Below, piece by piece: positions 1-59,998 of a DNA stretch of 59,998 bases. The translations under genes were made by a program, and so were the position numbers. Every line of letters begins with the position of its first letter. Within the stretch, counting starts at the first letter, position 1. This DNA comes from Fidelibacterota bacterium. GTDB taxonomy: Bacteria > Fidelibacterota > Marinisomatia > Marinisomatales > UBA1611. The stretch covers positions 1 through 59,998 of the forward strand of contig JABHAX010000013.1 of NCBI GenBank assembly GCA_018674095.1. The letters run 5' to 3'. A model generated the notes under the pieces. The model saw only the letters and a list, made by a program, of their open reading frames with translations. It ran no database searches and was not told the origin of the DNA.

Positions 1-833
1 AGTCCAACAAGCCCTGCCACATTATATCCAAGATCCAAATAATATCCACCACTGGATGTGTAGTCATCAGGATTATTTTCATAGGAGATGTTCCCATATT
101 CCAAAACAGCATAAATGTTTTTTGCATAATATTTAAGATTGAATTCGGACAATCCAAATGAAACGGTTGAATCAGGATTATTATCAATCGGTGCATTGTG
201 TATAGTATAAGATCCACCCACTCGTAATCCTGGAAATTCTGTATAATTCAAACTAAAATTTTTCACAAAATCGTAAGCCGTGGTTTTGTATCCTTTACCA
301 CGACCGCTGCGAATCCCTGCACCAATATTTTCGCCATCCATATCTTCTAATATTGCCACGCGCCAATTAATACCGGATATGGAACCGTACAACGAAAATC
401 CATTTCCAAACCAAGTGGTTGGAATAACATATTTACTATAGTCTGGACGTTCAACACTCACAAATAAGGGCGGTTCATGATATTCGTTAATCAATCCTAC
501 AGACGGGAGAATCACACCAACTTGCATTCCGAATCGATGGGAATGATAATTCACAAATGCCTGTTCCAATTCTAATTCGCCTTGACCATCGGCAACAAAA
601 TTATGTTCTAATTCAACTTCCGATTTGAAGGACCAATTTTCGGTCCAATTATATCCATAATAGATAATGAAGCGATGGAAATCCAAAGTAGTCGTTGCAT
701 CATCATCACCGGTTTGAGCACGATTATAGTGAAGTTCACCATAGCCGCCGATGCTTGAACTAGGTTGGAAGAAATCGTCCTGCGTGAATATCAGACTTGC
801 AGCCACCACGATTAATAATAAAATACGTTTCAT
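1..833 (-). CDS. Porin-like outer-membrane beta-barrel protein, N-terminal part (3' end runs off window)
   Basis: Manual minus-strand translation from ATG at 833-831 gives MKRILLLIVVAASLIFTQDDFF (signal peptide). The frame stays open to position 1 and shows a beta-strand pattern rich in aromatics (GYGELHYN, FHRFIIYYGYNW, SFKSEVELEH). It is absent from the ORF track because no stop lies in the window. Confidence 0.5.
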   Translation of the reverse strand, partial: MKRILLLIVVAASLIFTQDDFFQPSSSIGGYGELHYNRAQTGDDDATTTLDFHRFIIYYGYNWTENWSFKSEVELEHNFVADGQGELELEQAFVNYHSHRFGMQVGVILPSVGLINEYHEPPLFVSVERPDYSKYVIPTTWFGNGFSLYGSISGINWRVAILEDMDGENIGAGIRSGRGKGYKTTAYDFVKNFSLNYTEFPGLRVGGSYTIHNAPIDNNPDSTVSFGLSEFNLKYYAKNIYAVLEYGNISYENNPDDYTSSGGYYLDLGYNVAGLVG

Positions 834-1154
834 TTTTTTCTATTTAGAGTTTTATTTAAACTGCAAATGTTATTGTTATTGAGACTTAATCTCAATTAAA
901 GTTACATGTTTAAAAAAGGAGATGTCAATTCAATTTTATAATATTTTTTTCCATTGATTCCCATTTTTAATTTTGAAGATTTAATAAATTTTAAAAACTC
1001 AATATTAGCTGTCATGCAAATTTCTCGTCAACAAAAATAATTGCTAGTCACCTCCTTCCTGTGGAATTTTTAAAAATAATCCACCATCTCCTAAAAAACA
1101 ATTTGCATCGAATCTACATTTGGTATTAAACTATACCGACCAGTCAGTCTATAA

Positions 1155-1745
1155 ATGAATCAAGAAAAACAAGATCAGCGAAAAGACCAAATAATGGAAG
1201 CAGCATTATCCGTGATTGTTGAAAACGGATATGAACGGAGCCGCATGGATGATATTGTTAAATCATCCCAGCTTTCAAAAGGTGCCATTTATTGGTATTA
1301 TAAATCGAAAAAAGAGGTATATCTCTCTCTCGTGGACCATTGGGTGAAACAATATAATGCAGGTTTTATTGAAAATATAGAAACCAAACACTCCGCTTCT
1401 GAACAGCTAAAAGGATTATTTAATTATTTTTTAGCGCAATATCAAAAAGATTCATCTGGGTTTAAAATCCTTGTTGAGTTTTGGTCCTTGAGTGGTCGGG
1501 ATGCCGATTTTAATGCAAAGCTCCAAAAAGTGTATTCTATTTTTTTGGAATACATTATAACAATCATACAAACCGGTGTGGATACCGGTGAATTTCGGCA
1601 CGTCAATCCACGAATCACCGCCCTTTCAATTTTAATCAATATTGAGGGTATAAATTGGTTTACTCGTTTCGATAAATCCGGCGTGGAAGCACATGAATAT
1701 ATTCAAACCATTTCAGATTTCATTCTTGCGGGTTTGAAAAAATAA
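1155..1745 (+). CDS. TetR/AcrR-family transcriptional regulator (likely regulator of downstream beta-oxidation genes)
   Basis: 196 aa; N-terminal HTH typical of TetR (RMDDIVKSSQLSKGAIYWYYKSKKEVY). It ends 9 nt before the acyl-CoA dehydrogenase gene on the same strand. Confidence 0.85.
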   Translation: MNQEKQDQRKDQIMEAALSVIVENGYERSRMDDIVKSSQLSKGAIYWYYKSKKEVYLSLVDHWVKQYNAGFIENIETKHSASEQLKGLFNYFLAQYQKDSSGFKILVEFWSLSGRDADFNAKLQKVYSIFLEYIITIIQTGVDTGEFRHVNPRITALSILINIEGINWFTRFDKSGVEAHEYIQTISDFILAGLKK

Positions 1746-1754
1746 TAGGAAAAC

Positions 1755-3548
1755 ATGATGACAGATACACAAAAACTTAAAACAATTTCAGGTGGGCAAT
1801 GGCTCATATCACCCGTGGCAAATACAAAAGTATTTTGCAGGGAAACTTTTTCCGAAGATCATCAGGATATAGATGCAATGATTCAGGAATTTGTGAAAGA
1901 TCGCATTCTTCCCAATGTTGAAGCTATAGACAAATTAGACAAGGATTTAAGCCTGAAACTACTCCGAGAAACGGGAGAATTGGGACTCATAGGCGTGGAT
2001 ACGCCAGAAGAATATGGTGGCAATGATCTAGATAAAATTACATCTTGTATTGTTTCGGAAGGTATGGGACGAGGTGGTTCCCCCTCCTTCTCATGTACTT
2101 TCTCAGTTCAAACTGGTATTGGAAGTATGGGCATTGTATTCTTTGGTACGCCCAAACAAAAAGAAAAATATTTACCAAAACTTATGACGGGCGAATGGGT
2201 TGCCGCTTATGCATTAACAGAGCCCACAGCCGGATCAGATGCGCTGTCCGGCAAAACAACAGCTATTCTGTCTGAAGATGGAAAACACTATATTTTAAAT
2301 GGCGACAAACAATTTATCAGTAATGGTAGTTGGGCCGATGTATTTACTGTTTTGGCGCAAGTTGATGGTGACAAATTTTCCGGCTTTATTGTGGATCGGA
2401 ATACAGAAGGATTTGAAGTGGGTGCCGAAGAAAAGAAAATGGGCATGAAGGGGTCTTCCACCACACCGTTAAAATTCACCAATGCTAAAGTTCCCGTAGG
2501 AAACCTGCTTTATAAAGTAGGAAAGGGTGCAGCCATTGCATTTAATGCCTTGAATGTTGGGCGTTATAAATTAGCTGCTGCTTGCATTGGGGGATCAAAA
2601 GTAGGTCTGGAGCATGCCGTCAAATATGCCCTTGAGCGTCGTCAATTTGGACAACCCATTGCTCATTTTGATTCTATTAAAGGGAAAATTGCTGATATGG
2701 CAGTTCGTGTTTATGCAGCAGATTCCATGCTTTATAGAACTGTTGGGCTTATCCAAAATGCTATTGATAACTTGGACAAATCTGATCCAGAATATTACAA
2801 AAAAATGGCTGAAGCAACAGAACAATTCGCCATTGAAGCATCTATGGCAAAAGTATTTGGCAGCGAAACATCAAACATGGTTGTAGATGAAGCTCTCCAG
2901 ATCCATGGCGGATACGGATTTACGGAAGAATATCCTCTCGCCCGGGCTTACCGTGATGACCGAATCAATCGCATTTGGGAAGGAACTAACGAGATAAATC
3001 GTATGATTGTTACAGGGTATATGATGAAAAAAGTGCTCATGGAAGAAATTTCACTCCGTGATTATTTGAAAGGTGTAGATGATTTTTTAGCGACTGAAAC
3101 ACCCGATATTGAAGCAGATTTATTCCTGTCAGAAAAATCTGCTGTGGAGTCTGCAAAGCGCTTGGCATCCATGGTATTCCATGAAGCATTATGCGAATAC
3201 GGACAAGACCTTAAACACGAACAACAGTTAAGTGAGGCATTGGCAGATATTTTTACTTACATCTACACGGCTGGTTCAGTCATCTCCCGTGCCAGACAAA
3301 GTCAATCTTCCAATGGTATCTCAAACATGAGTTCCGTCATTGCACGAATTTTCACGGCTGAATCTTTATTGGAAGTAAAATCTTTATCTAATATCTGTTT
3401 AAATAAAATTTTCATGGAAACTATTCCAGAAGATTTCAAGGATAAGGTTGTCCAATTAGAGTCCCGGATGACGCTCAATACGGATACAATTTCTCTTAAA
3501 CAATCTTTGGCTGACTTTATGTTCAGCAAAAATAACTACCCATTCTAA
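1755..3548 (+). CDS. Long acyl-CoA dehydrogenase (FadE-type)
   Basis: 597 aa; ACAD motifs YALTEPTAGSDA and QIHGGYGFTEEYPLARAYRDDRINRIWEGTNEI, plus a C-terminal extension as in long ACADs. Confidence 0.9.
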   Translation: MMTDTQKLKTISGGQWLISPVANTKVFCRETFSEDHQDIDAMIQEFVKDRILPNVEAIDKLDKDLSLKLLRETGELGLIGVDTPEEYGGNDLDKITSCIVSEGMGRGGSPSFSCTFSVQTGIGSMGIVFFGTPKQKEKYLPKLMTGEWVAAYALTEPTAGSDALSGKTTAILSEDGKHYILNGDKQFISNGSWADVFTVLAQVDGDKFSGFIVDRNTEGFEVGAEEKKMGMKGSSTTPLKFTNAKVPVGNLLYKVGKGAAIAFNALNVGRYKLAAACIGGSKVGLEHAVKYALERRQFGQPIAHFDSIKGKIADMAVRVYAADSMLYRTVGLIQNAIDNLDKSDPEYYKKMAEATEQFAIEASMAKVFGSETSNMVVDEALQIHGGYGFTEEYPLARAYRDDRINRIWEGTNEINRMIVTGYMMKKVLMEEISLRDYLKGVDDFLATETPDIEADLFLSEKSAVESAKRLASMVFHEALCEYGQDLKHEQQLSEALADIFTYIYTAGSVISRARQSQSSNGISNMSSVIARIFTAESLLEVKSLSNICLNKIFMETIPEDFKDKVVQLESRMTLNTDTISLKQSLADFMFSKNNYPF

Positions 3549-3709
3549 AAAGGAAAATAATCATGAAAACTCTTTCACTAAAAAAGATCGCCCCCTGTTT
3601 AAACCGGCGAAAAAAAGAACAACGAAAATTGTCTCATTTAAATATTGAGAATTTTGATTTAACGGAATTTTTATTTCACAGAGAAAATAGAAACTAAGGA
3701 AAAAGCACT

Positions 3710-4837
3710 ATGTCTGAATCTGTAATTATTGATGCCGTTCGATCGCCCATTGGCGTAAAAAACGGAAACCTTGTTGGAATTCGCCCAGACGATCTAGCTG
3801 CCCAAGTGGTAAAAGGATTGTTAGCGCGGAATGAAAATGTTTCACCTGACAAAATCGAAGATCTTATTTTGGGATGTGCCTTTCCGGAAGGTCCCCAAGG
3901 AATGCTTATGGCAAAAGGTGTGGCCATTCTCGCAGGTATTCCAGAAACAACCGGTGGTGCTGTGGTGAATCGATTCTGTGGTTCTTCCATGGATGCGGTG
4001 CATCAAATTAGTACAAAAATTGAATCTGGCGATATTGAGGTAGGAATTGCAGCCGGAGTGGAAGATATGTTTTCCGTCCCCATGGGCGGATTCAATCCTG
4101 ATTTTCACCCCGAATTAGCCGAACAAGAATATTACATCGGTATGGGTGAAACTGCAGAAACTTTGGCTGAAGAAGGCAAAATTTCCCGAGATGCCCAGGA
4201 ACAATTTTCAGTGGAATCCCACAACAAAGCATTGGATGCTTTAGAAAATGACCGGTTCAATAATGAAATTATTCCCATTGATGTTTATGGTGAAGTCACT
4301 GTTGAAAAAGATGAAGGTCCAAGAGAACCCAATTTGGAAAAGATCCAAAGTTTGAATCCTGCATTTATTGAAAATGGCACTATTACTCCTGCCACTTCCA
4401 GCCCAATCTCCGTTGGTGCTGCTGCAATATTGATTACCAGCCGGGAATTCGCGGAAGCAAATGGGCTTACTATTCGCGCATCAATCAAAGGTCGATCTGT
4501 GGCCGGTGTGGATTGGAAAAGAATGGGCATCGGTCCCTTACCCGCAACTGAAAAAGTTTTAGCAAAAACAGGTCTCGCCATGAATGATATTGACGTAATT
4601 GAACTCAATGAAGCATTCTCTGCCCAATCACTTTATGTGATTCAAGAAGGTGGCTGGGACAAATCAAAAGTGAATTTGAATGGTGGTGCCATTGCTTTGG
4701 GACATCCACTGGGCTGCTCCGGAGCACGAATCATTACCACTTTGCTAAATGTTATGGAACAACAAGATGCAAAAACCGGTCTGGCCACTATGTGTATCGG
4801 CTCGGGACAAGGTATCGCAACCATTTTGGAACGATAA
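3710..4837 (+). CDS. Acetyl-CoA C-acyltransferase / 3-ketoacyl-CoA thiolase
   Basis: 375 aa; thiolase motifs NRFCGSSMDAV (nucleophilic Cys), NEAFSAQ, GHPLGCSGARI, CIGSGQG. Confidence 0.92.
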   Translation: MSESVIIDAVRSPIGVKNGNLVGIRPDDLAAQVVKGLLARNENVSPDKIEDLILGCAFPEGPQGMLMAKGVAILAGIPETTGGAVVNRFCGSSMDAVHQISTKIESGDIEVGIAAGVEDMFSVPMGGFNPDFHPELAEQEYYIGMGETAETLAEEGKISRDAQEQFSVESHNKALDALENDRFNNEIIPIDVYGEVTVEKDEGPREPNLEKIQSLNPAFIENGTITPATSSPISVGAAAILITSREFAEANGLTIRASIKGRSVAGVDWKRMGIGPLPATEKVLAKTGLAMNDIDVIELNEAFSAQSLYVIQEGGWDKSKVNLNGGAIALGHPLGCSGARIITTLLNVMEQQDAKTGLATMCIGSGQGIATILER

Positions 4838-5082
4838 GAACAGGGAAAATAAATACGATGAAAACCCAAAAAAATAACTACTCTAAAACCCCATTGTATT
4901 TCCTGTATGACCCGCCCCATCCATCTCTATCATGGTGGGCAAGTAGTGGAAAATGATTTTTTCGCAATGGATAAAACCGATTAATCCCCCTGTAATTGGG
5001 GGACAATAGAGGTCTTATAAATATGGACTTCATAAAACTCTATATATAATACAAATGTACACCAGCTTAAAAAGGATTAATT

Positions 5083-7428
5083 ATGTCACAAAAAATTGAA
5101 AAAGTAGCCGTACTCGGCGCAGGTATCATGGGCGCGCAAATTGCAGGACATCTTGCAAATGCGGGAATTCCATCCTATTTATTTGATATCAATGATGAGT
5201 TGGCAAAAAATGGAGTGGACTCACTCACGTCTTTAAAACCGGCTCCACTTTATAAACCAAAAAATGCAGAATTAGTAAAGCCTTGCACCTACGAAAATGA
5301 TATTGAAAAGATCGCAGAAGTAGACTGGGTTTTGGAAGCTGTCGTGGAACGACTAGATATTAAGGAGAAAGTTTATAATAGCCTTCTTCCTCATTTAAAG
5401 GATACTGCAATTCTTTCCTCCAATACATCTGGAATTCGATTAGCTGATTTGACAGCGTCTCTTCCCGATGATTTGAAAAAGCGTTTCATGATTACCCACT
5501 TTTTCAATCCACCAAGATATATGCAGCTTTTGGAATTGGTTCGTGGAGAACTAACCACCGATGACACTTATAATACCATGATCGAATTTGGTGAATCTAT
5601 ATTGGGAAAAGGTATAGTTCATGCCAAAGATACACCCAACTTTATCGGAAATAGAATTGGTGTGTATGGCATGATGACTACCATGAATCTTGCAATTCAA
5701 CAAGGTCTTACTGTAGAAGAAGTGGATAAATTGACGGGACCAATCACTGGACGACCCAAAAGCGCAACCTTCAGGACTGCTGATGTGGTTGGATTAGATA
5801 CAATGAGACACGTATCAAAAACAACCTATGAAAAAGCGTTAGATGATGAAGAACGGGACATGTTTAAAATTCCTGAAATTTTAAATCAACTCGTTGATTC
5901 AGGACGATTAGGACAAAAAACAAAAGCTGGTTTTTATAAAAAGAATGAAGACCGATCCATCCATTCTGTGGATTTTAAAACCGGTGAATATTCACCCCAG
6001 GAAAAAGTCCGCTTTGATTGTTTTCGAGTAGCAAAAGATCGACAAAAACTGCCAGATAAACTCAAAGCTCTTTGTTATGGGGACGATCGTGGCAGTAAAT
6101 ATTTTTGGGAAATTACTGCTAAAACATTGATCTACAGTGCCAACCGTATTCCAGAAATTTCAGACGATATTGTGAATATTGACAATGCCATGAGGTGGGG
6201 ATACGCCTGGGAAATGGGTCCATTTGAAAGTTGGGACGCCCTTGGCGTTCGAAAATCTGTAGATAGAATGAAAACTGAAGGAAAGAAAGTTCCTGATTGG
6301 GTTTTGGAAATGTTAGACTCAGGTCGTGAAACCTTTTATACAACTGAAAACGGTGAGCGAACATACTGGTGCCCCTCCGGTAAGCATCCCGTTACTATTG
6401 AACCCAATCCAAAAGTTTTGAATCTTGCTATTCATAAAACAAGTGGTAAAACACTGAAACGTGATTTAAGTGCCAGTATTAACGATTTAGGTGACGGCAT
6501 CTTGAATGTTGAATTCCATTCCATTCTTCAATCTACATTAAATCCGATTGATGGTTCTTATATTGAAATGATTAATCTTGCCCTTGATCTGATCGAAAAG
6601 GGCGATTATAAAGCCATGGTTTTGGGTCACCAAGGTCCGAATTTTTGTGCCGGTGCTAATTTGAATCTAATTTTGGAAGTATGCAAAAACCAAATGTGGG
6701 ATGAGTTGAATATGGCTATTAAAGTTCTTCAAGATACAACCCAGCGAATTCGGTTCTCTAAAGGTCCTGTTGTGGCGGCACCATTTCAGTTAACACTAGG
6801 TGGTGGCGTAGAACTTATCCAACCAGCAGCTCATCGCGTTGTGGCTGCGGAAACATACATGGGACTTGTAGAAGTGGGTGTTGGACTCATTCCCGGTGGT
6901 GGCGGAAATCTCCGTATGATCTTAAATGCCATGGATGGTGGGACAGGTCGCATGGGTGCTTTTCAGAAGATTCAAAAAATATTTGAAGTTGTTGGTTTTG
7001 CAAAAGTTGCGACCAGCGCTGATGAGGCAAAACATCTAGGTTATTTAAAAAAGGATGATACTATCATTCTTAATCGAGATCACTTAATTCAAACGGCAAA
7101 AGATAAAGCACTAGAATTGGCCGATGGATATGTACCACCAACTTATCGGGATGATCTTAAACTCCCCGGTGCCGGTGGACGAACTGCCATGTCTATGGCT
7201 TTAAAAGGTTTTAAGATGCAAGGGAAGATCTCTGATCATGATTTGAAGATTGGTGAAAAATTAGCCTACGTAATGACCGGTGGAGATAAAGCGGGACTCA
7301 CCAAAACAGTAGATGAACAATATATCCTGGATATTGAACGGGAAGCATTTATTTCTCTCTGTGGAGAAAAACTTTCCCAAGATAGAATCAGTTTTATGCT
7401 TAAAAAAGGAAAACCTTTGCGTAACTGA
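5083..7428 (+). CDS. Bifunctional 3-hydroxyacyl-CoA dehydrogenase / enoyl-CoA hydratase (FadN-type domain order)
   Basis: 781 aa; N-terminal Rossmann VAVLGAGIMGAQIA (HADH) and C-terminal crotonase-like FCAGANL...GGGVEL. The dehydrogenase domain comes first, as in Bacillus FadN rather than E. coli FadB. Confidence 0.9.
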   Translation: MSQKIEKVAVLGAGIMGAQIAGHLANAGIPSYLFDINDELAKNGVDSLTSLKPAPLYKPKNAELVKPCTYENDIEKIAEVDWVLEAVVERLDIKEKVYNSLLPHLKDTAILSSNTSGIRLADLTASLPDDLKKRFMITHFFNPPRYMQLLELVRGELTTDDTYNTMIEFGESILGKGIVHAKDTPNFIGNRIGVYGMMTTMNLAIQQGLTVEEVDKLTGPITGRPKSATFRTADVVGLDTMRHVSKTTYEKALDDEERDMFKIPEILNQLVDSGRLGQKTKAGFYKKNEDRSIHSVDFKTGEYSPQEKVRFDCFRVAKDRQKLPDKLKALCYGDDRGSKYFWEITAKTLIYSANRIPEISDDIVNIDNAMRWGYAWEMGPFESWDALGVRKSVDRMKTEGKKVPDWVLEMLDSGRETFYTTENGERTYWCPSGKHPVTIEPNPKVLNLAIHKTSGKTLKRDLSASINDLGDGILNVEFHSILQSTLNPIDGSYIEMINLALDLIEKGDYKAMVLGHQGPNFCAGANLNLILEVCKNQMWDELNMAIKVLQDTTQRIRFSKGPVVAAPFQLTLGGGVELIQPAAHRVVAAETYMGLVEVGVGLIPGGGGNLRMILNAMDGGTGRMGAFQKIQKIFEVVGFAKVATSADEAKHLGYLKKDDTIILNRDHLIQTAKDKALELADGYVPPTYRDDLKLPGAGGRTAMSMALKGFKMQGKISDHDLKIGEKLAYVMTGGDKAGLTKTVDEQYILDIEREAFISLCGEKLSQDRISFMLKKGKPLRN

Positions 7429-7457
7429 TTCCTTCATCCTTGGTTGGTTAACAAAAA

Positions 7458-7490
7458 AGCCCCGAATTCCTTCGGGGCTTTTTTGTTTTT
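7458..7490. terminator. Bidirectional rho-independent terminator between convergent genes
   Basis: AGCCCCGAA-ttcc-TTCGGGGCT perfect 9 bp stem, preceded by an A-run and followed by TTTTTTGTTTTT. It lies between the fadN-like stop (7428) and the stop of the minus-strand OMP gene (7529). Confidence 0.85.
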
Positions 7491-7528
7491 CAAATTGTTA
7501 TTCTAACTTTTCAATAGTTATTAAATAA

Positions 7529-8782
7529 TCAAAAATGATATTCCAGCCCAAACTTCAAATGAGAGAAATCTTCCATGGAATAGAATTGGGTCCCCTCTTC
7601 ACCCATAAATTTTGAAACAGATAGATTTAATTTCAAATTATCCATAGGCGAATATTTCGCAGATACACCCAACATGGATTGGGAATCCTTTAAGTCCATA
7701 AATGTATTTCCTGAAAGCTCTAAAGCATCATCAAAGTAATTGGCAGAAGCTGAAAGCATCAATCCCAAATCGGAAAAAGATGCGAATGGAGTACCCATTC
7801 CGGGTATTAATTCGGGGAGAGTAGTTTGGACTAATCTAGTATAGCCTAAATCTTCCAAAGAAAATATCCCTTCTATATACCCAATCAATTGACTTGAAAG
7901 CATGATATCTGTTGATGTGGTGTATTCTATCTGTTCCGCATATTGGATATAGGTAGTATTATTAAAATAAGGCCTATCCAAATTCATATCTATGTGAGTT
8001 TTAAAACGAGCAATCTCAATTCGATTTGTGAATTCACCAATAAAGGAAACCAAATCAAATCCAATAACATTTGTTTTTCTATAAAAAAAGGATGGAATAT
8101 TAGCATTCATTCCAACATAAGTGAACGATCGATCTCTTCCATTAAAATATGAAAAACTAAAATCGCTGGACCCAAAAGTAGATTGAATTCTTATTCCAAA
8201 TTCGCTTCCCGCATTTACATCCATCAAGTCTGGAGCAGCTTCAGGTATATCCAATGGAAAGGCTTTTTCACCAAATGGATAGCGATTCCCTTCATGCTCT
8301 GGAATGTACACACCTTCTATCTGCGAGTCGTTCCAATAATATTTTGCCGAGCCAGATATAGTTCCAATTTTACGATCCGCCCCAGGAAGAAACATATAAT
8401 AATAATCATAGGGATTCAAATTATCGGTAGGGTTATTTCCATCTACCGCGCCCCAGGCATGGATCTGTTTCCCTAGCTTTACTTCCCCCCAGCTTGGATA
8501 CCATGTTAAATAGGCTTCTCGTATTTGAAGTTCATTTTCATTATTGGACCAGCGATATTCTAATGCAGAATTGGTCTTGATTTCAAAATCACCCGATGAG
8601 TAACCTACTTCTGCTTCTGCTAACCTAAATGGGAGTGAAATTTCTGATTGATCCGAGAGGCGGACCATATTTCCCGGATTAATTGAACCGGAATATGATA
8701 TTTGTCCGTGTAACTTCGCAAGGAGCAGTGGTACCAACAGTAGCAGGATCTTGAGTTGCAGCACAAAAATAATTTTTATCAT
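7529..8782 (-). CDS. Outer-membrane beta-barrel, DUF1302-like (copy A)
   Basis: 417 aa; signal peptide, LGKQIHAWGAVDGNNPTDNLNPYDYYYMF motif and C-terminal MEDFSHLKFGLEYHF (terminal Phe typical of OMPs). Clear paralog of 16994-18421. Confidence 0.6.
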   Translation of the reverse strand: MIKIIFVLQLKILLLLVPLLLAKLHGQISYSGSINPGNMVRLSDQSEISLPFRLAEAEVGYSSGDFEIKTNSALEYRWSNNENELQIREAYLTWYPSWGEVKLGKQIHAWGAVDGNNPTDNLNPYDYYYMFLPGADRKIGTISGSAKYYWNDSQIEGVYIPEHEGNRYPFGEKAFPLDIPEAAPDLMDVNAGSEFGIRIQSTFGSSDFSFSYFNGRDRSFTYVGMNANIPSFFYRKTNVIGFDLVSFIGEFTNRIEIARFKTHIDMNLDRPYFNNTTYIQYAEQIEYTTSTDIMLSSQLIGYIEGIFSLEDLGYTRLVQTTLPELIPGMGTPFASFSDLGLMLSASANYFDDALELSGNTFMDLKDSQSMLGVSAKYSPMDNLKLNLSVSKFMGEEGTQFYSMEDFSHLKFGLEYHF

Positions 8783-8815
8783 TTTCTATTTTTTTGAAAG
8801 AAATTTGTAATTATG

Positions 8816-8865
8816 TAAAACGTAATTATCTAACATCCTAAACTCCATTACATATTTACGTTTTA
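8816..8865 (-). other. 10 bp perfect inverted repeat (stem-loop) in the LolA-like/OMP intergenic spacer
   Basis: TAAAACGTAA (8816-8825) and TTACGTTTTA (8856-8865) are exact reverse complements, separated by 30 nt. Confidence 0.4.
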
Positions 8866-8890
8866 AATAATTATTATAATTTTTTATCAT

Positions 8891-9640
8891 CTATTTTTTC
8901 GGAAGACGCTTTAAGTTTTTTTCTTGAAATAATTTTTCTTCAATCCTAGAATCTACTTCTATATCTGAAAAAGTCACTTCAGTTGAATGTTGTTTTTGAA
9001 CGTCCTCAACAAAAACACGCTTCATTATATCGAAACCTTTCATATCTTTGAATTCATATTCTTTTTTCTTTTTTAATTCGCCTCGTTTATCAAAGGATTC
9101 TTCTTTCACACCCATGAGCGTTGATTTTTCTATCCATGATATGTGTTTTGTATAGGACGATTTCGCCGACTTTTTTGGAAGGATTTCCAGCACATAGCAA
9201 TCTTTGCCACCCACCGTTTCATCATCTAAACGCCTGTATTCATTTTCATCTAAATCTCGGCTGGATAAATCCTCATAACTCAAATCAGACCCCATGAATG
9301 CATCCCCTTTTTTCTTGGAAGAGATACGTCTTACTTTTTTAAATGCAGGGAGCCACATGCGCATTTCATCATCTTTACCCTCGTGTTCGATCTTTAAAAA
9401 TGCCACGCCTTTGTCATCTTTCGGTTTCAGAAACCAGCTGATTTGTTTTTTATTGCCATCCATGGATTTCGATACCATTGACAAGGATCTGGATTTACCT
9501 TTTTTATTGGTTAATACCATTTTAGTCGTATTGGACATATCATCTGGTGATGGTTTTTCATCTACCAATTTGGCTATTTCAAATCCTGTTTGTGAAAATA
9601 CATAACCTATGAGAAGAATGATGATTATGGGTTTTTTCAT
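8891..9640 (-). CDS. LolA-like outer-membrane lipoprotein-sorting / periplasmic lipid carrier protein (copy A)
   Basis: 249 aa; signal peptide; motif MWLPAFKKVRRISSKKKGDAFMGSDLSYEDLSSR matches my recollection of the LolA_like family. Paralog of 22737-23504. Confidence 0.65.
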   Translation of the reverse strand: MKKPIIIILLIGYVFSQTGFEIAKLVDEKPSPDDMSNTTKMVLTNKKGKSRSLSMVSKSMDGNKKQISWFLKPKDDKGVAFLKIEHEGKDDEMRMWLPAFKKVRRISSKKKGDAFMGSDLSYEDLSSRDLDENEYRRLDDETVGGKDCYVLEILPKKSAKSSYTKHISWIEKSTLMGVKEESFDKRGELKKKKEYEFKDMKGFDIMKRVFVEDVQKQHSTEVTFSDIEVDSRIEEKLFQEKNLKRLPKK

Positions 9641-9730
9641 AATAATTGTCCTTTTATTTAATTTAAGTATTTATGTTTTTAGGTGTTCGAGGGTTCAATG
9701 CATTAACGCATGAACACTTTATACTTATCA

Positions 9731-10726
9731 CTACCACCGAATCGCGGCTGATGCCCATGTATAACCGGCGCCAAAGGCTGCGAGAATTATTGTATCTCCT
9801 GCCTTGATTTTCCCTTCTTCCACAGCCTCACACAGTGCTATCGGGATAGATGCTGCCGTCGTATTCCCATATCTTTGAATATTAGCATAAAATTTATCCA
9901 TGTTTACGCCCATTCTTTTTGCAACAGATTGGATAATTCTCAAATTCGCTTGATGGGGAATAATCAATGCAACATCATCCATGGAGAGATTATTTTTATC
10001 CAACGCTTCTTGAATAACCTCGGGAAAACGAACCACTGCATTCTTAAATACTTCGCGTCCATTCATAAAGGGTTCATATCTCTGTGCTTGTTCTATGGTA
10101 AGTTTGTTAATTTGGTTTAAACCAGATGATCCAGGGCCTTCCATCCATAAGTTTTTCATATCTTTCCCCTCGCTATGTAAATGAGTGGATAAAATACCAG
10201 CTTCATCTTGGCTAGGTTGAAGAATGACCGCACCCGCTCCATCACCAAAAAGAACAGAAATATCTCTTCCTTCTGTCGTTTTATTAATGAATTTTGACTG
10301 TGCTTCTGCACCAATCACAAGAGCAGTTTTATACATCCCAGATTGAATAAATTGATCTGCTGTGGAAAGAGCGTAAACAAATCCTGAACATGCAGCACGT
10401 AAATCAAAACAGCCGACATTTCTCAAACCCAGCATTTCCTGGAGTTGTGAACTCACGCCTGGGAAAAAATAATCGCTTGAAATAGTTGCCACAACTACGA
10501 GATCAATTTCTTCAGGGTTTATACCAGCATTTTCTATTGCCTTCTTTGCTGCAGGAAACGCAAGGTCTGATGCAGCTTCGTCTCCTTGTACCCAATGTCG
10601 TTCTTCAATACCGGATCGTGTTTTGATCCACTCATCCGAAGTGTCCATTAATTCAGTTAAATCTTGGTTTGTTACTACTTGACTGGGGACGTGATAGCCT
10701 ATCCCTTTTATGGCGCTTCTGATCAT
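9731..10726 (-). CDS. fabH: 3-oxoacyl-ACP synthase III (KAS III, FabH-type), copy A
   Basis: 331 aa; canonical Cys-His-Asn triad contexts (AACSGFVYAL, IPHQANLRI, GNTTAASIP). The start lies 3 nt after the stop of the upstream MMPL gene. Confidence 0.88.
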   Translation of the reverse strand: MIRSAIKGIGYHVPSQVVTNQDLTELMDTSDEWIKTRSGIEERHWVQGDEAASDLAFPAAKKAIENAGINPEEIDLVVVATISSDYFFPGVSSQLQEMLGLRNVGCFDLRAACSGFVYALSTADQFIQSGMYKTALVIGAEAQSKFINKTTEGRDISVLFGDGAGAVILQPSQDEAGILSTHLHSEGKDMKNLWMEGPGSSGLNQINKLTIEQAQRYEPFMNGREVFKNAVVRFPEVIQEALDKNNLSMDDVALIIPHQANLRIIQSVAKRMGVNMDKFYANIQRYGNTTAASIPIALCEAVEEGKIKAGDTIILAAFGAGYTWASAAIRW

Positions 10727-10729
10727 TTG

Positions 10730-13045
10730 TTAACTCCGTCCAATTAATTTTTTCTTTAATGATTCCGCAAGAGCTGCAAGCACTGTGAGTGTTCCAAGAG
10801 ATGTGGACATCATGGCGAAAACCATCAATCCACCAATATATTGGATTGATAAAAATGCCGAAAATAATAATGCACCAAATCCCATGTTAGATGCAGCATC
10901 CAAGATAATAGGATATCCCACATCATCCACGACTTCCCTGCTCAATTTATCTGCTGATACTGTTCTGGACAAACGACGGAATTGGGCAATGTAGTGAATC
11001 GAAAAATCAACACCAACTCCAATGATGATGGAGGACAGGAGTGCCGTAATATGGCTTAACTCAATTCCGAAATAACCCATAAAACCGAAATTAATAATGA
11101 CGGCAGATGAAAGCGGAATGACTGCTAAGAAACCCCATAAAATTCGTTTAAAAAATATGGATGCAATTACACCAATTACAAATAACGAAAATGTAATACT
11201 AAAGATGGATGATTTAATAATTAAAGTTACCAAATCCCGAAAAACAACCATCATTCCTGTAACATTAATTTTTAATTCCGGATTAAAATTTTCATCAATA
11301 TAGGCATCTATTTTTTCAACATAGCTAAAAATATCATCTGTTGACATAATTTTGCTCAAAGCGGTAACTAAGCCCACTTCATAATTATAATCAACCATGG
11401 AAGAAAAATCATCAGGATCACCGGACATAGAATACATGGTAAAAAGGTTATTCACTTTTTCACGATTTTCAGGAATGGTTTCAAATGCAATATCATCATC
11501 CATCACCGTCCTGTGCATTTGTTCCACCACATTTCCGATGGAATAACTGATAGTTACTTTTTCATCTATTTCCATAAAGTCCTGAAGAGCAATCATATCA
11601 GCTAATGTCCCCGGATCTTTCATATCACCTTCGATTCGGGCTCGGATGTCCATGGTTCCTGTTAGTTCTTCATCCATGAAGTCCATGCTGTCCCGAATTT
11701 CCGTCCCGGGTTTGAACATGCTAGCCATATTCACATCCACGGTAACTTTCATTAATCCAAACAAGCCTATGATGACAAAAATTGCCCCTGAAGAAAAAAC
11801 ATACTTTGGGTGACTCAGAACAAGTTTACCTAATTTATCGATCCCTCGTTCAAATAAACTGGGTTTGGATATAGCATTTGAATTAGCATCCCACTTTAAT
11901 AAACTAATGACAGCAGGCAACATCAGCGAACTCAAAAACCAAGCCCAAGTGATGCCCACACCAATGGTGACACCATAGCCAATCATGGGTTCTAACGGAG
12001 ATGAGATCATGGTTAAAAAAGCTGCGATTGTCGTAATGCTCGTTAAAAAGATGGGAATTAGCAAAGAATCCATGGTGGAAGCAACTGCGAGCCGAACATC
12101 ATTTTTTGAACGGAGTTCTTTAAAATATTTGGTCACAACATGAACACCATCCGAATTTGCAATCGTCAAAAGAATAATTGGCATGGACGTATTAGCCATA
12201 GTAAAAAGAAATCTTTCTGAACCCGTAAGTCGATAAATCCACCCCATAAAACCCATCATTGCAACGAGTGATAAACCTATCACCATCATAACCAAAGCCA
12301 CGCCTTTTGGGCTTCTCAAGTTTAGAAGCAGTATGGAAACCATGATCAGCATACCCATTTTCATAAGGCCTTGTACATCTTCTCGAATCATTTCTGGCAT
12401 GGTTCCGGTTACATAGGCATTCCCACCATAATGAATTTCATATCCTTTTAGAATCGGTTTAGTAATCGCAACCACTTCATTTCGGAAAACATCTAATCCT
12501 TTCGTATCATATGGTTGAATGATAACAACAATGTATTCATCTTTTTCACTGATGAGTCTAGTTTTAATTGTTTTATTCCGATCAAGATAATCCTTTATAT
12601 TATCTACATCTACTTGTGATAATTCCCGATCCGGTTGAAGATCGCCAACCTCCATAAATCCATCAATATTATCCATACGATTCATTCGAGAAACACTGGT
12701 GACTTCTTCAACTTTTTGTGAAGTTTCCAATTGGTCTGCCAAATCCCATGCTGTGGCAAATGCATCAGGCGTAAAAATCGTTTTATTTTTATGACCGAAA
12801 GCGATAAAAATCATTTCAGTACTTCCAAATTCATCTTGAAGTGCATCCCAAGACAAACGAGACTCTAAGTTTTTAGGAAGCATTTTCATGACATCATCAT
12901 CCACGACAAAAAATTGGAGTCCAAATCCCATGATAATTGTTGCGATAACAGACAATATAATAACGCGTATTGGGCGGTCTAAACTTTGGCGAATGAACCA
13001 TTGCCTTACAGGGTGATCAGAATAATTAAGTAGCGTGTTTTTCAT
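10730..13045 (-). CDS. RND-superfamily exporter, COG1033/MMPL (HpnN-like) type, copy A
   Basis: 771 aa; two 6-TM bundles with large soluble loops; motifs ANSDGVHVVTKY and GVGVDFSIHYIAQF. Paralog of 23808-26096. Confidence 0.85.
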   Translation of the reverse strand: MKNTLLNYSDHPVRQWFIRQSLDRPIRVIILSVIATIIMGFGLQFFVVDDDVMKMLPKNLESRLSWDALQDEFGSTEMIFIAFGHKNKTIFTPDAFATAWDLADQLETSQKVEEVTSVSRMNRMDNIDGFMEVGDLQPDRELSQVDVDNIKDYLDRNKTIKTRLISEKDEYIVVIIQPYDTKGLDVFRNEVVAITKPILKGYEIHYGGNAYVTGTMPEMIREDVQGLMKMGMLIMVSILLLNLRSPKGVALVMMVIGLSLVAMMGFMGWIYRLTGSERFLFTMANTSMPIILLTIANSDGVHVVTKYFKELRSKNDVRLAVASTMDSLLIPIFLTSITTIAAFLTMISSPLEPMIGYGVTIGVGITWAWFLSSLMLPAVISLLKWDANSNAISKPSLFERGIDKLGKLVLSHPKYVFSSGAIFVIIGLFGLMKVTVDVNMASMFKPGTEIRDSMDFMDEELTGTMDIRARIEGDMKDPGTLADMIALQDFMEIDEKVTISYSIGNVVEQMHRTVMDDDIAFETIPENREKVNNLFTMYSMSGDPDDFSSMVDYNYEVGLVTALSKIMSTDDIFSYVEKIDAYIDENFNPELKINVTGMMVVFRDLVTLIIKSSIFSITFSLFVIGVIASIFFKRILWGFLAVIPLSSAVIINFGFMGYFGIELSHITALLSSIIIGVGVDFSIHYIAQFRRLSRTVSADKLSREVVDDVGYPIILDAASNMGFGALLFSAFLSIQYIGGLMVFAMMSTSLGTLTVLAALAESLKKKLIGRS

Positions 13046-13649
13046 TATAAATATTTATAGCTTTTAATCCTTTTTCGTTAAAAATCCCTCGAGCTACAAT
13101 TTGGACAAATCCATGGATAGTATCTCGAATTGGGAGATCATTTTGGAGAAAGAATTCGGGTTGAAATGTGGAATTAATAATATTGATATAAACAATGGAC
13201 ATCGTTCTCATGTTGATTTCTTCACGCGCAAAACTTTGCTCTTGCGCATTTTTTAATATCGTATAAAAATCATCTTGATGCCCTAATCGGAATGCTTCTA
13301 CTTCTTTCCATATTTGGGGATATTGCGATTTGAGTTCTGCCAGATGGTTTACCGGGGTTCTACCCGCAAATTTGGAAATGTTTTCCATAATTTTCACAAA
13401 TTGAACAGCTGGATTAGGCTCATCTTTCATGACCGTTTCAAATACACCATTTATTTGTTCAAAAATATAAAGAATAATAGAATGAATTAAATTTTCTTTC
13501 GTAGGAAAGTGTTTATAAATCGTTTTTTTACTCATAGAGAGACGCTTTGCAAGCGATTCTACTGTAAAAGCACGAACGCCTGAGTTTGAAACAGACTCAA
13601 AGCCCTCGCCCAATATTTGATTTAATTGTTGATAATTTTTCACGGGCAA
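13026..13649 (-). CDS. TetR/AcrR-family transcriptional regulator
   Basis: 207 aa; HTH FTVESLAKRLSMSKKTIYKHFPTKENL. Non-ATG start (TTG 13649 or GTG 13643). Overlaps the MMPL start by 20 nt. Confidence 0.8.
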   Translation of the reverse strand: MPVKNYQQLNQILGEGFESVSNSGVRAFTVESLAKRLSMSKKTIYKHFPTKENLIHSIILYIFEQINGVFETVMKDEPNPAVQFVKIMENISKFAGRTPVNHLAELKSQYPQIWKEVEAFRLGHQDDFYTILKNAQEQSFAREEINMRTMSIVYINIINSTFQPEFFLQNDLPIRDTIHGFVQIVARGIFNEKGLKAINIYNEKHAT

Positions 13650-13650
13650 T

Positions 13651-13678
13651 GGAAACGATTTGCGTTTATATCGTTTCC
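13651..13678. promoter_or_regulatory. Perfect 9 bp dyad abutting the tetR start (candidate TetR operator)
   Basis: GGAAACGAT-N10-ATCGTTTCC, 2 nt upstream of the TTG start at 13649. No T-tract follows on the minus strand, so an intrinsic terminator is less likely. Confidence 0.4.
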
Positions 13679-13724
13679 AAACTTACAAATGTATTTATAA
13701 GAAAAAGGAATAAATATTTGAATT

Positions 13725-15179
13725 TTAGTTATTTATTATTGTTTGAAGTAGCATGATGACATCCGTGATAGTTACTGAACCATCACCATTATAATCTGCT
13801 GGGGGTGTCGATGTATATCCAAATCCGGAAGCCATATCTGCTACATGTAAAACATCTATAATATTAATGGATCCATCAAAATTCACATCGCCTAAAGTAA
13901 AATCAGGAAATCCACCGCCTAAATAATCCATGGGGAATTTTTGTCCACGTGCTATGAAAAACTGTGATCCACCGTATGTGTGACTCCATACTGTTTCATG
14001 ATCTTCTGTGACTTCGAACATTTTACCACTATCACAATCAGTAATAAAAGTATTTCCGTTGGGTAAGCGGTAAGCACCACCCTGCATTTGAGTATGGAAA
14101 GAACCAGAATGCATCCAAATTGGTTCATCTGGACCAAAGGGTTCATTGAGGGAAATATCATATAGCCCGTTACCGTTTAATGGAGGAATTAATTCAAAAA
14201 CAGCAGCCGTAGTATTCCCACCGTAATTATTATTGAATAAGATTAGATTTCCTGCGCCGGGATATCCTTCAGGAATCCAATTCACGCCATGTTGACCGGC
14301 AAGAAGATGATCTGAATTTGTCCCGCGATCATAGGCTTGCGGATTTCCCCATCGAAACAAATAATCACCACCCATTCCAGAGTTTCCTCCAGAATGACTC
14401 GCCGCTTCTTCTGTTGTAGTACTGTGATCGATAATATAAATCTCATCATGATGTCTGGAAGAAATGACGATTTGGTCTAAAACTTCATTGTAAGCAACAG
14501 CATTATAATGTTTCCAATCTCCGTTTGGGCCTCCGGGACCTTGGTTGCTTCCAGCACTTCCATAATTCACATCCTGCAATTCAGGATGATTTTCAATCAC
14601 ACCATAATTATCTAAATTTGGGTTCATATTCTGAATTAGATGGTCCCAAATGTGCCATTCCCAGATAATATTGACTTCATTTGTTCCCACCGGTTCAATT
14701 TCAAGAATAGCTTCTGCCCACATTTCGTTCAAAGAATTATCAATGGATTGACGACCAACAGCATAAGCTTCTGTGTCCGTTTTCTTTTCCCAGAGAATTA
14801 CGAGGATATTTCCATTTGGTAGTGGTTCAATATCATGATGGTGCTGATAGGTGTCATTAGCAAATTCATAAGACCAAAGAAGATCTCCGTCCCAATTGTA
14901 AGTTGAGATTCCGCCGCCAACGCCGCCAGCAGACATGGATGGATTTTGGACTTTATAAGGATAAATCAACGTGCTATCCTCCAATAAATAAGCCATACTT
15001 GCAGCACCGCGAGGGTGGCTCCAAGAATTAATAACATCTAAATCATTATCAACCAAAAAGGTTGAGAATCCATCACCACTATTTCCACCTTGTGTAGGAG
15101 AAAACAGTGTCATGCCGTTAAATACTTGTCCAAAAAGTTGACACGTAATAAATAGAAAAATAATTATGAATCGTTTCAT
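13725..15179 (-). CDS. ASST-like (aryl-sulfate sulfotransferase family) beta-propeller with C-terminal dockerin
   Basis: 484 aa; signal peptide; HHHDIEPLPNGNILVILWE, WHIWDHL and DWKHYNAVAYNEVLDQIVISSRHHDEIYIID resemble ASST-family motifs. The C-terminus has two Ca-loop repeats, DVNFDGSINIID and DYNGDGSVTITD (type I dockerin). Confidence 0.6.
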   Translation of the reverse strand: MKRFIIIFLFITCQLFGQVFNGMTLFSPTQGGNSGDGFSTFLVDNDLDVINSWSHPRGAASMAYLLEDSTLIYPYKVQNPSMSAGGVGGGISTYNWDGDLLWSYEFANDTYQHHHDIEPLPNGNILVILWEKKTDTEAYAVGRQSIDNSLNEMWAEAILEIEPVGTNEVNIIWEWHIWDHLIQNMNPNLDNYGVIENHPELQDVNYGSAGSNQGPGGPNGDWKHYNAVAYNEVLDQIVISSRHHDEIYIIDHSTTTEEAASHSGGNSGMGGDYLFRWGNPQAYDRGTNSDHLLAGQHGVNWIPEGYPGAGNLILFNNNYGGNTTAAVFELIPPLNGNGLYDISLNEPFGPDEPIWMHSGSFHTQMQGGAYRLPNGNTFITDCDSGKMFEVTEDHETVWSHTYGGSQFFIARGQKFPMDYLGGGFPDFTLGDVNFDGSINIIDVLHVADMASGFGYTSTPPADYNGDGSVTITDVIMLLQTIINN

Positions 15180-15312
15180 GGTTTATAAACAGTTTATTTT
15201 ATGATTTTGAAGACTTAATTTAACCTATAGATTCTTTTGGGTTTAAAAGGTTAAATATATTTTTAATTAACATCCTGTATCCCATCTTGAAATTTAACTA
15301 AAATTAATTCAA

Positions 15313-16395
15313 TTGGCACTTAAACGCATATTCAAAGTTTACACCGTTATCGGTAAAACGTTCGGCGCATGGATTTCACCAATATTTACGGGAATTGCCA
15401 TTGTTACGTTGCGCATTTTTGTATGGTTTGGGCAACAAATCGATAAAGTAATTTTTCCCGGTTTTAATCAGGCTCTAGAGAATCCCATTCTTATCGTAGG
15501 AAATCCAAGATCAGGGACAACCTTCCTGCACAGATTTTTAATCAAGAATGGATTTGGTGTAGGCTCTCAACTCTGGCAAATGGTGTATCCATCCATTTCT
15601 ATCCAAAAAGTCTTAAAGCCATTTTTACCCATCATGGAATTTATAAGTCCAGCTAAACATCATTCAACAGAAGCACATGAAACAAGCCTTTCATCTGTAG
15701 AAACGGATGATGTTTCACTTTTATTCCGATTTTTTGATGGATTCTTCTTGTACGGTTTTTTCCTTACATTCGATGAAAAAGATTTATTTGATTGGGTGGA
15801 CCCGAAAATTCGGAATACGTCAAAAAGAGATTTTGACTGGTTCGAGTCCATGTGGAAACGAAATTTGACATCGAACAATGGGCAGCGCTATATAGGAAAA
15901 CTTTTTAGTTTAAGTGGGAATCTTCCAGCGTTTCAAGAAAAATTCCCGGATGCAAAAATCCTTTATATGATTCGAGATCCATTGAGTGTAATTCCATCCG
16001 GATTAAGTTTAGTCACAGGTGTATTAGATAAAAAGTTTGGTTTTTGGTCTTTAGATGAAAAAATTCAAGAACGATTTATATCTAGACTTTATAAAGCCCT
16101 GGTTGAATTACTTACGAGGTTTCATGATGATTGGACCCACGATAGAATTGATAAAGAAAAAGTATTAATCGTCCGTTTTGATACCATGATGACTCAATTT
16201 GAATCTTTAATGAAACGAATCTCAGACTTCACTCAACACGAAATGACGGATGAACTAAGAAAGATTGTCCAAATTACAGCCGAAAATCAAAGAGGTTTTG
16301 AAAGTGGACATCGTTACGATTTAGAAAAATTTGGTCTTACTGAATCGCAAATTCGCCAAGATTGTGAAAAGATTTATCGAACTTTCTTAATTTAA
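15313..16395 (+). CDS. PAPS-dependent sulfotransferase with N-terminal membrane anchor
   Basis: 360 aa (TTG start); 5'-PSB-like loop GNPRSGTTFLHRFL and 3'-PB-like YMIRDPLSVIPS; N-terminal hydrophobic segment FGAWISPIFTGIAIVTLRIFVWF. Confidence 0.7.
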   Translation: MALKRIFKVYTVIGKTFGAWISPIFTGIAIVTLRIFVWFGQQIDKVIFPGFNQALENPILIVGNPRSGTTFLHRFLIKNGFGVGSQLWQMVYPSISIQKVLKPFLPIMEFISPAKHHSTEAHETSLSSVETDDVSLLFRFFDGFFLYGFFLTFDEKDLFDWVDPKIRNTSKRDFDWFESMWKRNLTSNNGQRYIGKLFSLSGNLPAFQEKFPDAKILYMIRDPLSVIPSGLSLVTGVLDKKFGFWSLDEKIQERFISRLYKALVELLTRFHDDWTHDRIDKEKVLIVRFDTMMTQFESLMKRISDFTQHEMTDELRKIVQITAENQRGFESGHRYDLEKFGLTESQIRQDCEKIYRTFLI

Positions 16396-16399
16396 AAAA

Positions 16400-16990
16400 A
16401 TGAAAAAACTTCTTAGTCTGTTTTTATTAAATCAATTATTCGCTTTGGACCTTCACGGCATTGAATTATTATCAAACTGGGAAATTTTAAAGGATGAAAC
16501 CATTCAAATTTCTTGGCAAAACTATCAAGGTTTTCCCGTTAGCAAAGCAGAAACAATTTTAAATCATTCTATCAAAGATGTATCTTTTGCGATTCAAGAT
16601 TTGGATCATTATCCGGAAATTTTTGACCGCGTTACTCAAACAATTCGACTTGAAAAAGATGTGATTCAAATTGTATTAGATATGCCTTTCCCTTTTGATG
16701 GACGAGATTACATTGTAAAATATTCTATTGAAAATCAAGACAATTATTGGGTTTTTGCTTATTCGTCAGTAGAACACCCAAAAGGAAGATTAGAACAAGA
16801 TCATGTTCGTCTCCCCAATGCTGGGGGAATTTGGATCCTGGAAAAAGTTAATGAATCTCAAACAAAAATTGTTTACGCATGGAATGGTGAATTATTAGGA
16901 AATTTTCCCGATATAGCTTTAACCCGCGCTTGGGTCACACAAGGAACGGAAGTATTGAATTGGCTGGATGAATTTCTTACTGCAAAATAA
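16400..16990 (+). CDS. Secreted START/SRPBCC-like lipid-binding protein
   Basis: 196 aa; signal peptide MKKLLSLFLLNQLFA. The pattern MPFPFDGRDYIVKY ... HVRLPNAGGIWILE ... TKIVYAWNGELLGNFP resembles the START fold. It starts 4 nt after the sulfotransferase stop and ends 3 nt before the OMP gene. Confidence 0.5.
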   Translation: MKKLLSLFLLNQLFALDLHGIELLSNWEILKDETIQISWQNYQGFPVSKAETILNHSIKDVSFAIQDLDHYPEIFDRVTQTIRLEKDVIQIVLDMPFPFDGRDYIVKYSIENQDNYWVFAYSSVEHPKGRLEQDHVRLPNAGGIWILEKVNESQTKIVYAWNGELLGNFPDIALTRAWVTQGTEVLNWLDEFLTAK

Positions 16991-16993
16991 ATT

Positions 16994-18421
16994 ATGACTA
17001 AAATCACTCCAATTTTTCTCCTAGCCTATTTGCTTGGAAGTGAACCATCTTTTGATATGAATGGCTATGTTGATTTTGCCCATATTTCAAGGTTATCAGA
17101 CTATTCTCTGATTGACATCCCTTTTCGAATGAGCGCCATAGATTTTTCCCATCAAAGTGAGAATATTTCACTTAACGGGAATTTCACATTGGAATATCAA
17201 ACCAGATCTGATGCTTATTTTTTAGGCTCTAAGGACCCACAAGATTTCCGATTGGACATGAGAGAGCTCTATACAACTTATAACAGTGACAATTTTGAAT
17301 TTCGGATGGGCAAGCAAATTCACTCATGGGGCAGCGTAGATGAAAATAGCCCAGTGGATAATGCCAGCGCATTTGATTATTATTATATTTTCTTTTTGGG
17401 TCGAGAACGAAAAATGGCGACCTTATCTGGTGCTCTGGATTACTATATAGGTAATCTAAAATTGAATGCCGTTTTCTCTCCAATTCATACTACGAATCGG
17501 ATCCCGTTGGGCGATGACCATTTCCCTATTTCACTTCCCATTTATCCCGAAGAATCTCAAATATTTACTATTTCGGAACTCCCATTTGAAGGCGGAATAC
17601 AAAGCACCTATTCTTTTGGGATGGGGGAAATATCTGCTTCTTACTATTCCGGATTTGATCGTGTCTTTAATTTTTCCGGTGTTAATGTTTACAGCAATGG
17701 AAGTCAAACCATATTTTCACCACCAGATCTCGTTTTCGGGTATCGAAAAACAAATGTCCTTGGATTTGGTCTAACATTTCTAAATCCATTTTTCATATTT
17801 CGCGGGGACTTCGCCCAGTTTAATACCCTGGATTTGAATGAATCCATCGACCGTCCATATTCAAATAGCAATTTGGCAGCCATTTACGATACTTTGGTTT
17901 TAAGTTTTCCTCTTCGTGAAAAAGCAAATTATCGACAAACGACTTTGCAAATAGAAACGGAACTTCCCTTTCAAATTAATTTTGTGGGTCAAATTTTTTC
18001 ACACGAAATAACTTCCTTTTCATCGGACACATTGCCAGATGTAGAAATAGATATTCCAGGTTTTGAATTTGACCCAGATTCCATGACGCCTGAAAATTTC
18101 TTCACACCGGGGATGGGTGTCCCTTTAGCAATTTTAACGAATAAAGCTGCCATCTTAATTTTGGATAAAACTTTTATGAATGAGCAACTCAACGTTTCTT
18201 TTACAACCATGCTGGACCTTGGCGATTATGAAGGCGTGGAAAGCATTTCTGGTTCATTAACGGAATACAAAATTGAATATAATATAACCCAGGATTTTTT
18301 AGGAATACTGGGTGTGACGAAAGTCATAGGATCAAAAGATCATCCGGATGGCGAACAATACCAGTTTAATAAAATGGAAGATTTTTCCCATTTCCGTTTT
18401 GAATTAAAATATTATTTTTAA
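16994..18421 (+). CDS. Outer-membrane beta-barrel, DUF1302-like (copy B)
   Basis: 475 aa; MGKQIHSWGSVDENSPVDNASAFDYYYIFF and C-terminal MEDFSHFRFELKYYF. Paralog of 7529-8782. Confidence 0.6.
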   Translation: MTKITPIFLLAYLLGSEPSFDMNGYVDFAHISRLSDYSLIDIPFRMSAIDFSHQSENISLNGNFTLEYQTRSDAYFLGSKDPQDFRLDMRELYTTYNSDNFEFRMGKQIHSWGSVDENSPVDNASAFDYYYIFFLGRERKMATLSGALDYYIGNLKLNAVFSPIHTTNRIPLGDDHFPISLPIYPEESQIFTISELPFEGGIQSTYSFGMGEISASYYSGFDRVFNFSGVNVYSNGSQTIFSPPDLVFGYRKTNVLGFGLTFLNPFFIFRGDFAQFNTLDLNESIDRPYSNSNLAAIYDTLVLSFPLREKANYRQTTLQIETELPFQINFVGQIFSHEITSFSSDTLPDVEIDIPGFEFDPDSMTPENFFTPGMGVPLAILTNKAAILILDKTFMNEQLNVSFTTMLDLGDYEGVESISGSLTEYKIEYNITQDFLGILGVTKVIGSKDHPDGEQYQFNKMEDFSHFRFELKYYF

Positions 18422-18432
18422 TATAAATTTTA

Positions 18433-18602
18433 GCCACCAAGATCGCGAATGTTCACGAAGGGAAAAAATGATATTTATATTGTCAATCGAAAGAAATGTA
18501 AACGCAAAGGCGCAAAGATTCATAACTAAAGTATTTGATCCGCTTAATGAATTGATAATTCAGAAATTTGATTATTTAGTGTATCTTAGCGTCCTTAGTG
18601 GC
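18433..18602. repeat. Imperfect inverted repeat built from degenerate 9-mers (NCNCNAAG units)
   Basis: Left arm GCCACCAAGATCGCGAATGTTCACGAAG (18433-18460). Centre ACGCAAAGGCGCAAAG (18502-18517). The right arm 18575-18602 reads GCCACTAAGGACGCTAAGATACACTAAA on the opposite strand, 19/28 identical to the left arm. Confidence 0.55.
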
Positions 18603-18616
18603 ACTATAAAACCTAT

Positions 18617-19582
18617 ATGAAAATTAAAATAACAGGGGTTGGTTTATATCTTCCTCCCAAAATCGAAACAGCAGAAGACATTGCACCAAAAATCGGAAAA
18701 TCGGTAGAATGGATCATTGAAAAATCCGGTGTAAATGAACGACGCGTTTCCATTATTGACGTGGACCAAATGGGTGCATTAGCAGGAAAAGAAGCTCTAG
18801 ACAATGGTGGAAAGCCTGATTTAATCATCAATGCATCCGGTGTCCCAAAACAAACTATACCGGACACATCCACATTTTATCAACGAGAATTAGGATTTGA
18901 AGGTATTCCATCTTTTAGTATTCATTGCACCTGTCTCTCATTCATTGCAGCATTGAATACGGCCGCTTCTTTGATTCACTCGAAATCTTACAAACGAATC
19001 TTAATTATTTCTTCAGATCGTGGAACCCGTGGACGAAATTTTGATGAACCGGAAAGTGCATCTCTCTTGGGCGATGGCGCAGCTGCTATCGTGATAGAAC
19101 CAGCTAAATCGGTTGATGAAAGTGAACTCATTTATTTTGATATGAAAACATTTCCCAGTTGCGCCAACTTAACGGAAGTCCGTGGCGGCGGAACCCATAA
19201 ACATCCCCAAGATCCAAATACAACATTGGCTGATAATTTATTTACCATGGATGGGCCGGCGGTGTACAAAATCGCCCGGAAGGAAGTGTATCGTATGATG
19301 CTGAAAACAATGAAAATAACCGGATTCAAGCGGGAAGATGTGGATTGGGTGATTCCCCACCAAGCTTCCGGAAAAGCAGTGGATGCCTATATTTCAACGG
19401 GAGGATTCGCCCAAGAAAAAGTGGTGAGTATTATTTCGGAATTTGGGAATTGTGTGGCTGCTTCTGTCCCCATGGCATTTGCCACAGCGGTAAAAGATAA
19501 GCGAATCAAACGAGGCGACCTTTTATTATTTATTGGAACCGGCGCTGGACTCTCCGCTGCCTGTGCGCTTGTTAGGTATTGA
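18617..19582 (+). CDS. Divergent KAS III-like condensing enzyme (copy B)
   Basis: 321 aa; Cys-His-Asn contexts IHCTCLSFIAAL, IPHQASGKAV, FGNCVAASVP. More divergent from FabH than copy A. Confidence 0.75.
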   Translation: MKIKITGVGLYLPPKIETAEDIAPKIGKSVEWIIEKSGVNERRVSIIDVDQMGALAGKEALDNGGKPDLIINASGVPKQTIPDTSTFYQRELGFEGIPSFSIHCTCLSFIAALNTAASLIHSKSYKRILIISSDRGTRGRNFDEPESASLLGDGAAAIVIEPAKSVDESELIYFDMKTFPSCANLTEVRGGGTHKHPQDPNTTLADNLFTMDGPAVYKIARKEVYRMMLKTMKITGFKREDVDWVIPHQASGKAVDAYISTGGFAQEKVVSIISEFGNCVAASVPMAFATAVKDKRIKRGDLLLFIGTGAGLSAACALVRY

Positions 19583-20644
19583 TTACTTCACTAAAATCAT
19601 TTTTCGAAATTGTGTATCCGAACCATCTTTAATCTTTATAAAATAAACCCCCGATGAAAATTTGGATCCATTCCAATGAATGGTGTGCGTTCCAGATTTA
19701 TAAATTTTATCATGTGTAATTAATTCTACTTCGTTCCCTAATAAATCATAAACACGAATATCCATTTTCCGATCATAGGGAATTGTTATTTCAATTTGCG
19801 TCCTTGGATTAAACGGATTTGGAAAAGGCTGTGAAGTTTTTAATTGGGTTGGAAAAGCATTTTGTGAAATGGATACATCATCACAATCCTGTGGTGCATA
19901 AACCGGAAAAGAATAATAAAACTGGTCCAGACTTAGTTCAAAATGTTCACTTTCTGCCACACAGGTTCCCACACTATCGCAAAGCATATTGGCGCCAATA
20001 GCAAAATAAGGATATGCTCCATTATCATCATTATTCCAGTCCAAATTAAGGTCGCAAAAACAGTCCGGGAGTGATGCCAGATTATTATTAAAGAGCCATA
20101 GGTAAGTCAGATTTGTTAAGGAACAAACGGACGCCGGAATCGAATCTAATTCATTATATCCCAGATCGAAAAAATACAAATTTTCTAAATTTCCAATACT
20201 GTCTGGCAATGTCATTAATACATTATTATTAATATAAAAAGATTGGAGATTTTCCATTTCACTAAAAGATTCCGGTAAAACAGAAATCCGATTCCACTCT
20301 AAATACAGAGAAGCTAACCCAGTCCAATTCCCAACATTTTCAGGTAATGTATAAATCGTATCATTTACACCGGCACTATTGCCATAATTCCCAGCCACCA
20401 AAAACCGCAAACGGCCGTTAAACCAAGTTTGTGTCCCCAATTCCAAAGGTGAATCATAATCCAAATTATTGATAAAGATTAAACTGTCCAAAACTTCAAT
20501 ATCTTCATCAAAGAGACACGTATCGCCCACAAGGATTGTAACATTCGATGGGAGTTCAGAATAATAAGAATAGGCGCTATCACATTGGCCGTAAAGCTCC
20601 GATAGAACTAAAAATGTAATAATAATGAGAAAATATTTTTTCAT
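19583..20644 (-). CDS. Leucine-rich-repeat protein with T9SS C-terminal sorting domain
   Basis: 353 aa; LRRs (LPESFSEMENLQSFYINNNVLMTLPDSIGNLENLYFFDLGYNELDSIPASVCSLTNLTYLWLFNNNLASLP); tail FPNPFNPRTQIEI...SGVYFIKIKDGSDTQFRKMILVK. Confidence 0.8.
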   Translation of the reverse strand: MKKYFLIIITFLVLSELYGQCDSAYSYYSELPSNVTILVGDTCLFDEDIEVLDSLIFINNLDYDSPLELGTQTWFNGRLRFLVAGNYGNSAGVNDTIYTLPENVGNWTGLASLYLEWNRISVLPESFSEMENLQSFYINNNVLMTLPDSIGNLENLYFFDLGYNELDSIPASVCSLTNLTYLWLFNNNLASLPDCFCDLNLDWNNDDNGAYPYFAIGANMLCDSVGTCVAESEHFELSLDQFYYSFPVYAPQDCDDVSISQNAFPTQLKTSQPFPNPFNPRTQIEITIPYDRKMDIRVYDLLGNEVELITHDKIYKSGTHTIHWNGSKFSSGVYFIKIKDGSDTQFRKMILVK

Positions 20645-22707
20645 TATTTCAAAAATAATATTTTTTGAGTTTCTGATTTTTGCCCGGATGTTAATTTCAC
20701 AAAATAGATTCCCGATGGATTCCTTTTAGCATTCCATTTTGTTTCATGATTCCCGGATTCAATAATATCTTCAAATAATGTTTCAACTACTCGACCACTT
20801 ATGTCAAGAACTTTTAAAGATATCAATTCTGAATTCTGAACATTATATTGAATCGTAGTTTTAGGATTAAATGGATTTGGAAAGGCTGGAAATAATTCAA
20901 ATTTATGAGGAATAGGTTCTGATTCTGTCGATAATGGGAAGGTAAAACCATTAACAAGTGTGGTTTTTTCTTTTTCAGGGTGATATTCCGATGTAACAAT
21001 CAATGTAATTGGATTCCCATTTGAACTTTCCGTGACATTCCCTGTAAATGTAATTGTTTCGATTTGATTAGGGAATAGTTCAATTTCGCCTGATTGATTC
21101 CCGAACCAATCTGCTTGATCTGAAAGAGAGAAAGATAAAGCCAAATCATATTCACTCTCATTATGGAGGGTGAAAGAAATTTCCGATGAGCCAGATGGCA
21201 AATACACCCCTTGATTTTCACCGCTTACCAAGAAATTATCAATCATGACGCTATAAGCGGCGGGGAATAAACCGGGAATTCGATGTGCACGATAGACAGC
21301 ACCACTAGGTAAACTCAAATTATAATTAGCTTCCCAAACAATATTACCATTTGAATTGACTTCCAAACTTCGTCCGCCACCGCCAACCGTGGTGACCATT
21401 ACATTCCCATTTTCCATTTTTTGAGCATTTCCTGACGCGAAGCCAAAAAGGTCATCCGGTAGTTCATACGACCAAACTAAATCAGCATTATTTTGCGAAA
21501 TTGCTAATTCTATAGCCCGGGATTGAGGGTCATCAGTTCCGCGAAATTCCGGTGCCAAATTTCCATTATCAAATGTGATAATATTTCCGTTGTTTAAAAT
21601 TTGCAATGAATGTTGAAAACTGAATCCAATCTCATTTCCAAGTGTAACTTGGCCTGATGGCATTTCATGTCCCAGATTCCAAATAATGTCGCCAGATGGA
21701 TAATCGAGTTTTGTGATTCGAGACAAGTGTCGCGTGGAAAAATAAATTGCACTTTCAATTTCATCAAAAATAACAGCATTTACATGAGTCCAATCGTAAT
21801 GAAGATCAATATATGCTTGGCTCCATGTGCCACCAAATTGGTCATAATCCATCATGCTGAAATGGTCAAAAACACTCCATTCCCATACGACATCTCCAGT
21901 TTCGTTATCCCACTCCATAAGTTTATCACCAATCCAAATAAATTCCATGGTAACACCATCTGCTTGAAATCCCAATCCTTGGAACAAAGGAGTCCAATCG
22001 CCAATTGGAATGGGTCCAACAGCACTTGTTTCGACAATTCCGAGATAATTCCCATTTGGGAGTTTAATAAGATCGTGGTGAAGGAATTCATCATTGGGCT
22101 CTTCCCAAATTGTTTCACCTTCAAATGTAAATTCTTTCCCGGGTAAATTATTTTCCGAGCCGGAGACAAGTTCACATCCGAATACATCTCCAAATTCACT
22201 CGTGCTGTAATAGACTAAGTTTTCATTTCCGGAATTCCATATTTCTCTACCAGTCACATCTATGGCTGCTGAAAAATAATTGAAGAATGCGCCAAAAACT
22301 GTAATACCGTCTTGAATTTGGTTGGCAATTGAAATAGTTGTTGTCGTTTCTGATAAAGGTGATCCGGTTGAAAAAGAAAATGAATTGGTCCAGGGTAATG
22401 CCATGCCGTTGTTTCTCATTGCTCGAATTCGCCAGTAATATGTTTTTTCCCATTCAATGGTAGCTTGCTCGATGAATACTAAAGTTTGATTATTTGCTTG
22501 AACAATTGTATTGGAGAATGATGAATTCTCAGAAATTTGGATTTCGTAATAATCAGTTATTGGTTCTTGTTCCCACTCAAATAATACATGGAGATGATTC
22601 AGGATTGCTCCATTTTCAGGTGAAAGTAATTCAGCGACAAGTGGTGGGTTTATTGTAATAATAAATATCAAAAAATATAAATAAAAATGGTTCATTATTT
22701 CGCGCAT
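20644..22707 (-). CDS. ASST-like beta-propeller with T9SS C-terminal sorting domain
   Basis: 687 aa; LHHDLIKLPNGNYLGIV, WEWSVFDHF, DWTHVNAVIFDEIESAIYFSTRHLSRITKLDYPSGDIIWNLG; tail FPNPFNPKTTIQY...SGIYFVKLTSGQKSETQKILFLK. Its TAA stop overlaps the ATG of the LRR gene (TAATG). Confidence 0.6.
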   Translation of the reverse strand: MREIMNHFYLYFLIFIITINPPLVAELLSPENGAILNHLHVLFEWEQEPITDYYEIQISENSSFSNTIVQANNQTLVFIEQATIEWEKTYYWRIRAMRNNGMALPWTNSFSFSTGSPLSETTTTISIANQIQDGITVFGAFFNYFSAAIDVTGREIWNSGNENLVYYSTSEFGDVFGCELVSGSENNLPGKEFTFEGETIWEEPNDEFLHHDLIKLPNGNYLGIVETSAVGPIPIGDWTPLFQGLGFQADGVTMEFIWIGDKLMEWDNETGDVVWEWSVFDHFSMMDYDQFGGTWSQAYIDLHYDWTHVNAVIFDEIESAIYFSTRHLSRITKLDYPSGDIIWNLGHEMPSGQVTLGNEIGFSFQHSLQILNNGNIITFDNGNLAPEFRGTDDPQSRAIELAISQNNADLVWSYELPDDLFGFASGNAQKMENGNVMVTTVGGGGRSLEVNSNGNIVWEANYNLSLPSGAVYRAHRIPGLFPAAYSVMIDNFLVSGENQGVYLPSGSSEISFTLHNESEYDLALSFSLSDQADWFGNQSGEIELFPNQIETITFTGNVTESSNGNPITLIVTSEYHPEKEKTTLVNGFTFPLSTESEPIPHKFELFPAFPNPFNPKTTIQYNVQNSELISLKVLDISGRVVETLFEDIIESGNHETKWNAKRNPSGIYFVKLTSGQKSETQKILFLK

Positions 22708-22736
22708 GGTAATTAAACAATAAAAGATGAAATAGG

Positions 22737-23504
22737 TTAAAATTTTATTAAATACGATTCAGAAAATATTTCATCTTTCAATCCAACATTTGATTGAAAA
22801 TTTTTGATTTCCATCACTGTTCGCTTACCGTCCTCTTTAGCCATGACCATTTTCCCCGGTAAAACAAATCCATTTGATTCGATAAAATCTAAAATTGTTA
22901 ACGTTTTTAATTTTTGAGTTTCTTGAGAATAAAATTCAATTTTTTGAATTTTCCAATATTCAGAATTCACCCAAATTTTTCTTGAATGATATGTACTTTC
23001 GTTTTTTGGCCACGCCATTATTACACGGCAATGTCTTCCATTTATATATTCCACGCCGATAAAAGCTAATGAATCTTGTCCAAGTTTACGGCTTTCCAAA
23101 TCTTCATAAATAAAATCAGTTCCCATGAAGGATTTAGATCGTTCCTTTGATTTTACACGCTTAACCGTTTTAAGTTTTGGTAGAAAAAACCATTGGTCCG
23201 TTTTTCCATTTTTATAAGCCCAAGTCAATAATCCAGTCCCTTTTACTGTTTGGGGTTTTTTTAATCGAGCCAAGGATTTAAATTTGAATATCCCACTTTT
23301 ATAATTTTTTTGGAATCGAGTGAATTCACGAACTTTTATTTTTTCTTTTCCACGTTTAATACGAATAATTTCTAATTTTATATCAGAGATGGATGTATTC
23401 GGTTTGGTAACATTCAACACTTTTCCCATAATGTCAAATGCGGTCATTTCCTGCCCAATACCCATAGAAAGACAGCAAATGGATATAAATATTTTTTTAA
23501 TCAT
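22737..23504 (-). CDS. LolA-like outer-membrane lipoprotein-sorting / periplasmic lipid carrier protein (copy B)
   Basis: 255 aa; signal peptide; WFFLPKLKTVKRVKSKERSKSFMGTDFIYEDLESR. Paralog of 8891-9640. Confidence 0.65.
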   Translation of the reverse strand: MIKKIFISICCLSMGIGQEMTAFDIMGKVLNVTKPNTSISDIKLEIIRIKRGKEKIKVREFTRFQKNYKSGIFKFKSLARLKKPQTVKGTGLLTWAYKNGKTDQWFFLPKLKTVKRVKSKERSKSFMGTDFIYEDLESRKLGQDSLAFIGVEYINGRHCRVIMAWPKNESTYHSRKIWVNSEYWKIQKIEFYSQETQKLKTLTILDFIESNGFVLPGKMVMAKEDGKRTVMEIKNFQSNVGLKDEIFSESYLIKF

Positions 23505-23811
23505 TTTTACTATTATTATACTTGATGAATAAAAGTGAAATGGGTGTGAGTGAAATAATCAAAAGAGACAATGTGATATAATCCTGTTTGTATTTCAATT
23601 CATAATATCCAGCAATTTGAAGACAAATAAATACATACCCAATCATAATAAAATCAAAATAAGATTTAACTAAAAAATATAAATAATCCATAACAGATCC
23701 ATTGGGAATGGGATTTACATTATTCGCACTCCCAAATCCGTATAGAACTATAAGGCAAGATAATATTAAGAAAATGGTACTGTAAGTTTTATCTTTTTCT
23801 TCTGTTATCAT
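23497..23811 (-). CDS. Small integral membrane protein (3 predicted TM helices), unknown function
   Basis: 104 aa hydrophobic ORF. It overlaps the MMPL stop by 4 nt (ATGA-type) and the LolA-like start by 8 nt, which argues for translation within the operon. Confidence 0.45.
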   Translation of the reverse strand: MITEEKDKTYSTIFLILSCLIVLYGFGSANNVNPIPNGSVMDYLYFLVKSYFDFIMIGYVFICLQIAGYYELKYKQDYITLSLLIISLTPISLLFIKYNNSKND

Positions 23812-26096
23812 CGATATAAGAATTTAGGGTTAAGCAAACTGATTAATGCTGGAAGAGTTGCCAATGCACCGAATAAACAAAATGAGATGGAAGCCATGAC
23901 CAATATTCCAAATATTTGTACGGGAACAAATACCGAAAATAACAGAGCCGAAAATCCAACAATAACGGATAAGCCATTAAAAAGAATACCTTTTCCTGAA
24001 ATAAGAAATGTATTGGCAATAGCCTCATCCAAGGTATCTCCATATTTAATATGGTCACGTAAATGCCACAAAAAATGAACCGTATAATCCACACCAACAC
24101 CCACAAGGATTCCGGTTAACATGGATGTAGTCATATTCAATGGAATATCTAAATATCCCATGAGACCAAACATCATAGCTACCGATGCAACCATGGGAAG
24201 CGTGGCGAGTAATCCTCCCGTAATAGATCTAAATACCAAAGTCATAATAATAAAAATAATAAAAATAGAATAGGCTAAACTCACCATTTGACCTTGCAAT
24301 ACTAGGCGCGTCAGTACACCCAATAAGGCTGCGCCTCCTGTAATTTCCATAGGAGCATCATCATAAAAATTGGCCAAAATATATTGATCTGTATCTTCAA
24401 CGATTTCTGCAATTGTAATTGTTTGAACTTCCTTTAACCTGAGAAAAACTTGCGTAAAAGATGGATCTTCCATATCATCTAACATCAAATCAAAATCATC
24501 TCCATCTCCCGTGATAGAATACAAAAACATATATTGAGAAATCAATTCACGATCATCAGGAATCACTTCATAAGTCGGATCACCGCCATTAAACCCGGCG
24601 TTCATTTTCTTTATCACATCCACAATGGAATATGATTTGGTCACAATTTCGTGAGCATCCTTTATATGATCAGTAAGCATTTCAATATTTCGTAACAATT
24701 CCGGATCGTAAATATCACCTTCAACAAGAATATGCATTTGTGTTGATCCGCCAAAGGCTTCACTGATTTTTGTATTGGCAATCCTTAATCTGGAATCTTC
24801 TGGAAAATAATGGTCAGGATTGGTGTCAACTTTTAATTTAGAAATGCCCATTGAGAGCCAAATGCCAATGGTTAATAGAAAGATTAAAGTTGGGATTCTA
24901 TATCGAGTAAATCCTCTGCCCAGTGAAACCAAAATATTATTTATGGTTGTTAAACCATTCGTTTTAGTTAAATAAGTTGGACGAGGCAACAGAACCAACA
25001 CCGATGGAATCAAGAAAATACTTAAAATAAAGGCCACCAGAATCCCGAATGAAATGAGCAATCCCATTTCACGAACCCGTGGTAATGCATGAGATAATAG
25101 GCTCATAAAACTAATCATTGTGGTTAACCCTGCCAAAAAAATGGGAACGCCTAGTTTACGAATTGTTTTTCGTAGAATTTTTCCCCGTGTGGCTTCCGGA
25201 TCTAATATAGTGTATTCATAATAATGAGAAATAATATGAATCCCATAATTATTTGCGATTGCAATTAACATAACTGGAATCAATGTGCCAATGAATGTTA
25301 CCGAAATATTAAGCCAGCCCATAACCCCGAAGGTCCAAATAATAGAGAACCCCACAACAAAAAAAGGTAGAAAAACACCAGTCCAGCTACGGAAAGTTAT
25401 CATAAGAAGTAAAATTCCTAACCCTAATGCAATTGGGGTATATACACGAAGGTCACGTTGCATATTTTCAATAATCGTCGCTCGAGTAATGGGTAAGCTG
25501 GATACGTAAAAATTTTCCGGTTGACTAAAGCGATTGACCAAACTGAATACTCTTTGTCGAAATTCAAATTCATCATAGTCAAATGATGAAATAATCTGGC
25601 CAATAAAACACAATTTATTAAAATCATTTGAAACCAAATTTCCAACGATTCCCGATTGTTTTAATTTTGATATTAATTCACTTAAGCTTACAGAATCATT
25701 TGGAATTTCAATGAGTAAAGGCTCAATCTCAAAGCCACCATCTTCTGGCAGAATATGCTTTTGGGTAAAAATTGACGTGACATTTCCAATGAAGTCAATA
25801 GATTCCAGCGAATCTTGGAATGCAGAAAGTTTCGTGAGTGTGGCATGGGAAAAAAGGCTATCTGATTCAACCGCAATAATTATAATATCGCTACCGGAAA
25901 AAAGCTCATCCACTTTTTCCATGGATTGAACAATTTCATGATTTCGCGGAAGCATGGATTTAACTCCCGGATCCAACTCTAATGAAAAAAGTTTCCATCC
26001 TAATATCACTGTTATAAAAATTACGCCAGCTATAATTGTCCGGGGATAATGGGAATCAAAATCAAATAAGTGTCTGGAGAATTCTCTAATATTCAT
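23808..26096 (-). CDS. RND-superfamily exporter, COG1033/MMPL (HpnN-like) type, copy B
   Basis: 762 aa; motifs ANNYGIHIISHY and GVGVDYTVHFLWHL; same topology as copy A. Confidence 0.85.
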   Translation of the reverse strand: MNIREFSRHLFDFDSHYPRTIIAGVIFITVILGWKLFSLELDPGVKSMLPRNHEIVQSMEKVDELFSGSDIIIIAVESDSLFSHATLTKLSAFQDSLESIDFIGNVTSIFTQKHILPEDGGFEIEPLLIEIPNDSVSLSELISKLKQSGIVGNLVSNDFNKLCFIGQIISSFDYDEFEFRQRVFSLVNRFSQPENFYVSSLPITRATIIENMQRDLRVYTPIALGLGILLLMITFRSWTGVFLPFFVVGFSIIWTFGVMGWLNISVTFIGTLIPVMLIAIANNYGIHIISHYYEYTILDPEATRGKILRKTIRKLGVPIFLAGLTTMISFMSLLSHALPRVREMGLLISFGILVAFILSIFLIPSVLVLLPRPTYLTKTNGLTTINNILVSLGRGFTRYRIPTLIFLLTIGIWLSMGISKLKVDTNPDHYFPEDSRLRIANTKISEAFGGSTQMHILVEGDIYDPELLRNIEMLTDHIKDAHEIVTKSYSIVDVIKKMNAGFNGGDPTYEVIPDDRELISQYMFLYSITGDGDDFDLMLDDMEDPSFTQVFLRLKEVQTITIAEIVEDTDQYILANFYDDAPMEITGGAALLGVLTRLVLQGQMVSLAYSIFIIFIIMTLVFRSITGGLLATLPMVASVAMMFGLMGYLDIPLNMTTSMLTGILVGVGVDYTVHFLWHLRDHIKYGDTLDEAIANTFLISGKGILFNGLSVIVGFSALLFSVFVPVQIFGILVMASISFCLFGALATLPALISLLNPKFLYR

Positions 26097-26374
26097 AATT
26101 CTTAAGCGTGAAATTTACAAGAATTATACAAAGAATGGAATCTGTACTATACCGTAAAATCTAAAGCTGATTAGACAGATTTATTTATTGGCTTTTTTGA
26201 AAATCAGATGGTTCATTTTATTTTATGATTGAATGAATGCTGAAAAAAGTCAAATAGCCAGAAGAAAAAGTGATGGGAATAAAGTATTTATTGATGATCT
26301 ACCTAATGGTAAAAAGTGTGGTTGCATCTGTTCAAAATGCCATGAATCCCTAATTGCAACAAATAGTGGGGAAA

Positions 26375-26820
26375 TAAATATCCATGCATTTTTCCCATAT
26401 TCTTCATTTGATTTTGCGCTGCATTCCATAATGGGTCATGTGTTTCCGCAGCTTCAAAATGACTGGGTGAATAAAGATATTCCCTTTCATCGTTTCGGTG
26501 TTCATTTAATGATTTTTGTGCCCATGGATGAAAACCTTCGAAATAATCATAATTGGGCTCATATTCACAAAAATTATCTGCTAGTTCACGACGAATAATC
26601 ATTTCTTCCAAAAATGACTCTTTATCAATAGATGGCAATGCTGAATTTTTTATTTCCCACGCGACTCGCTGGGATGAAATATGCCCAAAATGAAAATATG
26701 AGCTTAGATTGCTTAACCCCTTCAATGTAGGATTATTGCGTTTTAAACTATACCCTTTGAGTCCTGTTTTTAAAAAATCCAATCTTTCTTTTGCTGCTTT
26801 TTCACCTGATTTGGGCCAAG
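26375..26820 (-). pseudogene. Internal fragment of a class II CPD photolyase (truncated at both ends)
   Basis: Translation GEKAAKERLDFLKTGLKGYSLKRNNP...LSSYFHFGHISSQRVAWEI...FLEEMIIRRELADNFCEYEPNYD...WAQKSLNEHRNDEREYLY...THDPLWNAAQNQMKNMGKMHGYL matches the FAD-binding half of class II photolyases. Only about 150 codons are present. Homology stops after GKMHGYL and no alternative frame continues it. Confidence 0.7.
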
Positions 26821-26900
26821 CTGTGAGCGCAGGAATGTATCTTTATCGTATTTCTGCAGGTGACTTTCATTCGGTTAAGAAGATGATTTTATTGAAATAG
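26814..26900 (+). pseudogene. Orphan 3' remnant of a T9SS C-terminal sorting domain (duplicate of 29310-29396)
   Basis: Encodes LGQAVSAGMYLYRISAGDFHSVKKMILLK versus LGQPVSAGMYLYRISAGDFQSVKKMVLLK at the end of 27174-29396. There is a 49 nt exact match (26821-26869 = 29317-29365). No upstream cargo-coding sequence is attached. Confidence 0.75.
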
Positions 26901-26922
26901 AATCCAATAAATATGCAATAAT

Positions 26923-26952
26923 AAAAAGGGACGGTTTTACCGTCCCTTTTTA
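26923..26952 (+). terminator. Rho-independent terminator
   Basis: AAAAAGGGACGG-tttta-CCGTCCCTTTTTATTT, immediately after the orphan CTD remnant. Confidence 0.8.
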
Positions 26953-27173
26953 TTTCACTTCCAAAAGTTGTCGCACTCCATTTTAAGGATATGCTAAAAA
27001 TTGCGAGTTATGACTCTATTATAAAGTGGAATCAAAAGGATAAATGGGTACCCAATATTTTTCTAATAGCATTTCTTAGTAAGTAAATAATTCTTTCATT
27101 GATTATACTTGAAATCTAATTTAGAATTCAATTTTTATAATTTTACTGCACAAAAAAAGGATATATAAAGATA

Positions 27174-29396
27174 ATGAAGCAATATTTTATGGTGTTATTA
27201 GGATTAATGATTACACTTAATGCACAAACAATGTTAATAAATGATAGAGTTGTTAACGATCCTATTATAAGAAATAATAACCCACGGACTCTCTTGGATA
27301 GAAATGAAAAAATACCTGTTAGAATTTTGGAAATATCAAACATGGAAGACTTATCCGAAGGTGTTATAATTGAAAATTCTTGGAGTGGTAGCTATTCTCA
27401 AAGATATCTGTTCGTTTGTCCCGATTCAATGTATCTTGATTCATCAAATTGGAATTATTGGAGCTATTTTAATCAATGTATGGCTGAATATGCCGTTGAA
27501 GAAATGAATCTACAACTGTCTTATCTTCCCAATGTTTCAGCAGAAATATTTGAGCTTGTTTCTTATGAAAGGATATTTGATCCAGTTAATTATGATTCCC
27601 CAGATGGACATACAATGCTTTCTCAATATCATGCGGATTCGACGATTAATACATCAGGCTCTCTAAATATTATTATTACTAATTCAATGGCGAATAATCT
27701 TTTAGGAACAACTTACCTATACCAAGATGCTGTGGATCAAAATGGTGCAATACTTATTGTTGAAAGTGAGCATACTCCTATAGTAATTATTCATGAACTT
27801 GGACATGTATTAGGATTCCCCCATTTATTAGAAGATAGTGAACAAATAACTTTCGCAGGAGAGACTATTTCAATTGATGCAATTTCTGGCCCCAATTGTG
27901 AGCCAAATTATATGTCATCTTGGATTGACGATAATTGTTCTTTTCCAGATCCCAATGCTGTTAAAAATGGCGATATGAATGGAGATGGAATAATGGACCT
28001 TGTTTCTGCAAGCTCTAGGAGGATTGGTTCAAGCGGAAAATTTGCATGGCATGAAGGGAACGAAATGGGAGACTTTACACACCATTTAATTTCGTATACA
28101 CCAGATGCGTATTTAGTTGAAATAGGAGATATTGACCTTGATGGTGATTTAGACTTTGCAACTGCTGCCTCTGATATATTTGATTCGAATGGTCACTTTT
28201 CTTGGTATGAGAATGATGGCGCGGGTGTTTTTACGGAACATATTCTTTCAGAAAATCACCCAGGTGCTTCTTCAATTAAAATCATTGATCTAGATGGTGA
28301 TGGAGACATTGATTTGGTTTGTGGATCAAAAGGTGATTCCAATATAACGCTCCTAATTAATGACGGGATTGAAACATTTACAGAACAAAATATTACGCCA
28401 TCTCAAGGCGATGTATTTGATGTGACCATTGGCGATATAAATGGAGATGGAAATCTAGATTTAATTGTTGTCGGAAGTGAATATGTTAAAACACTTTCAT
28501 GGTTTGAGAGTAATGGTTCTGGGTCTTTTACTGAACATCTAGTTTCTGATCATGCAAAAGTTGCAGCAATTCCAATCGATATGGATGGTGATGATGATTT
28601 AGATATCGTTAGTTTTGGAGATCGCCTGACTCTTTTCTATAATGATGGGAACGGTGTATTTGCTGAATCGCTTGAGCTCGGTTGGGGATGGGATGTTGGA
28701 TATTATAATCCAAAAGAACTTTCTATCATAGATATAGATGGTGATTCTGACGTCGATATTATGGCCGCTTATATGAATGGCGTAGCTTTATTTAGGCAGG
28801 ATGCAGGTAATTTATTTAGTCCAGATTCAATCTATAGTGGAGCTGATATTAATAATAGCCTCCCAGTCCAAATGAACGATGACAATCATTGGGATATCAT
28901 TGTGAGTGAGCATGATGCTTACCATATTGACAATGATAATGATTTATTTTGGCTTGAGGGAGATGGAACAAATAGTTGGGAAATCGAACATGGAATTACT
29001 GAAATGTTGAAGCTCAGCTTAAATACATCCCAACATGGAGCAGTCTTTGGGGAAATTTTAAATTCATGGTTAGATTATCATTACAATTTTTTGAACATAA
29101 ATGATGCATCGATTCCAGGACGATATAAATTATTTCAAAATCATCCTAACCCATTCAATCCAATTACTACACTTCAGTATGATTTACCTGAAGATGTGAA
29201 TGTCAAGATTATGATTTATGATTTGATGGGAAGAGAGGTCAAGACTTTGGTAAATAATCAATTATCAGCTGGATATAAGTCAGTGAGTTGGAACGCAAAA
29301 AATAACTTAGGCCAACCTGTGAGCGCAGGAATGTATCTTTATCGTATTTCTGCAGGTGACTTTCAATCGGTAAAGAAAATGGTGCTGTTGAAATGA
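27174..29396 (+). CDS. Secreted metzincin-like zinc protease fused to FG-GAP/VCBS repeats, T9SS C-terminal sorting domain
   Basis: 740 aa; signal peptide; HELGHVLGFPH (HExxHxxGxxH); repeated Ca-loop motifs (DIDLDGDLDF, DLDGDGDIDLV, DINGDGNLDLIV, DMDGDDDLDIV, DIDGDSDVDIM); tail HPNPFNPITTLQY...AGMYLYRISAGDFQSVKKMVLLK. Confidence 0.7.
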   Translation: MKQYFMVLLGLMITLNAQTMLINDRVVNDPIIRNNNPRTLLDRNEKIPVRILEISNMEDLSEGVIIENSWSGSYSQRYLFVCPDSMYLDSSNWNYWSYFNQCMAEYAVEEMNLQLSYLPNVSAEIFELVSYERIFDPVNYDSPDGHTMLSQYHADSTINTSGSLNIIITNSMANNLLGTTYLYQDAVDQNGAILIVESEHTPIVIIHELGHVLGFPHLLEDSEQITFAGETISIDAISGPNCEPNYMSSWIDDNCSFPDPNAVKNGDMNGDGIMDLVSASSRRIGSSGKFAWHEGNEMGDFTHHLISYTPDAYLVEIGDIDLDGDLDFATAASDIFDSNGHFSWYENDGAGVFTEHILSENHPGASSIKIIDLDGDGDIDLVCGSKGDSNITLLINDGIETFTEQNITPSQGDVFDVTIGDINGDGNLDLIVVGSEYVKTLSWFESNGSGSFTEHLVSDHAKVAAIPIDMDGDDDLDIVSFGDRLTLFYNDGNGVFAESLELGWGWDVGYYNPKELSIIDIDGDSDVDIMAAYMNGVALFRQDAGNLFSPDSIYSGADINNSLPVQMNDDNHWDIIVSEHDAYHIDNDNDLFWLEGDGTNSWEIEHGITEMLKLSLNTSQHGAVFGEILNSWLDYHYNFLNINDASIPGRYKLFQNHPNPFNPITTLQYDLPEDVNVKIMIYDLMGREVKTLVNNQLSAGYKSVSWNAKNNLGQPVSAGMYLYRISAGDFQSVKKMVLLK

Positions 29397-29635
29397 GAAT
29401 CCTTATTACCATTACCATACTATTTTCATCCCTATTCTCCCAATCTATCATTGGCTCTTGGGAACTGGCTTCTCCTTATACTTCAGAAGTAGATGGCAAA
29501 GCCCATGCACTAATTCGCCACAACTATTCTGCTGATGGCGATTTTGATTCATACATATGGCATACAAATAATCGCACTTTATTAAAGGGGGTTTGGAGAT
29601 ATCAAAAAATAGAATGGTATTTGACTTTTTGTTGA
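29393..29635 (+). CDS. Small secreted hypothetical protein
   Basis: 80 aa; signal-like N-terminus MRILITITILFSSLFSQS; ATGA overlap with the upstream stop. No recognisable domain. Confidence 0.3.
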   Translation: MRILITITILFSSLFSQSIIGSWELASPYTSEVDGKAHALIRHNYSADGDFDSYIWHTNNRTLLKGVWRYQKIEWYLTFC

Positions 29636-29698
29636 TTGTAGAAATAAAACTGTTAAATAATTAAATAAATCGAATTTCTTTATGATGTAATTTTCATT

Positions 29699-30325
29699 AT
29701 GCCATTTGACATGACTCAACTCATAAGCCCTATAGTTTTAATGGGGAATGGGGAAATTCCATCTCATGATATTCCCATAAACATTATAAAAAATGCAAAA
29801 ACTATCTTATCCGCAGATGGGGGCGCAAATAAGCTAAACCGACTTGAGTTTCTACCCAATCTCATTTTAGGTGATTTGGATTCAATAACACCAAATCAAT
29901 TTAAATGTGACATAATTGAATTAAAGGATCAATCCAAAACCGATTTACAAAAAAGCTTGGATTGGTGTTCTGAAAATGGAATCATGGAAATGTCTTTGGT
30001 GGGATTTTCCGGCGAGCAAGATGACCATTGGATGGCTGCACTTTGGACGCTCATTACCTATTTCGAGAAAATGAATCTCACCTTTTACTCCAATACATCT
30101 AAGATAGTTTGTGTAAACGGCGAATCAAAATTTGATTCATTTATCGGTCAAACTATTTCAATCATTCCCCCCAGGGAGAATATAGAAATCAGCACGGATG
30201 GCTTAAAATATCACCTGAGTAAATCCATTTTAAAACCGCCATCTTTTAGCACTCGGAATGAAGCAATCAGAAATTCTTTTTCTATTCAATCAAATGGACC
30301 AGTTTGGGTCTTTTTGAATTATTAA
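29699..30325 (+). CDS. Thiamine pyrophosphokinase
   Basis: 208 aa; motifs ILSADGGANKL, LILGDLDSI, KDQSKTDLQKSL typical of the TPK catalytic domain. Confidence 0.8.
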   Translation: MPFDMTQLISPIVLMGNGEIPSHDIPINIIKNAKTILSADGGANKLNRLEFLPNLILGDLDSITPNQFKCDIIELKDQSKTDLQKSLDWCSENGIMEMSLVGFSGEQDDHWMAALWTLITYFEKMNLTFYSNTSKIVCVNGESKFDSFIGQTISIIPPRENIEISTDGLKYHLSKSILKPPSFSTRNEAIRNSFSIQSNGPVWVFLNY

Positions 30326-30365
30326 GATGGTATTTGAATTCTCTATTTTTTTGACCCCATTATGT

Positions 30366-30399
30366 TTCCCCTATTACAGGGGAAATAAAAAGTTTTTAA
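30366..30399 (+). terminator. Weak stem-loop/terminator after the TPK gene
   Basis: TTCCCCT-attac-AGGGGAA followed by ATAAAAAGTTTTT. Confidence 0.35.
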
Positions 30400-30406
30400 A
30401 TCTTTA

Positions 30407-30473
30407 CCTTGCGACTTCTATGCTGAGCGCTTGCCCGCCGTTTTTTTGGCAGGGAGTCGAAGTACGGCAAATA
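30407..30473. repeat. Second locus of the NCNCNAAG-type degenerate repeat (inverted plus forward units)
   Basis: CCTTGCGAC...GAGCGCTTGCC (inverted units), then GGAGTCGAAGTACGGCAAA (forward units) around a T7 run. Same unit type as 18433-18602 and 31845-31872. Confidence 0.4.
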
Positions 30474-30480
30474 AATTAAA

Positions 30481-31875
30481 ATGAGTCATTTCCACTTTCT
30501 TGATTGGGCGATCCTTGCTGCCTATACTAGCGGACTTATTTGGATCGGTATTTTCCGGTTGAAAGATCAATCATCTTCACAGGAAGAATTTATTTTAAGT
30601 GGTCGGCGATTAAGCCTCGGTGGATTTGTGGTAACATTGGTCACAACATGGTACGGTGCCATTTTAGGTTTGGGCGAGAATACTTTTCTTTATGGCATTC
30701 AAACTTGGTTCATTTTCGCATTACCTTATTATGGATTTGCTTTAGGCTATGCTTATTGGATTGCTCCTAAAATTCGAGAAAAGAATTTTTTGTCTATTCC
30801 GGATCATTTCCGATTTCATTACGGCGATAACGCCGGCATCATTTCCGCATTATTGATCACCTTTTTGGCTAGTCCTGCACCTTACATATTAAGTATGGGA
30901 ATTCTGCTTCAATTTCTTTTCGGGATTAATCTTGGGTTGGCACTTCTCATGTCCACAGTTTTTAGTGTAGTCTATGTTTGGAATGGCGGATTTTCCGCTG
31001 TTGTTAAAACGGATATACTGCAATTTATTTTAATGTTTAGCGGATTTTTTCTGTTAATCGGTTTTGCATGGAACCAATTTGGCTCTCCTATTGTTTTGTT
31101 TAAATCTATCCCGGAAACTTATTTGGATCCTTTGGGTGGAAATACAGTCCAATATGTTTTAGTTTGGTTTTTTATTGCGGCCTGGACCTTTATTGATCCG
31201 GGATTTTACCAACGATGCGCAGCTGCAGAATCGCCGGAAACCGCCAAAAAAGGGCTTTTAATATCAATTGGGTTTTGGGTTATTTTTGATTGCCTAACCG
31301 TCCTTGCAGGACTTTATGCAGTCACCATAATTCAAACCGACCAAGCGCTACTCTCCTTTCCTTTATTAGGGCAACATATTTTACCCATGGGTGTTTTAGG
31401 ATTATTCATTACGGGACTTTTGGCAACCATTATGTCCACCATTGATTCCTTGAGTTTGATCAGTGCCATTACATTCGGGCGGGATATTCTGTGGCGAATT
31501 CAGCGACCAAAAACTGATTCAAATCCAGTTCCATTGGTACGAAAAGGATTGGTGATTATTTCATTTTTGTCTCTTTTTCTGGCCTTTGCTGTTCCTTCTG
31601 TTGTGGGATTATTTTATGCCATTGGATCCGTATTGATTCCCGGGCTCATCCTTCCTTTTATCTTTACATTATGGAATGAAAAAGTTCAACTTTCGGAACG
31701 ATTGGCGAATCAATGGATTATTATCCCGGTTGGCGTCTCCCTAATTTGGTTTGGTCTCTCACAAATAAGCGGACACCCGTTTATGGGCATTGAACCCTTT
31801 TATCCAGGGATGGTTTTTTCATTAATAATGGGGAGCTTTATTCTGCCGCGAAGCGCACCAAGAGACACGAAGTAA
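30481..31875 (+). CDS. Sodium:solute symporter (SSS) family transporter
   Basis: 464 aa polytopic membrane protein; N-terminal LSGRRLSLGGFVVTLVTTWYGA and overall helix layout resemble SSS carriers. The last 9 codons (PRSAPRDTK) are encoded by a copy of the 9-mer repeat (31845-31872). Confidence 0.7.
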   Translation: MSHFHFLDWAILAAYTSGLIWIGIFRLKDQSSSQEEFILSGRRLSLGGFVVTLVTTWYGAILGLGENTFLYGIQTWFIFALPYYGFALGYAYWIAPKIREKNFLSIPDHFRFHYGDNAGIISALLITFLASPAPYILSMGILLQFLFGINLGLALLMSTVFSVVYVWNGGFSAVVKTDILQFILMFSGFFLLIGFAWNQFGSPIVLFKSIPETYLDPLGGNTVQYVLVWFFIAAWTFIDPGFYQRCAAAESPETAKKGLLISIGFWVIFDCLTVLAGLYAVTIIQTDQALLSFPLLGQHILPMGVLGLFITGLLATIMSTIDSLSLISAITFGRDILWRIQRPKTDSNPVPLVRKGLVIISFLSLFLAFAVPSVVGLFYAIGSVLIPGLILPFIFTLWNEKVQLSERLANQWIIIPVGVSLIWFGLSQISGHPFMGIEPFYPGMVFSLIMGSFILPRSAPRDTK

Positions 31876-32015
31876 AAAAATATGAACATAATGAATAAAT
31901 TAAATCCAGACTTTTCAATTTTAATTATTAAACCATTACCTAAGTCATCGGTTTGGAAATGAGAAAAAAATGAAACCATTTTAACGGTTTATCAGATAAT
32001 ATTTTAGGATAAAGT

Positions 32016-32489
32016 ATGGCTATTGAAATTGAAAGAAAATTCTTGGTGAAAGAAAATCCATTTCACCTGGCAAAAAAATCACACCGAATTAGGCAAGGTT
32101 ATATTGTGAATGACCAAAAACAAGTGATTCGCGTCCGGGAAAAAGGAGAAGACTATTTCCTTACTATTAAAGGAAACAATATTGGTAATTCCCGTTTGGA
32201 GTTCGATTTCCCCATTCCAAAAGAGGATGCTGAAGAACTCCTAAAACATTTTTGTAAAACCACACTGATTGATAAAACCCGCCATTATGTTGAACATGAA
32301 GGACACACCTGGGAAGTGGATGAATTCCATGGTGACAATGATGGCTTAGTTGTTGCGGAAATTGAATTGGATTCAGAAGATGAACAATTTGAAATTCCCG
32401 ATTGGATTAGCGAAGAAGTCACGCCCGATGATCGCTATTATAATATGAATTTGGCGACACATCCATTTAAGGATTGGTCATCAAAATAA
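32016..32489 (+). CDS. CYTH-domain protein (CyaB/thiamine-triphosphatase superfamily triphosphate tunnel enzyme)
   Basis: 157 aa; N-terminal IEIERKFLV signature and acidic strands EVDEF / VAEIEL. Confidence 0.8.
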   Translation: MAIEIERKFLVKENPFHLAKKSHRIRQGYIVNDQKQVIRVREKGEDYFLTIKGNNIGNSRLEFDFPIPKEDAEELLKHFCKTTLIDKTRHYVEHEGHTWEVDEFHGDNDGLVVAEIELDSEDEQFEIPDWISEEVTPDDRYYNMNLATHPFKDWSSK

Positions 32490-32520
32490 AAAAAGGGCTC
32501 CAATTGGAGCCCTTTTTATT
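32488..32520. terminator. Bidirectional rho-independent terminator
   Basis: AAAAAAAGGGCTCC-aatt-GGAGCCCTTTTTATT between the convergent CYTH (+) and aldolase (-) genes. Confidence 0.85.
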
Positions 32521-32540
32521 ATGATAAGAAACCTAATTCT

Positions 32541-33560
32541 TTATTCCATATCTGAAGAATAGTCGCCTTTACTTGCTAGACTATTCAATTTCGCCCGTTT
32601 ATAAAACGCATCTTGCGCAGTAGAAACATTTTCTTCTTTTCCACACCACGCATCCAAGGCAGAGGATTGTAAAGCTCTGCCATAAGAATAAGTCAAATTC
32701 CAGGGGCTATTACTACCCAAAATCTGATTCATAGCATTCAGGTGGGCTGTGGCATTTTCATTACTTTGTCCACCGGATAAAAATGCGATTCCAGGGACAG
32801 CCGAGGGGACGCACCGTTTTAGCACAGTAACCGTCATATCTGCTACTTCGTCAACGGGTGCTTGTTCAGAGCATTCATACCCGGACAAAACCATATTGGG
32901 TTTTAAGATCATTCCTTCCAAAAGGACATTTTGTGCATAGAGTTCATAGAAGACAGAATGAAGAACCTCTTCGGTCACAACATAACTATCTTCAATGGTA
33001 TGGCTTCCATCCATGAGAATTTCTGGTTCAACAATGGGAACGATTCCATTTTCCTGGCACAATGCCGCATAGCGTGCCAAAGCATGAGCATTCGCTGCTA
33101 CACAAGTACTACTGGGCTCGGCTTCATTGATGGTAATTACTGCACGCCATTTTGCAAATCGTGCGCCCAATTCATAATATTCTTTTAAGCGCGCATCCAA
33201 ACCATCCAATCCTTCCGTAACTTTTTCACCTTCGGTACCGGATAAGTTATGAGCGCCTTTATCAACTTTGATTCCAGGAATGACATTCAAATTTCTCAAA
33301 TATTCGGGATAAAGTGTTCCATCTTTCACAGTTGATTGACGAAGCGTTTCATCAAACAGAATCACACCACTAATAAATTCTTCCATGCCCGGGGTGGTAA
33401 AAAGCATATTCCGGTACGCATTACGATTGGCTTCCGTGCTATCAACACCGATAGAATCAAATCGTTTTGTACAGGTGGGTGTACTTTCATCTGCCGCTAA
33501 AATTCCTCGACCTTTTTCCACCATTGCATTTGCTATTTCTGGTAAACTATTCCAACTCAT
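32541..33560 (-). CDS. fba: Fructose-bisphosphate aldolase, class I
   Basis: 339 aa; GILAADES, LEGMILKPNMV (Schiff-base Lys context), LSGGQS. Confidence 0.92.
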   Translation of the reverse strand: MSWNSLPEIANAMVEKGRGILAADESTPTCTKRFDSIGVDSTEANRNAYRNMLFTTPGMEEFISGVILFDETLRQSTVKDGTLYPEYLRNLNVIPGIKVDKGAHNLSGTEGEKVTEGLDGLDARLKEYYELGARFAKWRAVITINEAEPSSTCVAANAHALARYAALCQENGIVPIVEPEILMDGSHTIEDSYVVTEEVLHSVFYELYAQNVLLEGMILKPNMVLSGYECSEQAPVDEVADMTVTVLKRCVPSAVPGIAFLSGGQSNENATAHLNAMNQILGSNSPWNLTYSYGRALQSSALDAWCGKEENVSTAQDAFYKRAKLNSLASKGDYSSDME

Positions 33561-33583
33561 ACTATCTCCATTTGGTTTTTAGA

Positions 33584-34771
33584 TTATTGTTTTATTTCTT
33601 TTATCATGGATTGGTACCAATCCACTGTTGTATCAAACGGTTTTCCGCCTTTGATTCTTTCAAATTCAATTAGTCTTAATTTCTGTTTATGATTGTCGTC
33701 GAGACCAGCCACACCACTTTCTCCAGAGATGGCTTTTTCCGCACCGAAAAATGCAGATTGTTTTATCAAGTCTAAATCTTTTTGGTTCGGTTTTGCAGAA
33801 CGAGCAAAATATCCACTTTTTTGGACCAATGTTTTTTCGGCATTGAGTGCAAACGCTAATTGTTTGGCAAACCATTGCCCCGGATTAATCTCATCCAACC
33901 GAACATGACCAAATGCATCACGTGGGACAGTCTCCCCGTTCGATTCCATTTCCCTTACAATGGTTTCTAATCCTGCCCCTTCGCTCAAGAAAATATTTAT
34001 ACCATCTTTTTCGTCCATCCGTTTTTTCAATCGTTTACATTCAGCTTTGAAATCAAAATCTATTTCAGGAATGTAAATAGCATCAATATCCCACTTTTCT
34101 CCTGAAATTAACAATTCCGGGAAAAACGAACGCTTTTTCATTCGCTCACGATAATCGAATGCTGTCCGAGCCGTTAGCCAACCACAATTACGCCCCATGA
34201 CTTCATGAATAATGAGCTGCCGCGTACTGGTTGTATTTTCGTTTACAATATTTTCAAAAAAGATGGCGCCCTGTTCTGCAGCAGTCCAGGCTCCTAAAGT
34301 CTGGGTGATGGGAAAAACATCATTGTCCACAGTTTTGGGTAAACCAACAACTGTCAAATCATATCCGTTCTCTTTGAGATAAAAAGAAAGTTGTGCTGCC
34401 ATGGTATTGGTATCATCGCCGCCGATTGTGTGTAATATACCAATTTTGTCTTTTACCAACTGATCCGCGGCAACCTTGAGTGGATCTTCCCCATCTTTCA
34501 CATATCCACGTTTGATGCAATCTTCCACATTGGTTAGTTTAACGCGACTATTTCCAATCGGGCTTCCTCCAAAATCATAAAGCGTACTGAATTTGGTTTT
34601 AGCTGTTTCAGGAAATTCAATTGAATTCCCCAAAAGTAAACCACGATATCCGTTTAGATATCCAATCAATTTTGCTTCGGGCGCACATTCATTGTATTTT
34701 TCAATCAATGCACCAATAGAAGCAGAAAGACATGGGGCAATTCCCCCGGCAGTTAAAAATGCTATTTTCAT
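33584..34771 (-). CDS. pfp: Pyrophosphate-dependent 6-phosphofructokinase
   Basis: 395 aa; TIGGDDTNT (Asp instead of the Gly of ATP-PFKs), LPKTVDND (Lys determinant of PPi use), HEVMGRNCGWL. Confidence 0.88.
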   Translation of the reverse strand: MKIAFLTAGGIAPCLSASIGALIEKYNECAPEAKLIGYLNGYRGLLLGNSIEFPETAKTKFSTLYDFGGSPIGNSRVKLTNVEDCIKRGYVKDGEDPLKVAADQLVKDKIGILHTIGGDDTNTMAAQLSFYLKENGYDLTVVGLPKTVDNDVFPITQTLGAWTAAEQGAIFFENIVNENTTSTRQLIIHEVMGRNCGWLTARTAFDYRERMKKRSFFPELLISGEKWDIDAIYIPEIDFDFKAECKRLKKRMDEKDGINIFLSEGAGLETIVREMESNGETVPRDAFGHVRLDEINPGQWFAKQLAFALNAEKTLVQKSGYFARSAKPNQKDLDLIKQSAFFGAEKAISGESGVAGLDDNHKQKLRLIEFERIKGGKPFDTTVDWYQSMIKEIKQ

Positions 34772-34823
34772 AAATTCGTTTTAGATCAATATATTTTCGA
34801 CATGACACTTAATAAAATACCCC

Positions 34824-34851
34824 ATTAGTAACTATCTTATAAGCTACTAAT
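34824..34851. promoter_or_regulatory. 28 bp dyad ATTAGTAACT-N8-AGCTACTAAT (candidate operator), site 1
   Basis: 9/10 self-complementary arms. It begins 53 nt upstream of the pfp start (34771), in the divergent pfp/acetoacetyl-CoA synthetase spacer. Same dyad, spacing and distance as 38934-38961. Confidence 0.55.
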
Positions 34852-34923
34852 TGATACCATGATTAAAATAATCTTTAATGTAAAATTACCCCTTGAATTT
34901 GCATGAAAAAAATGGAATGAAAA

Positions 34924-36867
34924 ATGGATAATATTCTCTGGAAGCCACTAAGCCCAGAAAAAACTCAAATGGTTCAACTTATGAATCGAATAAATGAGAT
35001 TTATGGTTTGAAAATGAAATCGTATGACGAATTATTTAATTGGTCGGTAAACCATATTTCAGAGTTTTGGGCAGAAGTTTGGAATTTCGCAGGCATAAAA
35101 TATTCTTTACCTTATTCCGAAGTTGTGGATGATAGTAAAAAAATGCCCGGTGCAAAATGGTTTGCTGGCGCTAAACTAAATTATGCGGAAAATTTACTCC
35201 GTTATCGGGATGATAAAATTGCAATCCATTTTAAAGGTGAAGGCCAGCCATTACGATCTTTAACTTATGAAGACTTATTCAATGAAGTAGAAAAGTTGGC
35301 GCATTCACTCAAGGAATCCGGTGTGCAAAAAGGAGATCGGATTTGTGGATTTATTCCCAATATACCTGAGGCGATTATTGCAATGTTGGCCACGGCATCC
35401 ATTGGAGCTATCTGGAGTTCTTCCTCACCGGATTTTGGAATTAAGGGTGTACTTGACCGGTTTATCCAAATTGAACCCAAAATCATTTTTGCAGCGAATG
35501 GCTATTTTTATAATGGGAAAACGTTTGATTCATTAGACAAACTTCAAGGAATTTTAAATAATCTTCCGAGTGTAGAAAAAGTTGTAGTTGTAGAATACAC
35601 AGAAGAAAATCCGGATTTATCTCAAATAGAAAATGGAATATTGTATTCAGATTTTATTTCCAATTCACCTTATCCATTAGAATTTGAACAATTACCTTTT
35701 GACCATCCACTTTATATCATGTATTCATCCGGAACGACGGGACTCCCAAAATCTATTGTTCATTCTGCCGGTGGAACACTCATCCAACATTTAAAGGAAT
35801 TGAGATTCCATTGCGATTTGACTCGGGATGATACAATATTTTATTTTACAACCTGTGGCTGGATGATGTGGAATTGGCTCGTTTCATCTTTGGCTGTAGG
35901 ATCTACCGTTGTTCTCTTTGATGGCTCACCTTTTCATCCCGATGGCAAAGCTATGTGGCATCTTGCTGATGAATTAGAAATATCGATTTTTGGGGCGAGT
36001 GCCAAATTCATTGAGGCGTGCAAGGATGCAAATATTCGCCCCATAGAAATCGCAGATTTATCCAAACTTCGAGCGGTTCTTTCTACCGGCTCCCCATTAG
36101 TAGATGAAAGTTTTGACTATGTTTATGAACATGTAAAAACGGATGTTCTCCTGGGATCCATTTCTGGTGGCACAGATATTATTTCCTGTTTTGCATTGGG
36201 GAATCCTATGCTTCCAGTACGTAGGGGTGAATTGCAGTGTCGTGGATTGGGAATGGATGTACAGGCCTTTGATGCAAAAGAGCAAGCCATGATTAATGAG
36301 AAGGGTGAATTAGTTTGTACGTCTGCCTTTCCATCCATGCCCATTTATTTTTGGAATGATCCGGATGGTGAAAAATATCACAAAGCATACTTTACACTGT
36401 TTCAAGACATTTGGCATCACGGTGATTTTATTCGCATCTCTGAGCACGGTGGAATCAAAATATTTGGACGAAGTGATGCCACTCTTAACCCAGGCGGTGT
36501 TCGAATTGGGACTGCCGAGATTTATCGTGTCGTTGAAGCTTTGGATTTTATCAAAGATAGTTTGGTCATTGGACAAAAATGGGAAGGTGACGAACGTGTT
36601 GTTTTATTTCTTAAAATGAAAGAAGGATCTGCTTTAAATGATGAATTGATCAAAGAAATTAAATCTCAAATACGCTCTAACTGTTCGCCGAGACATGTAC
36701 CTGCAAAGATCCTTATGATAAAAGAAATCCCTTATACTATTAATGGGAAAAAAGTTGAAATTGCAGTGAGAAAAATAATTCATGGTCAGGATGTGACAAA
36801 CAAAGATGCGCTAGCCAATCCGGATAGTTTAGAATTATTTAAAGAGATTCCCGAATTGCAGGTCTAA
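34924..36867 (+). CDS. Acetoacetyl-CoA synthetase (acetoacetate-CoA ligase)
   Basis: 647 aa; N-terminus LWKP...FNWSVNHISEFWAEVWNF typical of AACS; AMP-binding motif YSSGTTGLPKSIVH. Confidence 0.85.
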   Translation: MDNILWKPLSPEKTQMVQLMNRINEIYGLKMKSYDELFNWSVNHISEFWAEVWNFAGIKYSLPYSEVVDDSKKMPGAKWFAGAKLNYAENLLRYRDDKIAIHFKGEGQPLRSLTYEDLFNEVEKLAHSLKESGVQKGDRICGFIPNIPEAIIAMLATASIGAIWSSSSPDFGIKGVLDRFIQIEPKIIFAANGYFYNGKTFDSLDKLQGILNNLPSVEKVVVVEYTEENPDLSQIENGILYSDFISNSPYPLEFEQLPFDHPLYIMYSSGTTGLPKSIVHSAGGTLIQHLKELRFHCDLTRDDTIFYFTTCGWMMWNWLVSSLAVGSTVVLFDGSPFHPDGKAMWHLADELEISIFGASAKFIEACKDANIRPIEIADLSKLRAVLSTGSPLVDESFDYVYEHVKTDVLLGSISGGTDIISCFALGNPMLPVRRGELQCRGLGMDVQAFDAKEQAMINEKGELVCTSAFPSMPIYFWNDPDGEKYHKAYFTLFQDIWHHGDFIRISEHGGIKIFGRSDATLNPGGVRIGTAEIYRVVEALDFIKDSLVIGQKWEGDERVVLFLKMKEGSALNDELIKEIKSQIRSNCSPRHVPAKILMIKEIPYTINGKKVEIAVRKIIHGQDVTNKDALANPDSLELFKEIPELQV

Positions 36868-37865
36868 TCTAACCGATCTAAGACACCCAATAAATCTGCA
36901 ACACGATTAGAATATCCCCACTCATTATCATACCAATTTAATGTTTTGACAAAATTCCCATCCACAACACGAGTAAACGGCGCATCAAAAATGGATGAAT
37001 GAGGATTCCCGATTATATCTGTTGAAACAATCGGAAGTGTAGAATATTCCAATACATTTTTTAAGGGCCCCATGGTGGCTGCTTCGTGTACCGCATTATT
37101 CACATCATCCACAGTTACATCTTTTTCTAAACGAACATTAAAATCAACTACAGACCCGTCCGGTACGGGAACACGCATAGCAATCCCGTCCAGTTTACCT
37201 TCGAGTTCGGGTAACACCTTCCCCACCGCTTTAGCAGCGCCAGTTGTGGTTGGGATTACATTTTCTGCCGCAGCTCGGCTTCGTCGCCAATCTGAATGGG
37301 GAACGTCTGCCAATCGCTGATCATTTGTATAAGCATGAATTGTATTGATTACACCTAGTTCAATGCCGAATGCATCATTCAAAACTTTTGCCATGGGCGC
37401 CAAACAATTGGTCGTACAAGATGCATTGGAAACAATCTTATGTTCAGGTTTGAGCCCATTGTCATTCACACCCAAAACCACTGTGTAATCAATTTCATCT
37501 TTTGCCGGAACTGTAAGAATGACGCGTTTCGCTCCTGATGAAATATGATTTTGAAGTTGAGCTTTCGTTCGGAATATTCCGGTGGATTCAATCACCATAT
37601 CCACGCCCATTTCTTTCCAAGGCAATAATCTTGGATCTCGCTCTGCCAATAGTTTTACAGACTGACTTTCTGTTTTCATCATATCACCTTCCAAAGAAAC
37701 TGTTTCTGGAAATCGACCCATAACAGTGTCATATTTTAAAAGGTAAGTGAGGGCACCTTTATCAAAAATATCATTAATAGCAACAACTTCAACATCTTCT
37801 CTCGCATTTAAAATACGAAATACTGATCGACCAATCCGGCCAAATCCATTTATTCCGATTCTCAT
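36864..37865 (-). CDS. gap: Glyceraldehyde-3-phosphate dehydrogenase, type I (canonical)
   Basis: 333 aa; INGFGRIGR, SNASCTTNCLAP (catalytic Cys), TIHAYTNDQ, TTGAAKAVGKVLPEL, AMRVPV, WYDNEWGYSNR. Confidence 0.95.
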   Translation of the reverse strand: MRIGINGFGRIGRSVFRILNAREDVEVVAINDIFDKGALTYLLKYDTVMGRFPETVSLEGDMMKTESQSVKLLAERDPRLLPWKEMGVDMVIESTGIFRTKAQLQNHISSGAKRVILTVPAKDEIDYTVVLGVNDNGLKPEHKIVSNASCTTNCLAPMAKVLNDAFGIELGVINTIHAYTNDQRLADVPHSDWRRSRAAAENVIPTTTGAAKAVGKVLPELEGKLDGIAMRVPVPDGSVVDFNVRLEKDVTVDDVNNAVHEAATMGPLKNVLEYSTLPIVSTDIIGNPHSSIFDAPFTRVVDGNFVKTLNWYDNEWGYSNRVADLLGVLDRLD

Positions 37866-38881
37866 TGTGCTCCTCCTAATGCGGCATACGCATCAACCAT
37901 ATCTAAAATTCGTTTTGAAAATCCCCAACCATTATCATACCAGCAGATATTTTTTAATAATGCATTTTTGGTCAACATAGTTGCCTTTGCATCATACACC
38001 ATGGTTTCTTCCCGGCCAATTACATCACTGGAAACAATAGGATCATTTGTAAATCCCACAATCCCTTTCAAGGATGATTCTGCATATTTTCTAACAATTT
38101 CATTCACTTCTTCCACGGATGGCATGTGTTTTAATTCAGTTGTCAGATCGACACAGGAACCATTTGGCACAGGAACGTTAAAAGCAATCCCTTCCAATTT
38201 CCCTTTGAATTGTGGCATAATTTGCTCAATAATTTTTGGAGCAAATGTTGTATTGGGAATAATATTTTCCACAGCCGAACGGCTCCGACGAAGATCAATC
38301 CCAACTGCATCTGCTAAAGGTTGATCGGATGTGTAGGCGTGAATCGTCGTCATCATCGCCCGCTGAACACCAAACGATTCATCCAACATTTTTAACATGA
38401 GCGCCAATACTTGCGTGGTGGAAGATGTGGTGGAAATTATTTGGTCCGTTGCTTCAATAGTGTCATCATTAATTCCAGGAATCACATAGCGGTCAATTGA
38501 TTCATGAGGATTTCTGCTGACGAATACACGTTTCGCTCCCGCATCTAAATGGAGAGATAATTCTGATCGTTTTAAAAAACGACCTGTAGCATCAATAACT
38601 ACATCTACATCGTAAGCATCCCATGGAATTGTTCCTGGTTCACCACCACTAATGACACGCACTTTTTGATTTTTTACAAGCAAATGGTTTCCATCTAATG
38701 TAACATTATCTTTCATGGCACCATGGACAGAATCGCGAGAGAGTAAATAATGCAGAGCTTCCGTAGAGCCAAAATCGCTCACGGCAACAAAATTATAATT
38801 CGGGTTATCATAGCCTAATCGAAATATGTTTCGGCCAATTCGACCAAAACCAAATAAGGCAATATTTATTGGTTTTCTCAT
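37862..38881 (-). CDS. GAPDH-family paralog lacking the catalytic cysteine
   Basis: 339 aa; LFGFGRIGR and WYDNGWGFSKR confirm the fold. However, the active-site block reads ISTTSSTTQVLAL (Cys to Ser, second Cys to Val), TGAAKA is NTTFAPK, and the RVP Arg is Asn (AFNVPV). Its TGA overlaps the ATG of canonical gap (ATGA). Confidence 0.85.
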   Translation of the reverse strand: MRKPINIALFGFGRIGRNIFRLGYDNPNYNFVAVSDFGSTEALHYLLSRDSVHGAMKDNVTLDGNHLLVKNQKVRVISGGEPGTIPWDAYDVDVVIDATGRFLKRSELSLHLDAGAKRVFVSRNPHESIDRYVIPGINDDTIEATDQIISTTSSTTQVLALMLKMLDESFGVQRAMMTTIHAYTSDQPLADAVGIDLRRSRSAVENIIPNTTFAPKIIEQIMPQFKGKLEGIAFNVPVPNGSCVDLTTELKHMPSVEEVNEIVRKYAESSLKGIVGFTNDPIVSSDVIGREETMVYDAKATMLTKNALLKNICWYDNGWGFSKRILDMVDAYAALGGAQ

Positions 38882-38933
38882 GAAGTAATTTTTCTTTCTT
38901 TTTTTGGGGTTTGAAATTAAAAAAAATATCTAA

Positions 38934-38961
38934 ATTGTTAACTACATTATGAGTTACTAAT
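38934..38961. promoter_or_regulatory. 28 bp dyad ATTGTTAACT-N8-AGTTACTAAT (candidate operator), site 2
   Basis: Begins 53 nt upstream of the start of the GAPDH-paralog/gap operon (38881). Same architecture as 34824-34851. Confidence 0.55.
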
Positions 38962-39156
38962 CAAATAATTTTTGAACTCGTATAGGTTGTCACTCGCAAT
39001 ACAGTTAGAAAATAACAATAAAGGACATAATCATGAAACACTCAGATAAAACAAAAACGACTATAGTTGCTACCACTTTACTTGTGGGGGCAATTTTTAT
39101 GTTATCGGTAACGATTCAACATTTACCATCCACAACTGTTGTTGAAAAGCCAGTCA

Positions 39157-39408
39157 ATGAAAAAAATAGACTTGAAAAACCAATATAACCCAATTGCATT
39201 GACAGAAGAGATTCAATCAATTGAAGAAAATATTCTGCGTGAAGAAACGCCCATAAATCAAGTTGAAATCTCATTTGCTGACGCATTCAAGAATGCAAGG
39301 AACGAATTTGGTGCAGGTTTTACCTTTGAATGGCAAGGAAATATTTACAAAACAGGTCGAGCTGATTGCGAATTAATTGAATTGAAGACGCTTATTGTCG
39401 TCTTATAA
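39157..39408 (+). CDS. Hypothetical protein (possible C-terminal part of a frameshifted membrane-anchored protein)
   Basis: ATG at 39157 inside the 39139-39408 ORF. A 51-codon ORF (39033-39188) encoding a TM helix overlaps in another frame across an A7 run. Confidence 0.35.
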   Translation: MKKIDLKNQYNPIALTEEIQSIEENILREETPINQVEISFADAFKNARNEFGAGFTFEWQGNIYKTGRADCELIELKTLIVVL

Positions 39409-39515
39409 AAATTGCATAAAAGAGTTAGAACTCATTTAATCCTTATAATCTTGAAACCGTTCTCTCGCCTTAAAAAATGCAAAAAGAACCAATATCACGA
39501 ATATGACCCCAATTG

Positions 39516-39857
39516 TCACTGCTTCCCCGATTGGCTAAAACCCAAACCACCATACCGATCATTTAAAACAATGACACCATCCATATCCCTGTTTGATCCA
39601 ATATAGGCTGTGGCTTGTTCATATTGATTATAGGTTTGGACATATCCATTTTCGTCTTTCCCAGTTCCAAGATATAAGGTACGTTTTTGATCTTGATTAT
39701 AGGCCGTAATAAATCCACCATGTCCATCATCATTGATGGTAATGGAATTCACAACGATGTCCCCAAGATTTCCACTCTCTCCAAGACCAGTCAGTACAAA
39801 AAATAGGGCGGCGCTTAATACACCAATTAAAAAACTTTTAAAATCGATTTGTTTCAT
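39516..39857 (-). CDS. Small membrane-anchored/secreted hypothetical protein
   Basis: 113 aa; N-terminal hydrophobic helix FLIGVLSAALFFVLTGL. No recognisable domain. Confidence 0.4.
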   Translation of the reverse strand: MKQIDFKSFLIGVLSAALFFVLTGLGESGNLGDIVVNSITINDDGHGGFITAYNQDQKRTLYLGTGKDENGYVQTYNQYEQATAYIGSNRDMDGVIVLNDRYGGLGFSQSGKQ

Positions 39858-39866
39858 TTTAGCTCC

Positions 39867-40652
39867 TTATGAATTCAAAATGGTTGGAAGGTCTGCGATA
39901 GAATTAATAAAGTCATCAGGATCAATTCCGCTGGATTCTACCATTCCCTCGTGGTATTTACCCGTTTTAACTAGGATGCCCGATATTCCAAGGTTCTGTG
40001 CACCTTGTACATCATTGATGAGATCATCACCAAACATGACAACTTCTTCTGGAGTCAAGTTTAAATCATCCAATGCACATTGGAAAAACGCTTTATTCGG
40101 TTTCCCCACAATTTGCGCTTTTTTACCCGTGGCAAATTCCAAGGCAACCACAAACCCACCCGCATCCAATCGTAGCCCCGAATCTACTTTATAATATTTC
40201 CCTTTATGGAATGCAATGATTTCTGCCCCATTCATCACATGCTGGAAGGCTTGATTCAATAAATCAAAAGTCCAATCATCAAAATCTCCAATTACGATAG
40301 CTTCGGGTTTTTCAGGATTTTCTTCAAATTCGGAATAATCTTTCTTCAAATTATCTGTAATAAAAAAGCGGCAAGATGGTGAACACATTTTTCGAATAAA
40401 ATCAATGCCAACATATCCGGCAGAAATAATCTCTTCTTCAATACATTTGAGCCCAATTTCGCTTAATTTAATTTGAAGTGTTTTCCGGTTTTTTGTTGTG
40501 GTATTTGTTAAAAAACGAAATGGAATATTTTTTTGTCTCAAGTAATCTAAAGTGTCTATTGCACCAGGAAGTGCCTTACCAGATTGGTAAAATACACCAT
40601 CTAAATCAAACAGGAATCCTTTAGCGTTCCGAATCAAATCCATCTTGCTCAT
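39867..40652 (-). CDS. HAD-superfamily hydrolase, subfamily IIA (NagD-like phosphatase)
   Basis: 261 aa; FLFDLDGVFY (DxDG nucleophile motif), LTNTTT, GKPN, MFGDDLINDV. Confidence 0.8.
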   Translation of the reverse strand: MSKMDLIRNAKGFLFDLDGVFYQSGKALPGAIDTLDYLRQKNIPFRFLTNTTTKNRKTLQIKLSEIGLKCIEEEIISAGYVGIDFIRKMCSPSCRFFITDNLKKDYSEFEENPEKPEAIVIGDFDDWTFDLLNQAFQHVMNGAEIIAFHKGKYYKVDSGLRLDAGGFVVALEFATGKKAQIVGKPNKAFFQCALDDLNLTPEEVVMFGDDLINDVQGAQNLGISGILVKTGKYHEGMVESSGIDPDDFINSIADLPTILNS

Positions 40653-40896
40653 CTAATTTATCTTTCAGGTCACTCATTTTTTGAATTGAAGATTCTTTTC
40701 CTAAGTCACTCTCATTAAATTCTTCATGCCACATTTCTTTGGCATAAAGAATTCTCATGACCAGAATGGCGGTATAAACAAAAAGAAGGCTAATATACCC
40801 GACTACATGAAATGAATTGTCTCGGTCCACCATAAATAACAGTATTAGAAGTATCAAGGGCATCAAACGGATAAATTTTTGTATAATTTTTCCCAC
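40621..40896 (-). CDS. Small membrane protein, unknown function
   Basis: 91 aa, two hydrophobic helices, acidic tail. Overlaps the HAD gene start. Confidence 0.35.
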   Translation of the reverse strand: MGKIIQKFIRLMPLILLILLFMVDRDNSFHVVGYISLLFVYTAILVMRILYAKEMWHEEFNESDLGKESSIQKMSDLKDKLDEQDGFDSER

Positions 40897-41035
40897 AGTT
40901 TTAACGCAGATAATTCTCTAAAAAATTAATATTATTCCGGCAAGGATTGGTCGTAAGTATCAGGGTTGGCCGATGAGTTAGATAAAATCCCGAAGGGATT
41001 ACATATTTATATAAATATGATAGGAAAAAATTAAG

Positions 41036-41092
41036 AACGCCGTAGGTGTTCAACCATTCATTTGCCGAACCAAGTTCAACACCTACGGCGTT
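41036..41092 (-). terminator. Long stem-loop (15 bp perfect stem, 27 nt loop) downstream of 41175-41915
   Basis: AACGCCGTAGGTGTT (41036-41050) and AACACCTACGGCGTT (41078-41092) are exact reverse complements. On the minus strand it is followed by CTTAATTTTTT. A second small hairpin, AATCCC-gaa-GGGATT, lies at 40986-41000. Confidence 0.55.
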
Positions 41093-41174
41093 GGTTTTTT
41101 GGGACAACAATTGTTTTATAAATATTCGACTCCGCTGCAGCCCGAAATAAATATTTTTTATTTTATTCATACGT

Positions 41175-41915
41175 CTAATTCAAAGATTTACTTACAAATT
41201 CCAGCATTTTTTTCTGTTTGATCAAATATCCAAGTCGGGTTTCAATATTGACATAACGAACATTCCGGCGAAGAGATTCCCAGGACAAACTGCCGTCATC
41301 CCTGTCCATTACTGTATCCTGCAATACAACATTATAGGGGCCTATTGCTAATTTTTCGAAGTCAGATTCATTTGTGCATAAAATAAAATCACGGGGATTT
41401 TGTTGATATTTTAAGGACATCTTCTGGCTATTTCTCAATTCATGTTTTACATTATAACCTTGGGAATTGTTATGAACAGCAATAAGAAGCCCATCTTTTT
41501 CTGGCATCAATTTCTCAAGAAATTGAGACCGATCTAAATCCATTTCATCCAATGCTTTTTTTAGTGTTCCTGGTGCCCAATAAGGTTTGAATTTTTTTAA
41601 GGCATGTAATGAACCTTCTCGTGAGAATAAACGATTCGGGTCAATAATTGTAGATTGGTATGGGATTTCTCGATTATCATTTTGGATAAAAAAAGCTTTT
41701 CCCGGGAAAAGAGTTATATGATGATCCAATGCCATTTTTGCTGTTTTTTCGTCACCATGCAACCAAATATAATTGATGGCAGAATGCCCATTCTCTACTA
41801 GATAAAAGGGCGTTCCTGCAAATGTAATTGGTATTGTATTTAACTGGGTATCCGCCCTCTCTTTTCCAAAAAGAGAAGAAAGTATGATTCCAATTATTAA
41901 TATTTTATTTAACAA
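41175..41915 (-). CDS. Secreted hypothetical protein, possible Zn-dependent hydrolase
   Basis: 246 aa; signal peptide. WLHGDEKTA, IDPNRLF and AVHNNSQGY loosely resemble the metal/substrate motifs of the M14 / AstE-AspA superfamily. The assignment is weak. Confidence 0.4.
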   Translation of the reverse strand: MLNKILIIGIILSSLFGKERADTQLNTIPITFAGTPFYLVENGHSAINYIWLHGDEKTAKMALDHHITLFPGKAFFIQNDNREIPYQSTIIDPNRLFSREGSLHALKKFKPYWAPGTLKKALDEMDLDRSQFLEKLMPEKDGLLIAVHNNSQGYNVKHELRNSQKMSLKYQQNPRDFILCTNESDFEKLAIGPYNVVLQDTVMDRDDGSLSWESLRRNVRYVNIETRLGYLIKQKKMLEFVSKSLN

Positions 41916-41925
41916 GAATTGCCTT

Positions 41926-42141
41926 TTATGTTTTTATCCAATTTTTAGAATGAAAATGAATAAAATATATTCCACTTGGTTGATGGGATTCATCCCGTTG
42001 AAATTCATGAATTCCCGCTGAAATATTTCCGTAGGATTCGGAATTGGGAGTCAAATCTTCAAGGTTAAAATCACTTTGTGGGAAAAGCGGAATAATTCCT
42101 AAAAGTAACATGGTAATCCATTTAATCATCTTCGTCCTCAT
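41926..42141 (-). CDS. Mini-ORF: signal peptide plus T9SS-tail-like ending (possible remnant)
   Basis: 71 aa; MIKWITMLLLGIIPLFPQ then ...PSGIYFIHFHSKN, resembling only the SGIYF strand of a sorting domain. Confidence 0.25.
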   Translation of the reverse strand: MRTKMIKWITMLLLGIIPLFPQSDFNLEDLTPNSESYGNISAGIHEFQRDESHQPSGIYFIHFHSKNWIKT

Positions 42142-42251
42142 TCATTCTGTACCACAATGCCAGCATGAGTGAACCACTGATAAAAACTACAGCAATAATA
42201 AACATAATCATTTTTAAACTCATGAAACAGTCCAATAATTAACCCTGAAAA

Positions 42252-43415
42252 TTATAATCGATCTGATAATAATAATATATCAAAAATTTCAAAGGTCCCA
42301 GAAAAATCAAGATCGCCTACAATTTCTTGGGATTCGTTCGGGATTGATTCACCCATAACCATTTGAAGTAACACCATGATATCCAACATATTTATAATAC
42401 CATTCTCATCCATATCACCCATGTTTCCAAGGACATTGTTGAGATAAAATGCATTTTCTATAAAAGCTAATGAAAATGGGAAACGATTTCCGTTAAAGAC
42501 TTCGGTAACATGGTCTCCGGCATAAAGAATATAATCATGATGGATATTTTGATCATTCAAAAAATCACTGAAAGAATCGGAATGATTATTAAATAAATAT
42601 TCATCAGCATCCCCACAATCCATGTAAAATCGAGTCGACTCTATATTTTCTAAATTATTTTGCCCCAAAGTTAATGGATCTTGCAAAAGCCATAGACCCC
42701 AGACTTCTTCTATCACATTGCCATAACTATCCACGGGAAGATCCACATAATAGGGCCAATCTTCCACATCCGGACTAAATGCAGCAGATGCACTATACAG
42801 AAATAGACTTACCACGCCATTCCACGGCTGATACCCTAAAATTCCTGTTTCATCTAATAAAGGTGGTAATAAATCTGGAATAATATTTTGAAAAGCAATT
42901 GGACCAGAATGAGATGCGGAAATCTGGAATAATTCTGGAAATTTTATAGATAATTTTACAGCAGCATACCCACCCATAGAATGTCCCATAATTGCTCGGA
43001 AATTAGGATCATCTATTGTACGATATGAACTATCAATATGGGTAAGAAGATCTTGAATAATGTAATCTTCAAATTGTCCATTATATTCAGAATTGGTGTA
43101 CATACTTCCCAAATATGGCAATACAAATCCGTCTGGTTTAATCAAAATTGATTCTCGGATTTCACCAGAAGCCATCATCGATTCAAAAACTTCGACCAAT
43201 GCGACATACCAAGAATAATCAGCACCAAATCCATGCAAAAAATAAAGGGTAGGATAGGAAGAATCGGGATTGGATTCATAACTGGGAGGCAATACAATCT
43301 CATAATATTGATCGAAACCAAGTGCATCACTAAAGTGAGAAGAAGTAATAATATCTGCATGAAGACTAATAAAGATGGTAAAACTGAGTGTTAAAATAAT
43401 TTTTTTGTATGACAT
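42252..43415 (-). CDS. Secreted esterase (esterase D / putative-esterase family) with C-terminal dockerin
   Basis: 387 aa; signal peptide; YPTLYFLHGFG, GHSMGG nucleophile elbow; C-terminal DMDENGIINMLD and DLDFSGTFEIFD Ca-loops. Confidence 0.75.
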   Translation of the reverse strand: MSYKKIILTLSFTIFISLHADIITSSHFSDALGFDQYYEIVLPPSYESNPDSSYPTLYFLHGFGADYSWYVALVEVFESMMASGEIRESILIKPDGFVLPYLGSMYTNSEYNGQFEDYIIQDLLTHIDSSYRTIDDPNFRAIMGHSMGGYAAVKLSIKFPELFQISASHSGPIAFQNIIPDLLPPLLDETGILGYQPWNGVVSLFLYSASAAFSPDVEDWPYYVDLPVDSYGNVIEEVWGLWLLQDPLTLGQNNLENIESTRFYMDCGDADEYLFNNHSDSFSDFLNDQNIHHDYILYAGDHVTEVFNGNRFPFSLAFIENAFYLNNVLGNMGDMDENGIINMLDIMVLLQMVMGESIPNESQEIVGDLDFSGTFEIFDILLLSDRL

Positions 43416-43444
43416 AGGAGTGATTCCTGAATTGTTTATTTAAT

Positions 43445-44461
43445 TTATTCCCAGATGAGAATTCGCATCTTTGGGTGAATTGTGAGAATATGTTTTTTAA
43501 GTGTTTCCATCGCATGTGTTCTTAATTCAATTGGCGGTGTTACCGTCCCATTCTCAATAATATAATTATCATAATAAATATCAGATCGGGATTCTCGTTT
43601 TCTTATTCTATTAAAATAATCTTTATTCATGCGAAAAACACCCAAGGTAATATCCACTAATTTTTTCCCGTCGATTTCTCTGAAAAGATCGGTAATAAAA
43701 CGATTATATTTATCTTCCCACCTATCAATAAGTAAAACAGGATCAATGCATAGTCGAACTAACCACCCTTTTTCTATTGCACTTTTCATGGAATTTATAC
43801 GGCGATGGACGGGTGGTGCTGTTCTTTCATATTTCTCGCAAATTTCAAGCGGGGATAATGTCCAACTTAGAATTACATTTTTTGGTGGAGATATATTTTC
43901 AATGGAAGAAAAAAGGGCACTTTTTGTACGAATCTCAATTTTTAAATTATCTAATTCTCTAACGAATTTTATCCAGTTAGATGTAATTGGAATAATATTT
44001 TCCATAGCCATCAAATCTGTATTATAAGAAATGGGAATTACCAGTGGTTTCAATGGATTTTCTAAATTTTTCAATTTTTCCTGAATTGATTTAAAAAAAT
44101 CATTCTCATTTACAAAAATGACCAAATTCCCCGAGGGGTACATCCCTTGTAAAAAACAATAATCACAATTGTATAAACAATTTAAAATAGGTGTGGTGTA
44201 AAATACATTGGGAGTTTCATATTCCTGAATCATTTCAGATGCTGGATATAAAAATGGGGCTGTCTTTTTTGCCAAAATCAATTTCATGGATGATTTTTGG
44301 ATTTGAAAATGCTGTTTTGGTCGATTGAAAATATCTTTGTAATGCTCAATTTCAACAAATTTAGCTTTGGGGAATTTTGATAAAGCTATTTGAGCCAATG
44401 GATAATCCATTGCGTTACGCTCAATATAAATATGAGAAAAATTAGGTTGAAAGTTTTTCAC
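43445..44461 (-). CDS. Spore-photoproduct-lyase-family radical SAM protein
   Basis: 338 aa; CX3CX2C cluster motif CLYNCDYCFLQG. Size and layout match SPL-family proteins from non-sporulating bacteria. Confidence 0.7.
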   Translation of the reverse strand: MKNFQPNFSHIYIERNAMDYPLAQIALSKFPKAKFVEIEHYKDIFNRPKQHFQIQKSSMKLILAKKTAPFLYPASEMIQEYETPNVFYTTPILNCLYNCDYCFLQGMYPSGNLVIFVNENDFFKSIQEKLKNLENPLKPLVIPISYNTDLMAMENIIPITSNWIKFVRELDNLKIEIRTKSALFSSIENISPPKNVILSWTLSPLEICEKYERTAPPVHRRINSMKSAIEKGWLVRLCIDPVLLIDRWEDKYNRFITDLFREIDGKKLVDITLGVFRMNKDYFNRIRKRESRSDIYYDNYIIENGTVTPPIELRTHAMETLKKHILTIHPKMRILIWE

Positions 44462-45266
44462 AAATTTTTCTAAATAATATTTTTTGAGTTGATTTATTTA
44501 ACGTTGATATTTTTTCAATTTCTGGGAATTCTCGTCTTTCTAATCGAATCCGAAACCCTTTTGCACAATGTGTTAATTGAAGAGATTGAGTTTCTGTCAG
44601 TGCCAATTCCTGAATTGTATTATGGATCCATTCTAAATCTGTTTCAGATAAAATTGGCGTTTCTTCTTTAAGTAAGCGATTAAATCGAATAAAAAATAAC
44701 TCAATAGAAGCTAGGTGATTTAAAATCAATGTTGAAATGGGGAGTGCAATTATTTCTTCAAATTTTAGATCCATATGATCGGATACTATTTTTATAAAAG
44801 CTAATCGTTGAAGTGGAACAATTGATGAACAGACATTGAAAATTTCTGATGCTTCCATATCCACTAATCCGCGGTACCGACTCTCTCCATTAGAAACAAC
44901 ATTTTCTACAGTTACGAGAGATATTTCTTCCAAAGAATGTTTAACCAGAATATCAGGATAATAAAGTGCCCCACTCATTTCATCTTTTATTTCGTGAAGA
45001 AAATAACATTCACCAATTTTAGTTGAAGTTGGGTTTCCGCCTGCGATTCCAATATTGATAAATTGGATATTATTTTCTTGAACAGAATTGTAAAAAGTAG
45101 TAATTCGATGATGAATATTCTTTTTTCCAACGCCAAGGGCGATGAGTGAAATAGAGCCATTCCGGAAAACTGGGAATGGATATGTTGAGTCCCGAATTAA
45201 TTTAAAATGATCTATAAGCGGCTGAGATTCAGCTTTTAATGCAGTCAGAATACATTGCATACTCAA
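44442..45266 (-). CDS. PNP_UDP_1 (nucleoside phosphorylase / MTA-SAH nucleosidase-like) family protein with C-terminal extension
   Basis: 274 aa; ALGVGKKN and LVDMEASEIF resemble the phosphorylase-family motifs (GIGK.., EMEGAA). Overlaps the SPL gene start by 20 nt. Confidence 0.55.
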   Translation of the reverse strand: MSMQCILTALKAESQPLIDHFKLIRDSTYPFPVFRNGSISLIALGVGKKNIHHRITTFYNSVQENNIQFINIGIAGGNPTSTKIGECYFLHEIKDEMSGALYYPDILVKHSLEEISLVTVENVVSNGESRYRGLVDMEASEIFNVCSSIVPLQRLAFIKIVSDHMDLKFEEIIALPISTLILNHLASIELFFIRFNRLLKEETPILSETDLEWIHNTIQELALTETQSLQLTHCAKGFRIRLERREFPEIEKISTLNKSTQKILFRKICEKLST

Positions 45267-45269
45267 TCA

Positions 45270-45884
45270 TCAAAAGAAAGAGAATCGGACAATTTTCTTT
45301 TTTGGTTTATATTTTTTCTTCCACAGTTTTTTCCCTTCCCATGTGAAAAATAAAAATCGAGCTTTTCGACCTTCCGGTTCATACATAAATTGACTTTCTT
45401 GGGACCGTATTCCCATATCGGCATCAATAGATTCCAAAATTATTTTTTGAGTGGAGAAAAGAATACGGTCAAAATCTTGATAAACAATATCTCTTCCAAA
45501 TCGGGCACCGATAAAGTTTAATGTTTTTCCTAGCAAATAAAAACCAACTCCACCTCCAATACCAATTTTCAAATATTCTTCTGTCATTTGCCCCGCAGCC
45601 GATGCGCCCATGGCGGATGCTATACCCAAAATGCCCAAAAGAGAACAAGGCTTTCCTAAAGAATAATAGGATTTTTCTGCATACCTGACTTCAATAATAT
45701 TTTTCATTGGCACCGTCATGAGAACCAATTCATCCTTCCAAAATATTATTTTTTTCTTTTTAATTGTAAAATGGTTTGAAGAACTAAAAATATCATTCGT
45801 TTTGGTAAATAACATAATTCGCTGGGAATATCCCATGGAAAGAAAAAGGGTTAACACAATGAATTGAATTGGATTAAATTTCAT
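45270..45884 (-). CDS. Hypothetical membrane protein
   Basis: 204 aa; N-terminal hydrophobic leader, central Gly-rich TM pair, basic C-terminus. Its stop lies 3 nt upstream of the start of the next gene. Confidence 0.45.
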   Translation of the reverse strand: MKFNPIQFIVLTLFLSMGYSQRIMLFTKTNDIFSSSNHFTIKKKKIIFWKDELVLMTVPMKNIIEVRYAEKSYYSLGKPCSLLGILGIASAMGASAAGQMTEEYLKIGIGGGVGFYLLGKTLNFIGARFGRDIVYQDFDRILFSTQKIILESIDADMGIRSQESQFMYEPEGRKARFLFFTWEGKKLWKKKYKPKKKIVRFSFF

Positions 45885-45902
45885 GAGAATGAGATCTCTA
45901 AT

Positions 45903-47039
45903 TTAAAAATAAGAGCGTAAAGCACTCATTAAAAAATCAACGTCTTTTTGGCTATTGTACACTTGAATCGAAATTCTGATAAATTGAGTTTCATTCCATG
46001 TAAAAATTGGAATTTCAATTTTAGTGTCATCCCATAGCTTTTTTTTAAAATTTTTGGGTGTCCGTTTTGGCAGAGGATGAGACACCATTTGACCCAGCCA
46101 GTTTCCACCAGTGGAAATTGGGTCGGTTTTCAATACATTTTGAAAATCATAATAAACTGTTTGAATTATATTTCGACAAGTCTCTTGATGGCTTTTAATT
46201 TCATCAACATAAAATTTTATTGCAGCTGGGATCGCCAAAAATGAAGACATATCCCGTGTTCCTTGCCAATTAAATTCCGTTAGAAATTCAGAAGGTCCTG
46301 GATCATCTCCACTATTCCCCCAACTCACAATAAGTGGTTTAATCCAATCTTGATGCTCTTTTTTAACAAATAAAAAAGAAGCCCCTTTCGGTCCACACAA
46401 CCATTTATGGCATGCTCCTGCATAAAAATCACAACCCAATTTGTGAATATCTAATGGAATATGTGCCGGAACATGAGCCCCATCTACAATGGTTAAAATC
46501 CCTTTCTCTTTGGCCATTTTTATAATGGAGGCAATTGGAAATATCAACCCAGTAGAACTGGTAATTTGAGAGATAAAAATGACTTTAGTCCGAGAAGTAA
46601 CTCCTTTCCAAAAATCGTCCATAAATTTTTCTTCCGTTGAAACGGGTGTTGATATTTCTTGTTGAACAATTTTTGCACCGGACTTTTTAGCCCAAACTAA
46701 CCAAGCACGAACCAATGCCCCATATTCATGATTTGTCATGAGAATTTCGTCGTTATGTTTAACGTTCAAATTATGAATAATATTTGTGACAGCGGTAGTT
46801 GGATTTTGAAAAAAAATTATTTCATCTTCATCACAACCCACAAATTCGCTTAATGATCTTCGGGATTCGTATAAGGTTTTATATAAGGTTTCTGTTAAAA
46901 AATGAGCCGGATGAAATTCTAATTTTTTTTGCCAATTTTGATAATCTTCAAATACTGGTTTTGGACACGCACCAAATGAACCATGATTTAAATAGGTCAT
47001 GTCCGGATTCAAAAGAAACTTGTTTTTTATTTGATTCAT
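45903..47039 (-). CDS. Class V aminotransferase-fold PLP enzyme (isopenicillin-N-epimerase / cysteine-desulfurase-like)
   Basis: The PLP-Lys context ACHKWLCGPKGASFLFV and TVDGAHV support the family. I moved the start to the internal ATG at 47039 (MNQIKNKF) because it forms an ATGA overlap with the alkB-like stop. The ORF track extends to 47096. Confidence 0.8.
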   Translation of the reverse strand: MNQIKNKFLLNPDMTYLNHGSFGACPKPVFEDYQNWQKKLEFHPAHFLTETLYKTLYESRRSLSEFVGCDEDEIIFFQNPTTAVTNIIHNLNVKHNDEILMTNHEYGALVRAWLVWAKKSGAKIVQQEISTPVSTEEKFMDDFWKGVTSRTKVIFISQITSSTGLIFPIASIIKMAKEKGILTIVDGAHVPAHIPLDIHKLGCDFYAGACHKWLCGPKGASFLFVKKEHQDWIKPLIVSWGNSGDDPGPSEFLTEFNWQGTRDMSSFLAIPAAIKFYVDEIKSHQETCRNIIQTVYYDFQNVLKTDPISTGGNWLGQMVSHPLPKRTPKNFKKKLWDDTKIEIPIFTWNETQFIRISIQVYNSQKDVDFLMSALRSYF

Positions 47040-48148
47040 TTTGATAGTTGTTGAAGAAGATTTAGTTCTTCTGTCGATGCATAATTTGAGTCCCAATCTT
47101 TTAATTTTTCATTCATTATATTTCGATATTTCCAAGGAAAAAGCAAACTAAAGTAAACCATCGTCAAATAACCAAATGGAAGCATGGGTGCTTTTTCATT
47201 TGGATTTAAAGTCCAAAAAGGGAGTGTTCCCTTTTCATGGTGTGCAGAATGTCTTGTGAGATTAAATAATACATAACTACTAATTCGATGATTTGAATTC
47301 CAAGAATGCCGAGGTTCGATAGCGGTTCCAGGGACACGCACTAGTCCATAATGTTCAATGTAGTTCACAGTTTCCAATAGGAATTTGGCCCACACAATTG
47401 AACAAAAATAAACGAAAAGACTTATTGGGCCACCCAATGAAATCAATCCAGTTAAAATAGCGGAGCGGAAATAAATCTGAATCATCTGATTCTGAACTGA
47501 AAATGGGCTCAACCCTTTTTGAGATAATCTACTTTTTTCCCATGCCCATGCGTTTTTCAAGGTTCCAATTGTAGATCGAATAATGAACGAATATACACCT
47601 TCATTCCGACGAGCTGATTCAGGATCTTCATACGTTGCAATATATTTATGATGTCCATGAACATGTTCAATTCCAAAAGCTGGATCCCAGGTTAAAGCCA
47701 ATAACCAATTACTGACTTTAAATCCAAAAGAATTCTTTTTTCGATGAACTAATTCATGTCCTACAACGGTTCCAATTCCACCGATCATTAAACCGGATGA
47801 AAGAATAATACCTAAAAGATCCACAGAATTATAGGAATACTGCCAAGAAAAAAATATTGAATCCGACGCTAAAATTTGGAAAATATAGGACTGGGTATCC
47901 CCCATCCCTAATAATGAAATATGAAATAATTTTAACAACAATAATGGCAAAATAGAATACAAAATAGGATTCAATTGATTATTAGACTTTTGAGTTAATG
48001 TGGTATCATTCCCGAAAAAAGAATCTCCTAAAATAAGAAAAGTTGAAAAAGCTACAAAGAACATCCAAACAGCATTTGGACCCATCCAATCACATGCCAA
48101 TAATCCGATTAAAAACAATGGCGATAAACTATATTTTAACATGTTCAT
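47036..48148 (-). CDS. alkB: AlkB-type integral-membrane di-iron alkane 1-monooxygenase family protein
   Basis: 370 aa; all four signature blocks present: HELVHRK, EHVHGHHKYIATYEDPESARRNEG, NYIEHYGL, LTRHSAHHEKG. Confidence 0.85.
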   Translation of the reverse strand: MNMLKYSLSPLFLIGLLACDWMGPNAVWMFFVAFSTFLILGDSFFGNDTTLTQKSNNQLNPILYSILPLLLLKLFHISLLGMGDTQSYIFQILASDSIFFSWQYSYNSVDLLGIILSSGLMIGGIGTVVGHELVHRKKNSFGFKVSNWLLALTWDPAFGIEHVHGHHKYIATYEDPESARRNEGVYSFIIRSTIGTLKNAWAWEKSRLSQKGLSPFSVQNQMIQIYFRSAILTGLISLGGPISLFVYFCSIVWAKFLLETVNYIEHYGLVRVPGTAIEPRHSWNSNHRISSYVLFNLTRHSAHHEKGTLPFWTLNPNEKAPMLPFGYLTMVYFSLLFPWKYRNIMNEKLKDWDSNYASTEELNLLQQLSK

Positions 48149-48163
48149 TTTTTGGAATCCTTC

Positions 48164-49369
48164 TTATAAGTTTGATTGTTCTTGATTAGGATTCGATTTT
48201 TCAATCTTAAAAAAGGGGCTTTTCTGTTCAATCAATTCGGGTTGAAATGATTGTGTCTCTTTTATATAATGATTGAAAAAAGTTAGCTGAATTTCATTTA
48301 ATGTATGATAAAAATCGAACGGTTCAATTGTTCCCGTTAAATTTAATTTTTTTGTCCATTTGGTAAATAAGGGTAAATCCATATAATCAAAATGTTTTGA
48401 CCCTAAGAAAGTTGTTACCCAAGTGGGTCCCGTTGAATTTGCGGCCAATTGATCCCGATTTTTATAATTCAATGGTTTTTTCCATTTTTCCTGACCTAAA
48501 TGAAAAAAGGGTTTTGTTAGTCCTTCCGTTAAAATATTTCGAGGGAGAATTTCAAACCATCCATCTAAAGATAAACATGCAGAAATTCTCGAATCGTGAA
48601 ATGCAGCTGATACACTGGTTGCGCCGCCAAAAGAATGGCCAAATATGCCCACATTTCCTAAATGTAACTTTTGGAAAAATATTGAATTAGGATCATCAGA
48701 CACTTGTTTTTCTAATTCATCCAAAACAAATGAAACGTCTTTAGTCCGAATATCCAATTGCTTGTATCGAATACTAAATCCGACCGTTTCATCTTTTAAA
48801 CCTTTAGGCAAATTTGAATCATATAATTTTTTATGGCCATTAGGGAAAATTGTAATATTTGCATCGTAAGAATGGTCCATGGCTGCGACAACAAAACCGT
48901 GGCTTACTAATTCTTCAATATAAGCGGTATTCTGGACTCTCATTCCACCCAATCCATGGGAGAAAATAAGAACAGGGAATTTGGACGTTGATTCTGCCAT
49001 TCGCAACTGTGGATAAGATTGGGTCGAAATATCAGAAATATGTTTTATCATGAAAACAGGTAATTCCACCTGTTTGGAAAATTCCGGAACTCTTAAGTCC
49101 AAATAATCCATATAAGGGTTCGCAGAACCAGATGGCGTTTCATCAGATGGATACCATATTTGAACCATAATTTCTCTGAAGTCTGTGGTGTCTTCTTTAG
49201 AAAACCATTCTTTCCGAGATGAATCTTCCCAATGAAATTGAACAGTACCCACTGCGAATTCTCCCGAAGGTTTCGGTAGAGAATTTAAAGGAATAATTTT
49301 TTTCACGACAGAACTGCAACCCATCATAAGCGAAAGACAGATCAGACATAATATTTTTTTGCTTAGCAT
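48164..49369 (-). CDS. Secreted alpha/beta hydrolase, PAF-acetylhydrolase-like lipase
   Basis: 401 aa; lipoprotein-like leader (LMMGCSS); PVLIFSHGLGGMRVQNTAYIEELVSHGFVVAAMDH and GHSFGG nucleophile elbow. Confidence 0.65.
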   Translation of the reverse strand: MLSKKILCLICLSLMMGCSSVVKKIIPLNSLPKPSGEFAVGTVQFHWEDSSRKEWFSKEDTTDFREIMVQIWYPSDETPSGSANPYMDYLDLRVPEFSKQVELPVFMIKHISDISTQSYPQLRMAESTSKFPVLIFSHGLGGMRVQNTAYIEELVSHGFVVAAMDHSYDANITIFPNGHKKLYDSNLPKGLKDETVGFSIRYKQLDIRTKDVSFVLDELEKQVSDDPNSIFFQKLHLGNVGIFGHSFGGATSVSAAFHDSRISACLSLDGWFEILPRNILTEGLTKPFFHLGQEKWKKPLNYKNRDQLAANSTGPTWVTTFLGSKHFDYMDLPLFTKWTKKLNLTGTIEPFDFYHTLNEIQLTFFNHYIKETQSFQPELIEQKSPFFKIEKSNPNQEQSNL

Positions 49370-49419
49370 TATTCTAAGATTTTTGATTAATGATAAAAAG
49401 ATACCCTAAATTTAAGCCA

Positions 49420-50112
49420 TCAAAATGGTAAAGGTTTTAGTTTCCGAAATCCCATATAAAATAAAAGGATATGAATGATTCCGGCAATTTCAAACCCTAA
49501 GATATACCAAGGCCATTCTCCAATTATCAATGGATTCTTTGCCAAGGGTTTTTGGCAAAGAAACATATAATTAGAATTTAATACATAATTCAAAGCTACG
49601 ATAACAAGAAGCAAAATCTGAGAAAACATAAAGACTGTTTTCCATGAATTTTCTCTTAACCTGTACCCTTCTACAACGGCGAGATAAAATGTAATTAAAA
49701 TGATGCCTCCATGGCTAATGTAATATTCTATAATTTGGAACATATCACCACCATTGATAAGCTCCGGTGTGAGTAAACTATGGATTGCACTCGGAATCCC
49801 AATAAGGGCTAAAAATTCAAATCCTAATTGGTGGGATCGAATCATCATTATGCCTGTAAGAATGGATGTAATTCTACATAAGTGTAGTGGGAGTGAATTC
49901 TTAAATGACCAAATTCCTAGCTCAGTCAAATACCATTGCCGCCAAATTTCACATCCAATTTGTAGGAGCCCAATCGATATCATGATAAGACGACGCTTAT
50001 CCGGTGGAATTCGTATGGCCAGTTGGATGAGTCCAACCGAAATACAAATTGAGCCAATGATGCCAGTCCACCATAAAACTGAAAATGGTTCGATTATAAA
50101 ATGAAGTTCCAA
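49420..50112 (-). CDS. Integral membrane protein, unknown function
   Basis: 230 aa with about 7 hydrophobic helices. No motif recognised. Confidence 0.55.
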   Translation of the reverse strand: MELHFIIEPFSVLWWTGIIGSICISVGLIQLAIRIPPDKRRLIMISIGLLQIGCEIWRQWYLTELGIWSFKNSLPLHLCRITSILTGIMMIRSHQLGFEFLALIGIPSAIHSLLTPELINGGDMFQIIEYYISHGGIILITFYLAVVEGYRLRENSWKTVFMFSQILLLVIVALNYVLNSNYMFLCQKPLAKNPLIIGEWPWYILGFEIAGIIHILLFYMGFRKLKPLPF

Positions 50113-50249
50113 TTTTTAACTTGAATTGATGTAGGTTTTAATCTATGTTTTTAAATTAGTTTTTGAGACGAAAACTTAGTTCGTCTCGGTTCAAACTTGA
50201 TGAAGTGTAGAAACAATTTTGGATAGATGAAACAATCATTTTTCAAAAT

Positions 50250-50277
50250 AAAAAAGGGACAATTCTGCCCCTTTTAA
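50250..50277 (-). terminator. Rho-independent terminator downstream of pspC-like gene
   Basis: On the minus strand: GGGGCA-gaat-TGTCCC (one mismatch) followed by TTTTTTATTTTG. Confidence 0.55.
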
Positions 50278-50296
50278 ACGAGTACGAATTTATGGA

Positions 50297-50512
50297 TTAT
50301 CCTACTGTAGTGCTTCCTTCAAAACCCTGTTGAACAAGCAATTTTGGGATCACGATCCATGCAATTATGTAAACCAAAAGTCCGCCTCCCATACACAATG
50401 CCATCAAAAAGATTAGTCGAACAATGACTGGGTCAATGTTAAAATAGTTACCAATGCCCTCGCAAACACCTGCGATTTTTCCTTCTACAGGATTTCTATA
50501 AAGTTTCCTCAT
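50297..50512 (-). CDS. PspC-domain membrane protein
   Basis: 71 aa; LYRNPVEGKIAGVCEGIGNYFNIDPVIVRLIFL is a typical PspC domain followed by a TM helix. Confidence 0.8.
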   Translation of the reverse strand: MRKLYRNPVEGKIAGVCEGIGNYFNIDPVIVRLIFLMALCMGGGLLVYIIAWIVIPKLLVQQGFEGSTTVG

Positions 50513-50524
50513 TATTTTGTTTTC

Positions 50525-50713
50525 CTAATAAATTAAAATGTACCAAACCACATATATCCAGGATAAAAGTCCATGAATCAAAGCCCAGAATACTGATTGA
50601 TTCATATTAAATGAAATAGCCATAGCCAAGGCTGCCCCAAAGGTCACGCCTGTTTTAACCATCTCGCCGCTGGTATAATGGAATGTTTGTTTCATAAATG
50701 ATCTGACAATCAT
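50525..50713 (-). CDS. Small two-helix membrane protein
   Basis: 62 aa hydrophobic ORF, 12 nt upstream of the PspC gene on the same strand. Confidence 0.35.
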   Translation of the reverse strand: MIVRSFMKQTFHYTSGEMVKTGVTFGAALAMAISFNMNQSVFWALIHGLLSWIYVVWYILIY

Positions 50714-50728
50714 TTTTTTAAAAGGTTG

Positions 50729-51589
50729 TCAAAAACGTCTTAATCTTTTTTTCATCAATGTGGAATGGATTTCCAAATCCTTCATAATATCTTCTGAAAA
50801 TGATTTGGAATAAAAAGTTTGCGGAATTTGTCTCAAGTCATGTTTGGTTCTTTCAAAACTAGCCAATGCAGGCTGCTGGAGAGATACTTTGATATTACTC
50901 CGGTCTCCTTCTTCCCAATCCACATGAAATATATCAAACAATTGTTGAACAAGTGTAATTTGGTCTTTTTGGGTCATATTAATTTCCCTGAGACAATTAA
51001 AAAAATTTCCCATGGATGTTTGTAAACTAGATAAATATCCTGCCCGCGGTTGATCGTGACAATATCTTAACTCCAATTCAAGATCTTTTTTCACCACACG
51101 AAGAATGCAAAAAACATTTCCTAATCCTCTATGCTTTGGCATTGGATCTGATCCGATATTTGGTGATGCAATTTCATCGTCATCTAAAAAGATATTAATT
51201 CTCGTCAATTGAGATTCTACAAGGTCTGTATGAAATCCTCGCATATCTTGGGTGACTTTTGTTCTCGCTTTTTTGGACAGTGTCATCAAATATAAAGGAT
51301 CCTTTAACGTGGCTGCCAATTCATTTACGAGCGCATTATCTTTTTTGGGATTTGGATCTAAGAGTGATATTTGTAAATCTCTTTGATAATGAGATAGGGG
51401 ACTATCAGGGTGACCAAGACAGGATCGAAGTTTATCAAGGTGGGTTTGAAACGTTTGATCCACCACCGCCATGACTGCATTAGGATCATATTTTTCACGG
51501 AGTTGTTTTGTCGTCGGAAGATTTCTCATGCCGTGCGAAATGTACCGTGAGATTATCATGCAATGCAATGAGCCAAATAAACATTTCAA
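50729..51589 (-). CDS. Hypothetical cytoplasmic protein (start uncertain; MRNLPTTKQ at 51529 is plausible)
   Basis: 286 aa ORF with no recognisable motif. First gene of the apparent three-gene unit ending with pspC. Confidence 0.45.
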   Translation of the reverse strand: MKCLFGSLHCMIISRYISHGMRNLPTTKQLREKYDPNAVMAVVDQTFQTHLDKLRSCLGHPDSPLSHYQRDLQISLLDPNPKKDNALVNELAATLKDPLYLMTLSKKARTKVTQDMRGFHTDLVESQLTRINIFLDDDEIASPNIGSDPMPKHRGLGNVFCILRVVKKDLELELRYCHDQPRAGYLSSLQTSMGNFFNCLREINMTQKDQITLVQQLFDIFHVDWEEGDRSNIKVSLQQPALASFERTKHDLRQIPQTFYSKSFSEDIMKDLEIHSTLMKKRLRRF

Positions 51590-51780
51590 AAAGAAGCTAC
51601 TTCAGCGACTAGGCTTCCAACTTTAGATATCAATGGTGATTATATATGAAGAAATGAATTGGGGAAATTTATTTAACGATAATGTATAACCACAGAATAT
51701 CCAAACTTATTTTTATTTAGATATGTGTCATTCCTTAATTTGTATCCGCATGGATAAGAAAATCCGATAAATTTAACGTC

Positions 51781-52536
51781 ATGGAAACTTACTATTTAAT
51801 AATTGCAGCATTTATTACATCGTCAATCTCAGCTGTATTAGGAATGGGTGGTGGGATAATTCTTTTAGGAATTATGGCAATTATTATACCAGATGGATAT
51901 GTAGTCATTGCTTTACATGGCATAATTCAATTAATCAGCAATATAACACGCAGTTTTGTTTTTCGCCATCATATCAAAAAAGATATTATTCAAACTTATT
52001 TGCCAGGCGTTACATTAGGGTTGAGTTTATCCGCTCTGATTATTTTCATACTTATCACTCTATTTCAAGTAGATTCAGCTAAGGAAATCAAAGTTGATTT
52101 TCTTAAACCATTTATAGGTTTATTCATCCTTTGGTTCTTATTTGGGCGTCGTCCAAAGCCAAAAGATGATTTGTCGAGTTTTTTTGGAGTAGGATTCGTC
52201 AGCGGAATTTCCACAGTATTTATTGGGGCAACCGGCCCGCTTATTGCTCCATTCTTTCTAAAACGGAAACTGAGCAAAGAAACAATTATTGCCAATAAAG
52301 CATTTTGCCAAGCCATCAGCCATACTGGAAAAATCCCTTTATTTATTTTCTTTTTTCAATTTAATTATTTTTCAGAAATTTCCATATTATTCCCATTAGT
52401 TATTGCTGTGTTCATAGGCACAAATTTTGGTAAACATATTCTAGATTTCGTCCCTGAAAAAGTATTTCAGATTCTTTTTAAAACATCATTAACAGTGATC
52501 GCTATAATGTTGATATTGAATTTTATCATTCAATAA
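51781..52536 (+). CDS. TauE/SafE-family (sulfite exporter-like) membrane protein
   Basis: 251 aa; duplicated 4-TM halves with GMGGGIILLG and GATGPLIAPF motifs. Confidence 0.75.
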   Translation: METYYLIIAAFITSSISAVLGMGGGIILLGIMAIIIPDGYVVIALHGIIQLISNITRSFVFRHHIKKDIIQTYLPGVTLGLSLSALIIFILITLFQVDSAKEIKVDFLKPFIGLFILWFLFGRRPKPKDDLSSFFGVGFVSGISTVFIGATGPLIAPFFLKRKLSKETIIANKAFCQAISHTGKIPLFIFFFQFNYFSEISILFPLVIAVFIGTNFGKHILDFVPEKVFQILFKTSLTVIAIMLILNFIIQ

Positions 52537-52635
52537 TTTTGATTCATGAACTCTATTATTATATGAAGATGTGTTTTCATAAGGATAATGAATACAAAAA
52601 TAATTAAAGTTAGAAACGATGATTATAAATCAGGT

Positions 52636-55600
52636 CTATTTCAAAAATATAATTTTTTGAGTTTTAGTAATATGCCCAACATTTAACTTTGCAAAATACA
52701 ATCCAGATGCCATTTGTGAAGGGAACCATTTTATTTTATATGTTCCAGGAAGAAGACTTCCATTGATTAAAGTTTCAACTTTCCTTCCTGTAATATCAAA
52801 TAGATTCAATAGGACGGGACCTTGAGTATTTTCTGGCACATCAAATGAAAGTGTTGTAACAGGATTAAACGGATTTGGGTAAGCAGGATATAATGCAACT
52901 TTTGAAGGTAGTTGGGAACTGTTAGCATTAATGGTTCCTTTTTGTACAATCCTTTTTCTCTCGTCCATGAGTTGATAATAAATCTCAATATCTTGAATAT
53001 GTTTTTCAATTTTAATTAAGAATGTATCCTTTACGCCTACGGTCGATCGAGCAAATTCTAATATGGAATATCCTTTTTCTGGTCGATGGTTTGTAAGGGT
53101 GATTTTTGAATCATCATAAGATAAACTTCCAAACTGAATAGGCGTTTCACCGGGATCATACACAAATTGAATTTGACCTGAAGAAATTGAATCATCCATC
53201 ATAATAAATAAATTGTCACCATGTTGTATAATATTTAATGGGCGACCCACCACAACTGTATCCCGGATAATTTCACCATAGGTTTTCTGATACCAAGACC
53301 ACATTTGGACAAATGCCATTCCATCATCAATATCAAATACACTATTTGGAGTCGATACAAAATGAGGAGCAACCCCAGTAACTGGACCTAATTCAAAATT
53401 TAAATCATTTGCATCCCAACGACTCACCAATGTATCCAAATCGATAAATGAAATTGTTGAATCTAAATTATAATCGCCTAAAAGTGGTGTTACATAAGTA
53501 TAAGAAATATCGACAGTTGACAACGAGTCTTCATCTTCGATATAAGAGAAATAAACCGTGATAGAATCAAAACTAGTGAAAGGTGCTTCCAAAACTATTT
53601 CAATTGCAGAATCAGATTTTGTTGAATCAAATTTGACTGAATCAGCGACACTTGCTGTAACGGTAAACTCTAAAGAATCTATTTTTTCATTGAAAGAAAA
53701 CGTAATTGGGATATCCTCCATTAATCGAATAAAAGAATCGATAGGAACTGAGATCATTTCAATACTGGGAGGCAAAATATCATTAAGTTGAATGGTGTCA
53801 GTTAAAGCTTGAGCTGCCATTTGATTTCCTGAATCATCATAGATTGATACGCCATTATTTACAGTAACGACCATGGTTTCATCCCCACTTGGCGTAGAAT
53901 TATATTCAAGGTTCACACGGACACTTTGTTCTCCGCCGATGAGAAAATTACTATCAGTCCGGGTCAAACTGGTAATCATAACTGTATCGGTTATACTCCC
54001 ATTATTAAAAAGTTCTATTTGAATCTCTGTTTCTTGGATTGCTCCCGTTTCTTGATCCGTTCCATAAATTTCTTCATCAAAAATTAAATCAAGATATGAA
54101 TTATCAAAAGCCAATGTGTCGAATTCTACACGAGGTGCTAAATAATCACGCACAGTAAAAGTTGCATTAAAATTATAAGTGTCGTCGTTCTTATTCACAT
54201 CCTGCATTACTGCTGTAAAATTATAATACACAATTGATTCACTATCATACCCAACAGCCGGGTAAATGGAAATAATCGGCGGATCATTTATGAGATCAAT
54301 TAAAAACGGAATATCAGCACCGGAATTATTGTCATATTTTAGTGTAATAAGAGGTGATAATTCACCCAAAGTAACTTGATTCCCCGTCACTCGAAAGTAA
54401 ATATTTTCATTAAACGAAATAGTAATGGTGTCCATTTCACTGACATTAGTTTCTCCATCATCCACATCATCCACTCCAACAGGTGGATGTTCATCATATA
54501 AATCAATTGGTCCATAAATTTGACCATTCGGAATAGGAACCCTCGAAATACTATAAATGCTAAAATCTGTTGTAGGTGATAAGGTGATTGTTTCAACACC
54601 GGAAGGCAATTCATTAAATACCATATGAATTCGAACAGAATCTTCCCCACCAGTCAAAGCATTATTTTCCAGATTAGTCAAACTCGTAAGGGTGAGTGTT
54701 GTGGCAGTGCCACTATTTGTTTCGATCGAGGATTCAAACGCTTCCAAATAAACAGCAAGTGATAGATAGGCATTTCCGTAAATGCCCACCGAAAAACCCA
54801 GATCCACATAAACGTTACTGTCCGCTAAGTCTGTTGAAATTAAAAGTGCAGATGCTAAAAGGGTTACTTCATCAGATATTTCACCGGTATTCATGGAATT
54901 TCCAGCAGCGTCAAAGATTGAAGCATTATCCACCGGAAATAATGTAATTGTTTCCACGCCACTGGGTGCGGCGCTTAACGAGATTAAAGCATGAATGGTT
55001 GATTCTCCACCAACTAAAGCTCCACCTCCATTACTGGTAATTCCTGTAAGAGAAATACTGTCACAGGTTCCCCCCTCATTCGCATTAAATGTATAGTTGA
55101 TATCATCAAGCGTTAATCCACCACTGCCATTATTGTTAGAGAATACACCCTCATTAAATGTAAGAGAAACATAATCATTGATGGAGGACATAGCACTGGA
55201 ATCGATTTGGGGTGGCGACTCATCTGCCGTTAAAAAACGGAGTGTATCAAATTGAAATCCATTATTATTTACGTCCTCAATCGTAGATAACATAGATAAT
55301 TTAATTGCCGTTAATTCTGGAAGTTGAACATCGGGGGTTATCTCGAAACCTATTTGATCACTAGACATAATGTCGAATGCTAATATTTCTCCTGAGACAG
55401 CTTCTTCCAGTATAAAACAATCTGTGGCATTAGCATACGTTATATTCGCAGCGTCAATTGAATTTTGAACAGCTTCTGTAAAGGCAATTGATATATTGGA
55501 GACGGTGGAAATATCCGTTGAATTATTCTCTGGGTCGGTGAAGTCAATTGTTGGCGCCAAAAGATCAATCAAAGAAATAGATATGCCATCCACATCCAAT

Positions 55601-56490
55601 AGTGGAACACCAACGCTATTAAAAATTGAAAATACAGAAGCAGGTCCAACCGTCAATATTTCTCCACCACTAGGTGTGTTTGGATATTCCAGGTTCAATA
55701 CAACTGTTTCTTCTCCACCTGCTAATGCACCACCGGTGGCTGATTCCAAGGATGTTAAATTTGCTTCATCCGCATTTCCGCCATTGGGATTAATTTCTAC
55801 CGAATAATCGCCTGTCTCCAACCCAATACCATTCCCATAATACACATCGGAATATTCACCGCCAAAAACGCCCTCACTAAAATAATAATTCACTTCTTCA
55901 GAATCGCCTGACGTAGATGTAGAATCCACCAACAACGAATATCCCATCCATGTTTTAACAGATCCCGTTCCAGGTGTTCCTGCACGATCGTCAACTACTA
56001 TATAATAAGTCCCTGCATCCCACTCAATATTTGGAAGCATATTTGCATATTGCGGTGCCGATTCAAATCCTGAGATACATGAAAAATCAAAAGATTCATT
56101 TGTTTCATCCGGATAATATATGGGTGTATTAGAATCATCCTGAAAAAAGACCCACGAAGTTTCATCGCAATCGGCTGTATATATCCCAATTTGAACATCT
56201 ATATTCGTCAATTCATCACAGGTTGTTACATAAATAACTGCTGGCTGGGATAGGGTTAGTTTGTAGGTATAATCCGCTCCATTGGCTCCATTTTCGTGGG
56301 CTCCCTCTCCAGGATATGGAAACATACTTTGATCCCAATCATCGTCCTCTGTTGTCAAATCTGCCAAATGGCTGTAGGGAAAATCTGCTTCTGTGATTTC
56401 TGTATCGAAGCATTGGGAAAATCCAAGCACAGGAAATAGAAATAAGTATAGAACTCCGATTTGGTTAAATGATAATAATTTATTCCACAT
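52636..56490 (-). CDS. Giant repeat-rich cell-surface protein with Big_5/SbsA-like Ig domains and T9SS C-terminal sorting domain
   Basis: ATG at 56490 (MWNKLLSF..., signal peptide) is preferred over the TTG at 56508. There are four copies of a ~40 aa unit (LTSL..GGAL.GGE..V.L.L....PSG.E). SbsA-Ig-like segments are present (DFTDPENNSTDISTVSNISIAFTEAV), as is a dockerin-like loop GDYNLDSTISFIDLDTL. Tail YPNPFNPVTTLSF...SGLYFAKLNVGHITKTQKIIFLK. Confidence 0.7.
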   Translation of the reverse strand: MWNKLLSFNQIGVLYLFLFPVLGFSQCFDTEITEADFPYSHLADLTTEDDDWDQSMFPYPGEGAHENGANGADYTYKLTLSQPAVIYVTTCDELTNIDVQIGIYTADCDETSWVFFQDDSNTPIYYPDETNESFDFSCISGFESAPQYANMLPNIEWDAGTYYIVVDDRAGTPGTGSVKTWMGYSLLVDSTSTSGDSEEVNYYFSEGVFGGEYSDVYYGNGIGLETGDYSVEINPNGGNADEANLTSLESATGGALAGGEETVVLNLEYPNTPSGGEILTVGPASVFSIFNSVGVPLLDVDGISISLIDLLAPTIDFTDPENNSTDISTVSNISIAFTEAVQNSIDAANITYANATDCFILEEAVSGEILAFDIMSSDQIGFEITPDVQLPELTAIKLSMLSTIEDVNNNGFQFDTLRFLTADESPPQIDSSAMSSINDYVSLTFNEGVFSNNNGSGGLTLDDINYTFNANEGGTCDSISLTGITSNGGGALVGGESTIHALISLSAAPSGVETITLFPVDNASIFDAAGNSMNTGEISDEVTLLASALLISTDLADSNVYVDLGFSVGIYGNAYLSLAVYLEAFESSIETNSGTATTLTLTSLTNLENNALTGGEDSVRIHMVFNELPSGVETITLSPTTDFSIYSISRVPIPNGQIYGPIDLYDEHPPVGVDDVDDGETNVSEMDTITISFNENIYFRVTGNQVTLGELSPLITLKYDNNSGADIPFLIDLINDPPIISIYPAVGYDSESIVYYNFTAVMQDVNKNDDTYNFNATFTVRDYLAPRVEFDTLAFDNSYLDLIFDEEIYGTDQETGAIQETEIQIELFNNGSITDTVMITSLTRTDSNFLIGGEQSVRVNLEYNSTPSGDETMVVTVNNGVSIYDDSGNQMAAQALTDTIQLNDILPPSIEMISVPIDSFIRLMEDIPITFSFNEKIDSLEFTVTASVADSVKFDSTKSDSAIEIVLEAPFTSFDSITVYFSYIEDEDSLSTVDISYTYVTPLLGDYNLDSTISFIDLDTLVSRWDANDLNFELGPVTGVAPHFVSTPNSVFDIDDGMAFVQMWSWYQKTYGEIIRDTVVVGRPLNIIQHGDNLFIMMDDSISSGQIQFVYDPGETPIQFGSLSYDDSKITLTNHRPEKGYSILEFARSTVGVKDTFLIKIEKHIQDIEIYYQLMDERKRIVQKGTINANSSQLPSKVALYPAYPNPFNPVTTLSFDVPENTQGPVLLNLFDITGRKVETLINGSLLPGTYKIKWFPSQMASGLYFAKLNVGHITKTQKIIFLK

Positions 56491-57031
56491 TAATAAACCC
56501 CGAACCAAAACTTTTTACTGCAACAGAATCATTATTAGCATCCCGAAGTTTGGTATTTTCACCAAACAACAGTTCCGACCCACCGGTTGAAATAGCCGTG
56601 AAATAAACTGTAGCTAAGGACCAGGTTCCGCCTTCGTTCATTTCGGCAACAGTATCCGGTAATAAATAAATAAAATAGTCAAGCGTTCCACTAGAATCAT
56701 CATCTACGATTTGGAATGGATCATTTAAGCTCTGAAAAAAAGTATCGGCAACGACAGAATCAATTTGAACACTTCCGTATTCATATCGGATATCCAAATG
56801 GGCTGCTGCTGCAGGTTTCAGTTTAAGGCCGTAAAGCTGCATAGAAAAAGATGAATCGAGTTTTGTATCTATTTCCGAAGGGTGAAAAAATAGTGCCGGT
56901 GGTTCCAGATCCATATTTTCTGGATCATTTGGATTATCCAAATCATACGTAGCATCATCACAAGTAAAAAATATGAAAGAGCACAAAACCAGGACCGGTA
57001 TGCGCACTCGTAATAGATTAAAAATTGACAT
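56480..57031 (-). CDS. Lipoprotein with cohesin-like beta-sandwich domain
   Basis: 183 aa; lipobox-like FIFFTCDD. The pattern FSMQLYGLKL...AAAAHLDIRYEYGSVQIDSV...GTWSLATVYFTAISTGGSELLFGENTKLRDANNDSVAV resembles cohesin-type modules. Memory-based call. Confidence 0.4.
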   Translation of the reverse strand: MSIFNLLRVRIPVLVLCSFIFFTCDDATYDLDNPNDPENMDLEPPALFFHPSEIDTKLDSSFSMQLYGLKLKPAAAAHLDIRYEYGSVQIDSVVADTFFQSLNDPFQIVDDDSSGTLDYFIYLLPDTVAEMNEGGTWSLATVYFTAISTGGSELLFGENTKLRDANNDSVAVKSFGSGFINVE

Positions 57032-58040
57032 TGAATTGCACCTGATTCACATCGGTTTTGTACTCAAGGTCGAAAAAATATTCTCCATCAAAAAAGTCAT
57101 CGCTAGGCGCGACAAGATAGGCGTGGACCATATTCACAGCCCAGATAGAGAGTCCAACACTCCGGATATTCTTCATAAAGGCATTATATTTTCGGGTGTC
57201 TGCTGCATATTGAATTATTTTGGGCCGGAGTTCAATTAATTCATGTGGATCAGATCCCTTTTGGTAATCAGAATACGTTTTTTCAAATCCGCCCCAAGCT
57301 TTGTCATATTGGAGATATGCAATAAGCGCGGCCGTACCGAGTGTTGCCTCTGTCCCCATAAAACCATAGCCGGGATATTTTTTTTCAGCCCAAATTTGCC
57401 CACTCCCTGGGAGTGCGGTGGACATCATAAGTGCTTTAATTTTACTGGGAATTGGTGGTAACTGAATCCATTGCCGTTTTTGTTTAATATCTTCAGAGGT
57501 TGCTACTTGAGACAAATCAGAACCAACAGATAATGTATCTGGAACGGGAAGACCACTTACGTTATAAGCCATCTTTTTCATTTCCAAAAGAAGACTGTCG
57601 GTGATGCCGCTACTGTTCATGGCAAATTCATTCAGAATTGTTTCCATATCCACAGAAAATAACCGACCTTTAATTAAAAATTCATCATCTCCTTTTTTCT
57701 GGATATTTCCAGCAAGCACATAATTCACACCCAATTTACGTCCCAGATCTAAGGCGCATTCTTCACTCCAGCAGGACCAATAATCCCTTTTTCGTGGTTT
57801 GAATATTTTGAATTTGTTGGTAATGCCCCGATCCTGAACTTGGAATATTTTCAAATCTCTAACCGTTTCTCGAAATTCTTCCGTTAGGAATTCAGTCAAG
57901 GGTTGGGAAATAGCCCAACCTTCAAATTCCAAAATAGCAAGCTGGCTTCCCGTCTTAAGAGATACGGCTTTGGTGGTTTCTGATGCAAAACAAAAACACA
58001 CAAATTGGAGAATGATTATACCTCGGATTATGGACATCAT
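57018..58040 (-). CDS. Envelope protein, LpoB/CsgG-N-like domain plus C-terminal membrane domain
   Basis: 340 aa; signal peptide; LAILEFEG...LTEEFRETV...CALDLGRKLGVNYVLAGNIQKKGDDEFLIKGRLFSV pattern; later hydrophobic LPGSGQIW...GTAALIAYLQY. Confidence 0.45.
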   Translation of the reverse strand: MMSIIRGIIILQFVCFCFASETTKAVSLKTGSQLAILEFEGWAISQPLTEFLTEEFRETVRDLKIFQVQDRGITNKFKIFKPRKRDYWSCWSEECALDLGRKLGVNYVLAGNIQKKGDDEFLIKGRLFSVDMETILNEFAMNSSGITDSLLLEMKKMAYNVSGLPVPDTLSVGSDLSQVATSEDIKQKRQWIQLPPIPSKIKALMMSTALPGSGQIWAEKKYPGYGFMGTEATLGTAALIAYLQYDKAWGGFEKTYSDYQKGSDPHELIELRPKIIQYAADTRKYNAFMKNIRSVGLSIWAVNMVHAYLVAPSDDFFDGEYFFDLEYKTDVNQVQFNVNF

Positions 58041-58126
58041 TGAAAGTGAAGGTTTGTTTTCCGCCCTTCCCGAAAAATTACATCACTCTGACAAATAGTC
58101 AAAGGATGAGCTTTAAAAAAAAATAT

Positions 58127-58627
58127 CTAAAATTGCTTCATGGGATTGTCTCTAAACCATTGATCGATAAAAAAAGATATCAACTGGTTAACGGACTTTT
58201 CAACATCCTTATAAAGGTTCTCACTTGAACTTTGACCCATGATTTCATGAGAGAAAACTTTGCTTGTCATGAGCTTTTTTGTAATGAGCGTATCCGCTAT
58301 AGATTTATAATAATTCGGTTCAGAAATGCTATAATTATAAACGGATAAAACTACGAGAAAGGATGAAACAGCTTCAACACGAGAATCCAATACATGAATA
58401 TCGAAGGAAATTTTTGGCATTTTATTTTTTACCATCCGTAAATCATATTCCAAAAATCGAAGTTCTATAAAACTGACAACACGATTTTCCCAAACTGCGT
58501 CTTCAACGCCCATTAAATTGAATTCAAGATTTAATTCTTCAATCCCTTTTAAGTTTTTAGAATACCAACGGTCCTTAGCCCATAGAGCAGAGCATAACAG
58601 AATTCCAATAATCACCCATTTTTTCAT
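58127..58627 (-). CDS. Secreted hypothetical protein
   Basis: 166 aa with signal peptide MKKWVIIGILLCSALWA. No domain recognised. Confidence 0.45.
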   Translation of the reverse strand: MKKWVIIGILLCSALWAKDRWYSKNLKGIEELNLEFNLMGVEDAVWENRVVSFIELRFLEYDLRMVKNKMPKISFDIHVLDSRVEAVSSFLVVLSVYNYSISEPNYYKSIADTLITKKLMTSKVFSHEIMGQSSSENLYKDVEKSVNQLISFFIDQWFRDNPMKQF

Positions 58628-58778
58628 GGGTAGAATTTATTCCAATATAAAAGGTTTTTGAGATTGAATCTTTGGTAAACGTTATTTAAATCAAATTCCC
58701 CCACCTTACGAATGACGGATGTGACAAACTCAAATGGTAAAAAATTTGTCCAGGGTTCTTATAATGACAGTAGTTGTT

Positions 58779-59447
58779 TTAAAAATTCAGATTAAAATTT
58801 AATCTTGCTGCGTGTACAAACGGGTCAATAGTTGGCTGAACTGATAAACTTATTTGCTGCCCATATTTATAGCGGACTGCATCCCGCTTATTTACAATCA
58901 TTTTCCAGCCATAAAGCCAATCATACAAAATATCTCCAACCAAAACAATGGCACCCAAAACAATAAGTCCACCACCAGAACCGTCACTTTCTTTTCTTAA
59001 TGGAATCAGTTTATAACCAATCTCATCTCCAACTTGATTGACTGGAATTTTCTCGTAGCGTTTCTCATTATCTTCACCGGCATTCAAAACCATAACATCA
59101 TAGGGAGTGTCTGCCCAATCCTTTTCTTCCATCATGGATGCACCTGCAACCATCAATCCTAATCCACCTGCACCAATCATAAATAAACGGCGTGCTTTTT
59201 TTTTCTCTCCGGCATAACTATGGACAATTCCTGGAATCGGAATTGATGTCAGGGCTAAGCCAATGGTGAGCCGGCGATTCATATCCTGGTATTCTTCAAA
59301 TGTCATCTCTGCTGGAACTGGGTAGAGAGGTGTTTCATTCAGAAGGTCACCACCCGATAATCCTTGACCATTCAAGAAAGAAAAAACAAAAAAAGTTACC
59401 CAAATTCGGAAGAGATATTTATTCATGCTTTTCTCGGTTAGGTTCAT
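58779..59447 (-). CDS. Hypothetical membrane/envelope protein
   Basis: 222 aa; signal-like leader, two Gly-rich hydrophobic segments, C-terminal ...ARLNFNLNF (OMP-like terminal Phe). Confidence 0.45.
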   Translation of the reverse strand: MNLTEKSMNKYLFRIWVTFFVFSFLNGQGLSGGDLLNETPLYPVPAEMTFEEYQDMNRRLTIGLALTSIPIPGIVHSYAGEKKKARRLFMIGAGGLGLMVAGASMMEEKDWADTPYDVMVLNAGEDNEKRYEKIPVNQVGDEIGYKLIPLRKESDGSGGGLIVLGAIVLVGDILYDWLYGWKMIVNKRDAVRYKYGQQISLSVQPTIDPFVHAARLNFNLNF

Positions 59448-59817
59448 TTTCTACAACGCCTAAACAGCAGCCGGGAGACCCTTTTGTTTTGCCACAATTA
59501 TCGCATTTCGCTGCATTCTTAGCGCAGCAAATATCTGTCCCTTTCACCTGTCCACAGTTGTTGCAAAGGGTTACATCTTGTCCCGATAGCTCGATCTTGC
59601 AACAAGCTGGGGAACCTTTATGTGCACCACATCCACAGACGATTGCATCCGTGGCACAGCAAACATCAGTGCCTTTTAATTCTCCACAATTACCGCAAAG
59701 AACTATTGATGAAATTTCCATTGTATCAGTGATTGAGTTCGTGGGATGATCTTGAATTGCCAAAATTGGCAACACGATGATGAGGGGTAGAATAGTAGAA
59801 AAAATGTATCGTTTCAT
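59419..59817 (-). CDS. Secreted cysteine-rich repeat protein (4 x C-x(1,2)-C-G-x2-K-G-[ST]-x2-C-C)
   Basis: 132 aa; signal peptide, then LCGNCGELKGTDVCC, VCGCGAHKGSPACC, LCNNCGQVKGTDICC, KCDNCGKTKGSPGCC (16 Cys). Overlaps the downstream gene start by 29 nt. Confidence 0.6.
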   Translation of the reverse strand: MKRYIFSTILPLIIVLPILAIQDHPTNSITDTMEISSIVLCGNCGELKGTDVCCATDAIVCGCGAHKGSPACCKIELSGQDVTLCNNCGQVKGTDICCAKNAAKCDNCGKTKGSPGCCLGVVENEPNREKHE

Positions 59818-59998
59818 AGCGAATCTCCGATTTCGTGTTAGTGGAAATTTAGAGAAAAAGTTGAATATGGATTTGGATTATTTTTTTAAAAGCAATCTGA
59901 ATCTATTGAAACTTATCAGTCCCAAATCTAGGACCACAAACAAACTGAATTCCATGGGAAGGCCATAGGATCCGCTAATGAAATCCAAATCATTTACC

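Follow-up and report, generated by a model that had tools for sequence, protein, structure and literature searches.

The window analyzed here, a 59,998-nucleotide stretch of DNA from Marinimicrobia (Fidelibacterota), carries a gene cluster that is tentatively interpreted, from sequence and gene context, as a trans-envelope sulfuryl-donor relay. If this is true, abundant ocean bacteria move activated sulfate outside the cell by way of an exported sulfated lipid-like carrier, getting round the inability of PAPS to leave the cytoplasm. Judged from the genes present, sulfation is central to the cluster. No published description of this gene system was found in a literature search.

All 15 ORFs and the three transcription units of a preliminary description of the window were recovered with unchanged coordinates and strands, the units being same-strand runs from 15179 to 7529 (minus), 15313 to 19582 (plus) and 26096 to 19583 (minus) (Table 1). 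The TetR gene overlaps the start of RND-A by 20 nt, and a TetR-ACAD-thiolase-FadB operon adjoins module A. Members of the paralog pairs are 23-32% identical, and are thus old paralogs rather than an assembly duplication, as had already been supposed.

Table 1. Genes of the cluster, with positions in the window and basis of assignment.
Feature	Position	Strand	Basis
Barrel A, DUF1302-like outer-membrane beta-barrel, accessory	7529..8782	-	Pfam DUF1302, similarity to barrel B
LolA-like periplasmic carrier A (PF17131/TP_0789-like, weak DUF1329)	8891..9640	-	Pfam, PDB relatives
KAS-A, canonical FabH-type KAS III, accessory	9731..10726	-	NCBIfam, TIGR00747
RND-A, HAE3/MMPL-type inner-membrane transporter	10730..13045	-	Pfam, TIGR00921
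TetR-family regulator	13026..13649	-	Pfam TetR_N
ASST-A, PAPS-independent aryl-sulfotransferase-type six-bladed propeller, C-terminal dockerin	13725..15179	-	Pfam, catalytic residues
sulfT, PAPS-type sulfotransferase (Sulfotransfer_3/1), hydrophobic N-terminal anchor	15313..16395	+	Pfam, motifs
START/SRPBCC-like small protein, secreted, putative periplasmic hydrophobic-ligand carrier	16400..16990	+	Ortholog Pfam matches
Barrel B, outer-membrane beta-barrel, divergent DUF1302-like family	16994..18421	+	AF2 model, Foldseek, family matches
KAS-B, CorB/MxnB-like KAS III, putative head-to-head alpha-pyrone-forming ketosynthase	18617..19582	+	PDB scores, tree
LRR protein with T9SS C-terminal sorting domain	19583..20644	-	Pfam LRR_8, LRR_4, Por_Secre_tail
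ASST-B, T9SS-secreted aryl-sulfotransferase-type propeller, N-terminal Ig-like domain	20644..22707	-	Pfam, Cpz4 similarity
LolA-like periplasmic carrier B	22737..23504	-	Pfam PF17131
p104, 104 aa membrane protein	23497..23811	-	Three hydrophobic segments
RND-B, HAE3/MMPL-type inner-membrane transporter	23808..26096	-	Pfam MMPL, TIGR00921

Distribution and gene order in Marinimicrobia

In about 60 Marinimicrobia species loci, the genes for pump, carrier and barrel lie together with those for a condensing enzyme and for sulfotransfer; conservation in related genomes had been proposed as a check on this co-localization. Presence was counted in the 22 species loci whose flanks extend at least 8 kb in both directions. 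All 22 have ASST-A, sulfT, the START-like protein and barrel B, and LRR and ASST-B, whose genes are always paired, are present in 21/22; together these make up the invariant core. KAS-B is found in 17/22, no copy lying within 10 kb in the other 5/22. One or more RND/LolA pairs occur in 18/22, and in 4/22 there is no RND within 10 kb. Barrel A (4/22), KAS-A (3/22) and TetR (1/22, by the criteria used here) are rare, lineage-specific add-ons. The cluster had been framed as a duplicated module with every protein type present twice, but that layout is not conserved.

The genes for sulfT, START-like protein, ASST-B, LRR and barrel B form a single same-strand run in 18 species, followed by KAS-B in 16, and ASST-A and sulfT are divergently oriented in 44/44 loci. 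In 24 loci RND-A, LolA-A and ASST-A share a same-strand run, and an rndB-p104-lolB run is seen in 23, p104 always lying between RND-B and LolA-B. In 5 species the RND/LolA/ASST operon includes a gene for a bifunctional PAPS synthase. One locus (L043) has a minimal module of T9SS-ASST, sulfT, START-like protein and barrel, without KAS-B and RND, alone among housekeeping genes.

Sulfotransfer enzymes and the KAS III pair

Both ASSTs match Arylsulfotrans PF05935 (E 8e-20 and 2e-27) and PF14269, with additional matches to Dockerin_1 in ASST-A and Por_Secre_tail in ASST-B. In ASST-A, H113-H115, H224, N226, R242 and Q296-H297 are kept in 47-48/48 orthologs, and the conserved residues map onto H356, N358, R374 and H436 of AssT, whose roles have been described, H436 being the sulfuryl acceptor (PMC13426309). 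In ASST-B, H210, H211, H308, N310, R326 and H366 are invariant, and the same four AssT residues align with invariant residues in 37/37 sequences. By these alignments the catalytic site is intact. The closest solved relative of both propellers, by sequence and fold, is Cpz4. ASST-B matches Cpz4 (9kf4/9kf6) with E 2e-15 as a single sequence and 1.9e-21 as a profile, compared with a profile E of 1e-9 for E. coli AssT, and Cpz4 is also the best Foldseek match of the ASST-B model (E 2.7e-17), although the model is only moderate (pLDDT 71.8). Both ASSTs have signal-like N-termini, and T9SS export or a dockerin implies that they are not periplasmic. The dockerin of ASST-A and the T9SS sorting domain of ASST-B were absent from the preliminary description. 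Rather than the accessory sulfotransfer enzymes envisaged there, the ASSTs are predicted to be secreted, PAPS-independent enzymes with intact catalytic residues.

SulfT matches Sulfotransfer_3/1, and its 5'-PSB motif PRSGTT and RDP...S motif are kept in 53-55/55 orthologs. Its weak PDB relatives are mycobacterial Stf9 and Stf1. About 55 aa at the N-terminus form a conserved hydrophobic anchor, with basic residues on both sides that do not fix its orientation.

KAS-A and KAS-B both match ACP_syn_III and had been treated as an equivalent pair. However, sequence comparison places them in two different KAS III subfamilies. KAS-A exceeds the cutoffs of the NCBIfam FabH model (413.8 bits, cutoff 249) and TIGR00747 (394.6 bits, cutoff 292), is 42-47% identical to FabHs, and scores 295 bits against E. 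coli FabH (1hn9) and 121 against CorB. KAS-B scores 200 bits against CorB (39% identity), 195 against MxnB (37%) and at most 156 against any FabH; its best NCBIfam model, the generic uncharacterized KAS III PRK07204, scores below the model cutoff. KAS-B shares with CorB and MxnB the motif CLSF and an insertion, GGG..HP..DN, that is absent from FabH, and in a neighbor-joining tree of few taxa it groups with them apart from FabH (split bootstrap 100%). Its triad C106, H248 and N278 is invariant in 34/34 sequences, and it has no signal sequence. CorB and MxnB produce alpha-pyrones by joining two chains (PMC4578411).

Transport and envelope proteins

Nearly all family calls made previously hold in profile searches (MMPL/HAE3, LolA_like, ACP_syn_III, Arylsulfotrans, TetR_N, Sulfotransfer_3 and LRR). 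RND-A matches MMPL, Patched, the sterol-sensing domain and TIGR00921 (E 2.4e-50), and has about 12 or more hydrophobic segments. RND-B, 28% identical to it, matches MMPL (E 4.7e-41), the sterol-sensing domain and TIGR00921 (E 3e-84); the TIGR00921 scores of the two copies, 171 and 283 bits, are both below the cutoff. The LolA-like carriers match PF17131 (A, E 2.4e-54; B, E 2.1e-48), are 32% identical over 99 aa and, like the START-like protein, have signal-like N-termini. Carrier A additionally has a weak DUF1329 match, and its PDB relatives are 9tp6, 3bk5 and 4z48.

The earlier DUF1302 assignment stands in part: barrel A matches only marginally (25.9 bits, cutoff 23.2), and 18/34 representatives of the wider barrel B family match DUF1302, but barrel B itself has no Pfam match. 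The barrels are 31% identical over their full length (E 1e-58), have signal-like N-termini and end in ...YHF (A) and ...KYYF (B). They have GKQIH.WG.VD in common, although the L placed before this motif in the preliminary description is M in barrel B. The AF2 model of barrel B is a barrel (pLDDT 80.5), with AlgE as best PDB match in Foldseek (TM about 0.5-0.55). The 196 aa START-like protein itself has no Pfam match, but 15/26 of its orthologs match START, in agreement with the original call, and 6/26 match Polyketide_cyc. P104 has no Pfam match either; its three hydrophobic segments agree with its description as a membrane protein.

Proposed sulfuryl relay and alternative readings

In the proposed relay, KAS-B would condense two acyl or beta-ketoacyl thioesters in the cytoplasm to an alkyl-4-hydroxy-alpha-pyrone, or to a comparable lipid of enolic or phenolic type, which the membrane-anchored, PAPS-dependent sulfT would O-sulfate. 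An HAE3/MMPL RND pump would pull the sulfated amphiphile out of the inner membrane, LolA-like and START-like proteins would shield it in the periplasm, and a DUF1302-like barrel would provide outer-membrane passage. ASST-A, with its dockerin, and ASST-B, T9SS-exported and with its LRR partner, would then take the sulfuryl group onto the catalytic histidine and hand it to extracytoplasmic acceptors, candidates being surface glycans, proteins and exogenous phenolics. The predicted localizations fit this scheme, as KAS-B lacks a signal, sulfT is anchored, and ASST, START-like, LolA-like and barrel proteins have signal-like N-termini. Transport direction had been considered unreadable from sequence; however, export is favored over uptake by the PAPS synthase within the cluster and by the rarity of beta-oxidation genes, FadB being nearby in only 4/22 species loci. 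Where KAS-B or RND is missing, the carrier and inner-membrane exporter would be encoded elsewhere, or would be different molecules. Such loci count against the relay, as does the limited identity of KAS-B to CorB (39%), and much of the same gene content is also explained by a sulfated lipid end product.

No characterized system with this gene set had been recognized, and the closest precedent, a two-step sulfation, was overlooked. According to accounts citing Tang et al. 2013 (PMC4257720; PMC4924298), the pyrones that Cpz6 produces in the caprazamycin pathway of Streptomyces sp. MK730-62F2 are sulfated by Cpz8 at the expense of PAPS and then serve Cpz4 as donor. The proposed likeness lies in the combination of a condensing enzyme that forms pyrones, a sulfotransferase dependent on PAPS (sulfT would parallel Cpz8 by its role in the pathway logic) and a PAPS-independent ASST using sulfated pyrone. 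Cpz6, however, is described as a type III PKS, whereas here condensation would fall to a KAS III of CorB/MxnB type. The Marinimicrobia set also differs in having secreted ASSTs (T9SS CTD or dockerin) in a diderm, in the RND, LolA-like, START-like and barrel transport genes joined to it, and in an acceptor that is not an antibiotic. KAS-B resembles CorB and MxnB (4yuc, 4v2p; PMC5506619, PMC5724707, PMC4578411) in its Cys-His-Asn triad and 37-39% identity, but the neighboring genes include neither a PKS assembly line nor carrier proteins; its substrates would have to be supplied by fatty-acid synthesis or beta-oxidation, as is the case for PpyS and PyrS.

It is rather unlikely, though still a serious alternative, that a sulfated (pyrone) lipid is itself the end product of KAS-B and sulfT, as an outer-membrane lipid or released signal, with RND, LolA-like, START-like and barrel proteins installing or releasing it and ASSTs only remodeling or recycling sulfate. 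This resembles the preliminary description, of which the families, co-localization and sulfation stand, while the surface lipid as end product has become less likely than a donor relay. The embedded PAPS synthase and conserved START, LolA and barrel genes speak for it, as do sulfT's relatives, the mycobacterial Stf-type enzymes. In the mycobacterial sulfolipid pathway, PAPS-dependent sulfation of a lipid precursor by Stf0 is coupled to export by MmpL8, an MmpL-type RND; there the sulfolipid is the end product, the envelope is different, and ASST, LolA-like protein and barrel are absent. Photopyrones and pseudopyronines, products of related ketosynthases, act as signals (PMC4578411), and the gene set resembles lipid-export clusters such as that of aryl polyenes, where the RND ApeM and LolA-like ApeL, with LolB-like ApeN, accompany KAS-type genes and place a specialized lipid in the outer membrane (PMC8253772). 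However, the present cluster lacks the ACPs, dehydratases, reductases and acyltransferases of aryl polyene clusters, has a barrel and START-like protein instead of a LolB-like protein, and carries sulfation enzymes without counterpart there. A lipid end product also leaves the two most conserved partners of sulfT, the secreted intact ASSTs (22/22 and 21/22), without a role that they would have to fill, and the minimal module retains ASST while dropping KAS-B and RND. That these ASSTs are nearest to Cpz4, a donor-consuming enzyme, makes the donor relay likelier.

Less probable again is that the cluster is a counterpart in Marinimicrobia of the four-component systems of Proteobacteria (AmeABCD of Castellaniella defragrans, PMC6394551; Sama_1588-1591, bioRxiv 10.1101/072470; PP_0765/0766 with PP_2018/2019, bioRxiv 10.1101/2020.07.04.188060), in which a DUF1302 barrel, DUF1329/LolA-superfamily protein, beta-propeller and HAE3 RND are encoded together, sometimes adjoining fatty-acid catabolism genes. 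The cluster would then mediate efflux or uptake of hydrophobic substrates (fatty esters, terpenes and hydrocarbons in Proteobacteria) feeding the adjacent beta-oxidation operon, with the ASST-like proteins as structural propeller subunit. All four components are matched and co-transcribed, including DUF1302 in the barrel family and DUF1329 in LolA-A, the TetR-ACAD-thiolase-FadB operon adjoins module A, and cofitness and fatty-ester or monoterpene phenotypes are reported in the literature. However, FadB is seldom nearby, the barrels, at 417 and 475 aa compared with about 600, are shorter and only marginally DUF1302, and the propeller is a six-bladed ASST with invariant catalytic site, not of COG4447 or Ycf48/BNR type, and, being T9SS-exported or dockerin-bearing, not periplasmic. 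SulfT, KAS-B and, in some species, PAPS synthase are left unexplained, and the START-like protein is a further addition.

Least plausible is a role in detoxifying or modifying phenolics from outside, of the kind suggested for the ASSTs of gut bacteria and uropathogens, with surface ASSTs moving sulfate between environmental aryl sulfates and phenols among functionally unrelated envelope genes: ASSTs are promiscuous and their natural substrates unknown (PMC13426309), but the tight gene order, with single operons that extend to KAS-B in 18 species, and the embedded PAPS synthase point to endogenous donor supply. E. coli AssT with DsbL/DsbI (3elq; PMC13426309) is of the same family, with the same catalytic residues and an extracytoplasmic location, but is only distantly related. 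No dedicated Dsb pair is encoded in the Marinimicrobia cluster, and in contrast to periplasmic AssT its ASSTs carry T9SS or dockerin tags and are associated with what may be a pathway of donor supply.

Organisation and conservation of the cluster

All 15 ORFs of the preliminary description are present at the coordinates given there. They form three runs, each on a single strand: minus from 15179 to 7529, plus from 15313 to 19582, and minus from 26096 to 19583. Profile searches upheld most of the families proposed there: two MMPL/HAE3 RND transporters, two PF17131 (LolA-like) carriers, two KAS III enzymes, two PF05935 propellers (ASST-A and ASST-B), a TetR, a Sulfotransfer_3/1 protein (sulfT) and an LRR protein. 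The DUF1302 assignment is marginal for barrel A, and barrel B, the 196 aa START-like protein and the 104 aa protein have no direct Pfam match, the first two being placed through orthologs or wider family members. Features added here are a dockerin at the end of ASST-A, and T9SS C-terminal sorting domains on ASST-B and the LRR protein. The five protein pairs are homologous with 23-32% identity, and the same layout recurs in independent assemblies. Thus, they are old paralogs, and an assembly duplication artefact, already thought improbable in the preliminary description, is rejected. A promoter and terminator scan of 7300-27200 was uninformative, as it found fewer sites than in shuffled sequence. 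Barrel B and KAS-B are separated in the window by a 195 bp gap (18422-18616) in which no feature was identified; the gap is 12 bp in two other loci (L001 and L004).

Orthologs of barrel B and ASST-B are found in marine metagenomes, with Candidatus Marinimicrobia / Neomarinimicrobiota / Fidelibacterota (FCB group) as the named sources. When one genome per GTDB species was scanned with barrel-B patterns, 60 loci were found, all of Marinimicrobia type, the patterns being specific to that family. The contig L038 (CAXRJK010000049.1), whose label is that of a Winogradskyella sp. MAG, carries ASST-A, sulfT, the START-like protein and barrel B at 46-60% identity, and is probably a binning contaminant rather than a second phylum. 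The window proteins were mapped onto 64 loci, and species were counted over the 22 loci in which barrel B is flanked on each side by 8 kb or more (see table).

The ASST-A gene is divergent from and adjacent to sulfT in all 44 loci that carry both. A single same-strand run of sulfT, START-like, ASST-B, LRR and barrel B genes is found in 18 species, followed by KAS-B in 16. In one divergent clade, only a T9SS-tagged ASST, sulfT, the START-like protein and the barrel remain, with housekeeping genes on either side. Given this conserved gene order and minimal module, the co-localisation of the cluster genes is real and old, and the association of pump, carrier and barrel with KAS III and sulfotransfer genes proposed earlier extends to related genomes. 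The doubled module by which the cluster was originally framed is, however, a minority state, as barrel A and KAS-A are each present in few species loci (4/22 and 3/22).

Among the 64 loci, the search for extra conserved components yielded only a PAPS synthase of ~550 aa, a bifunctional enzyme with PUA_2, ATP-sulfurylase and APS-kinase domains. Its gene is embedded in the RND/LolA/ASST operon of five species from divergent clades and is absent from the window. In one polished long-read assembly (L003, 11492-12461 and 13538-15827), KAS-B and RND-B are each broken into two ORFs, reflecting either frameshift error or pseudogenisation.

Positions of cluster genes and other features, with occurrence among the 22 species loci
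Feature	Position (strand)	Species loci
Barrel A	7529-8782 (-)	4/22
LolA-A	8891-9640 (-)	
KAS-A	9731-10726 (-)	3/22
RND-A	10730-13045 (-)	
TetR	13026-13649 (-)	1/22
ASST-A	13725-15179 (-)	22/22
sulfT (PAPS-type sulfotransferase)	15313-16395 (+)	22/22
START-like protein	16400-16990 (+)	22/22
Barrel B	16994-18421 (+)	22/22
KAS-B	18617-19582 (+)	17/22
LRR protein	19583-20644 (-)	21/22
ASST-B	20644-22707 (-)	21/22
LolA-B	22737-23504 (-)	
104 aa protein	23497-23811 (-)	
RND-B	23808-26096 (-)	
At least one RND + LolA-like pair		18/22
Both RND + LolA-like pairs		12/22
FadB		4/22
Beta-oxidation operon	1155-7428 (+)	
FG-GAP repeat protein	27174-29396 (+)	
Tandem GAPDH paralogs	36864-38881 (-)	
Lipid-related run	42252-50112 (-)	
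TauE/SafE-family protein	51781-52536 (+)	
Big_5 protein	52636-56508 (-)	
PAPS synthase, L049/L050/L052	15505-17142	
PAPS synthase, L060	9780-11450	
PAPS synthase, L062	16205-17830	

Protein families of the cluster

Both propellers match PF05935 (71.6 bits for ASST-A and 96.7 bits for ASST-B; cutoff 24.2). When the orthologs of both ASSTs are combined in one profile and this is aligned to E. coli AssT (3elq), the columns of H356, N358, R374 and H436 are invariant (37/37); these are H308, N310, R326 and H366 of ASST-B. In AssT, H436 accepts the sulfuryl group and the other three bind it (PMC13426309). AssT H252 and T501 fall outside the aligned stretch, but ASST-B carries an HH pair (210/211) that is invariant, and its T439 is near-invariant. 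The top PDB match by sequence is 9KF4/9KF6 (E 2e-15 with the single sequence and 1.9e-21 with the profile, for which E. coli AssT gives 1e-9), identified from Foldseek entry titles as Cpz4 of caprazamycin biosynthesis; a search of papers for the two codes found neither. Cpz4 is also the top Foldseek match of the ASST-B AF2 model (pLDDT 71.8; E 2.7e-17, TMt 0.56). Signal-like N-termini, together with a T9SS C-terminal domain or a dockerin, place the ASSTs outside the cytoplasm, and they are predicted to be catalytically intact, secreted enzymes.

The type I dockerin-like module of ASST-A (C-terminal residues ~426-484) was recognised in 6 of the 10 orthologs sampled, and no cohesin partner was identified for it. 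In a divergent clade, an ASST-A-like protein of ~785 aa carries a T9SS sorting domain in place of the dockerin. One species has three tandem ASST-A copies of 567-575 aa (L055 2545-7993), and two have ASST-B proteins of ~1190 aa (L037 11435-15019; L046 3226-6807), indicating extra domains. No literature was found linking ASSTs with T9SS, SAR406 or Marinimicrobia.

SulfT matches both Sulfotransfer_3 and Sulfotransfer_1, and its PAPS-binding 5'-PSB and 3'-PB-like motifs (PRSGTT, RDP..S) are kept in 53-55 of 55 orthologs. It begins with a conserved hydrophobic region of ~55 residues, for which the anchor topology by the positive-inside rule is ambiguous.

The preliminary description treated the two KAS III enzymes as a paralog pair, but their equivalence is rejected by both scores and tree. 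KAS-A is FabH-type, exceeding the NCBIfam FabH cutoffs (NF006829, 413.8 vs 249; TIGR00747, 394.6 vs 292.1) and scoring 295 bits against E. coli FabH and 121 against CorB. KAS-B is below the same cutoffs (224.2 and 207.5, respectively), scores 200 bits with CorB, 195 with MxnB and at most 156 with any FabH, has a CLSF motif and a GGG..HP..DN insertion in common with CorB/MxnB, and joins them in a small NJ tree with 100% bootstrap support. Its Cys-His-Asn triad is invariant (34/34). Thus, by sequence KAS-B is closer to CorB/MxnB than to FabH, and is a putative pyrone-forming ketosynthase. CorB and MxnB form an alpha-pyrone by head-to-head fusion of two chains (PMC4578411). No type III PKS is encoded in the cluster; KAS-B does not match the chalcone/stilbene synthase family, which is matched only by the FabH-type KAS-A, below the gathering score.

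Each RND protein matches PF03176 in two stretches, with its hydrophobic segments in two clusters, in keeping with the 12-TM RND architecture; both are below the TIGR00921 cutoff and so are divergent HAE3/MMPL members. LolA-A and LolA-B match PF17131 over their full length (184.2 and 164.8 bits; cutoff 30), and their solved relatives are 9tp6, 3bk5 and 4z48. The 104 aa protein has three hydrophobic segments and no family, is always encoded between RND-B and LolA-B (23 loci), overlapping both, and may be a dedicated small pump subunit. The START-like protein is tentatively assigned through its orthologs (START in 15/26, best E 4e-9; Polyketide_cyc in 6/26). Barrel A scores 25.9 with DUF1302 (PF06980), against a cutoff of 23.2. 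In the barrel B family, DUF1302 is matched by 3 of 42 close members and 18 of 34 wider representatives (best E 2e-10), and not by the window copy. DUF1302 barrels are expected to be large (~18 strands) and to resemble AlgE. The AF2 model of barrel B is a large barrel (pLDDT 80.5) with AlgE as top PDB match (TM 0.50-0.56), and DUF1302 has also been reported to match AlgE (PMC13499233).

A candidate sulfuryl relay

PAPS is confined to the cytoplasm. The ASSTs appear to act outside it, where PAPS is unavailable, and are always encoded with the barrel of the outer membrane and the START-like protein, which is predicted to be periplasmic, and usually also with RND/LolA-like pairs. On these grounds, the cluster is tentatively proposed to be a trans-envelope sulfuryl relay, which we consider plausible while leaving substantial room for doubt. 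KAS-B would make a hydrophobic carrier, sulfT would charge it from PAPS, the RND, LolA-like, START-like and barrel proteins would transfer it outwards, and the ASSTs would discharge it onto acceptors outside the cytoplasm. Both ASSTs share a transcription unit with an RND/LolA pair, a different one in each case, suggesting two sulfuryl supply lines, one per ASST. More specifically, and with slightly greater reserve, Marinimicrobia may use a dedicated route through this conduit to export activated sulfate, borne by a small hydrophobic molecule that is probably an alkylpyrone sulfated with PAPS, to surface ASSTs, which would sulfate extracellular or surface targets.

The same logic is seen in caprazamycin biosynthesis, where the pyrone produced by a condensing enzyme is sulfated by a PAPS-dependent sulfotransferase and the resulting ester is the donor for a PAPS-independent ASST (PMC4257720; PMC4924298). 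The window has a Cpz4-type ASST and, alongside it, a PAPS-dependent sulfotransferase, recognised by family and motifs and adjacent to ASST-A, as the putative counterpart of Cpz8. However, Cpz6 is a type III PKS, and the window has a CorB/MxnB-like KAS III instead, so the likeness to the Cpz relay is functional and does not extend to this component.

In a rival reading, in essence that of the preliminary description, a sulfated lipid is itself the end product. This accounts for the biosynthetic and transport genes but is unlikely. It leaves unexplained the finding that sulfT has intact, secreted ASSTs as its best-conserved partners, and the retention of an ASST in the minimal module. Less likely again is a Marinimicrobial version of the proteobacterial DUF1302/DUF1329/propeller/HAE3 (AmeABCD-type) system, which has been linked to fatty esters and monoterpenes (PMC6394551; bioRxiv 10.1101/072470; bioRxiv 10.1101/2020.07.04.188060). 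The four-part composition is strikingly parallel, but the propeller differs in type and location: the COG4447 (Ycf48/BNR-like) periplasmic propeller is missing from the window cluster, where the propellers are solely ASST-type with a T9SS domain or dockerin. FadB adjacency is also rare, and the sulfation genes would be unexplained. A third rival, in which the ASSTs promiscuously shuffle sulfate between phenolics of the environment and the neighbouring genes are unrelated, is very improbable, being contradicted by the structure of the operons and by the PAPS synthase embedded in the cluster.

The component families of the proposed relay are known, and aryl polyene clusters (PMC8253772) have the idea of RND and LolA-like export in common with it; an envelope-spanning, extracellular relay, if real, would be new in kind. 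No description of the gene combination was found in the literature that could be searched, and in public records the proteins are named by domain only. If true, the relay would be the first bacterial system for sulfation outside the cytoplasm, and would provide the first physiological donor and role for ASSTs outside antibiotic biosynthesis, as well as a defined cargo for a DUF1302-type/LolA-like/HAE3 envelope conduit. Which donors, acceptors and roles the PAPS-independent aryl sulfotransferases of bacteria have in nature is an acknowledged open question (PMC13426309). For these enzymes the cluster offers a candidate donor pathway that could be rebuilt from four or five genes, and secreted ASSTs with a cheap biosynthetic donor would be of interest for biocatalysis. 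To our knowledge, conduits of DUF1302, DUF1329/LolA-like and HAE3 RND proteins have no defined cargo, and the genetic context of the cluster points to one. A carrier relay would account for how a diderm might sulfate extracellular material. Marinimicrobia (SAR406) abound in the ocean interior, and sulfation at the surface or outside the cell could bear on particle attachment, on interactions with phage and grazers, and on the marine pool of organosulfur.

Neighbouring genes in the window

A beta-oxidation operon (TetR, acyl-CoA dehydrogenase, thiolase and FadB-like 3-hydroxyacyl-CoA dehydrogenase/enoyl-CoA hydratase) abuts module A. It might be a source of 3-ketoacyl-CoA for KAS-B, or its position might be a coincidence; as a functional key, the linkage is weakened by the few loci with adjacent FadB. 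Directly after the cluster is a T9SS cargo protein with FG-GAP repeats and a weak reprolysin-like region, which is not a recurrent neighbour elsewhere; a second T9SS cargo is a 1290 aa Big_5 protein. Two tandem GAPDH paralogs lie beside genes for class I fructose-bisphosphate aldolase, PFK and acetyl-CoA synthetase. A lipid-related run encodes an esterase, a spore-photoproduct-lyase-like radical SAM protein, a class V aminotransferase, a fatty-acid desaturase, a PAF-acetylhydrolase-like hydrolase and a TMEM164-family protein. Another sulfur-related gene of the window encodes a TauE/SafE-family membrane protein of the sulfite/sulfonate exporter type.

What the first reader, a model, noticed from the sequence alone, without database searches (positions are those of the whole stretch)
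7529..13649. Compact five-gene operon tetR-MMPL-fabH-LolA-like-OMP with a canonical FabH embedded in a transporter operon
All five genes are on the minus strand. Spacings from tetR down to the OMP gene are -20, 3, 90 and 108 nt. The KAS III here has fully canonical FabH motifs (AACSGF, HQAN, GNTTAAS). Housekeeping fabH normally sits with plsX/fabD/fabG, none of which are present in this window. A FabH placed 3 nt after an RND pump gene suggests that a primer-selecting condensing enzyme feeds a lipid that the pump handles. A TetR would sense the lipid or its acyl-CoA.
Basis: partly seen in the sequence, partly recalled or inferred. Interest (0 to 1): 0.65.

Follow-up and report, generated by a model that had tools for sequence, protein, structure and literature searches.

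The report
Ordinary fabH transplanted into lipid-transporter operon
In one clade of the uncultured marine phylum Marinimicrobia, the ordinary gene that starts fatty-acid synthesis (fabH) has been inserted into an older, repressor-controlled operon for a membrane-to-outer-membrane lipid transporter; this is a real and conserved arrangement, but it looks like a relocated housekeeping gene and not a dedicated enzyme that feeds the pump.

Summary
Five minus-strand genes (TetR, HAE3/MMPL RND pump, FabH, LolA-like protein, DUF1302-like beta-barrel) have spacings of -20, 3, 90 and 108 nt, and the FabH is canonical. The window comes from a Marinimicrobia (SAR406) bacterium.

Comparison of about 45 related loci shows that the conserved unit is TetR-MMPL-LolA-like-OMP with a conserved palindromic operator. 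In most relatives the MMPL and LolA-like genes abut (-8 to +5 nt) with no fabH between them. fabH sits between them only in one clade (FabH 73-100% identical; 12 of 12 relatives examined).

That FabH clade is monophyletic and nested inside the phylum's own FabH family. Elsewhere the family sits in a phylum-wide ZnRib-RecJ-FabH-ACAD-PgpH-like-YbeY-MazG locus, never with plsX/fabD/fabG. Catalytic, CoA, ACP and pocket residues are unchanged.

A monophyletic set of native loci has lost fabH. It includes a genome whose flanking genes group with the window's clade.

My reading is that this is the housekeeping FabH, moved or replaced into a lipid-transport operon and now under its TetR. I could not show directly that it is the only fabH. 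The "dedicated primer enzyme for the pump's cargo" idea is not supported, but it is not excluded.

The parts
13650..13679 (.). Candidate TetR operator: a perfect inverted repeat, TGGAAACGAT-N10-ATCGTTTCCA, directly abutting the tetR start codon.
   Evidence: It is the only match in the window, against 0.04 expected by chance. GGAAACG-N14-CGTTTCC is conserved upstream of tetR (or of MMPL) in about 19 related loci, with or without fabH. Upstream of native fabH loci there are no plausible matches: only four 2-mismatch hits in 1.28 Mb, which I read as chance.
13026..13649 (-). TetR-family regulator (207 aa, TTG start). Its stop overlaps the MMPL start by 20 nt.
   Evidence: PF00440 at 38.6 bits. 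Orthologues at 45-76% identity precede MMPL in relatives.
10730..13045 (-). HAE3/MMPL-type RND inner-membrane transporter (771 aa).
   Evidence: PF03176 at 83 bits. TIGR00921 HAE3 at 171 bits is the best NCBIfam hit but falls below its 351.9 cut-off. PDB matches to HpnN and Dispatched are only distant. Orthologues at 51-87% identity occur in 42 Marinimicrobia loci.
9731..10726 (-). Canonical FabH (KAS III, 331 aa). It starts 3 nt after the MMPL stop, with a GGAG motif 7 nt upstream of the ATG.
   Evidence: TIGR00747 at 394.6 bits against a 292.1 cut-off. E. coli FabH structures match at E=4e-87. The Cys113/His258/Asn288 triad, the ACP-docking Arg, and the CoA-binding Trp and Arg are all conserved. 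dN/dS is about 0.05-0.08, although dS is saturated.
9641..9730 (-). 90-nt spacer between fabH and the LolA-like gene. It holds a degraded copy of a GTGTTCA...TGAACAC hairpin that is strong in close relatives, followed by an AAGGA ribosome-binding site.
   Evidence: Fold energies: L091 -21.6 kcal/mol (z=-5.9); window copy -9.8 kcal/mol (z=-1.1).
8891..9640 (-). Periplasmic LolA-like protein (249 aa) with a signal peptide and no lipobox Cys.
   Evidence: PF17131 at 184 bits. PDB sequence matches: 9tp6 at E=2.9e-35, 3bk5 at 3.9e-32 and 4z48 at 1e-27, all LolA-superfamily.
8783..8890 (-). 108-nt spacer between the LolA-like and OMP genes, holding an AU-rich hairpin.
   Evidence: -17.2 kcal/mol, z=-2.9. 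The consensus scan called no terminator here.
7529..8782 (-). Outer-membrane beta-barrel, DUF1302-like (417 aa), with a signal peptide. It is convergent with the FadB gene.
   Evidence: PF06980 at 25.9 bits against a 23.2 cut-off. The AF2 model (pLDDT 65.5, pTM 0.65) has roughly twenty predicted beta-strands after a signal helix. Foldseek best matches are porins, AlgE and Occ channels at TM about 0.5. A paralogue lies at 16994-18421, 31% identical.

Best explanation
The locus is a TetR-controlled envelope-spanning transport cassette for lipids or other hydrophobic compounds. It comprises an HAE3/MMPL RND pump in the inner membrane, a LolA-like periplasmic carrier and a DUF1302-like outer-membrane barrel. 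The cassette is old and widespread in Marinimicrobia.

In the ancestor of one clade (the window's), a copy of the phylum's ordinary fabH was inserted between the pump gene and the LolA-like gene, splitting a previously translationally coupled pair.

FabH here does what FabH always does. It condenses a short acyl-CoA primer with malonyl-ACP to start type II fatty-acid synthesis. It is probably the cell's main or only FabH, because the ancestral RecJ-FabH-ACAD locus has lost fabH in the lineage to which these genomes appear to belong.

The consequence is regulatory and not biosynthetic: initiation of fatty-acid synthesis is now co-transcribed with the lipid transporter and sits behind its TetR operator.

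Status of each step:
- Shown: the gene identities, the insertion, its clade restriction, the origin within the phylum's FabH family, the conserved operator, and the loss of fabH from a clade of native loci.
- Inferred: co-transcription, the TetR ligand (a lipid or acyl-CoA), the transporter's cargo and direction, and the claim that this is the sole fabH.
For: Cassette is ancestral and fabH is an insertion:
- 42 Marinimicrobia loci carry MMPL orthologues. fabH lies between MMPL and LolA-like only in L091, L092, L096 and L098, plus L135-137, L256, L257 and L260.
- In non-fabH loci, MMPL and LolA-like are separated by -8 to +5 nt.
- The operator GGAAACG-N14-CGTTTCC is conserved with or without fabH.

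Origin of the FabH:
- The in-operon FabHs form one clade (NJ bootstrap 0.97) inside the Marinimicrobia FabH radiation, without a long branch. They group with the native FabHs of one subgroup (0.97).
- All share the phylum-specific insertion seen.
- Native context: ZnRib-RecJ-FabH-ACAD-PgpH-like-YbeY-MazG in about 90 loci, including a complete chromosome.
- Genomes whose cassette lacks fabH carry FabH at the native locus. Matched contig prefixes include DKQT01, JABGZQ01, DKLW01, JACNKN01, JADFRD01 and CALEPA01.

Loss of fabH from the native locus:
- Native loci lacking fabH form one clade.
- They are abundant in metagenomes.
- One of them (L235, CAYOJL01) belongs to a genome whose FadB, thiolase, ASST and sulfotransferase genes group with the fabH-in-operon genomes.

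No sign of a new function:
- Catalytic, CoA, ACP and pocket residues are identical to native FabHs. Only 5 clade-specific columns exist, and none is a known functional site.
- Purifying selection is comparable to that on the neighbouring genes.
- Unrelated genes occupy the same junctions in other lineages.
Against: - The native RecJ/ACAD locus of a genome that carries the in-operon fabH was never retrieved. Two scans and an accession-proximity trick failed. "Sole fabH" is therefore inferred.
- The one genome linking the two data sets (CAYOJL01) has fabH at neither place, so a third location exists in at least that lineage, or the MAG is chimeric or incomplete.
- The arrangement has been kept with tight spacing (-8 to +56 nt) across a clade as divergent as 73% FabH identity. 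That also fits a selected functional coupling.
- A second, divergent KAS III sits next to a paralogous barrel 8 kb away, so a KAS III-barrel adjacency occurs twice in this region.
- All trees are single-gene NJ trees.
- Co-transcription is not shown.
Confidence: 0.6

Rival explanations
1. Dedicated second FabH. The clade keeps a housekeeping fabH elsewhere, and this copy primes a special fatty acyl chain for a lipid that the MMPL/LolA-like/barrel system carries to the outer membrane, with the TetR sensing that lipid or its acyl-CoA.
For: - The tight, long-conserved placement of a cytoplasmic enzyme gene inside an operon of envelope proteins.
- Neighbouring lipid genes: a beta-oxidation operon, a second KAS III with a paralogous barrel and a sulfotransferase, and a second MMPL/LolA-like pair.
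- At least one related genome (CAYOJL01) must keep fabH at a third, unknown place, so extra locations exist.
Against: - The cassette functions without fabH in most of the phylum.
- There is no substitution in catalytic or pocket residues, no long branch, and only 5 clade-specific columns outside known sites.
- It scores as plain FabH and far below the DarB/StlD models: 58-65 bits against cut-offs of 450-550.
- No other biosynthetic genes (acyltransferase, ACP, reductase) are in the operon.
- No genome with both copies was seen.
Confidence: 0.2
2. Neutral hitch-hiker. The operon junctions are simply permissive landing sites. fabH landed there by chance, is expressed adequately from read-through or an internal promoter, and the position has no regulatory or functional meaning.
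For: - Different unrelated genes sit at the same junctions in other lineages: GH114-dockerin, 23S-IVP, ZIP, cupin and a TonB-type receptor.
- The native fabH neighbourhood (RecJ, ACAD) is also functionally arbitrary, and in some sublineages RecJ has left it too.
Against: - The 3-nt gap (range -8 to +56) after the pump gene leaves little room for an independent promoter.
- The operator-controlled promoter is the only conserved upstream signal.
- An essential gene placed behind a repressor is unlikely to be regulation-neutral.
- The arrangement is stable across the whole clade (12 of 12 relatives).
Confidence: 0.15

Closest known systems
AmeABCD of Castellaniella defragrans and the DUF1302/DUF1329/BNR/RND (COG1033) clusters of Shewanella, Kangiella and Pseudomonas
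   Same: Both have an HAE3-family RND pump encoded with a LolA-superfamily periplasmic protein and a DUF1302-type outer-membrane barrel. The genes are cofit or co-expressed and linked to hydrophobic compounds or fatty esters, and in P. putida the DUF1302/DUF1329 pair lies near fatty-acid catabolic genes (PMC6394551; bioRxiv 10.1101/072470; bioRxiv 10.1101/2020.07.04.188060). Here too the cassette lies beside a beta-oxidation operon.
   Different: - There is no AmeC/BNR (Ycf48-like) component.
- The periplasmic protein is the short PF17131 type (249 aa), not DUF1329 (about 450 aa).
- The barrel is 417 aa with only a marginal DUF1302 score.
- The gene order differs.
- A TetR with a palindromic operator is part of the unit.
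- One clade carries fabH inside the operon. I found no report of such an arrangement.
HpnN (hopanoid) and BstA (sterol) HAE3 lipid transporters
   Same: They are the best NCBIfam neighbours of the pump after the generic HAE3 model. They move membrane lipids from the inner membrane towards the outer membrane.
   Different: Scores are far below the family cut-offs (85 against 752; 49 against 1100). No hopanoid or sterol synthesis genes are nearby. HpnN works without an operon-encoded periplasmic protein or barrel (PMC6394551).
Housekeeping FabH (E. coli FabH, PDB 1HN9/6X7R), usually in plsX-fabHDG-acpP clusters in Proteobacteria and Firmicutes
   Same: The whole protein aligns at E=4e-87. It has the same catalytic triad and the same CoA- and ACP-binding residues.
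   Different: The genomic context differs. In this phylum fabH is never with plsX/fabD/fabG in the loci seen. It is either after RecJ or, in this clade, inside the transporter operon. It also has a phylum-specific insertion of about 10 residues before the His region.
Specialised KAS III enzymes (DarB/StlD, PqsD, OleA, PA3286-type shunt enzymes)
   Same: They share the thiolase-fold KAS III and often sit in dedicated operons.
   Different: FabH here scores 58-65 bits against the DarB/StlD models (cut-offs 450-550). PqsD structures score well below FabH structures (212 bits against 296). It meets the FabH cut-offs instead.

Membership tests
FabH / KAS III (TIGR00747, NF006829) | Whole-protein score above the curated cut-off | tested here: met
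   394.6 bits against 292.1, and 413.8 bits against 249. The window's second KAS III (18617-19582) fails both: 207.5 and 224.2 bits.
FabH / KAS III (TIGR00747, NF006829) | Cys-His-Asn catalytic triad, the ACP-docking Arg (E. coli R249), and the CoA-binding Trp32 and Arg36 | tested here: met
   C113, H258, N288, R263, W33 and R37 are present. The triad, R249 and R36 equivalents are invariant in all 14 in-operon and 74 native Marinimicrobia FabHs. W32 is present in 13 of 14 in-operon sequences and in all native ones; the exception is one long-branch sequence.
FabH / KAS III (TIGR00747, NF006829) | Condenses acetyl- or short acyl-CoA with malonyl-ACP; complements a fabH mutant | not testable with these tools
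   This needs an enzyme assay or complementation.
FabH / KAS III (TIGR00747, NF006829) | Being the housekeeping (single) copy of the genome | tested here: inconclusive
   No genome of the clade could be scanned whole. A clade of native loci without fabH exists, and one of them belongs to a genome that groups with the window's clade. The direct link failed.
HAE3 family of RND transporters (TIGR00921; Pfam MMPL) | Score above the family cut-off | tested here: inconclusive
   Pfam MMPL passes at 83.3 bits against 20.5. TIGR00921 is the best NCBIfam hit over the full length (27-759) but, at 171 bits, lies below its 351.9 cut-off.
AmeABCD-type HAE3 cassette | DUF1302 outer-membrane protein encoded in the cassette | tested here: met
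   PF06980 at 25.9 bits against 23.2, which is marginal. PF06980 is precomputed on many orthologues. The model is a beta-barrel.
AmeABCD-type HAE3 cassette | DUF1329 LolA-superfamily periplasmic protein | tested here: inconclusive
   The main match is PF17131 LolA_like (184 bits). DUF1329 reaches 33.7 bits for the whole protein, but no single stretch passes. The superfamily is the same but the family and size differ.
AmeABCD-type HAE3 cassette | BNR/Ycf48-like periplasmic protein (AmeC, COG4447) | tested here: not met
   No such domain occurs in the operon or in any window ORF of at least 100 aa.
TetR-family local repressor | N-terminal TetR HTH domain and a palindromic operator at its own promoter | tested here: met
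   PF00440 at 38.6 bits. A perfect 10-bp inverted repeat abuts the start codon and is conserved in about 19 loci. Binding and ligand are not testable here.
DarB/StlD, PqsD and OleA specialised KAS III | Score above the family cut-off | tested here: not met
   NF053539 DarB at 58.3 bits against 550; NF005293 at 65 bits against 450.

The most novel reading that the evidence does not exclude
In an abundant oceanic Marinimicrobia clade, the only initiator of fatty-acid synthesis has been captured by a lipid-export operon. A lipid- or acyl-CoA-sensing TetR would then set membrane-lipid synthesis and lipid delivery to the outer membrane together. FabH might even work in physical or functional partnership with the RND pump. 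This would be a previously undescribed way of coupling FAS II initiation to envelope lipid transport. The intra-phylum replacement of the native gene, suggested by the conflict between the FabH tree and the flanking-gene trees, would show that the coupling was selected.
Probability: 0.15. Interest if true: 0.6.

Novelty: new variant of a known kind. Interest (0 to 1): 0.35.

Why it matters
HAE3/LolA-like/DUF1302 cassettes are widespread, but their cargo is unknown. A natural case in which the essential first enzyme of fatty-acid synthesis is wired behind the cassette's repressor is a strong hint that the cassette handles the cell's own membrane lipids and not xenobiotics. It also offers a regulatory hypothesis that can be tested with the TetR, its 28-bp operator and acyl-CoAs.

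The case is also a clean example of an essential gene leaving a phylum-wide conserved locus and being re-housed. That matters for context-based function prediction: here "fabH next to a pump" most likely does not mean a specialised pathway.

If it is simply a relocated housekeeping gene, the finding is of modest, mainly evolutionary, interest.

Tried and rejected
1. A search for the window's own species in the genome collection found nothing.

2. I tried three ways to retrieve the RecJ/ACAD native locus of a genome carrying the in-operon fabH:
- A RecJ query.
- A steered PgpH-like alignment query.
- Matching GenBank protein-accession blocks between FabH and ACAD cluster members.
None linked the two. 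One reason is that the only matching pattern fails on some members of the fabH-less clade (RNRWSEGI).

3. Sample co-occurrence of fabH-less native-locus contigs with window-type contigs showed no shared samples.

4. Extending the window contig 9 kb upstream found no fab genes.

5. GC content did not discriminate between the groups.

6. The MMPL tree cannot serve as a species proxy, because it is incongruent with the native-locus identities.

7. The operator motif has no plausible match upstream of native fabH loci, so this TetR is not a general fab regulator.

8. The apparent split fabH in UBA7303 is a 320-N masked run and not a pseudogene.

9. The sigma-70 promoter scan found fewer sites than in shuffled sequence and is not informative for this group.

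10. Literature searches for fabH in MMPL/HAE3 operons or in Marinimicrobia found nothing relevant.

Full report
**Observation**

- OMP, 7529-8782
- LolA-like, 8891-9640
- FabH, 9731-10726
- MMPL, 10730-13045
- TetR, 13026-13649

The spacings are -20, 3, 90 and 108 nt.

Profile searches confirm the families:
- TetR_N.
- MMPL, with the HAE3 model TIGR00921 as the best full-length NCBIfam match (171 bits, below its cut-off).
- A FabH well above both curated FabH cut-offs (TIGR00747 394.6 against 292.1).
- LolA_like PF17131 at 184 bits.
- A marginal DUF1302 hit at 25.9 bits against 23.2.

The quoted motifs are present. No plsX, fabD or fabG domain occurs in any window ORF of at least 100 aa.

The exact FabH protein is indexed in 220 metagenome blocks. 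The ten places shown all have identical synteny, so this is a real, abundant marine organism. The closest genomes are Marinimicrobia (SAR406, Neomarinimicrobiota, Fidelibacterota).

**What is conserved and what is not**

I used the pump as a probe and recovered 42 Marinimicrobia loci with orthologues at 51-87% identity. Mapping the window's proteins onto them shows the recurrent unit is (TetR)-MMPL-LolA-like-(OMP). It usually lies between an arylsulfotransferase gene and a convergent FadB-thiolase-ACAD-tetR beta-oxidation operon.

In about 30 of these loci the LolA-like gene follows the pump directly. Where I measured the junction it is -8 to +5 nt in most, that is, translationally coupled.

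fabH lies between the two genes only in L091, L092, L096 and L098. It also does so in every further relative that I reached through the FabH protein itself: P0005, P0008, P0011, P0013, P0014 and P0015. Together with the window's own population, that makes 12 of 12 members examined of a FabH clade spanning 73-100% identity.

In these loci the pump-fabH gap is -8 to +56 nt and the fabH-LolA gap is 53-92 nt. Some of the longer spacers hold a hairpin.

A perfect inverted repeat, TGGAAACGAT-N10-ATCGTTTCCA, abuts the tetR start codon. Its core, GGAAACG-N14-CGTTTCC, is conserved at the same place in about 19 loci regardless of fabH. It has no plausible match at native fabH loci.

The regulatory unit (TetR, operator, pump, carrier, barrel) therefore predates the arrival of fabH.

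**Where fabH normally lives in this phylum**

The FabH homologue list is a smooth continuum from 100% to 62% identity. Nearly every named hit is Marinimicrobia. At 68% identity the context switches to ZnRib-RecJ-FabH-ACAD-(PgpH-like 7TM-HD)-YbeY-MazG.

Two further scans recovered about 90 such loci across the phylum, including a complete chromosome. The plsX-fabHDG expectation therefore does not apply here.

Genomes whose cassette lacks fabH have FabH at this native locus. Contig prefixes match between and 30/36: DKQT01, JABGZQ01, DKLW01, JACNKN01, JADFRD01, CALEPA01 and others.

**Origin of the in-operon copy**

In NJ trees the in-operon FabHs form one clade (bootstrap 0.97). The clade is nested inside the Marinimicrobia FabHs, has no long stem, and groups with the native FabHs of one subgroup (0.97).

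They share the phylum's characteristic insertion before the His region. The catalytic triad, the ACP-docking Arg, the CoA-binding Trp and Arg, and the pocket residues match those of native FabHs. Only five clade-specific columns exist, none at a known functional site. Pairwise dN/dS is about 0.05-0.08, similar to the neighbouring genes, although dS is saturated.

This is an ordinary FabH.

**Is it the only one?**

Six native loci lack fabH: L235, L239, L240, L241, L242 and L243. In L241 and L242 RecJ abuts ACAD; in L235, L239 and L243 ZnRib does; L240 is cut by the contig end. They form a single clade in an ACAD plus PgpH-like tree.

The same fabH-less arrangement is abundant in metagenomes at 83% and 93% ACAD identity.

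L235 comes from the same assembly (CAYOJL01) as cassette locus L114. L114's FadB, thiolase, arylsulfotransferase and sulfotransferase genes group with the fabH-in-operon genomes, not with the subgroup whose FabH is closest.

Taken together, this suggests that the window's lineage lost fabH from the native locus and now relies on the in-operon copy. The conflict between the FabH tree and the flanking-gene trees further suggests that the copy came from another Marinimicrobia subgroup and replaced the native gene.

The caveats are serious:
- I never retrieved the native locus of a genome that carries the in-operon fabH.
- CAYOJL01 itself has fabH at neither place.
- All trees are single-gene NJ trees.
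- MAGs can be chimeric.

I put "sole or main fabH" at roughly 0.6.

**Mechanism**

The pump is an HAE3-type RND protein. The characterised members of that family move hopanoids or sterols towards the outer membrane or export monoterpenes (PMC6394551).

The 249-aa protein is a secreted LolA-superfamily carrier. The 417-aa protein is a signal-peptide-bearing outer-membrane barrel.

The closest described systems are AmeABCD and the cofit DUF1302/DUF1329/BNR/RND clusters. Those have been linked to hydrophobic substrates, fatty esters or export of an envelope component (PMC6394551; bioRxiv 072470; bioRxiv 2020.07.04.188060).

The Marinimicrobia cassette differs from them in four ways. It lacks the BNR protein, uses the short PF17131 carrier, includes a TetR, and sits by a beta-oxidation operon with a FadR-like TetR.

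I infer that it shuttles a lipid or hydrophobe across the periplasm under control of a lipid- or acyl-CoA-responsive TetR. In this clade, fabH transcription rides on the same promoter.

Other lineages carry unrelated genes at the same junctions: GH114-dockerin, 23S-IVP, ZIP, cupin and a TonB-type receptor. The junctions are therefore permissive, and adjacency alone does not prove a shared pathway.

**Verdict**

The operon and TetR parts of the interpretation are supported. The "primer-selecting enzyme feeding the pump's lipid" part is not supported by the comparative evidence, although it is not excluded.

It is a new variant of a known but poorly understood cassette type, of moderate interest (0.35). 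A one-line hmmsearch on any complete genome of the clade would settle the main open point.

Noticed in passing
window 15313-19582 (+): An apparent operon of sulfotransferase, a 196-aa unknown, a 475-aa paralogue of the operon's barrel (31% identical), and a second, divergent KAS III. That KAS III has the Cys/His/Asn triad but scores below all FabH cut-offs. The operon is conserved in several relatives (L096, L112, L135-137). A KAS III-barrel adjacency therefore occurs twice within 12 kb. It may be a sulfated-lipid pathway.
   Followed up: partly
window 19583-26096 (-): A second HAE3 pump (762 aa, TIGR00921 at 283 bits) is followed by a 104-aa unknown, a second LolA-like protein, an arylsulfotransferase with a T9SS sorting tail, and an LRR protein with a T9SS tail.
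   Followed up: no
window 13725-15179 (-) and 20644-22707 (-): Two arylsulfate sulfotransferase (ASST) homologues flank the lipid-transport genes. One carries a dockerin domain and the other a T9SS C-terminal domain. Their position next to the cassette is conserved in many relatives.
   Followed up: no
window 1155-7428 (+): A beta-oxidation operon (FadR-like TetR, acyl-CoA dehydrogenase, a 44-aa ORF, thiolase, FadB) is convergent on the barrel gene. This neighbourhood is conserved across much of the phylum.
   Followed up: partly
loci L138-L255 (for example L138 4438-13761): A phylum-wide conserved locus: ZnRib(CT398-like)-RecJ-FabH-ACAD-PgpH-like 7TM-HD-YbeY-MazG. RecJ and/or FabH have been lost from it in particular sublineages. 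In L241 the RecJ reading frame is interrupted.
   Followed up: partly
L134 9302-12290; L118 9453-11330; L135 9823-13282: Unrelated genes are inserted at the cassette's internal junctions in other lineages. L134 has a GH114-dockerin gene between the pump and the carrier, and ZIP plus cupin genes between the carrier and the barrel. L118 has a 23S-rRNA-IVP protein and a cupin. L135 has a TonB-type receptor and a 383-aa unknown.
   Followed up: partly
fabH-LolA spacers: L091 4942-5033, L136 9000-9076, L256 2973-3055; window 9641-9730: A GTGTTCA...TGAACAC hairpin lies downstream of fabH. It is strong in close relatives (L091 -21.6 kcal/mol, z=-5.9) but decayed in the window. It could be an mRNA-processing or stability element, or a remnant of the insertion.
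   Followed up: partly
window 45903-50112 (-): A run of lipid-related genes: class-V aminotransferase, fatty-acid desaturase, PAF-acetylhydrolase-like lipase and a TMEM164-family membrane protein.
   Followed up: no
window 32541-38881: A glycolysis cluster: class-I fructose-bisphosphate aldolase, a phosphofructokinase, and two tandem GAPDH genes (36864-37865 and 37862-38881).
   Followed up: no
L041 10333-10652: The apparent split of fabH in MAG UBA7303 is a 320-base run of N (masked or a scaffold gap), not a frameshift.
   Followed up: yes

Follow-up and report, generated by a model that had tools for sequence, protein, structure and literature searches.

Two-step sulfation has been described for caprazamycin/liposidomycin (Tang et al. 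2013), where a PAPS-type sulfotransferase (Cpz8), an aryl-sulfotransferase (ASST; Cpz4) and a thiolase-fold condensing enzyme (the type III PKS Cpz6) are encoded in one locus. The PAPS-dependent Cpz8 sulfates triketide pyrones, and Cpz4 in turn takes these as its donors (PMC4257720; PMC6731281), i.e. a small lipophilic sulfate ester moves the sulfuryl group from PAPS to the ASST. The adp cluster of Streptomyces davaonensis (PMC12135136) likewise places a condensing enzyme (a type III PKS) next to a PAPS-dependent sulfotransferase (AdpST) and a dedicated PAPS cassette; it has neither an ASST nor envelope transport genes, and its sulfated lipids, alkylresorcinols, are end products. In mycobacteria, the SL-1 locus includes an MMPL transporter (MmpL8). 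ASSTs such as E. coli AssT and the Desulfitobacterium ASTs belong to a beta-propeller family with a His/Arg/His active site (H436 being the catalytic His of E. coli AssT; PMC13426309) and are reversible ping-pong enzymes acting among phenolic compounds. For hydrophobic substrates, DUF1302, DUF1329/LolA-like and HAE3 (RND) proteins form the known transport set AmeABCD (PMC6394551), with representatives in Castellaniella and Pseudomonas (PP_0765/0766), and characterised HAE3/MMPL pumps export lipids (PMC6394551). In the BstABC sterol transport system of Methylococcus, an MMPL-family RND passes the lipid to a soluble periplasmic binder, the third part being an outer-membrane-associated protein (PMC10942540).

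We analysed a window of 59,998 nt from Fidelibacterota bacterium GCA_018674095.1 (contig JABHAX010000013.1, positions 1-59,998, forward strand), following up an earlier note on the stretch 15,313-19,582, for which a four-gene sulfolipid pathway had been proposed. On re-check, its ORFs (15313-16395, 16400-16990, 16994-18421 and 18617-19582) and the 4-nt and 3-nt gaps between the first three matched exactly. The length of the spacer that follows, 195 nt, was also confirmed, but it is not filled with repeats as had been described: it holds one 22-nt direct repeat (73% identity) and weak AT-rich inverted repeats, and measures just 7-27 nt in relatives. Synteny was assessed over 83 related Marinimicrobia loci, with denominators varying per gene (77, 70, 52 or 26). 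The four genes are part of a larger, strongly conserved marine Marinimicrobia module; they are kept in frame in up to 83 of these loci, which is far beyond chance. The features of the module in the window are:

13725-15179, minus strand: ASST1, secreted beta-propeller resembling PAPS-independent aryl-sulfotransferases, with a dockerin at its C-terminus (Pfam)
15180-15312, no strand: divergent intergenic region of 133 nt separating ASST1 from the ST operon, presumably a control region for both (coordinates)
15313-16395, plus strand: PAPS-type sulfotransferase (ST), Sulfotransfer_3, Stf-like (Pfam, PDB sequence and fold matches)
16400-16990, plus strand: START-domain protein with signal peptide, presumed periplasmic lipid carrier (AF2, Foldseek, family profile, Pfam)
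16994-18421, plus strand: DUF1302-like outer-membrane beta-barrel, AmeA-like (paralogy, Pfam, signal peptide)
18422-18616, no strand: spacer of 195 nt, specific to this lineage, not repeat-rich
18617-19582, plus strand: divergent KAS III-like condensing enzyme, accessory module member (Pfam, PDB matches)
19583-20644, minus strand: LRR protein with T9SS C-terminal sorting domain (Pfam LRR_8, Por_Secre_tail)
20644-22707, minus strand: ASST2, aryl-sulfotransferase-like beta-propeller with N-terminal Ig-like domain and T9SS sorting domain (Pfam)
22737-23504, minus strand: periplasmic protein of LolA-like (TP_0789-like) type, encoded in the same direction as ASST2 (Pfam LolA_like, 2e-48)
23497-23811, minus strand: protein of 104 aa with three hydrophobic segments, its gene overlapping those on either side
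23808-26096, minus strand: RND transporter of MMPL/HAE3 type, presumably the module's inner-membrane exporter (Pfam MMPL, 5e-41)

The minus-strand string MMPL-104aa-LolA-ASST2-LRR is joined by overlaps or gaps of at most 29 nt in the window, and a promoter scan of 15180-15312 gave no signal above shuffle expectation. Across the Marinimicrobia loci, the constant set consists of ASST1, divergent from ST-START-barrel, together with LRR and ASST2. The START gene follows the ST gene in 77/77 loci, ASST1 directly adjoins ST upstream and divergently in 66/70, and the barrel gene is present in all 52 loci with room for it, LRR in 51/52 and ASST2 in 50/52. Three reshuffled gene orders leave the gene set unchanged, one of them being a co-directional ASST2-LRR-ST-START-barrel-KAS-ASST1, and in one locus (L059) LRR and ASST2 are fused into a single protein of 1194 aa. 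The two secreted ASSTs and the LRR protein are constant partners of ST that had previously been missed. In 19 of the 26 loci with full flanks, an MMPL gene is found no more than about 10 kb away; the MMPL/LolA pair is not always adjacent. In locus L078 the LolA-like gene belongs to the string ASST2-LolA-CysQ-PAPS synthase-MMPL. The 104-aa protein has no Pfam match, and its gene is syntenic in more than 20 loci.

For ST, the assignment as a PAPS-type sulfotransferase, made earlier from its two PAPS-binding loops (PRSGTTFLH, starting at residue 65, and IRDPLSVIPS, with R221), is supported by a Sulfotransfer_3 match (1.2e-18) and by residues S67-T70, R221 and S229, which are invariant in relatives down to 25% identity. 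The best PDB matches by sequence and in the proposed fold search are mycobacterial Stf9 (2z6v) and Stf1 (2zq5), at only 17-18% identity and TM-scores of 0.58-0.62; glycan sulfotransferases appear among the structural relatives only at ranks below 40, and some family members carry the orthology name of Stf3 (sulfomenaquinone) in automatic JGI annotation. Residues 138-161 form an aromatic segment (11 of 24 residues). The N-terminal region of about 50 aa is hydrophobic and conserved, with helices at 2-17 and 22-47. That it forms a transmembrane segment, as had been noted, is uncertain: the conserved stretch 19-39 has a Kyte-Doolittle value of 1.86, yet holds an invariant Arg34, and under the positive-inside rule a transmembrane helix here would leave the catalytic domain on the periplasmic side, separated from PAPS. 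An anchor of monotopic or amphipathic type is no less likely than a transmembrane helix. A candidate orthology with Cpz8 was rejected; the Cpz8 fragment begins MKIIGAGFGRTGT, without an N-terminal extension and without significant similarity.

Both ASST families retain the His/Arg/His residues of E. coli AssT. In ASST1 (Arylsulfotrans 8e-20, Arylsulfotran_2, Dockerin_1), H224, R242 and H297 align to H356, R374 and H436; in ASST2 (Arylsulfotrans 2e-27, Por_Secre_tail 2e-12; best PDB match 9kf4/9kf6 'Sulfotransferase', 2e-15), the conserved catalytic motif is H308, R326 and H366. They differ from the E. coli and Desulfitobacterium enzymes in their export tags (T9SS or dockerin), in Ig-like and LRR additions, and in their linkage to a PAPS-type sulfotransferase.

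The 196-aa protein encoded by 16400-16990 is predicted to be a secreted protein with a true START domain, as had been suspected from its sequence: it has a signal peptide, its AF2 model (pLDDT 89) retrieved START domains as best Foldseek matches (ACOT11, Xanthomonas 3qsz, StarD4 and BmCBP, TM-scores 0.7-0.78), the family profile matches 3qsz and STARD3, and 15/34 family members match Pfam START. Its secretion had been called unusual for a bacterial envelope system; the secreted START fold stands, but the bacterial 3qsz was crystallised without its first 24 residues, a putative leader, and a leader-bearing bacterial START may thus have a precedent. The beta-barrel identification of the 475-aa product of 16994-18421 also holds: it is a paralog of the protein at 7529-8782 (31% identity, 2e-59), which matches DUF1302, and it carries a signal peptide and ends in an aromatic residue (C-terminal KY[FYS]F); DUF1302 is matched by 4/18 family members. 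The barrel, LolA-like and HAE3/MMPL proteins resemble AmeABCD, whereas in the module START sits beside the barrel, an AmeC/BNR-like gene was not observed and sulfotransferases are coupled to the set. With BstABC the module would share the general plan, in which an MMPL pump delivers a lipid to a soluble carrier in the periplasm; it differs in substrate class and in its carrier, a START fold.

The KAS III-like enzyme (ACP_syn_III, ACP_syn_III_C) has an intact Cys-His-Asn triad, invariant C106, H248 and N278, in the contexts CTCLSF, HQAS and GNCVAAS that had been singled out as unusual. Its divergence from FabH was borne out by scores under the NCBIfam FabH cut-offs, only 27% identity to the canonical FabH of the window, and best PDB matches to CorB (4e-58) and MxnB (2e-56), with FabH behind (1e-44). 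It carries HQAS and lacks the HQP proline, which the CorB paper ties to non-decarboxylative chemistry. The gene is an accessory, not a constant member of the module, and so no fixed partner in a four-gene pathway: 39 loci have it and about 25 (~40%) lack it, the absences being scattered over the ST tree. There, the carrier would come from elsewhere or be a different molecule.

Distant ST relatives occur in Bacteroidota and Myxococcota, where a condensing enzyme, type III PKS-like (matching Pks18 and Pks11, of which Pks11 bears the deposition title 'alpha-pyrone synthesis polyketide synthase-like') or OleA-like, lies immediately upstream of ST in 7/8 contexts and an ASST within two genes in 5/8; the ASST of a Myxococcales ST cassette is 35% identical to ASST1. 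The neighbours are thus lipid or polyketide condensing enzymes rather than the capsule or glycan genes that would have spoken against a lipid substrate. Pyrone-forming members exist among type III PKS-like, OleA-like and CorB/MxnB-like enzymes alike, and the pyrone-forming PpyS is related to the OleA-like kind. The cassettes of Bacteroidota and Myxococcota lack both START and barrel, whose putative role in the relay is argued from adjacency. As for PAPS, whose synthesis genes had been proposed as a check, none was found in the 59,998-nt window; PAPS synthase and CysQ are encoded inside the module in 8 related Marinimicrobia loci (bifunctional sulfate adenylyltransferase/APS kinase at 859 bits, cut-off 669; CysQ at 291 bits, cut-off 229), and locus L087 shares with these 8 the adp-like PAPS cassette.

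Judged from these sequences, the module probably serves to bring activated sulfate to the cell surface, with a lipid-like molecule as its carrier. More specifically, and tentatively, a lipophilic sulfate ester may arise at the inner membrane and, once exported, serve the surface ASSTs as sulfuryl donor. A lipophilic hydroxylated acceptor would be made first, in this genome probably with the help of the CorB/MxnB-like KAS III, perhaps as an alkyl-pyrone- or phenol-type lipid, and would be sulfated by the membrane-associated ST on the cytoplasmic side of the inner membrane. Family and synteny suggest that the MMPL/HAE3 pump extracts the ester, that START and/or the LolA-like protein carry it through the periplasm, and that the DUF1302-like barrel hands it to the surface. 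Both exported ASSTs, one of them in partnership with the LRR protein or fused to it, would then use the ester as an aryl-sulfate-type donor for PAPS-free sulfation of extracellular or surface acceptors, and the desulfated carrier could be recycled. Weighing against this relay are the missing KAS gene in ~40% of loci, the MMPL gene near in 19/26 only, the lack of an in-window PAPS synthesis gene, a KAS without the CorB-type proline and an ST that is no Cpz8 ortholog; a transmembrane-anchored, N-in ST would face the periplasm, a poor fit with PAPS use.

It is less likely that the pathway ends with the sulfated lipid from ST and KAS III, which would then be an outer-membrane sulfolipid of structural or protective function, exported by MMPL, START and barrel, with the ASSTs separate or only remodelling. 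The Stf3-type lipid sulfotransferase name, the mycobacterial Stf enzymes as nearest solved relatives, the lipid- or hydrophobe-handling families of START, barrel and MMPL, and the sulfated phenolic end products of adp would agree with this; however, the adjacency of ASST and ST, near-universal in Marinimicrobia and recurrent in Bacteroidota and Myxococcota, is difficult to account for if the two have no sulfuryl chemistry in common, the module can do without the KAS III gene, and Pfam shows none of the acyltransferase, PKS and polar-head genes that usually mark sulfolipid loci. Of the proposal of a sulfated lipid shuttled by a START chaperone, the PAPS-type ST and the secreted START are retained; KAS is not constant, an end-product role is less likely, and the likeness to the M. 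tuberculosis SL-1 locus, with an Stf-like ST and an MMPL gene nearby but no Stf0, Pks2 or PapA equivalents, and in a diderm envelope with START, barrel and ASSTs, is loose.

We consider improbable a catabolic module in which surface ASSTs strip or shuffle the sulfate of environmental aryl sulfates, barrel, START and MMPL import the hydrophobic aglycones for beta-oxidation, and ST detoxifies or traps phenols. A beta-oxidation operon adjoins the locus, with synteny maintained in relatives, SusC/SusD pairs lie beside Bacteroidota ST cassettes, a sulfatase occurs in one Marinimicrobia locus, and DUF1302 and DUF1329 genes matter to growth of Pseudomonas on fatty esters; yet PAPS synthase and CysQ within the module speak for sulfation that is, on balance, biosynthetic, genes of the ST family recur together with those for biosynthetic condensing enzymes, an acyl-AMP ligase and an ACP, and characterised HAE3/MMPL pumps are lipid exporters. 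Least probable are alternative routes to one sulfated surface lipid, with ST using internal PAPS and the ASSTs re-sulfating outside from exogenous aryl sulfates, which would share the co-occurrence data and suit reversible ping-pong enzymes but is without precedent, needs abundant external aryl-sulfate donors and leaves the LRR fusion unexplained.

For the relay, caprazamycin two-step sulfation would be a better analogy than the SL-1 locus, with the sulfated lipophile as carrier, not end product, and the module appears to follow its logic with non-orthologous parts. Both combine a PAPS-type ST, an ASST and a thiolase-fold condensing enzyme; in the module, the ST comes from another subfamily (Sulfotransfer_3/Stf-like) and is extended by a hydrophobic N-terminus, the often absent condensing enzyme is of KAS III-like rather than type III PKS kind, the ASSTs bear T9SS or dockerin, an LRR protein is added, and the whole is a conserved chromosomal set of a marine phylum rather than an antibiotic cluster. 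Compared with known two-step sulfation, START, the DUF1302-like barrel and MMPL/LolA-like transport would be the additions of this module.

A PAPS-type sulfotransferase (ST) heads a plus-strand run of four genes that lies between the genes of two PAPS-independent aryl-sulfotransferase-like proteins (ASST1 and ASST2). The surrounding genes are listed with coordinates, strand and product.

Genes of the module and its flanks
7529-8782, minus, DUF1302-like barrel
8891-9640, minus, LolA-like protein
9731-10726, minus, canonical FabH
10730-13045, minus, MMPL/HAE3 protein
13026-13649, minus, TetR regulator
13725-15179, minus, ASST-like protein with dockerin (ASST1)
15313-16395, plus, sulfotransferase (ST)
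16400-16990, plus, START-like protein
16994-18421, plus, barrel
18617-19582, plus, KAS III-like enzyme
19583-20644, minus, LRR protein with T9SS tail
20644-22707, minus, ASST-like protein with T9SS tail (ASST2)
22737-23504, minus, LolA-like protein
23497-23811, minus, 104-aa membrane protein
23808-26096, minus, MMPL protein

For the four plus-strand genes, the coordinates, the gaps of 4, 3 and 195 nt and every motif quoted in the earlier note were checked against the sequence and are right. The 195-nt spacer, described there as filled with repeats, contains one weak 22-nt repeat only, and its counterpart in relatives measures 7-27 nt; a repeat-rich regulatory region was rejected on these grounds. 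The genes for MMPL, the 104-aa protein, the LolA-like protein, ASST2 and the LRR protein form one tight minus-strand string. Structured RNAs and tRNAs were not found in the window. The minus-strand genes at 7529-13649 (TetR, MMPL/HAE3, canonical FabH, LolA-like protein, DUF1302-like barrel) make up a second transport set; the FabH embedded in it is of housekeeping type (414 bits, above the NCBIfam cut-off) and occupies a slot without FabH in many relatives. A plus-strand beta-oxidation operon at 1155-7428 (TetR, acyl-CoA dehydrogenase, thiolase, FadB-like protein) adjoins the module and is syntenic in many relatives. Farther away on the minus strand lie two tandem GAPDH paralogs beside class I aldolase and phosphofructokinase genes (36864-38881), and a group of lipid-related genes for a class V aminotransferase, a fatty-acid desaturase, a PAF-acetylhydrolase-like lipase and a TMEM164-family protein (45903-50112).

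ST is predicted to be a PAPS-dependent sulfotransferase of the Sulfotransfer_3, Stf-like type, as judged by its binding motifs and predicted fold. It matches Pfam Sulfotransfer_3 with 68.7 bits (cut-off 27; E = 1.2e-18). Its 5'-phosphosulfate-binding loop of the PxxGTT type reads GNPRSGTT (residues 63-70), with S67, G68, T69 and T70 invariant among relatives down to 24% identity, and its 3'-phosphate-binding motif (RDP...S), R221-D-P223...S229, is likewise invariant in relatives. The AF2 model (pLDDT 77) was matched best by Foldseek to Stf9 (2z6v, TM 0.62) and Stf1 (2zq5, TM 0.58); M. avium Stf9 and M. tuberculosis Stf1 are the nearest solved relatives by both sequence and predicted fold. Small-molecule sulfotransferases follow in the ranking and heparan-type enzymes appear only below rank 40; a glycan or capsule sulfotransferase was rejected, as fold and gene context point elsewhere.

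Both PAPS-binding loops claimed in the earlier note are thus present. The N-terminal transmembrane segment claimed alongside them corresponds to a real hydrophobic stretch, which contains the invariant Arg34 and is kept even in relatives at 25% identity. Four basic residues stand before it, and a true N-in transmembrane helix would therefore put the ST domain in the periplasm. We regard this stretch as a putative element of membrane association, not necessarily a simple transmembrane anchor. A further invariant segment (138-161), in which 11 of the 24 residues are aromatic, may form a hydrophobic site for the acceptor or a loop that faces the membrane.

For the ASSTs, a profile of both paralog families was aligned to residues 348-490 of E. 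coli AssT (3elq). In this alignment the counterparts of AssT H356, R374 and H436 are H224, R242 and H297 in ASST1 and, in ASST2, H308, R326 and H366; this His/Arg/His set is invariant or near-invariant across 18 sequences. H436 is the catalytic histidine, described in a 2026 review as conserved in all known ASTs (PMC13426309). Both proteins carry export signals, either a T9SS domain or a dockerin, and look catalytically competent. In one related locus (L059, 13220-16804) ASST2, LRR and T9SS tail are fused into a single protein of 1194 aa; in another (L078, 13230-14447) the LRR protein bears a dockerin and a PSCyt1 domain. The likely signal-peptide cleavage lies directly before Gln, after Gly or Ser, at the N termini of 13725-15179, 19583-20644, 7529-8782, 8891-9640 and 22737-23504. 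The LRR orthologs keep YGQCDS, with the likely cut after YG, and the pattern resembles the 'Q-rule' of Bacteroidota. More large T9SS cargo proteins are encoded at 27174-29396 and 52636-56508; they include a protein of FG-GAP repeats and a Big_5 protein of 1290 aa.

That the protein of 16400-16990 folds as a START domain, as the earlier note held, is borne out by structure prediction. The model (pLDDT 89) has the helix-grip fold, and its top 31 Foldseek matches are START domains (E down to 5e-10), the best including myristate-bound ACOT11 and the Xanthomonas protein 3qsz, which the family profile reaches at 0.007. The window protein has no match to Pfam START (PF01852); 15 of 34 orthologs do (best E 9e-07). 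By its fold the protein is presumed to be a lipid carrier. The barrel at 16994-18421, a predicted outer-membrane protein, and the DUF1302-like protein of 7529-8782 are paralogs (2e-59). The latter matches DUF1302 (PF06980) at 6e-06; the barrel of 16994-18421 itself has no match, and four of 18 family members do. Every barrel ortholog has a signal peptide in the form of a hydrophobic N-terminal leader, and KY[FYS]F or a like motif serves as the C-terminal aromatic beta-signal. A search for a solved structure related to this family found none.

In the KAS III-like enzyme, the Cys-His-Asn triad (C106, H248, N278) is invariant. The enzyme shares only 27% identity with the canonical FabH of the window and falls below the curated NCBIfam FabH cut-offs (NF006829, 224 vs 249; TIGR00747, 207 vs 292; NF005541, 272 vs 402). 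Its closest solved relatives are CorB (4e-58) and MxnB (2e-56), with the best FabH at 1.5e-44. These matches make it a candidate CorB-type pyrone synthase, but the proline two residues past the catalytic His of CorB (P266, HQP) is absent, all Marinimicrobia orthologs having HQAS.

Near-identical homologs bear the names Candidatus Marinimicrobia, Neomarinimicrobiota or Fidelibacterota, which places the window in the SAR406 lineage. Conservation was assessed in a scan of species-representative genomes, 243 of which contain an ST relative. Each of the best 80 among the 243 has a Marinimicrobia label or is unclassified ("uncultured bacterium"), except for one contig labelled as a Winogradskyella MAG, which has a Marinimicrobia-type locus (60% ST identity) and is probably misbinned. 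Together with three further loci, they gave 83 loci that were searched with the proteins of the window, each feature being counted against the loci with room for it. START directly follows ST in 77/77 loci; ASST1 types lie directly upstream of ST in 66/70, with LRR and ASST2 in that place in the other four; and the barrel is found downstream in 52/52, ASST2 in 50/52 and LRR in 51/52. Altogether an ASST adjoins ST in 81 of the 83 loci. The same gene set occurs in three gene-order variants, one of them co-directional (ASST2-LRR-ST-START-barrel-KAS-ASST1). In the Marinimicrobia locus of P0474, a sulfatase of 645 aa that includes an F5/8 type C domain is encoded between the KAS III and LRR genes. 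A literature search on Marinimicrobia with sulfotransferases or ASSTs returned nothing relevant.

PAPS synthesis genes are absent from the window; eight related Marinimicrobia loci encode a bifunctional sulfate adenylyltransferase/APS kinase (859-860 bits, cut-off 669), inserted between ASST2/LolA-like and MMPL. In L064 (17252-18901) this PAPS synthase directly follows ASST2, and in L078 (16676-21062) the string reads ASST2, LolA-like, CysQ (291 bits vs 229), PAPS synthase, MMPL. Such loci join the ASSTs and the LolA/MMPL transport pair to PAPS-dependent sulfation as one unit, and they speak indirectly for PAPS being available to ST and used by it.

The ST family extends well past Marinimicrobia. 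When 1.84 billion cluster representatives were searched, 130 clusters matched at E<=1e-30, and the family has members in Bacteroidales, Myxococcales, Nannocystaceae and Victivallaceae. The gene contexts of eight distant relatives were inspected.

Gene contexts of distant ST relatives
L084: no partner gene
L085, Bacteroidales MAG: ASST, type III PKS-like, ST, the genes overlapping
L086, Nannocystaceae: type III PKS-like, ST
L087: type III PKS-like, ST, TauE; APS kinase, CysD and CysN in the vicinity
L088, Myxococcales MAG: ASST, ACP, acyl-AMP ligase, type III PKS-like, ST
L089, L090, L091 (L090 a Bacteroidales MAG; L089 and L091 Bacteroidota-like by SusC/SusD and T9SS): OleA-like KAS III, ST, convergent ASST with T9SS tail, PCMD protein, beside SusC/SusD

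A condensing enzyme lies immediately upstream of ST in seven of the eight contexts and an ASST within two genes (<=2) in five; these condensing enzymes are not mutual orthologs. Those of the type III PKS-like kind best match Pks18 and Pks11, makers of long-chain alkyl-pyrones. Those of L089-L091 best match Xanthomonas KAS III entries, which we take to be OleA, and they contain HQP together with the Glu-Pro position described in connection with PpyS. Pyrone-forming members are known in each of the three kinds, type III PKS-like, OleA-like and CorB/MxnB-like, and their convergence beside ST is suggestive.

From this gene set we infer a sulfuryl relay, a reading that is quite possible if somewhat short of probable. 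A lipophilic sulfate ester, perhaps of pyrone or phenol type and loaded from PAPS inside the cell, would carry activated sulfate in membrane-permeant form; MMPL, the secreted START protein and the DUF1302-like barrel would ferry it outwards; and the T9SS-displayed ASSTs would unload its sulfate onto extracellular targets. The closest precedent is the caprazamycin pathway, in which the PAPS-dependent Cpz8 is reported to sulfate triketide pyrones, from which the ASST Cpz4 in turn draws its sulfuryl group (PMC4257720, PMC6731281; Tang et al. 2013 as cited therein). Like that cassette, the module, as also its Bacteroidota and Myxococcota counterparts, encodes a PAPS-type ST with an ASST. The dedicated carrier-making condensing enzyme of such a cassette may have its counterpart in the Marinimicrobia KAS III-like gene, an accessory member that is present in the window and directly after the barrel in 39 loci and absent from about 25 scattered over the ST tree. 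A tblastn search against a partial Cpz8, derived by OCR from a supplement and containing errors, gave no significant similarity to ST; this Cpz8 sequence has its P-loop at residue 5 and lacks the N-terminal extension of ST. Orthology was rejected on this partial sequence and the differing architecture, and we therefore see in the module a functional analog assembled from other components. As for transport, the DUF1302/LolA-like/HAE3 trio has been described as a hydrophobe-handling envelope system (AmeABCD, PMC6394551, and Pseudomonas fitness data), and in BstABC an MMPL pump is reported to hand lipid to a soluble periplasmic carrier (PMC10942540).

The earlier note suggested that a sulfated lipid may be made, by analogy with the M. 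tuberculosis SL-1 locus. That locus combines a Stf0-type ST with Pks2/PapA and MmpL8, of which the window shares only the MMPL element: ST is a Sulfotransfer_3 protein without a Stf0-family match, and neither a PKS nor a PapA acyltransferase was found in the window. The analogy is loose, and we consider a sulfolipid end product rather unlikely; it is kept alive by the adp cluster, in which a type III PKS, an ST and a PAPS cassette are reported to yield sulfated alkylresorcinols as end products (PMC12135136). Less likely still is a catabolic or scavenging system; a reversed relay harvesting PAPS from external aryl sulfates is disfavoured by the PAPS synthase and CysQ genes in the module of relatives. 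That ST and ASST are parallel routes to one product seems quite improbable.

What is new relative to the relay logic of caprazamycin, itself already known, is a proposed envelope-spanning, T9SS-linked and phylum-wide form of two-step sulfation that includes a secreted START protein. According to a 2026 review (PMC13426309), bacterial ASSTs have no identified physiological role or natural donor save in the case of caprazamycin; if true, the carrier reading names these long-sought donors and gives a bacterial START domain a role as envelope lipid shuttle. About 80 species-level genomes of this phylum, which is abundant in the ocean, conserve the pairing of PAPS-type ST and ASST, and it turns up again in Bacteroidota and Myxococcota. 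This suggests that the use of endogenous sulfuryl carriers is a general strategy and not the curiosity of one antibiotic pathway. It is conceivable, if doubtful, that carrier-based sulfation of the cell surface operates as a general system in Marinimicrobia and also, through simpler cassettes, in many Bacteroidota. The module proposes a route by which diderms could sulfate targets outside the cytoplasm, where PAPS is absent, and offers candidate functions for the secreted START protein and for the poorly understood DUF1302/LolA-like/HAE3 sets; if extracellular sulfation by these bacteria is real, it would be relevant to how organosulfates form in marine dissolved organic matter.
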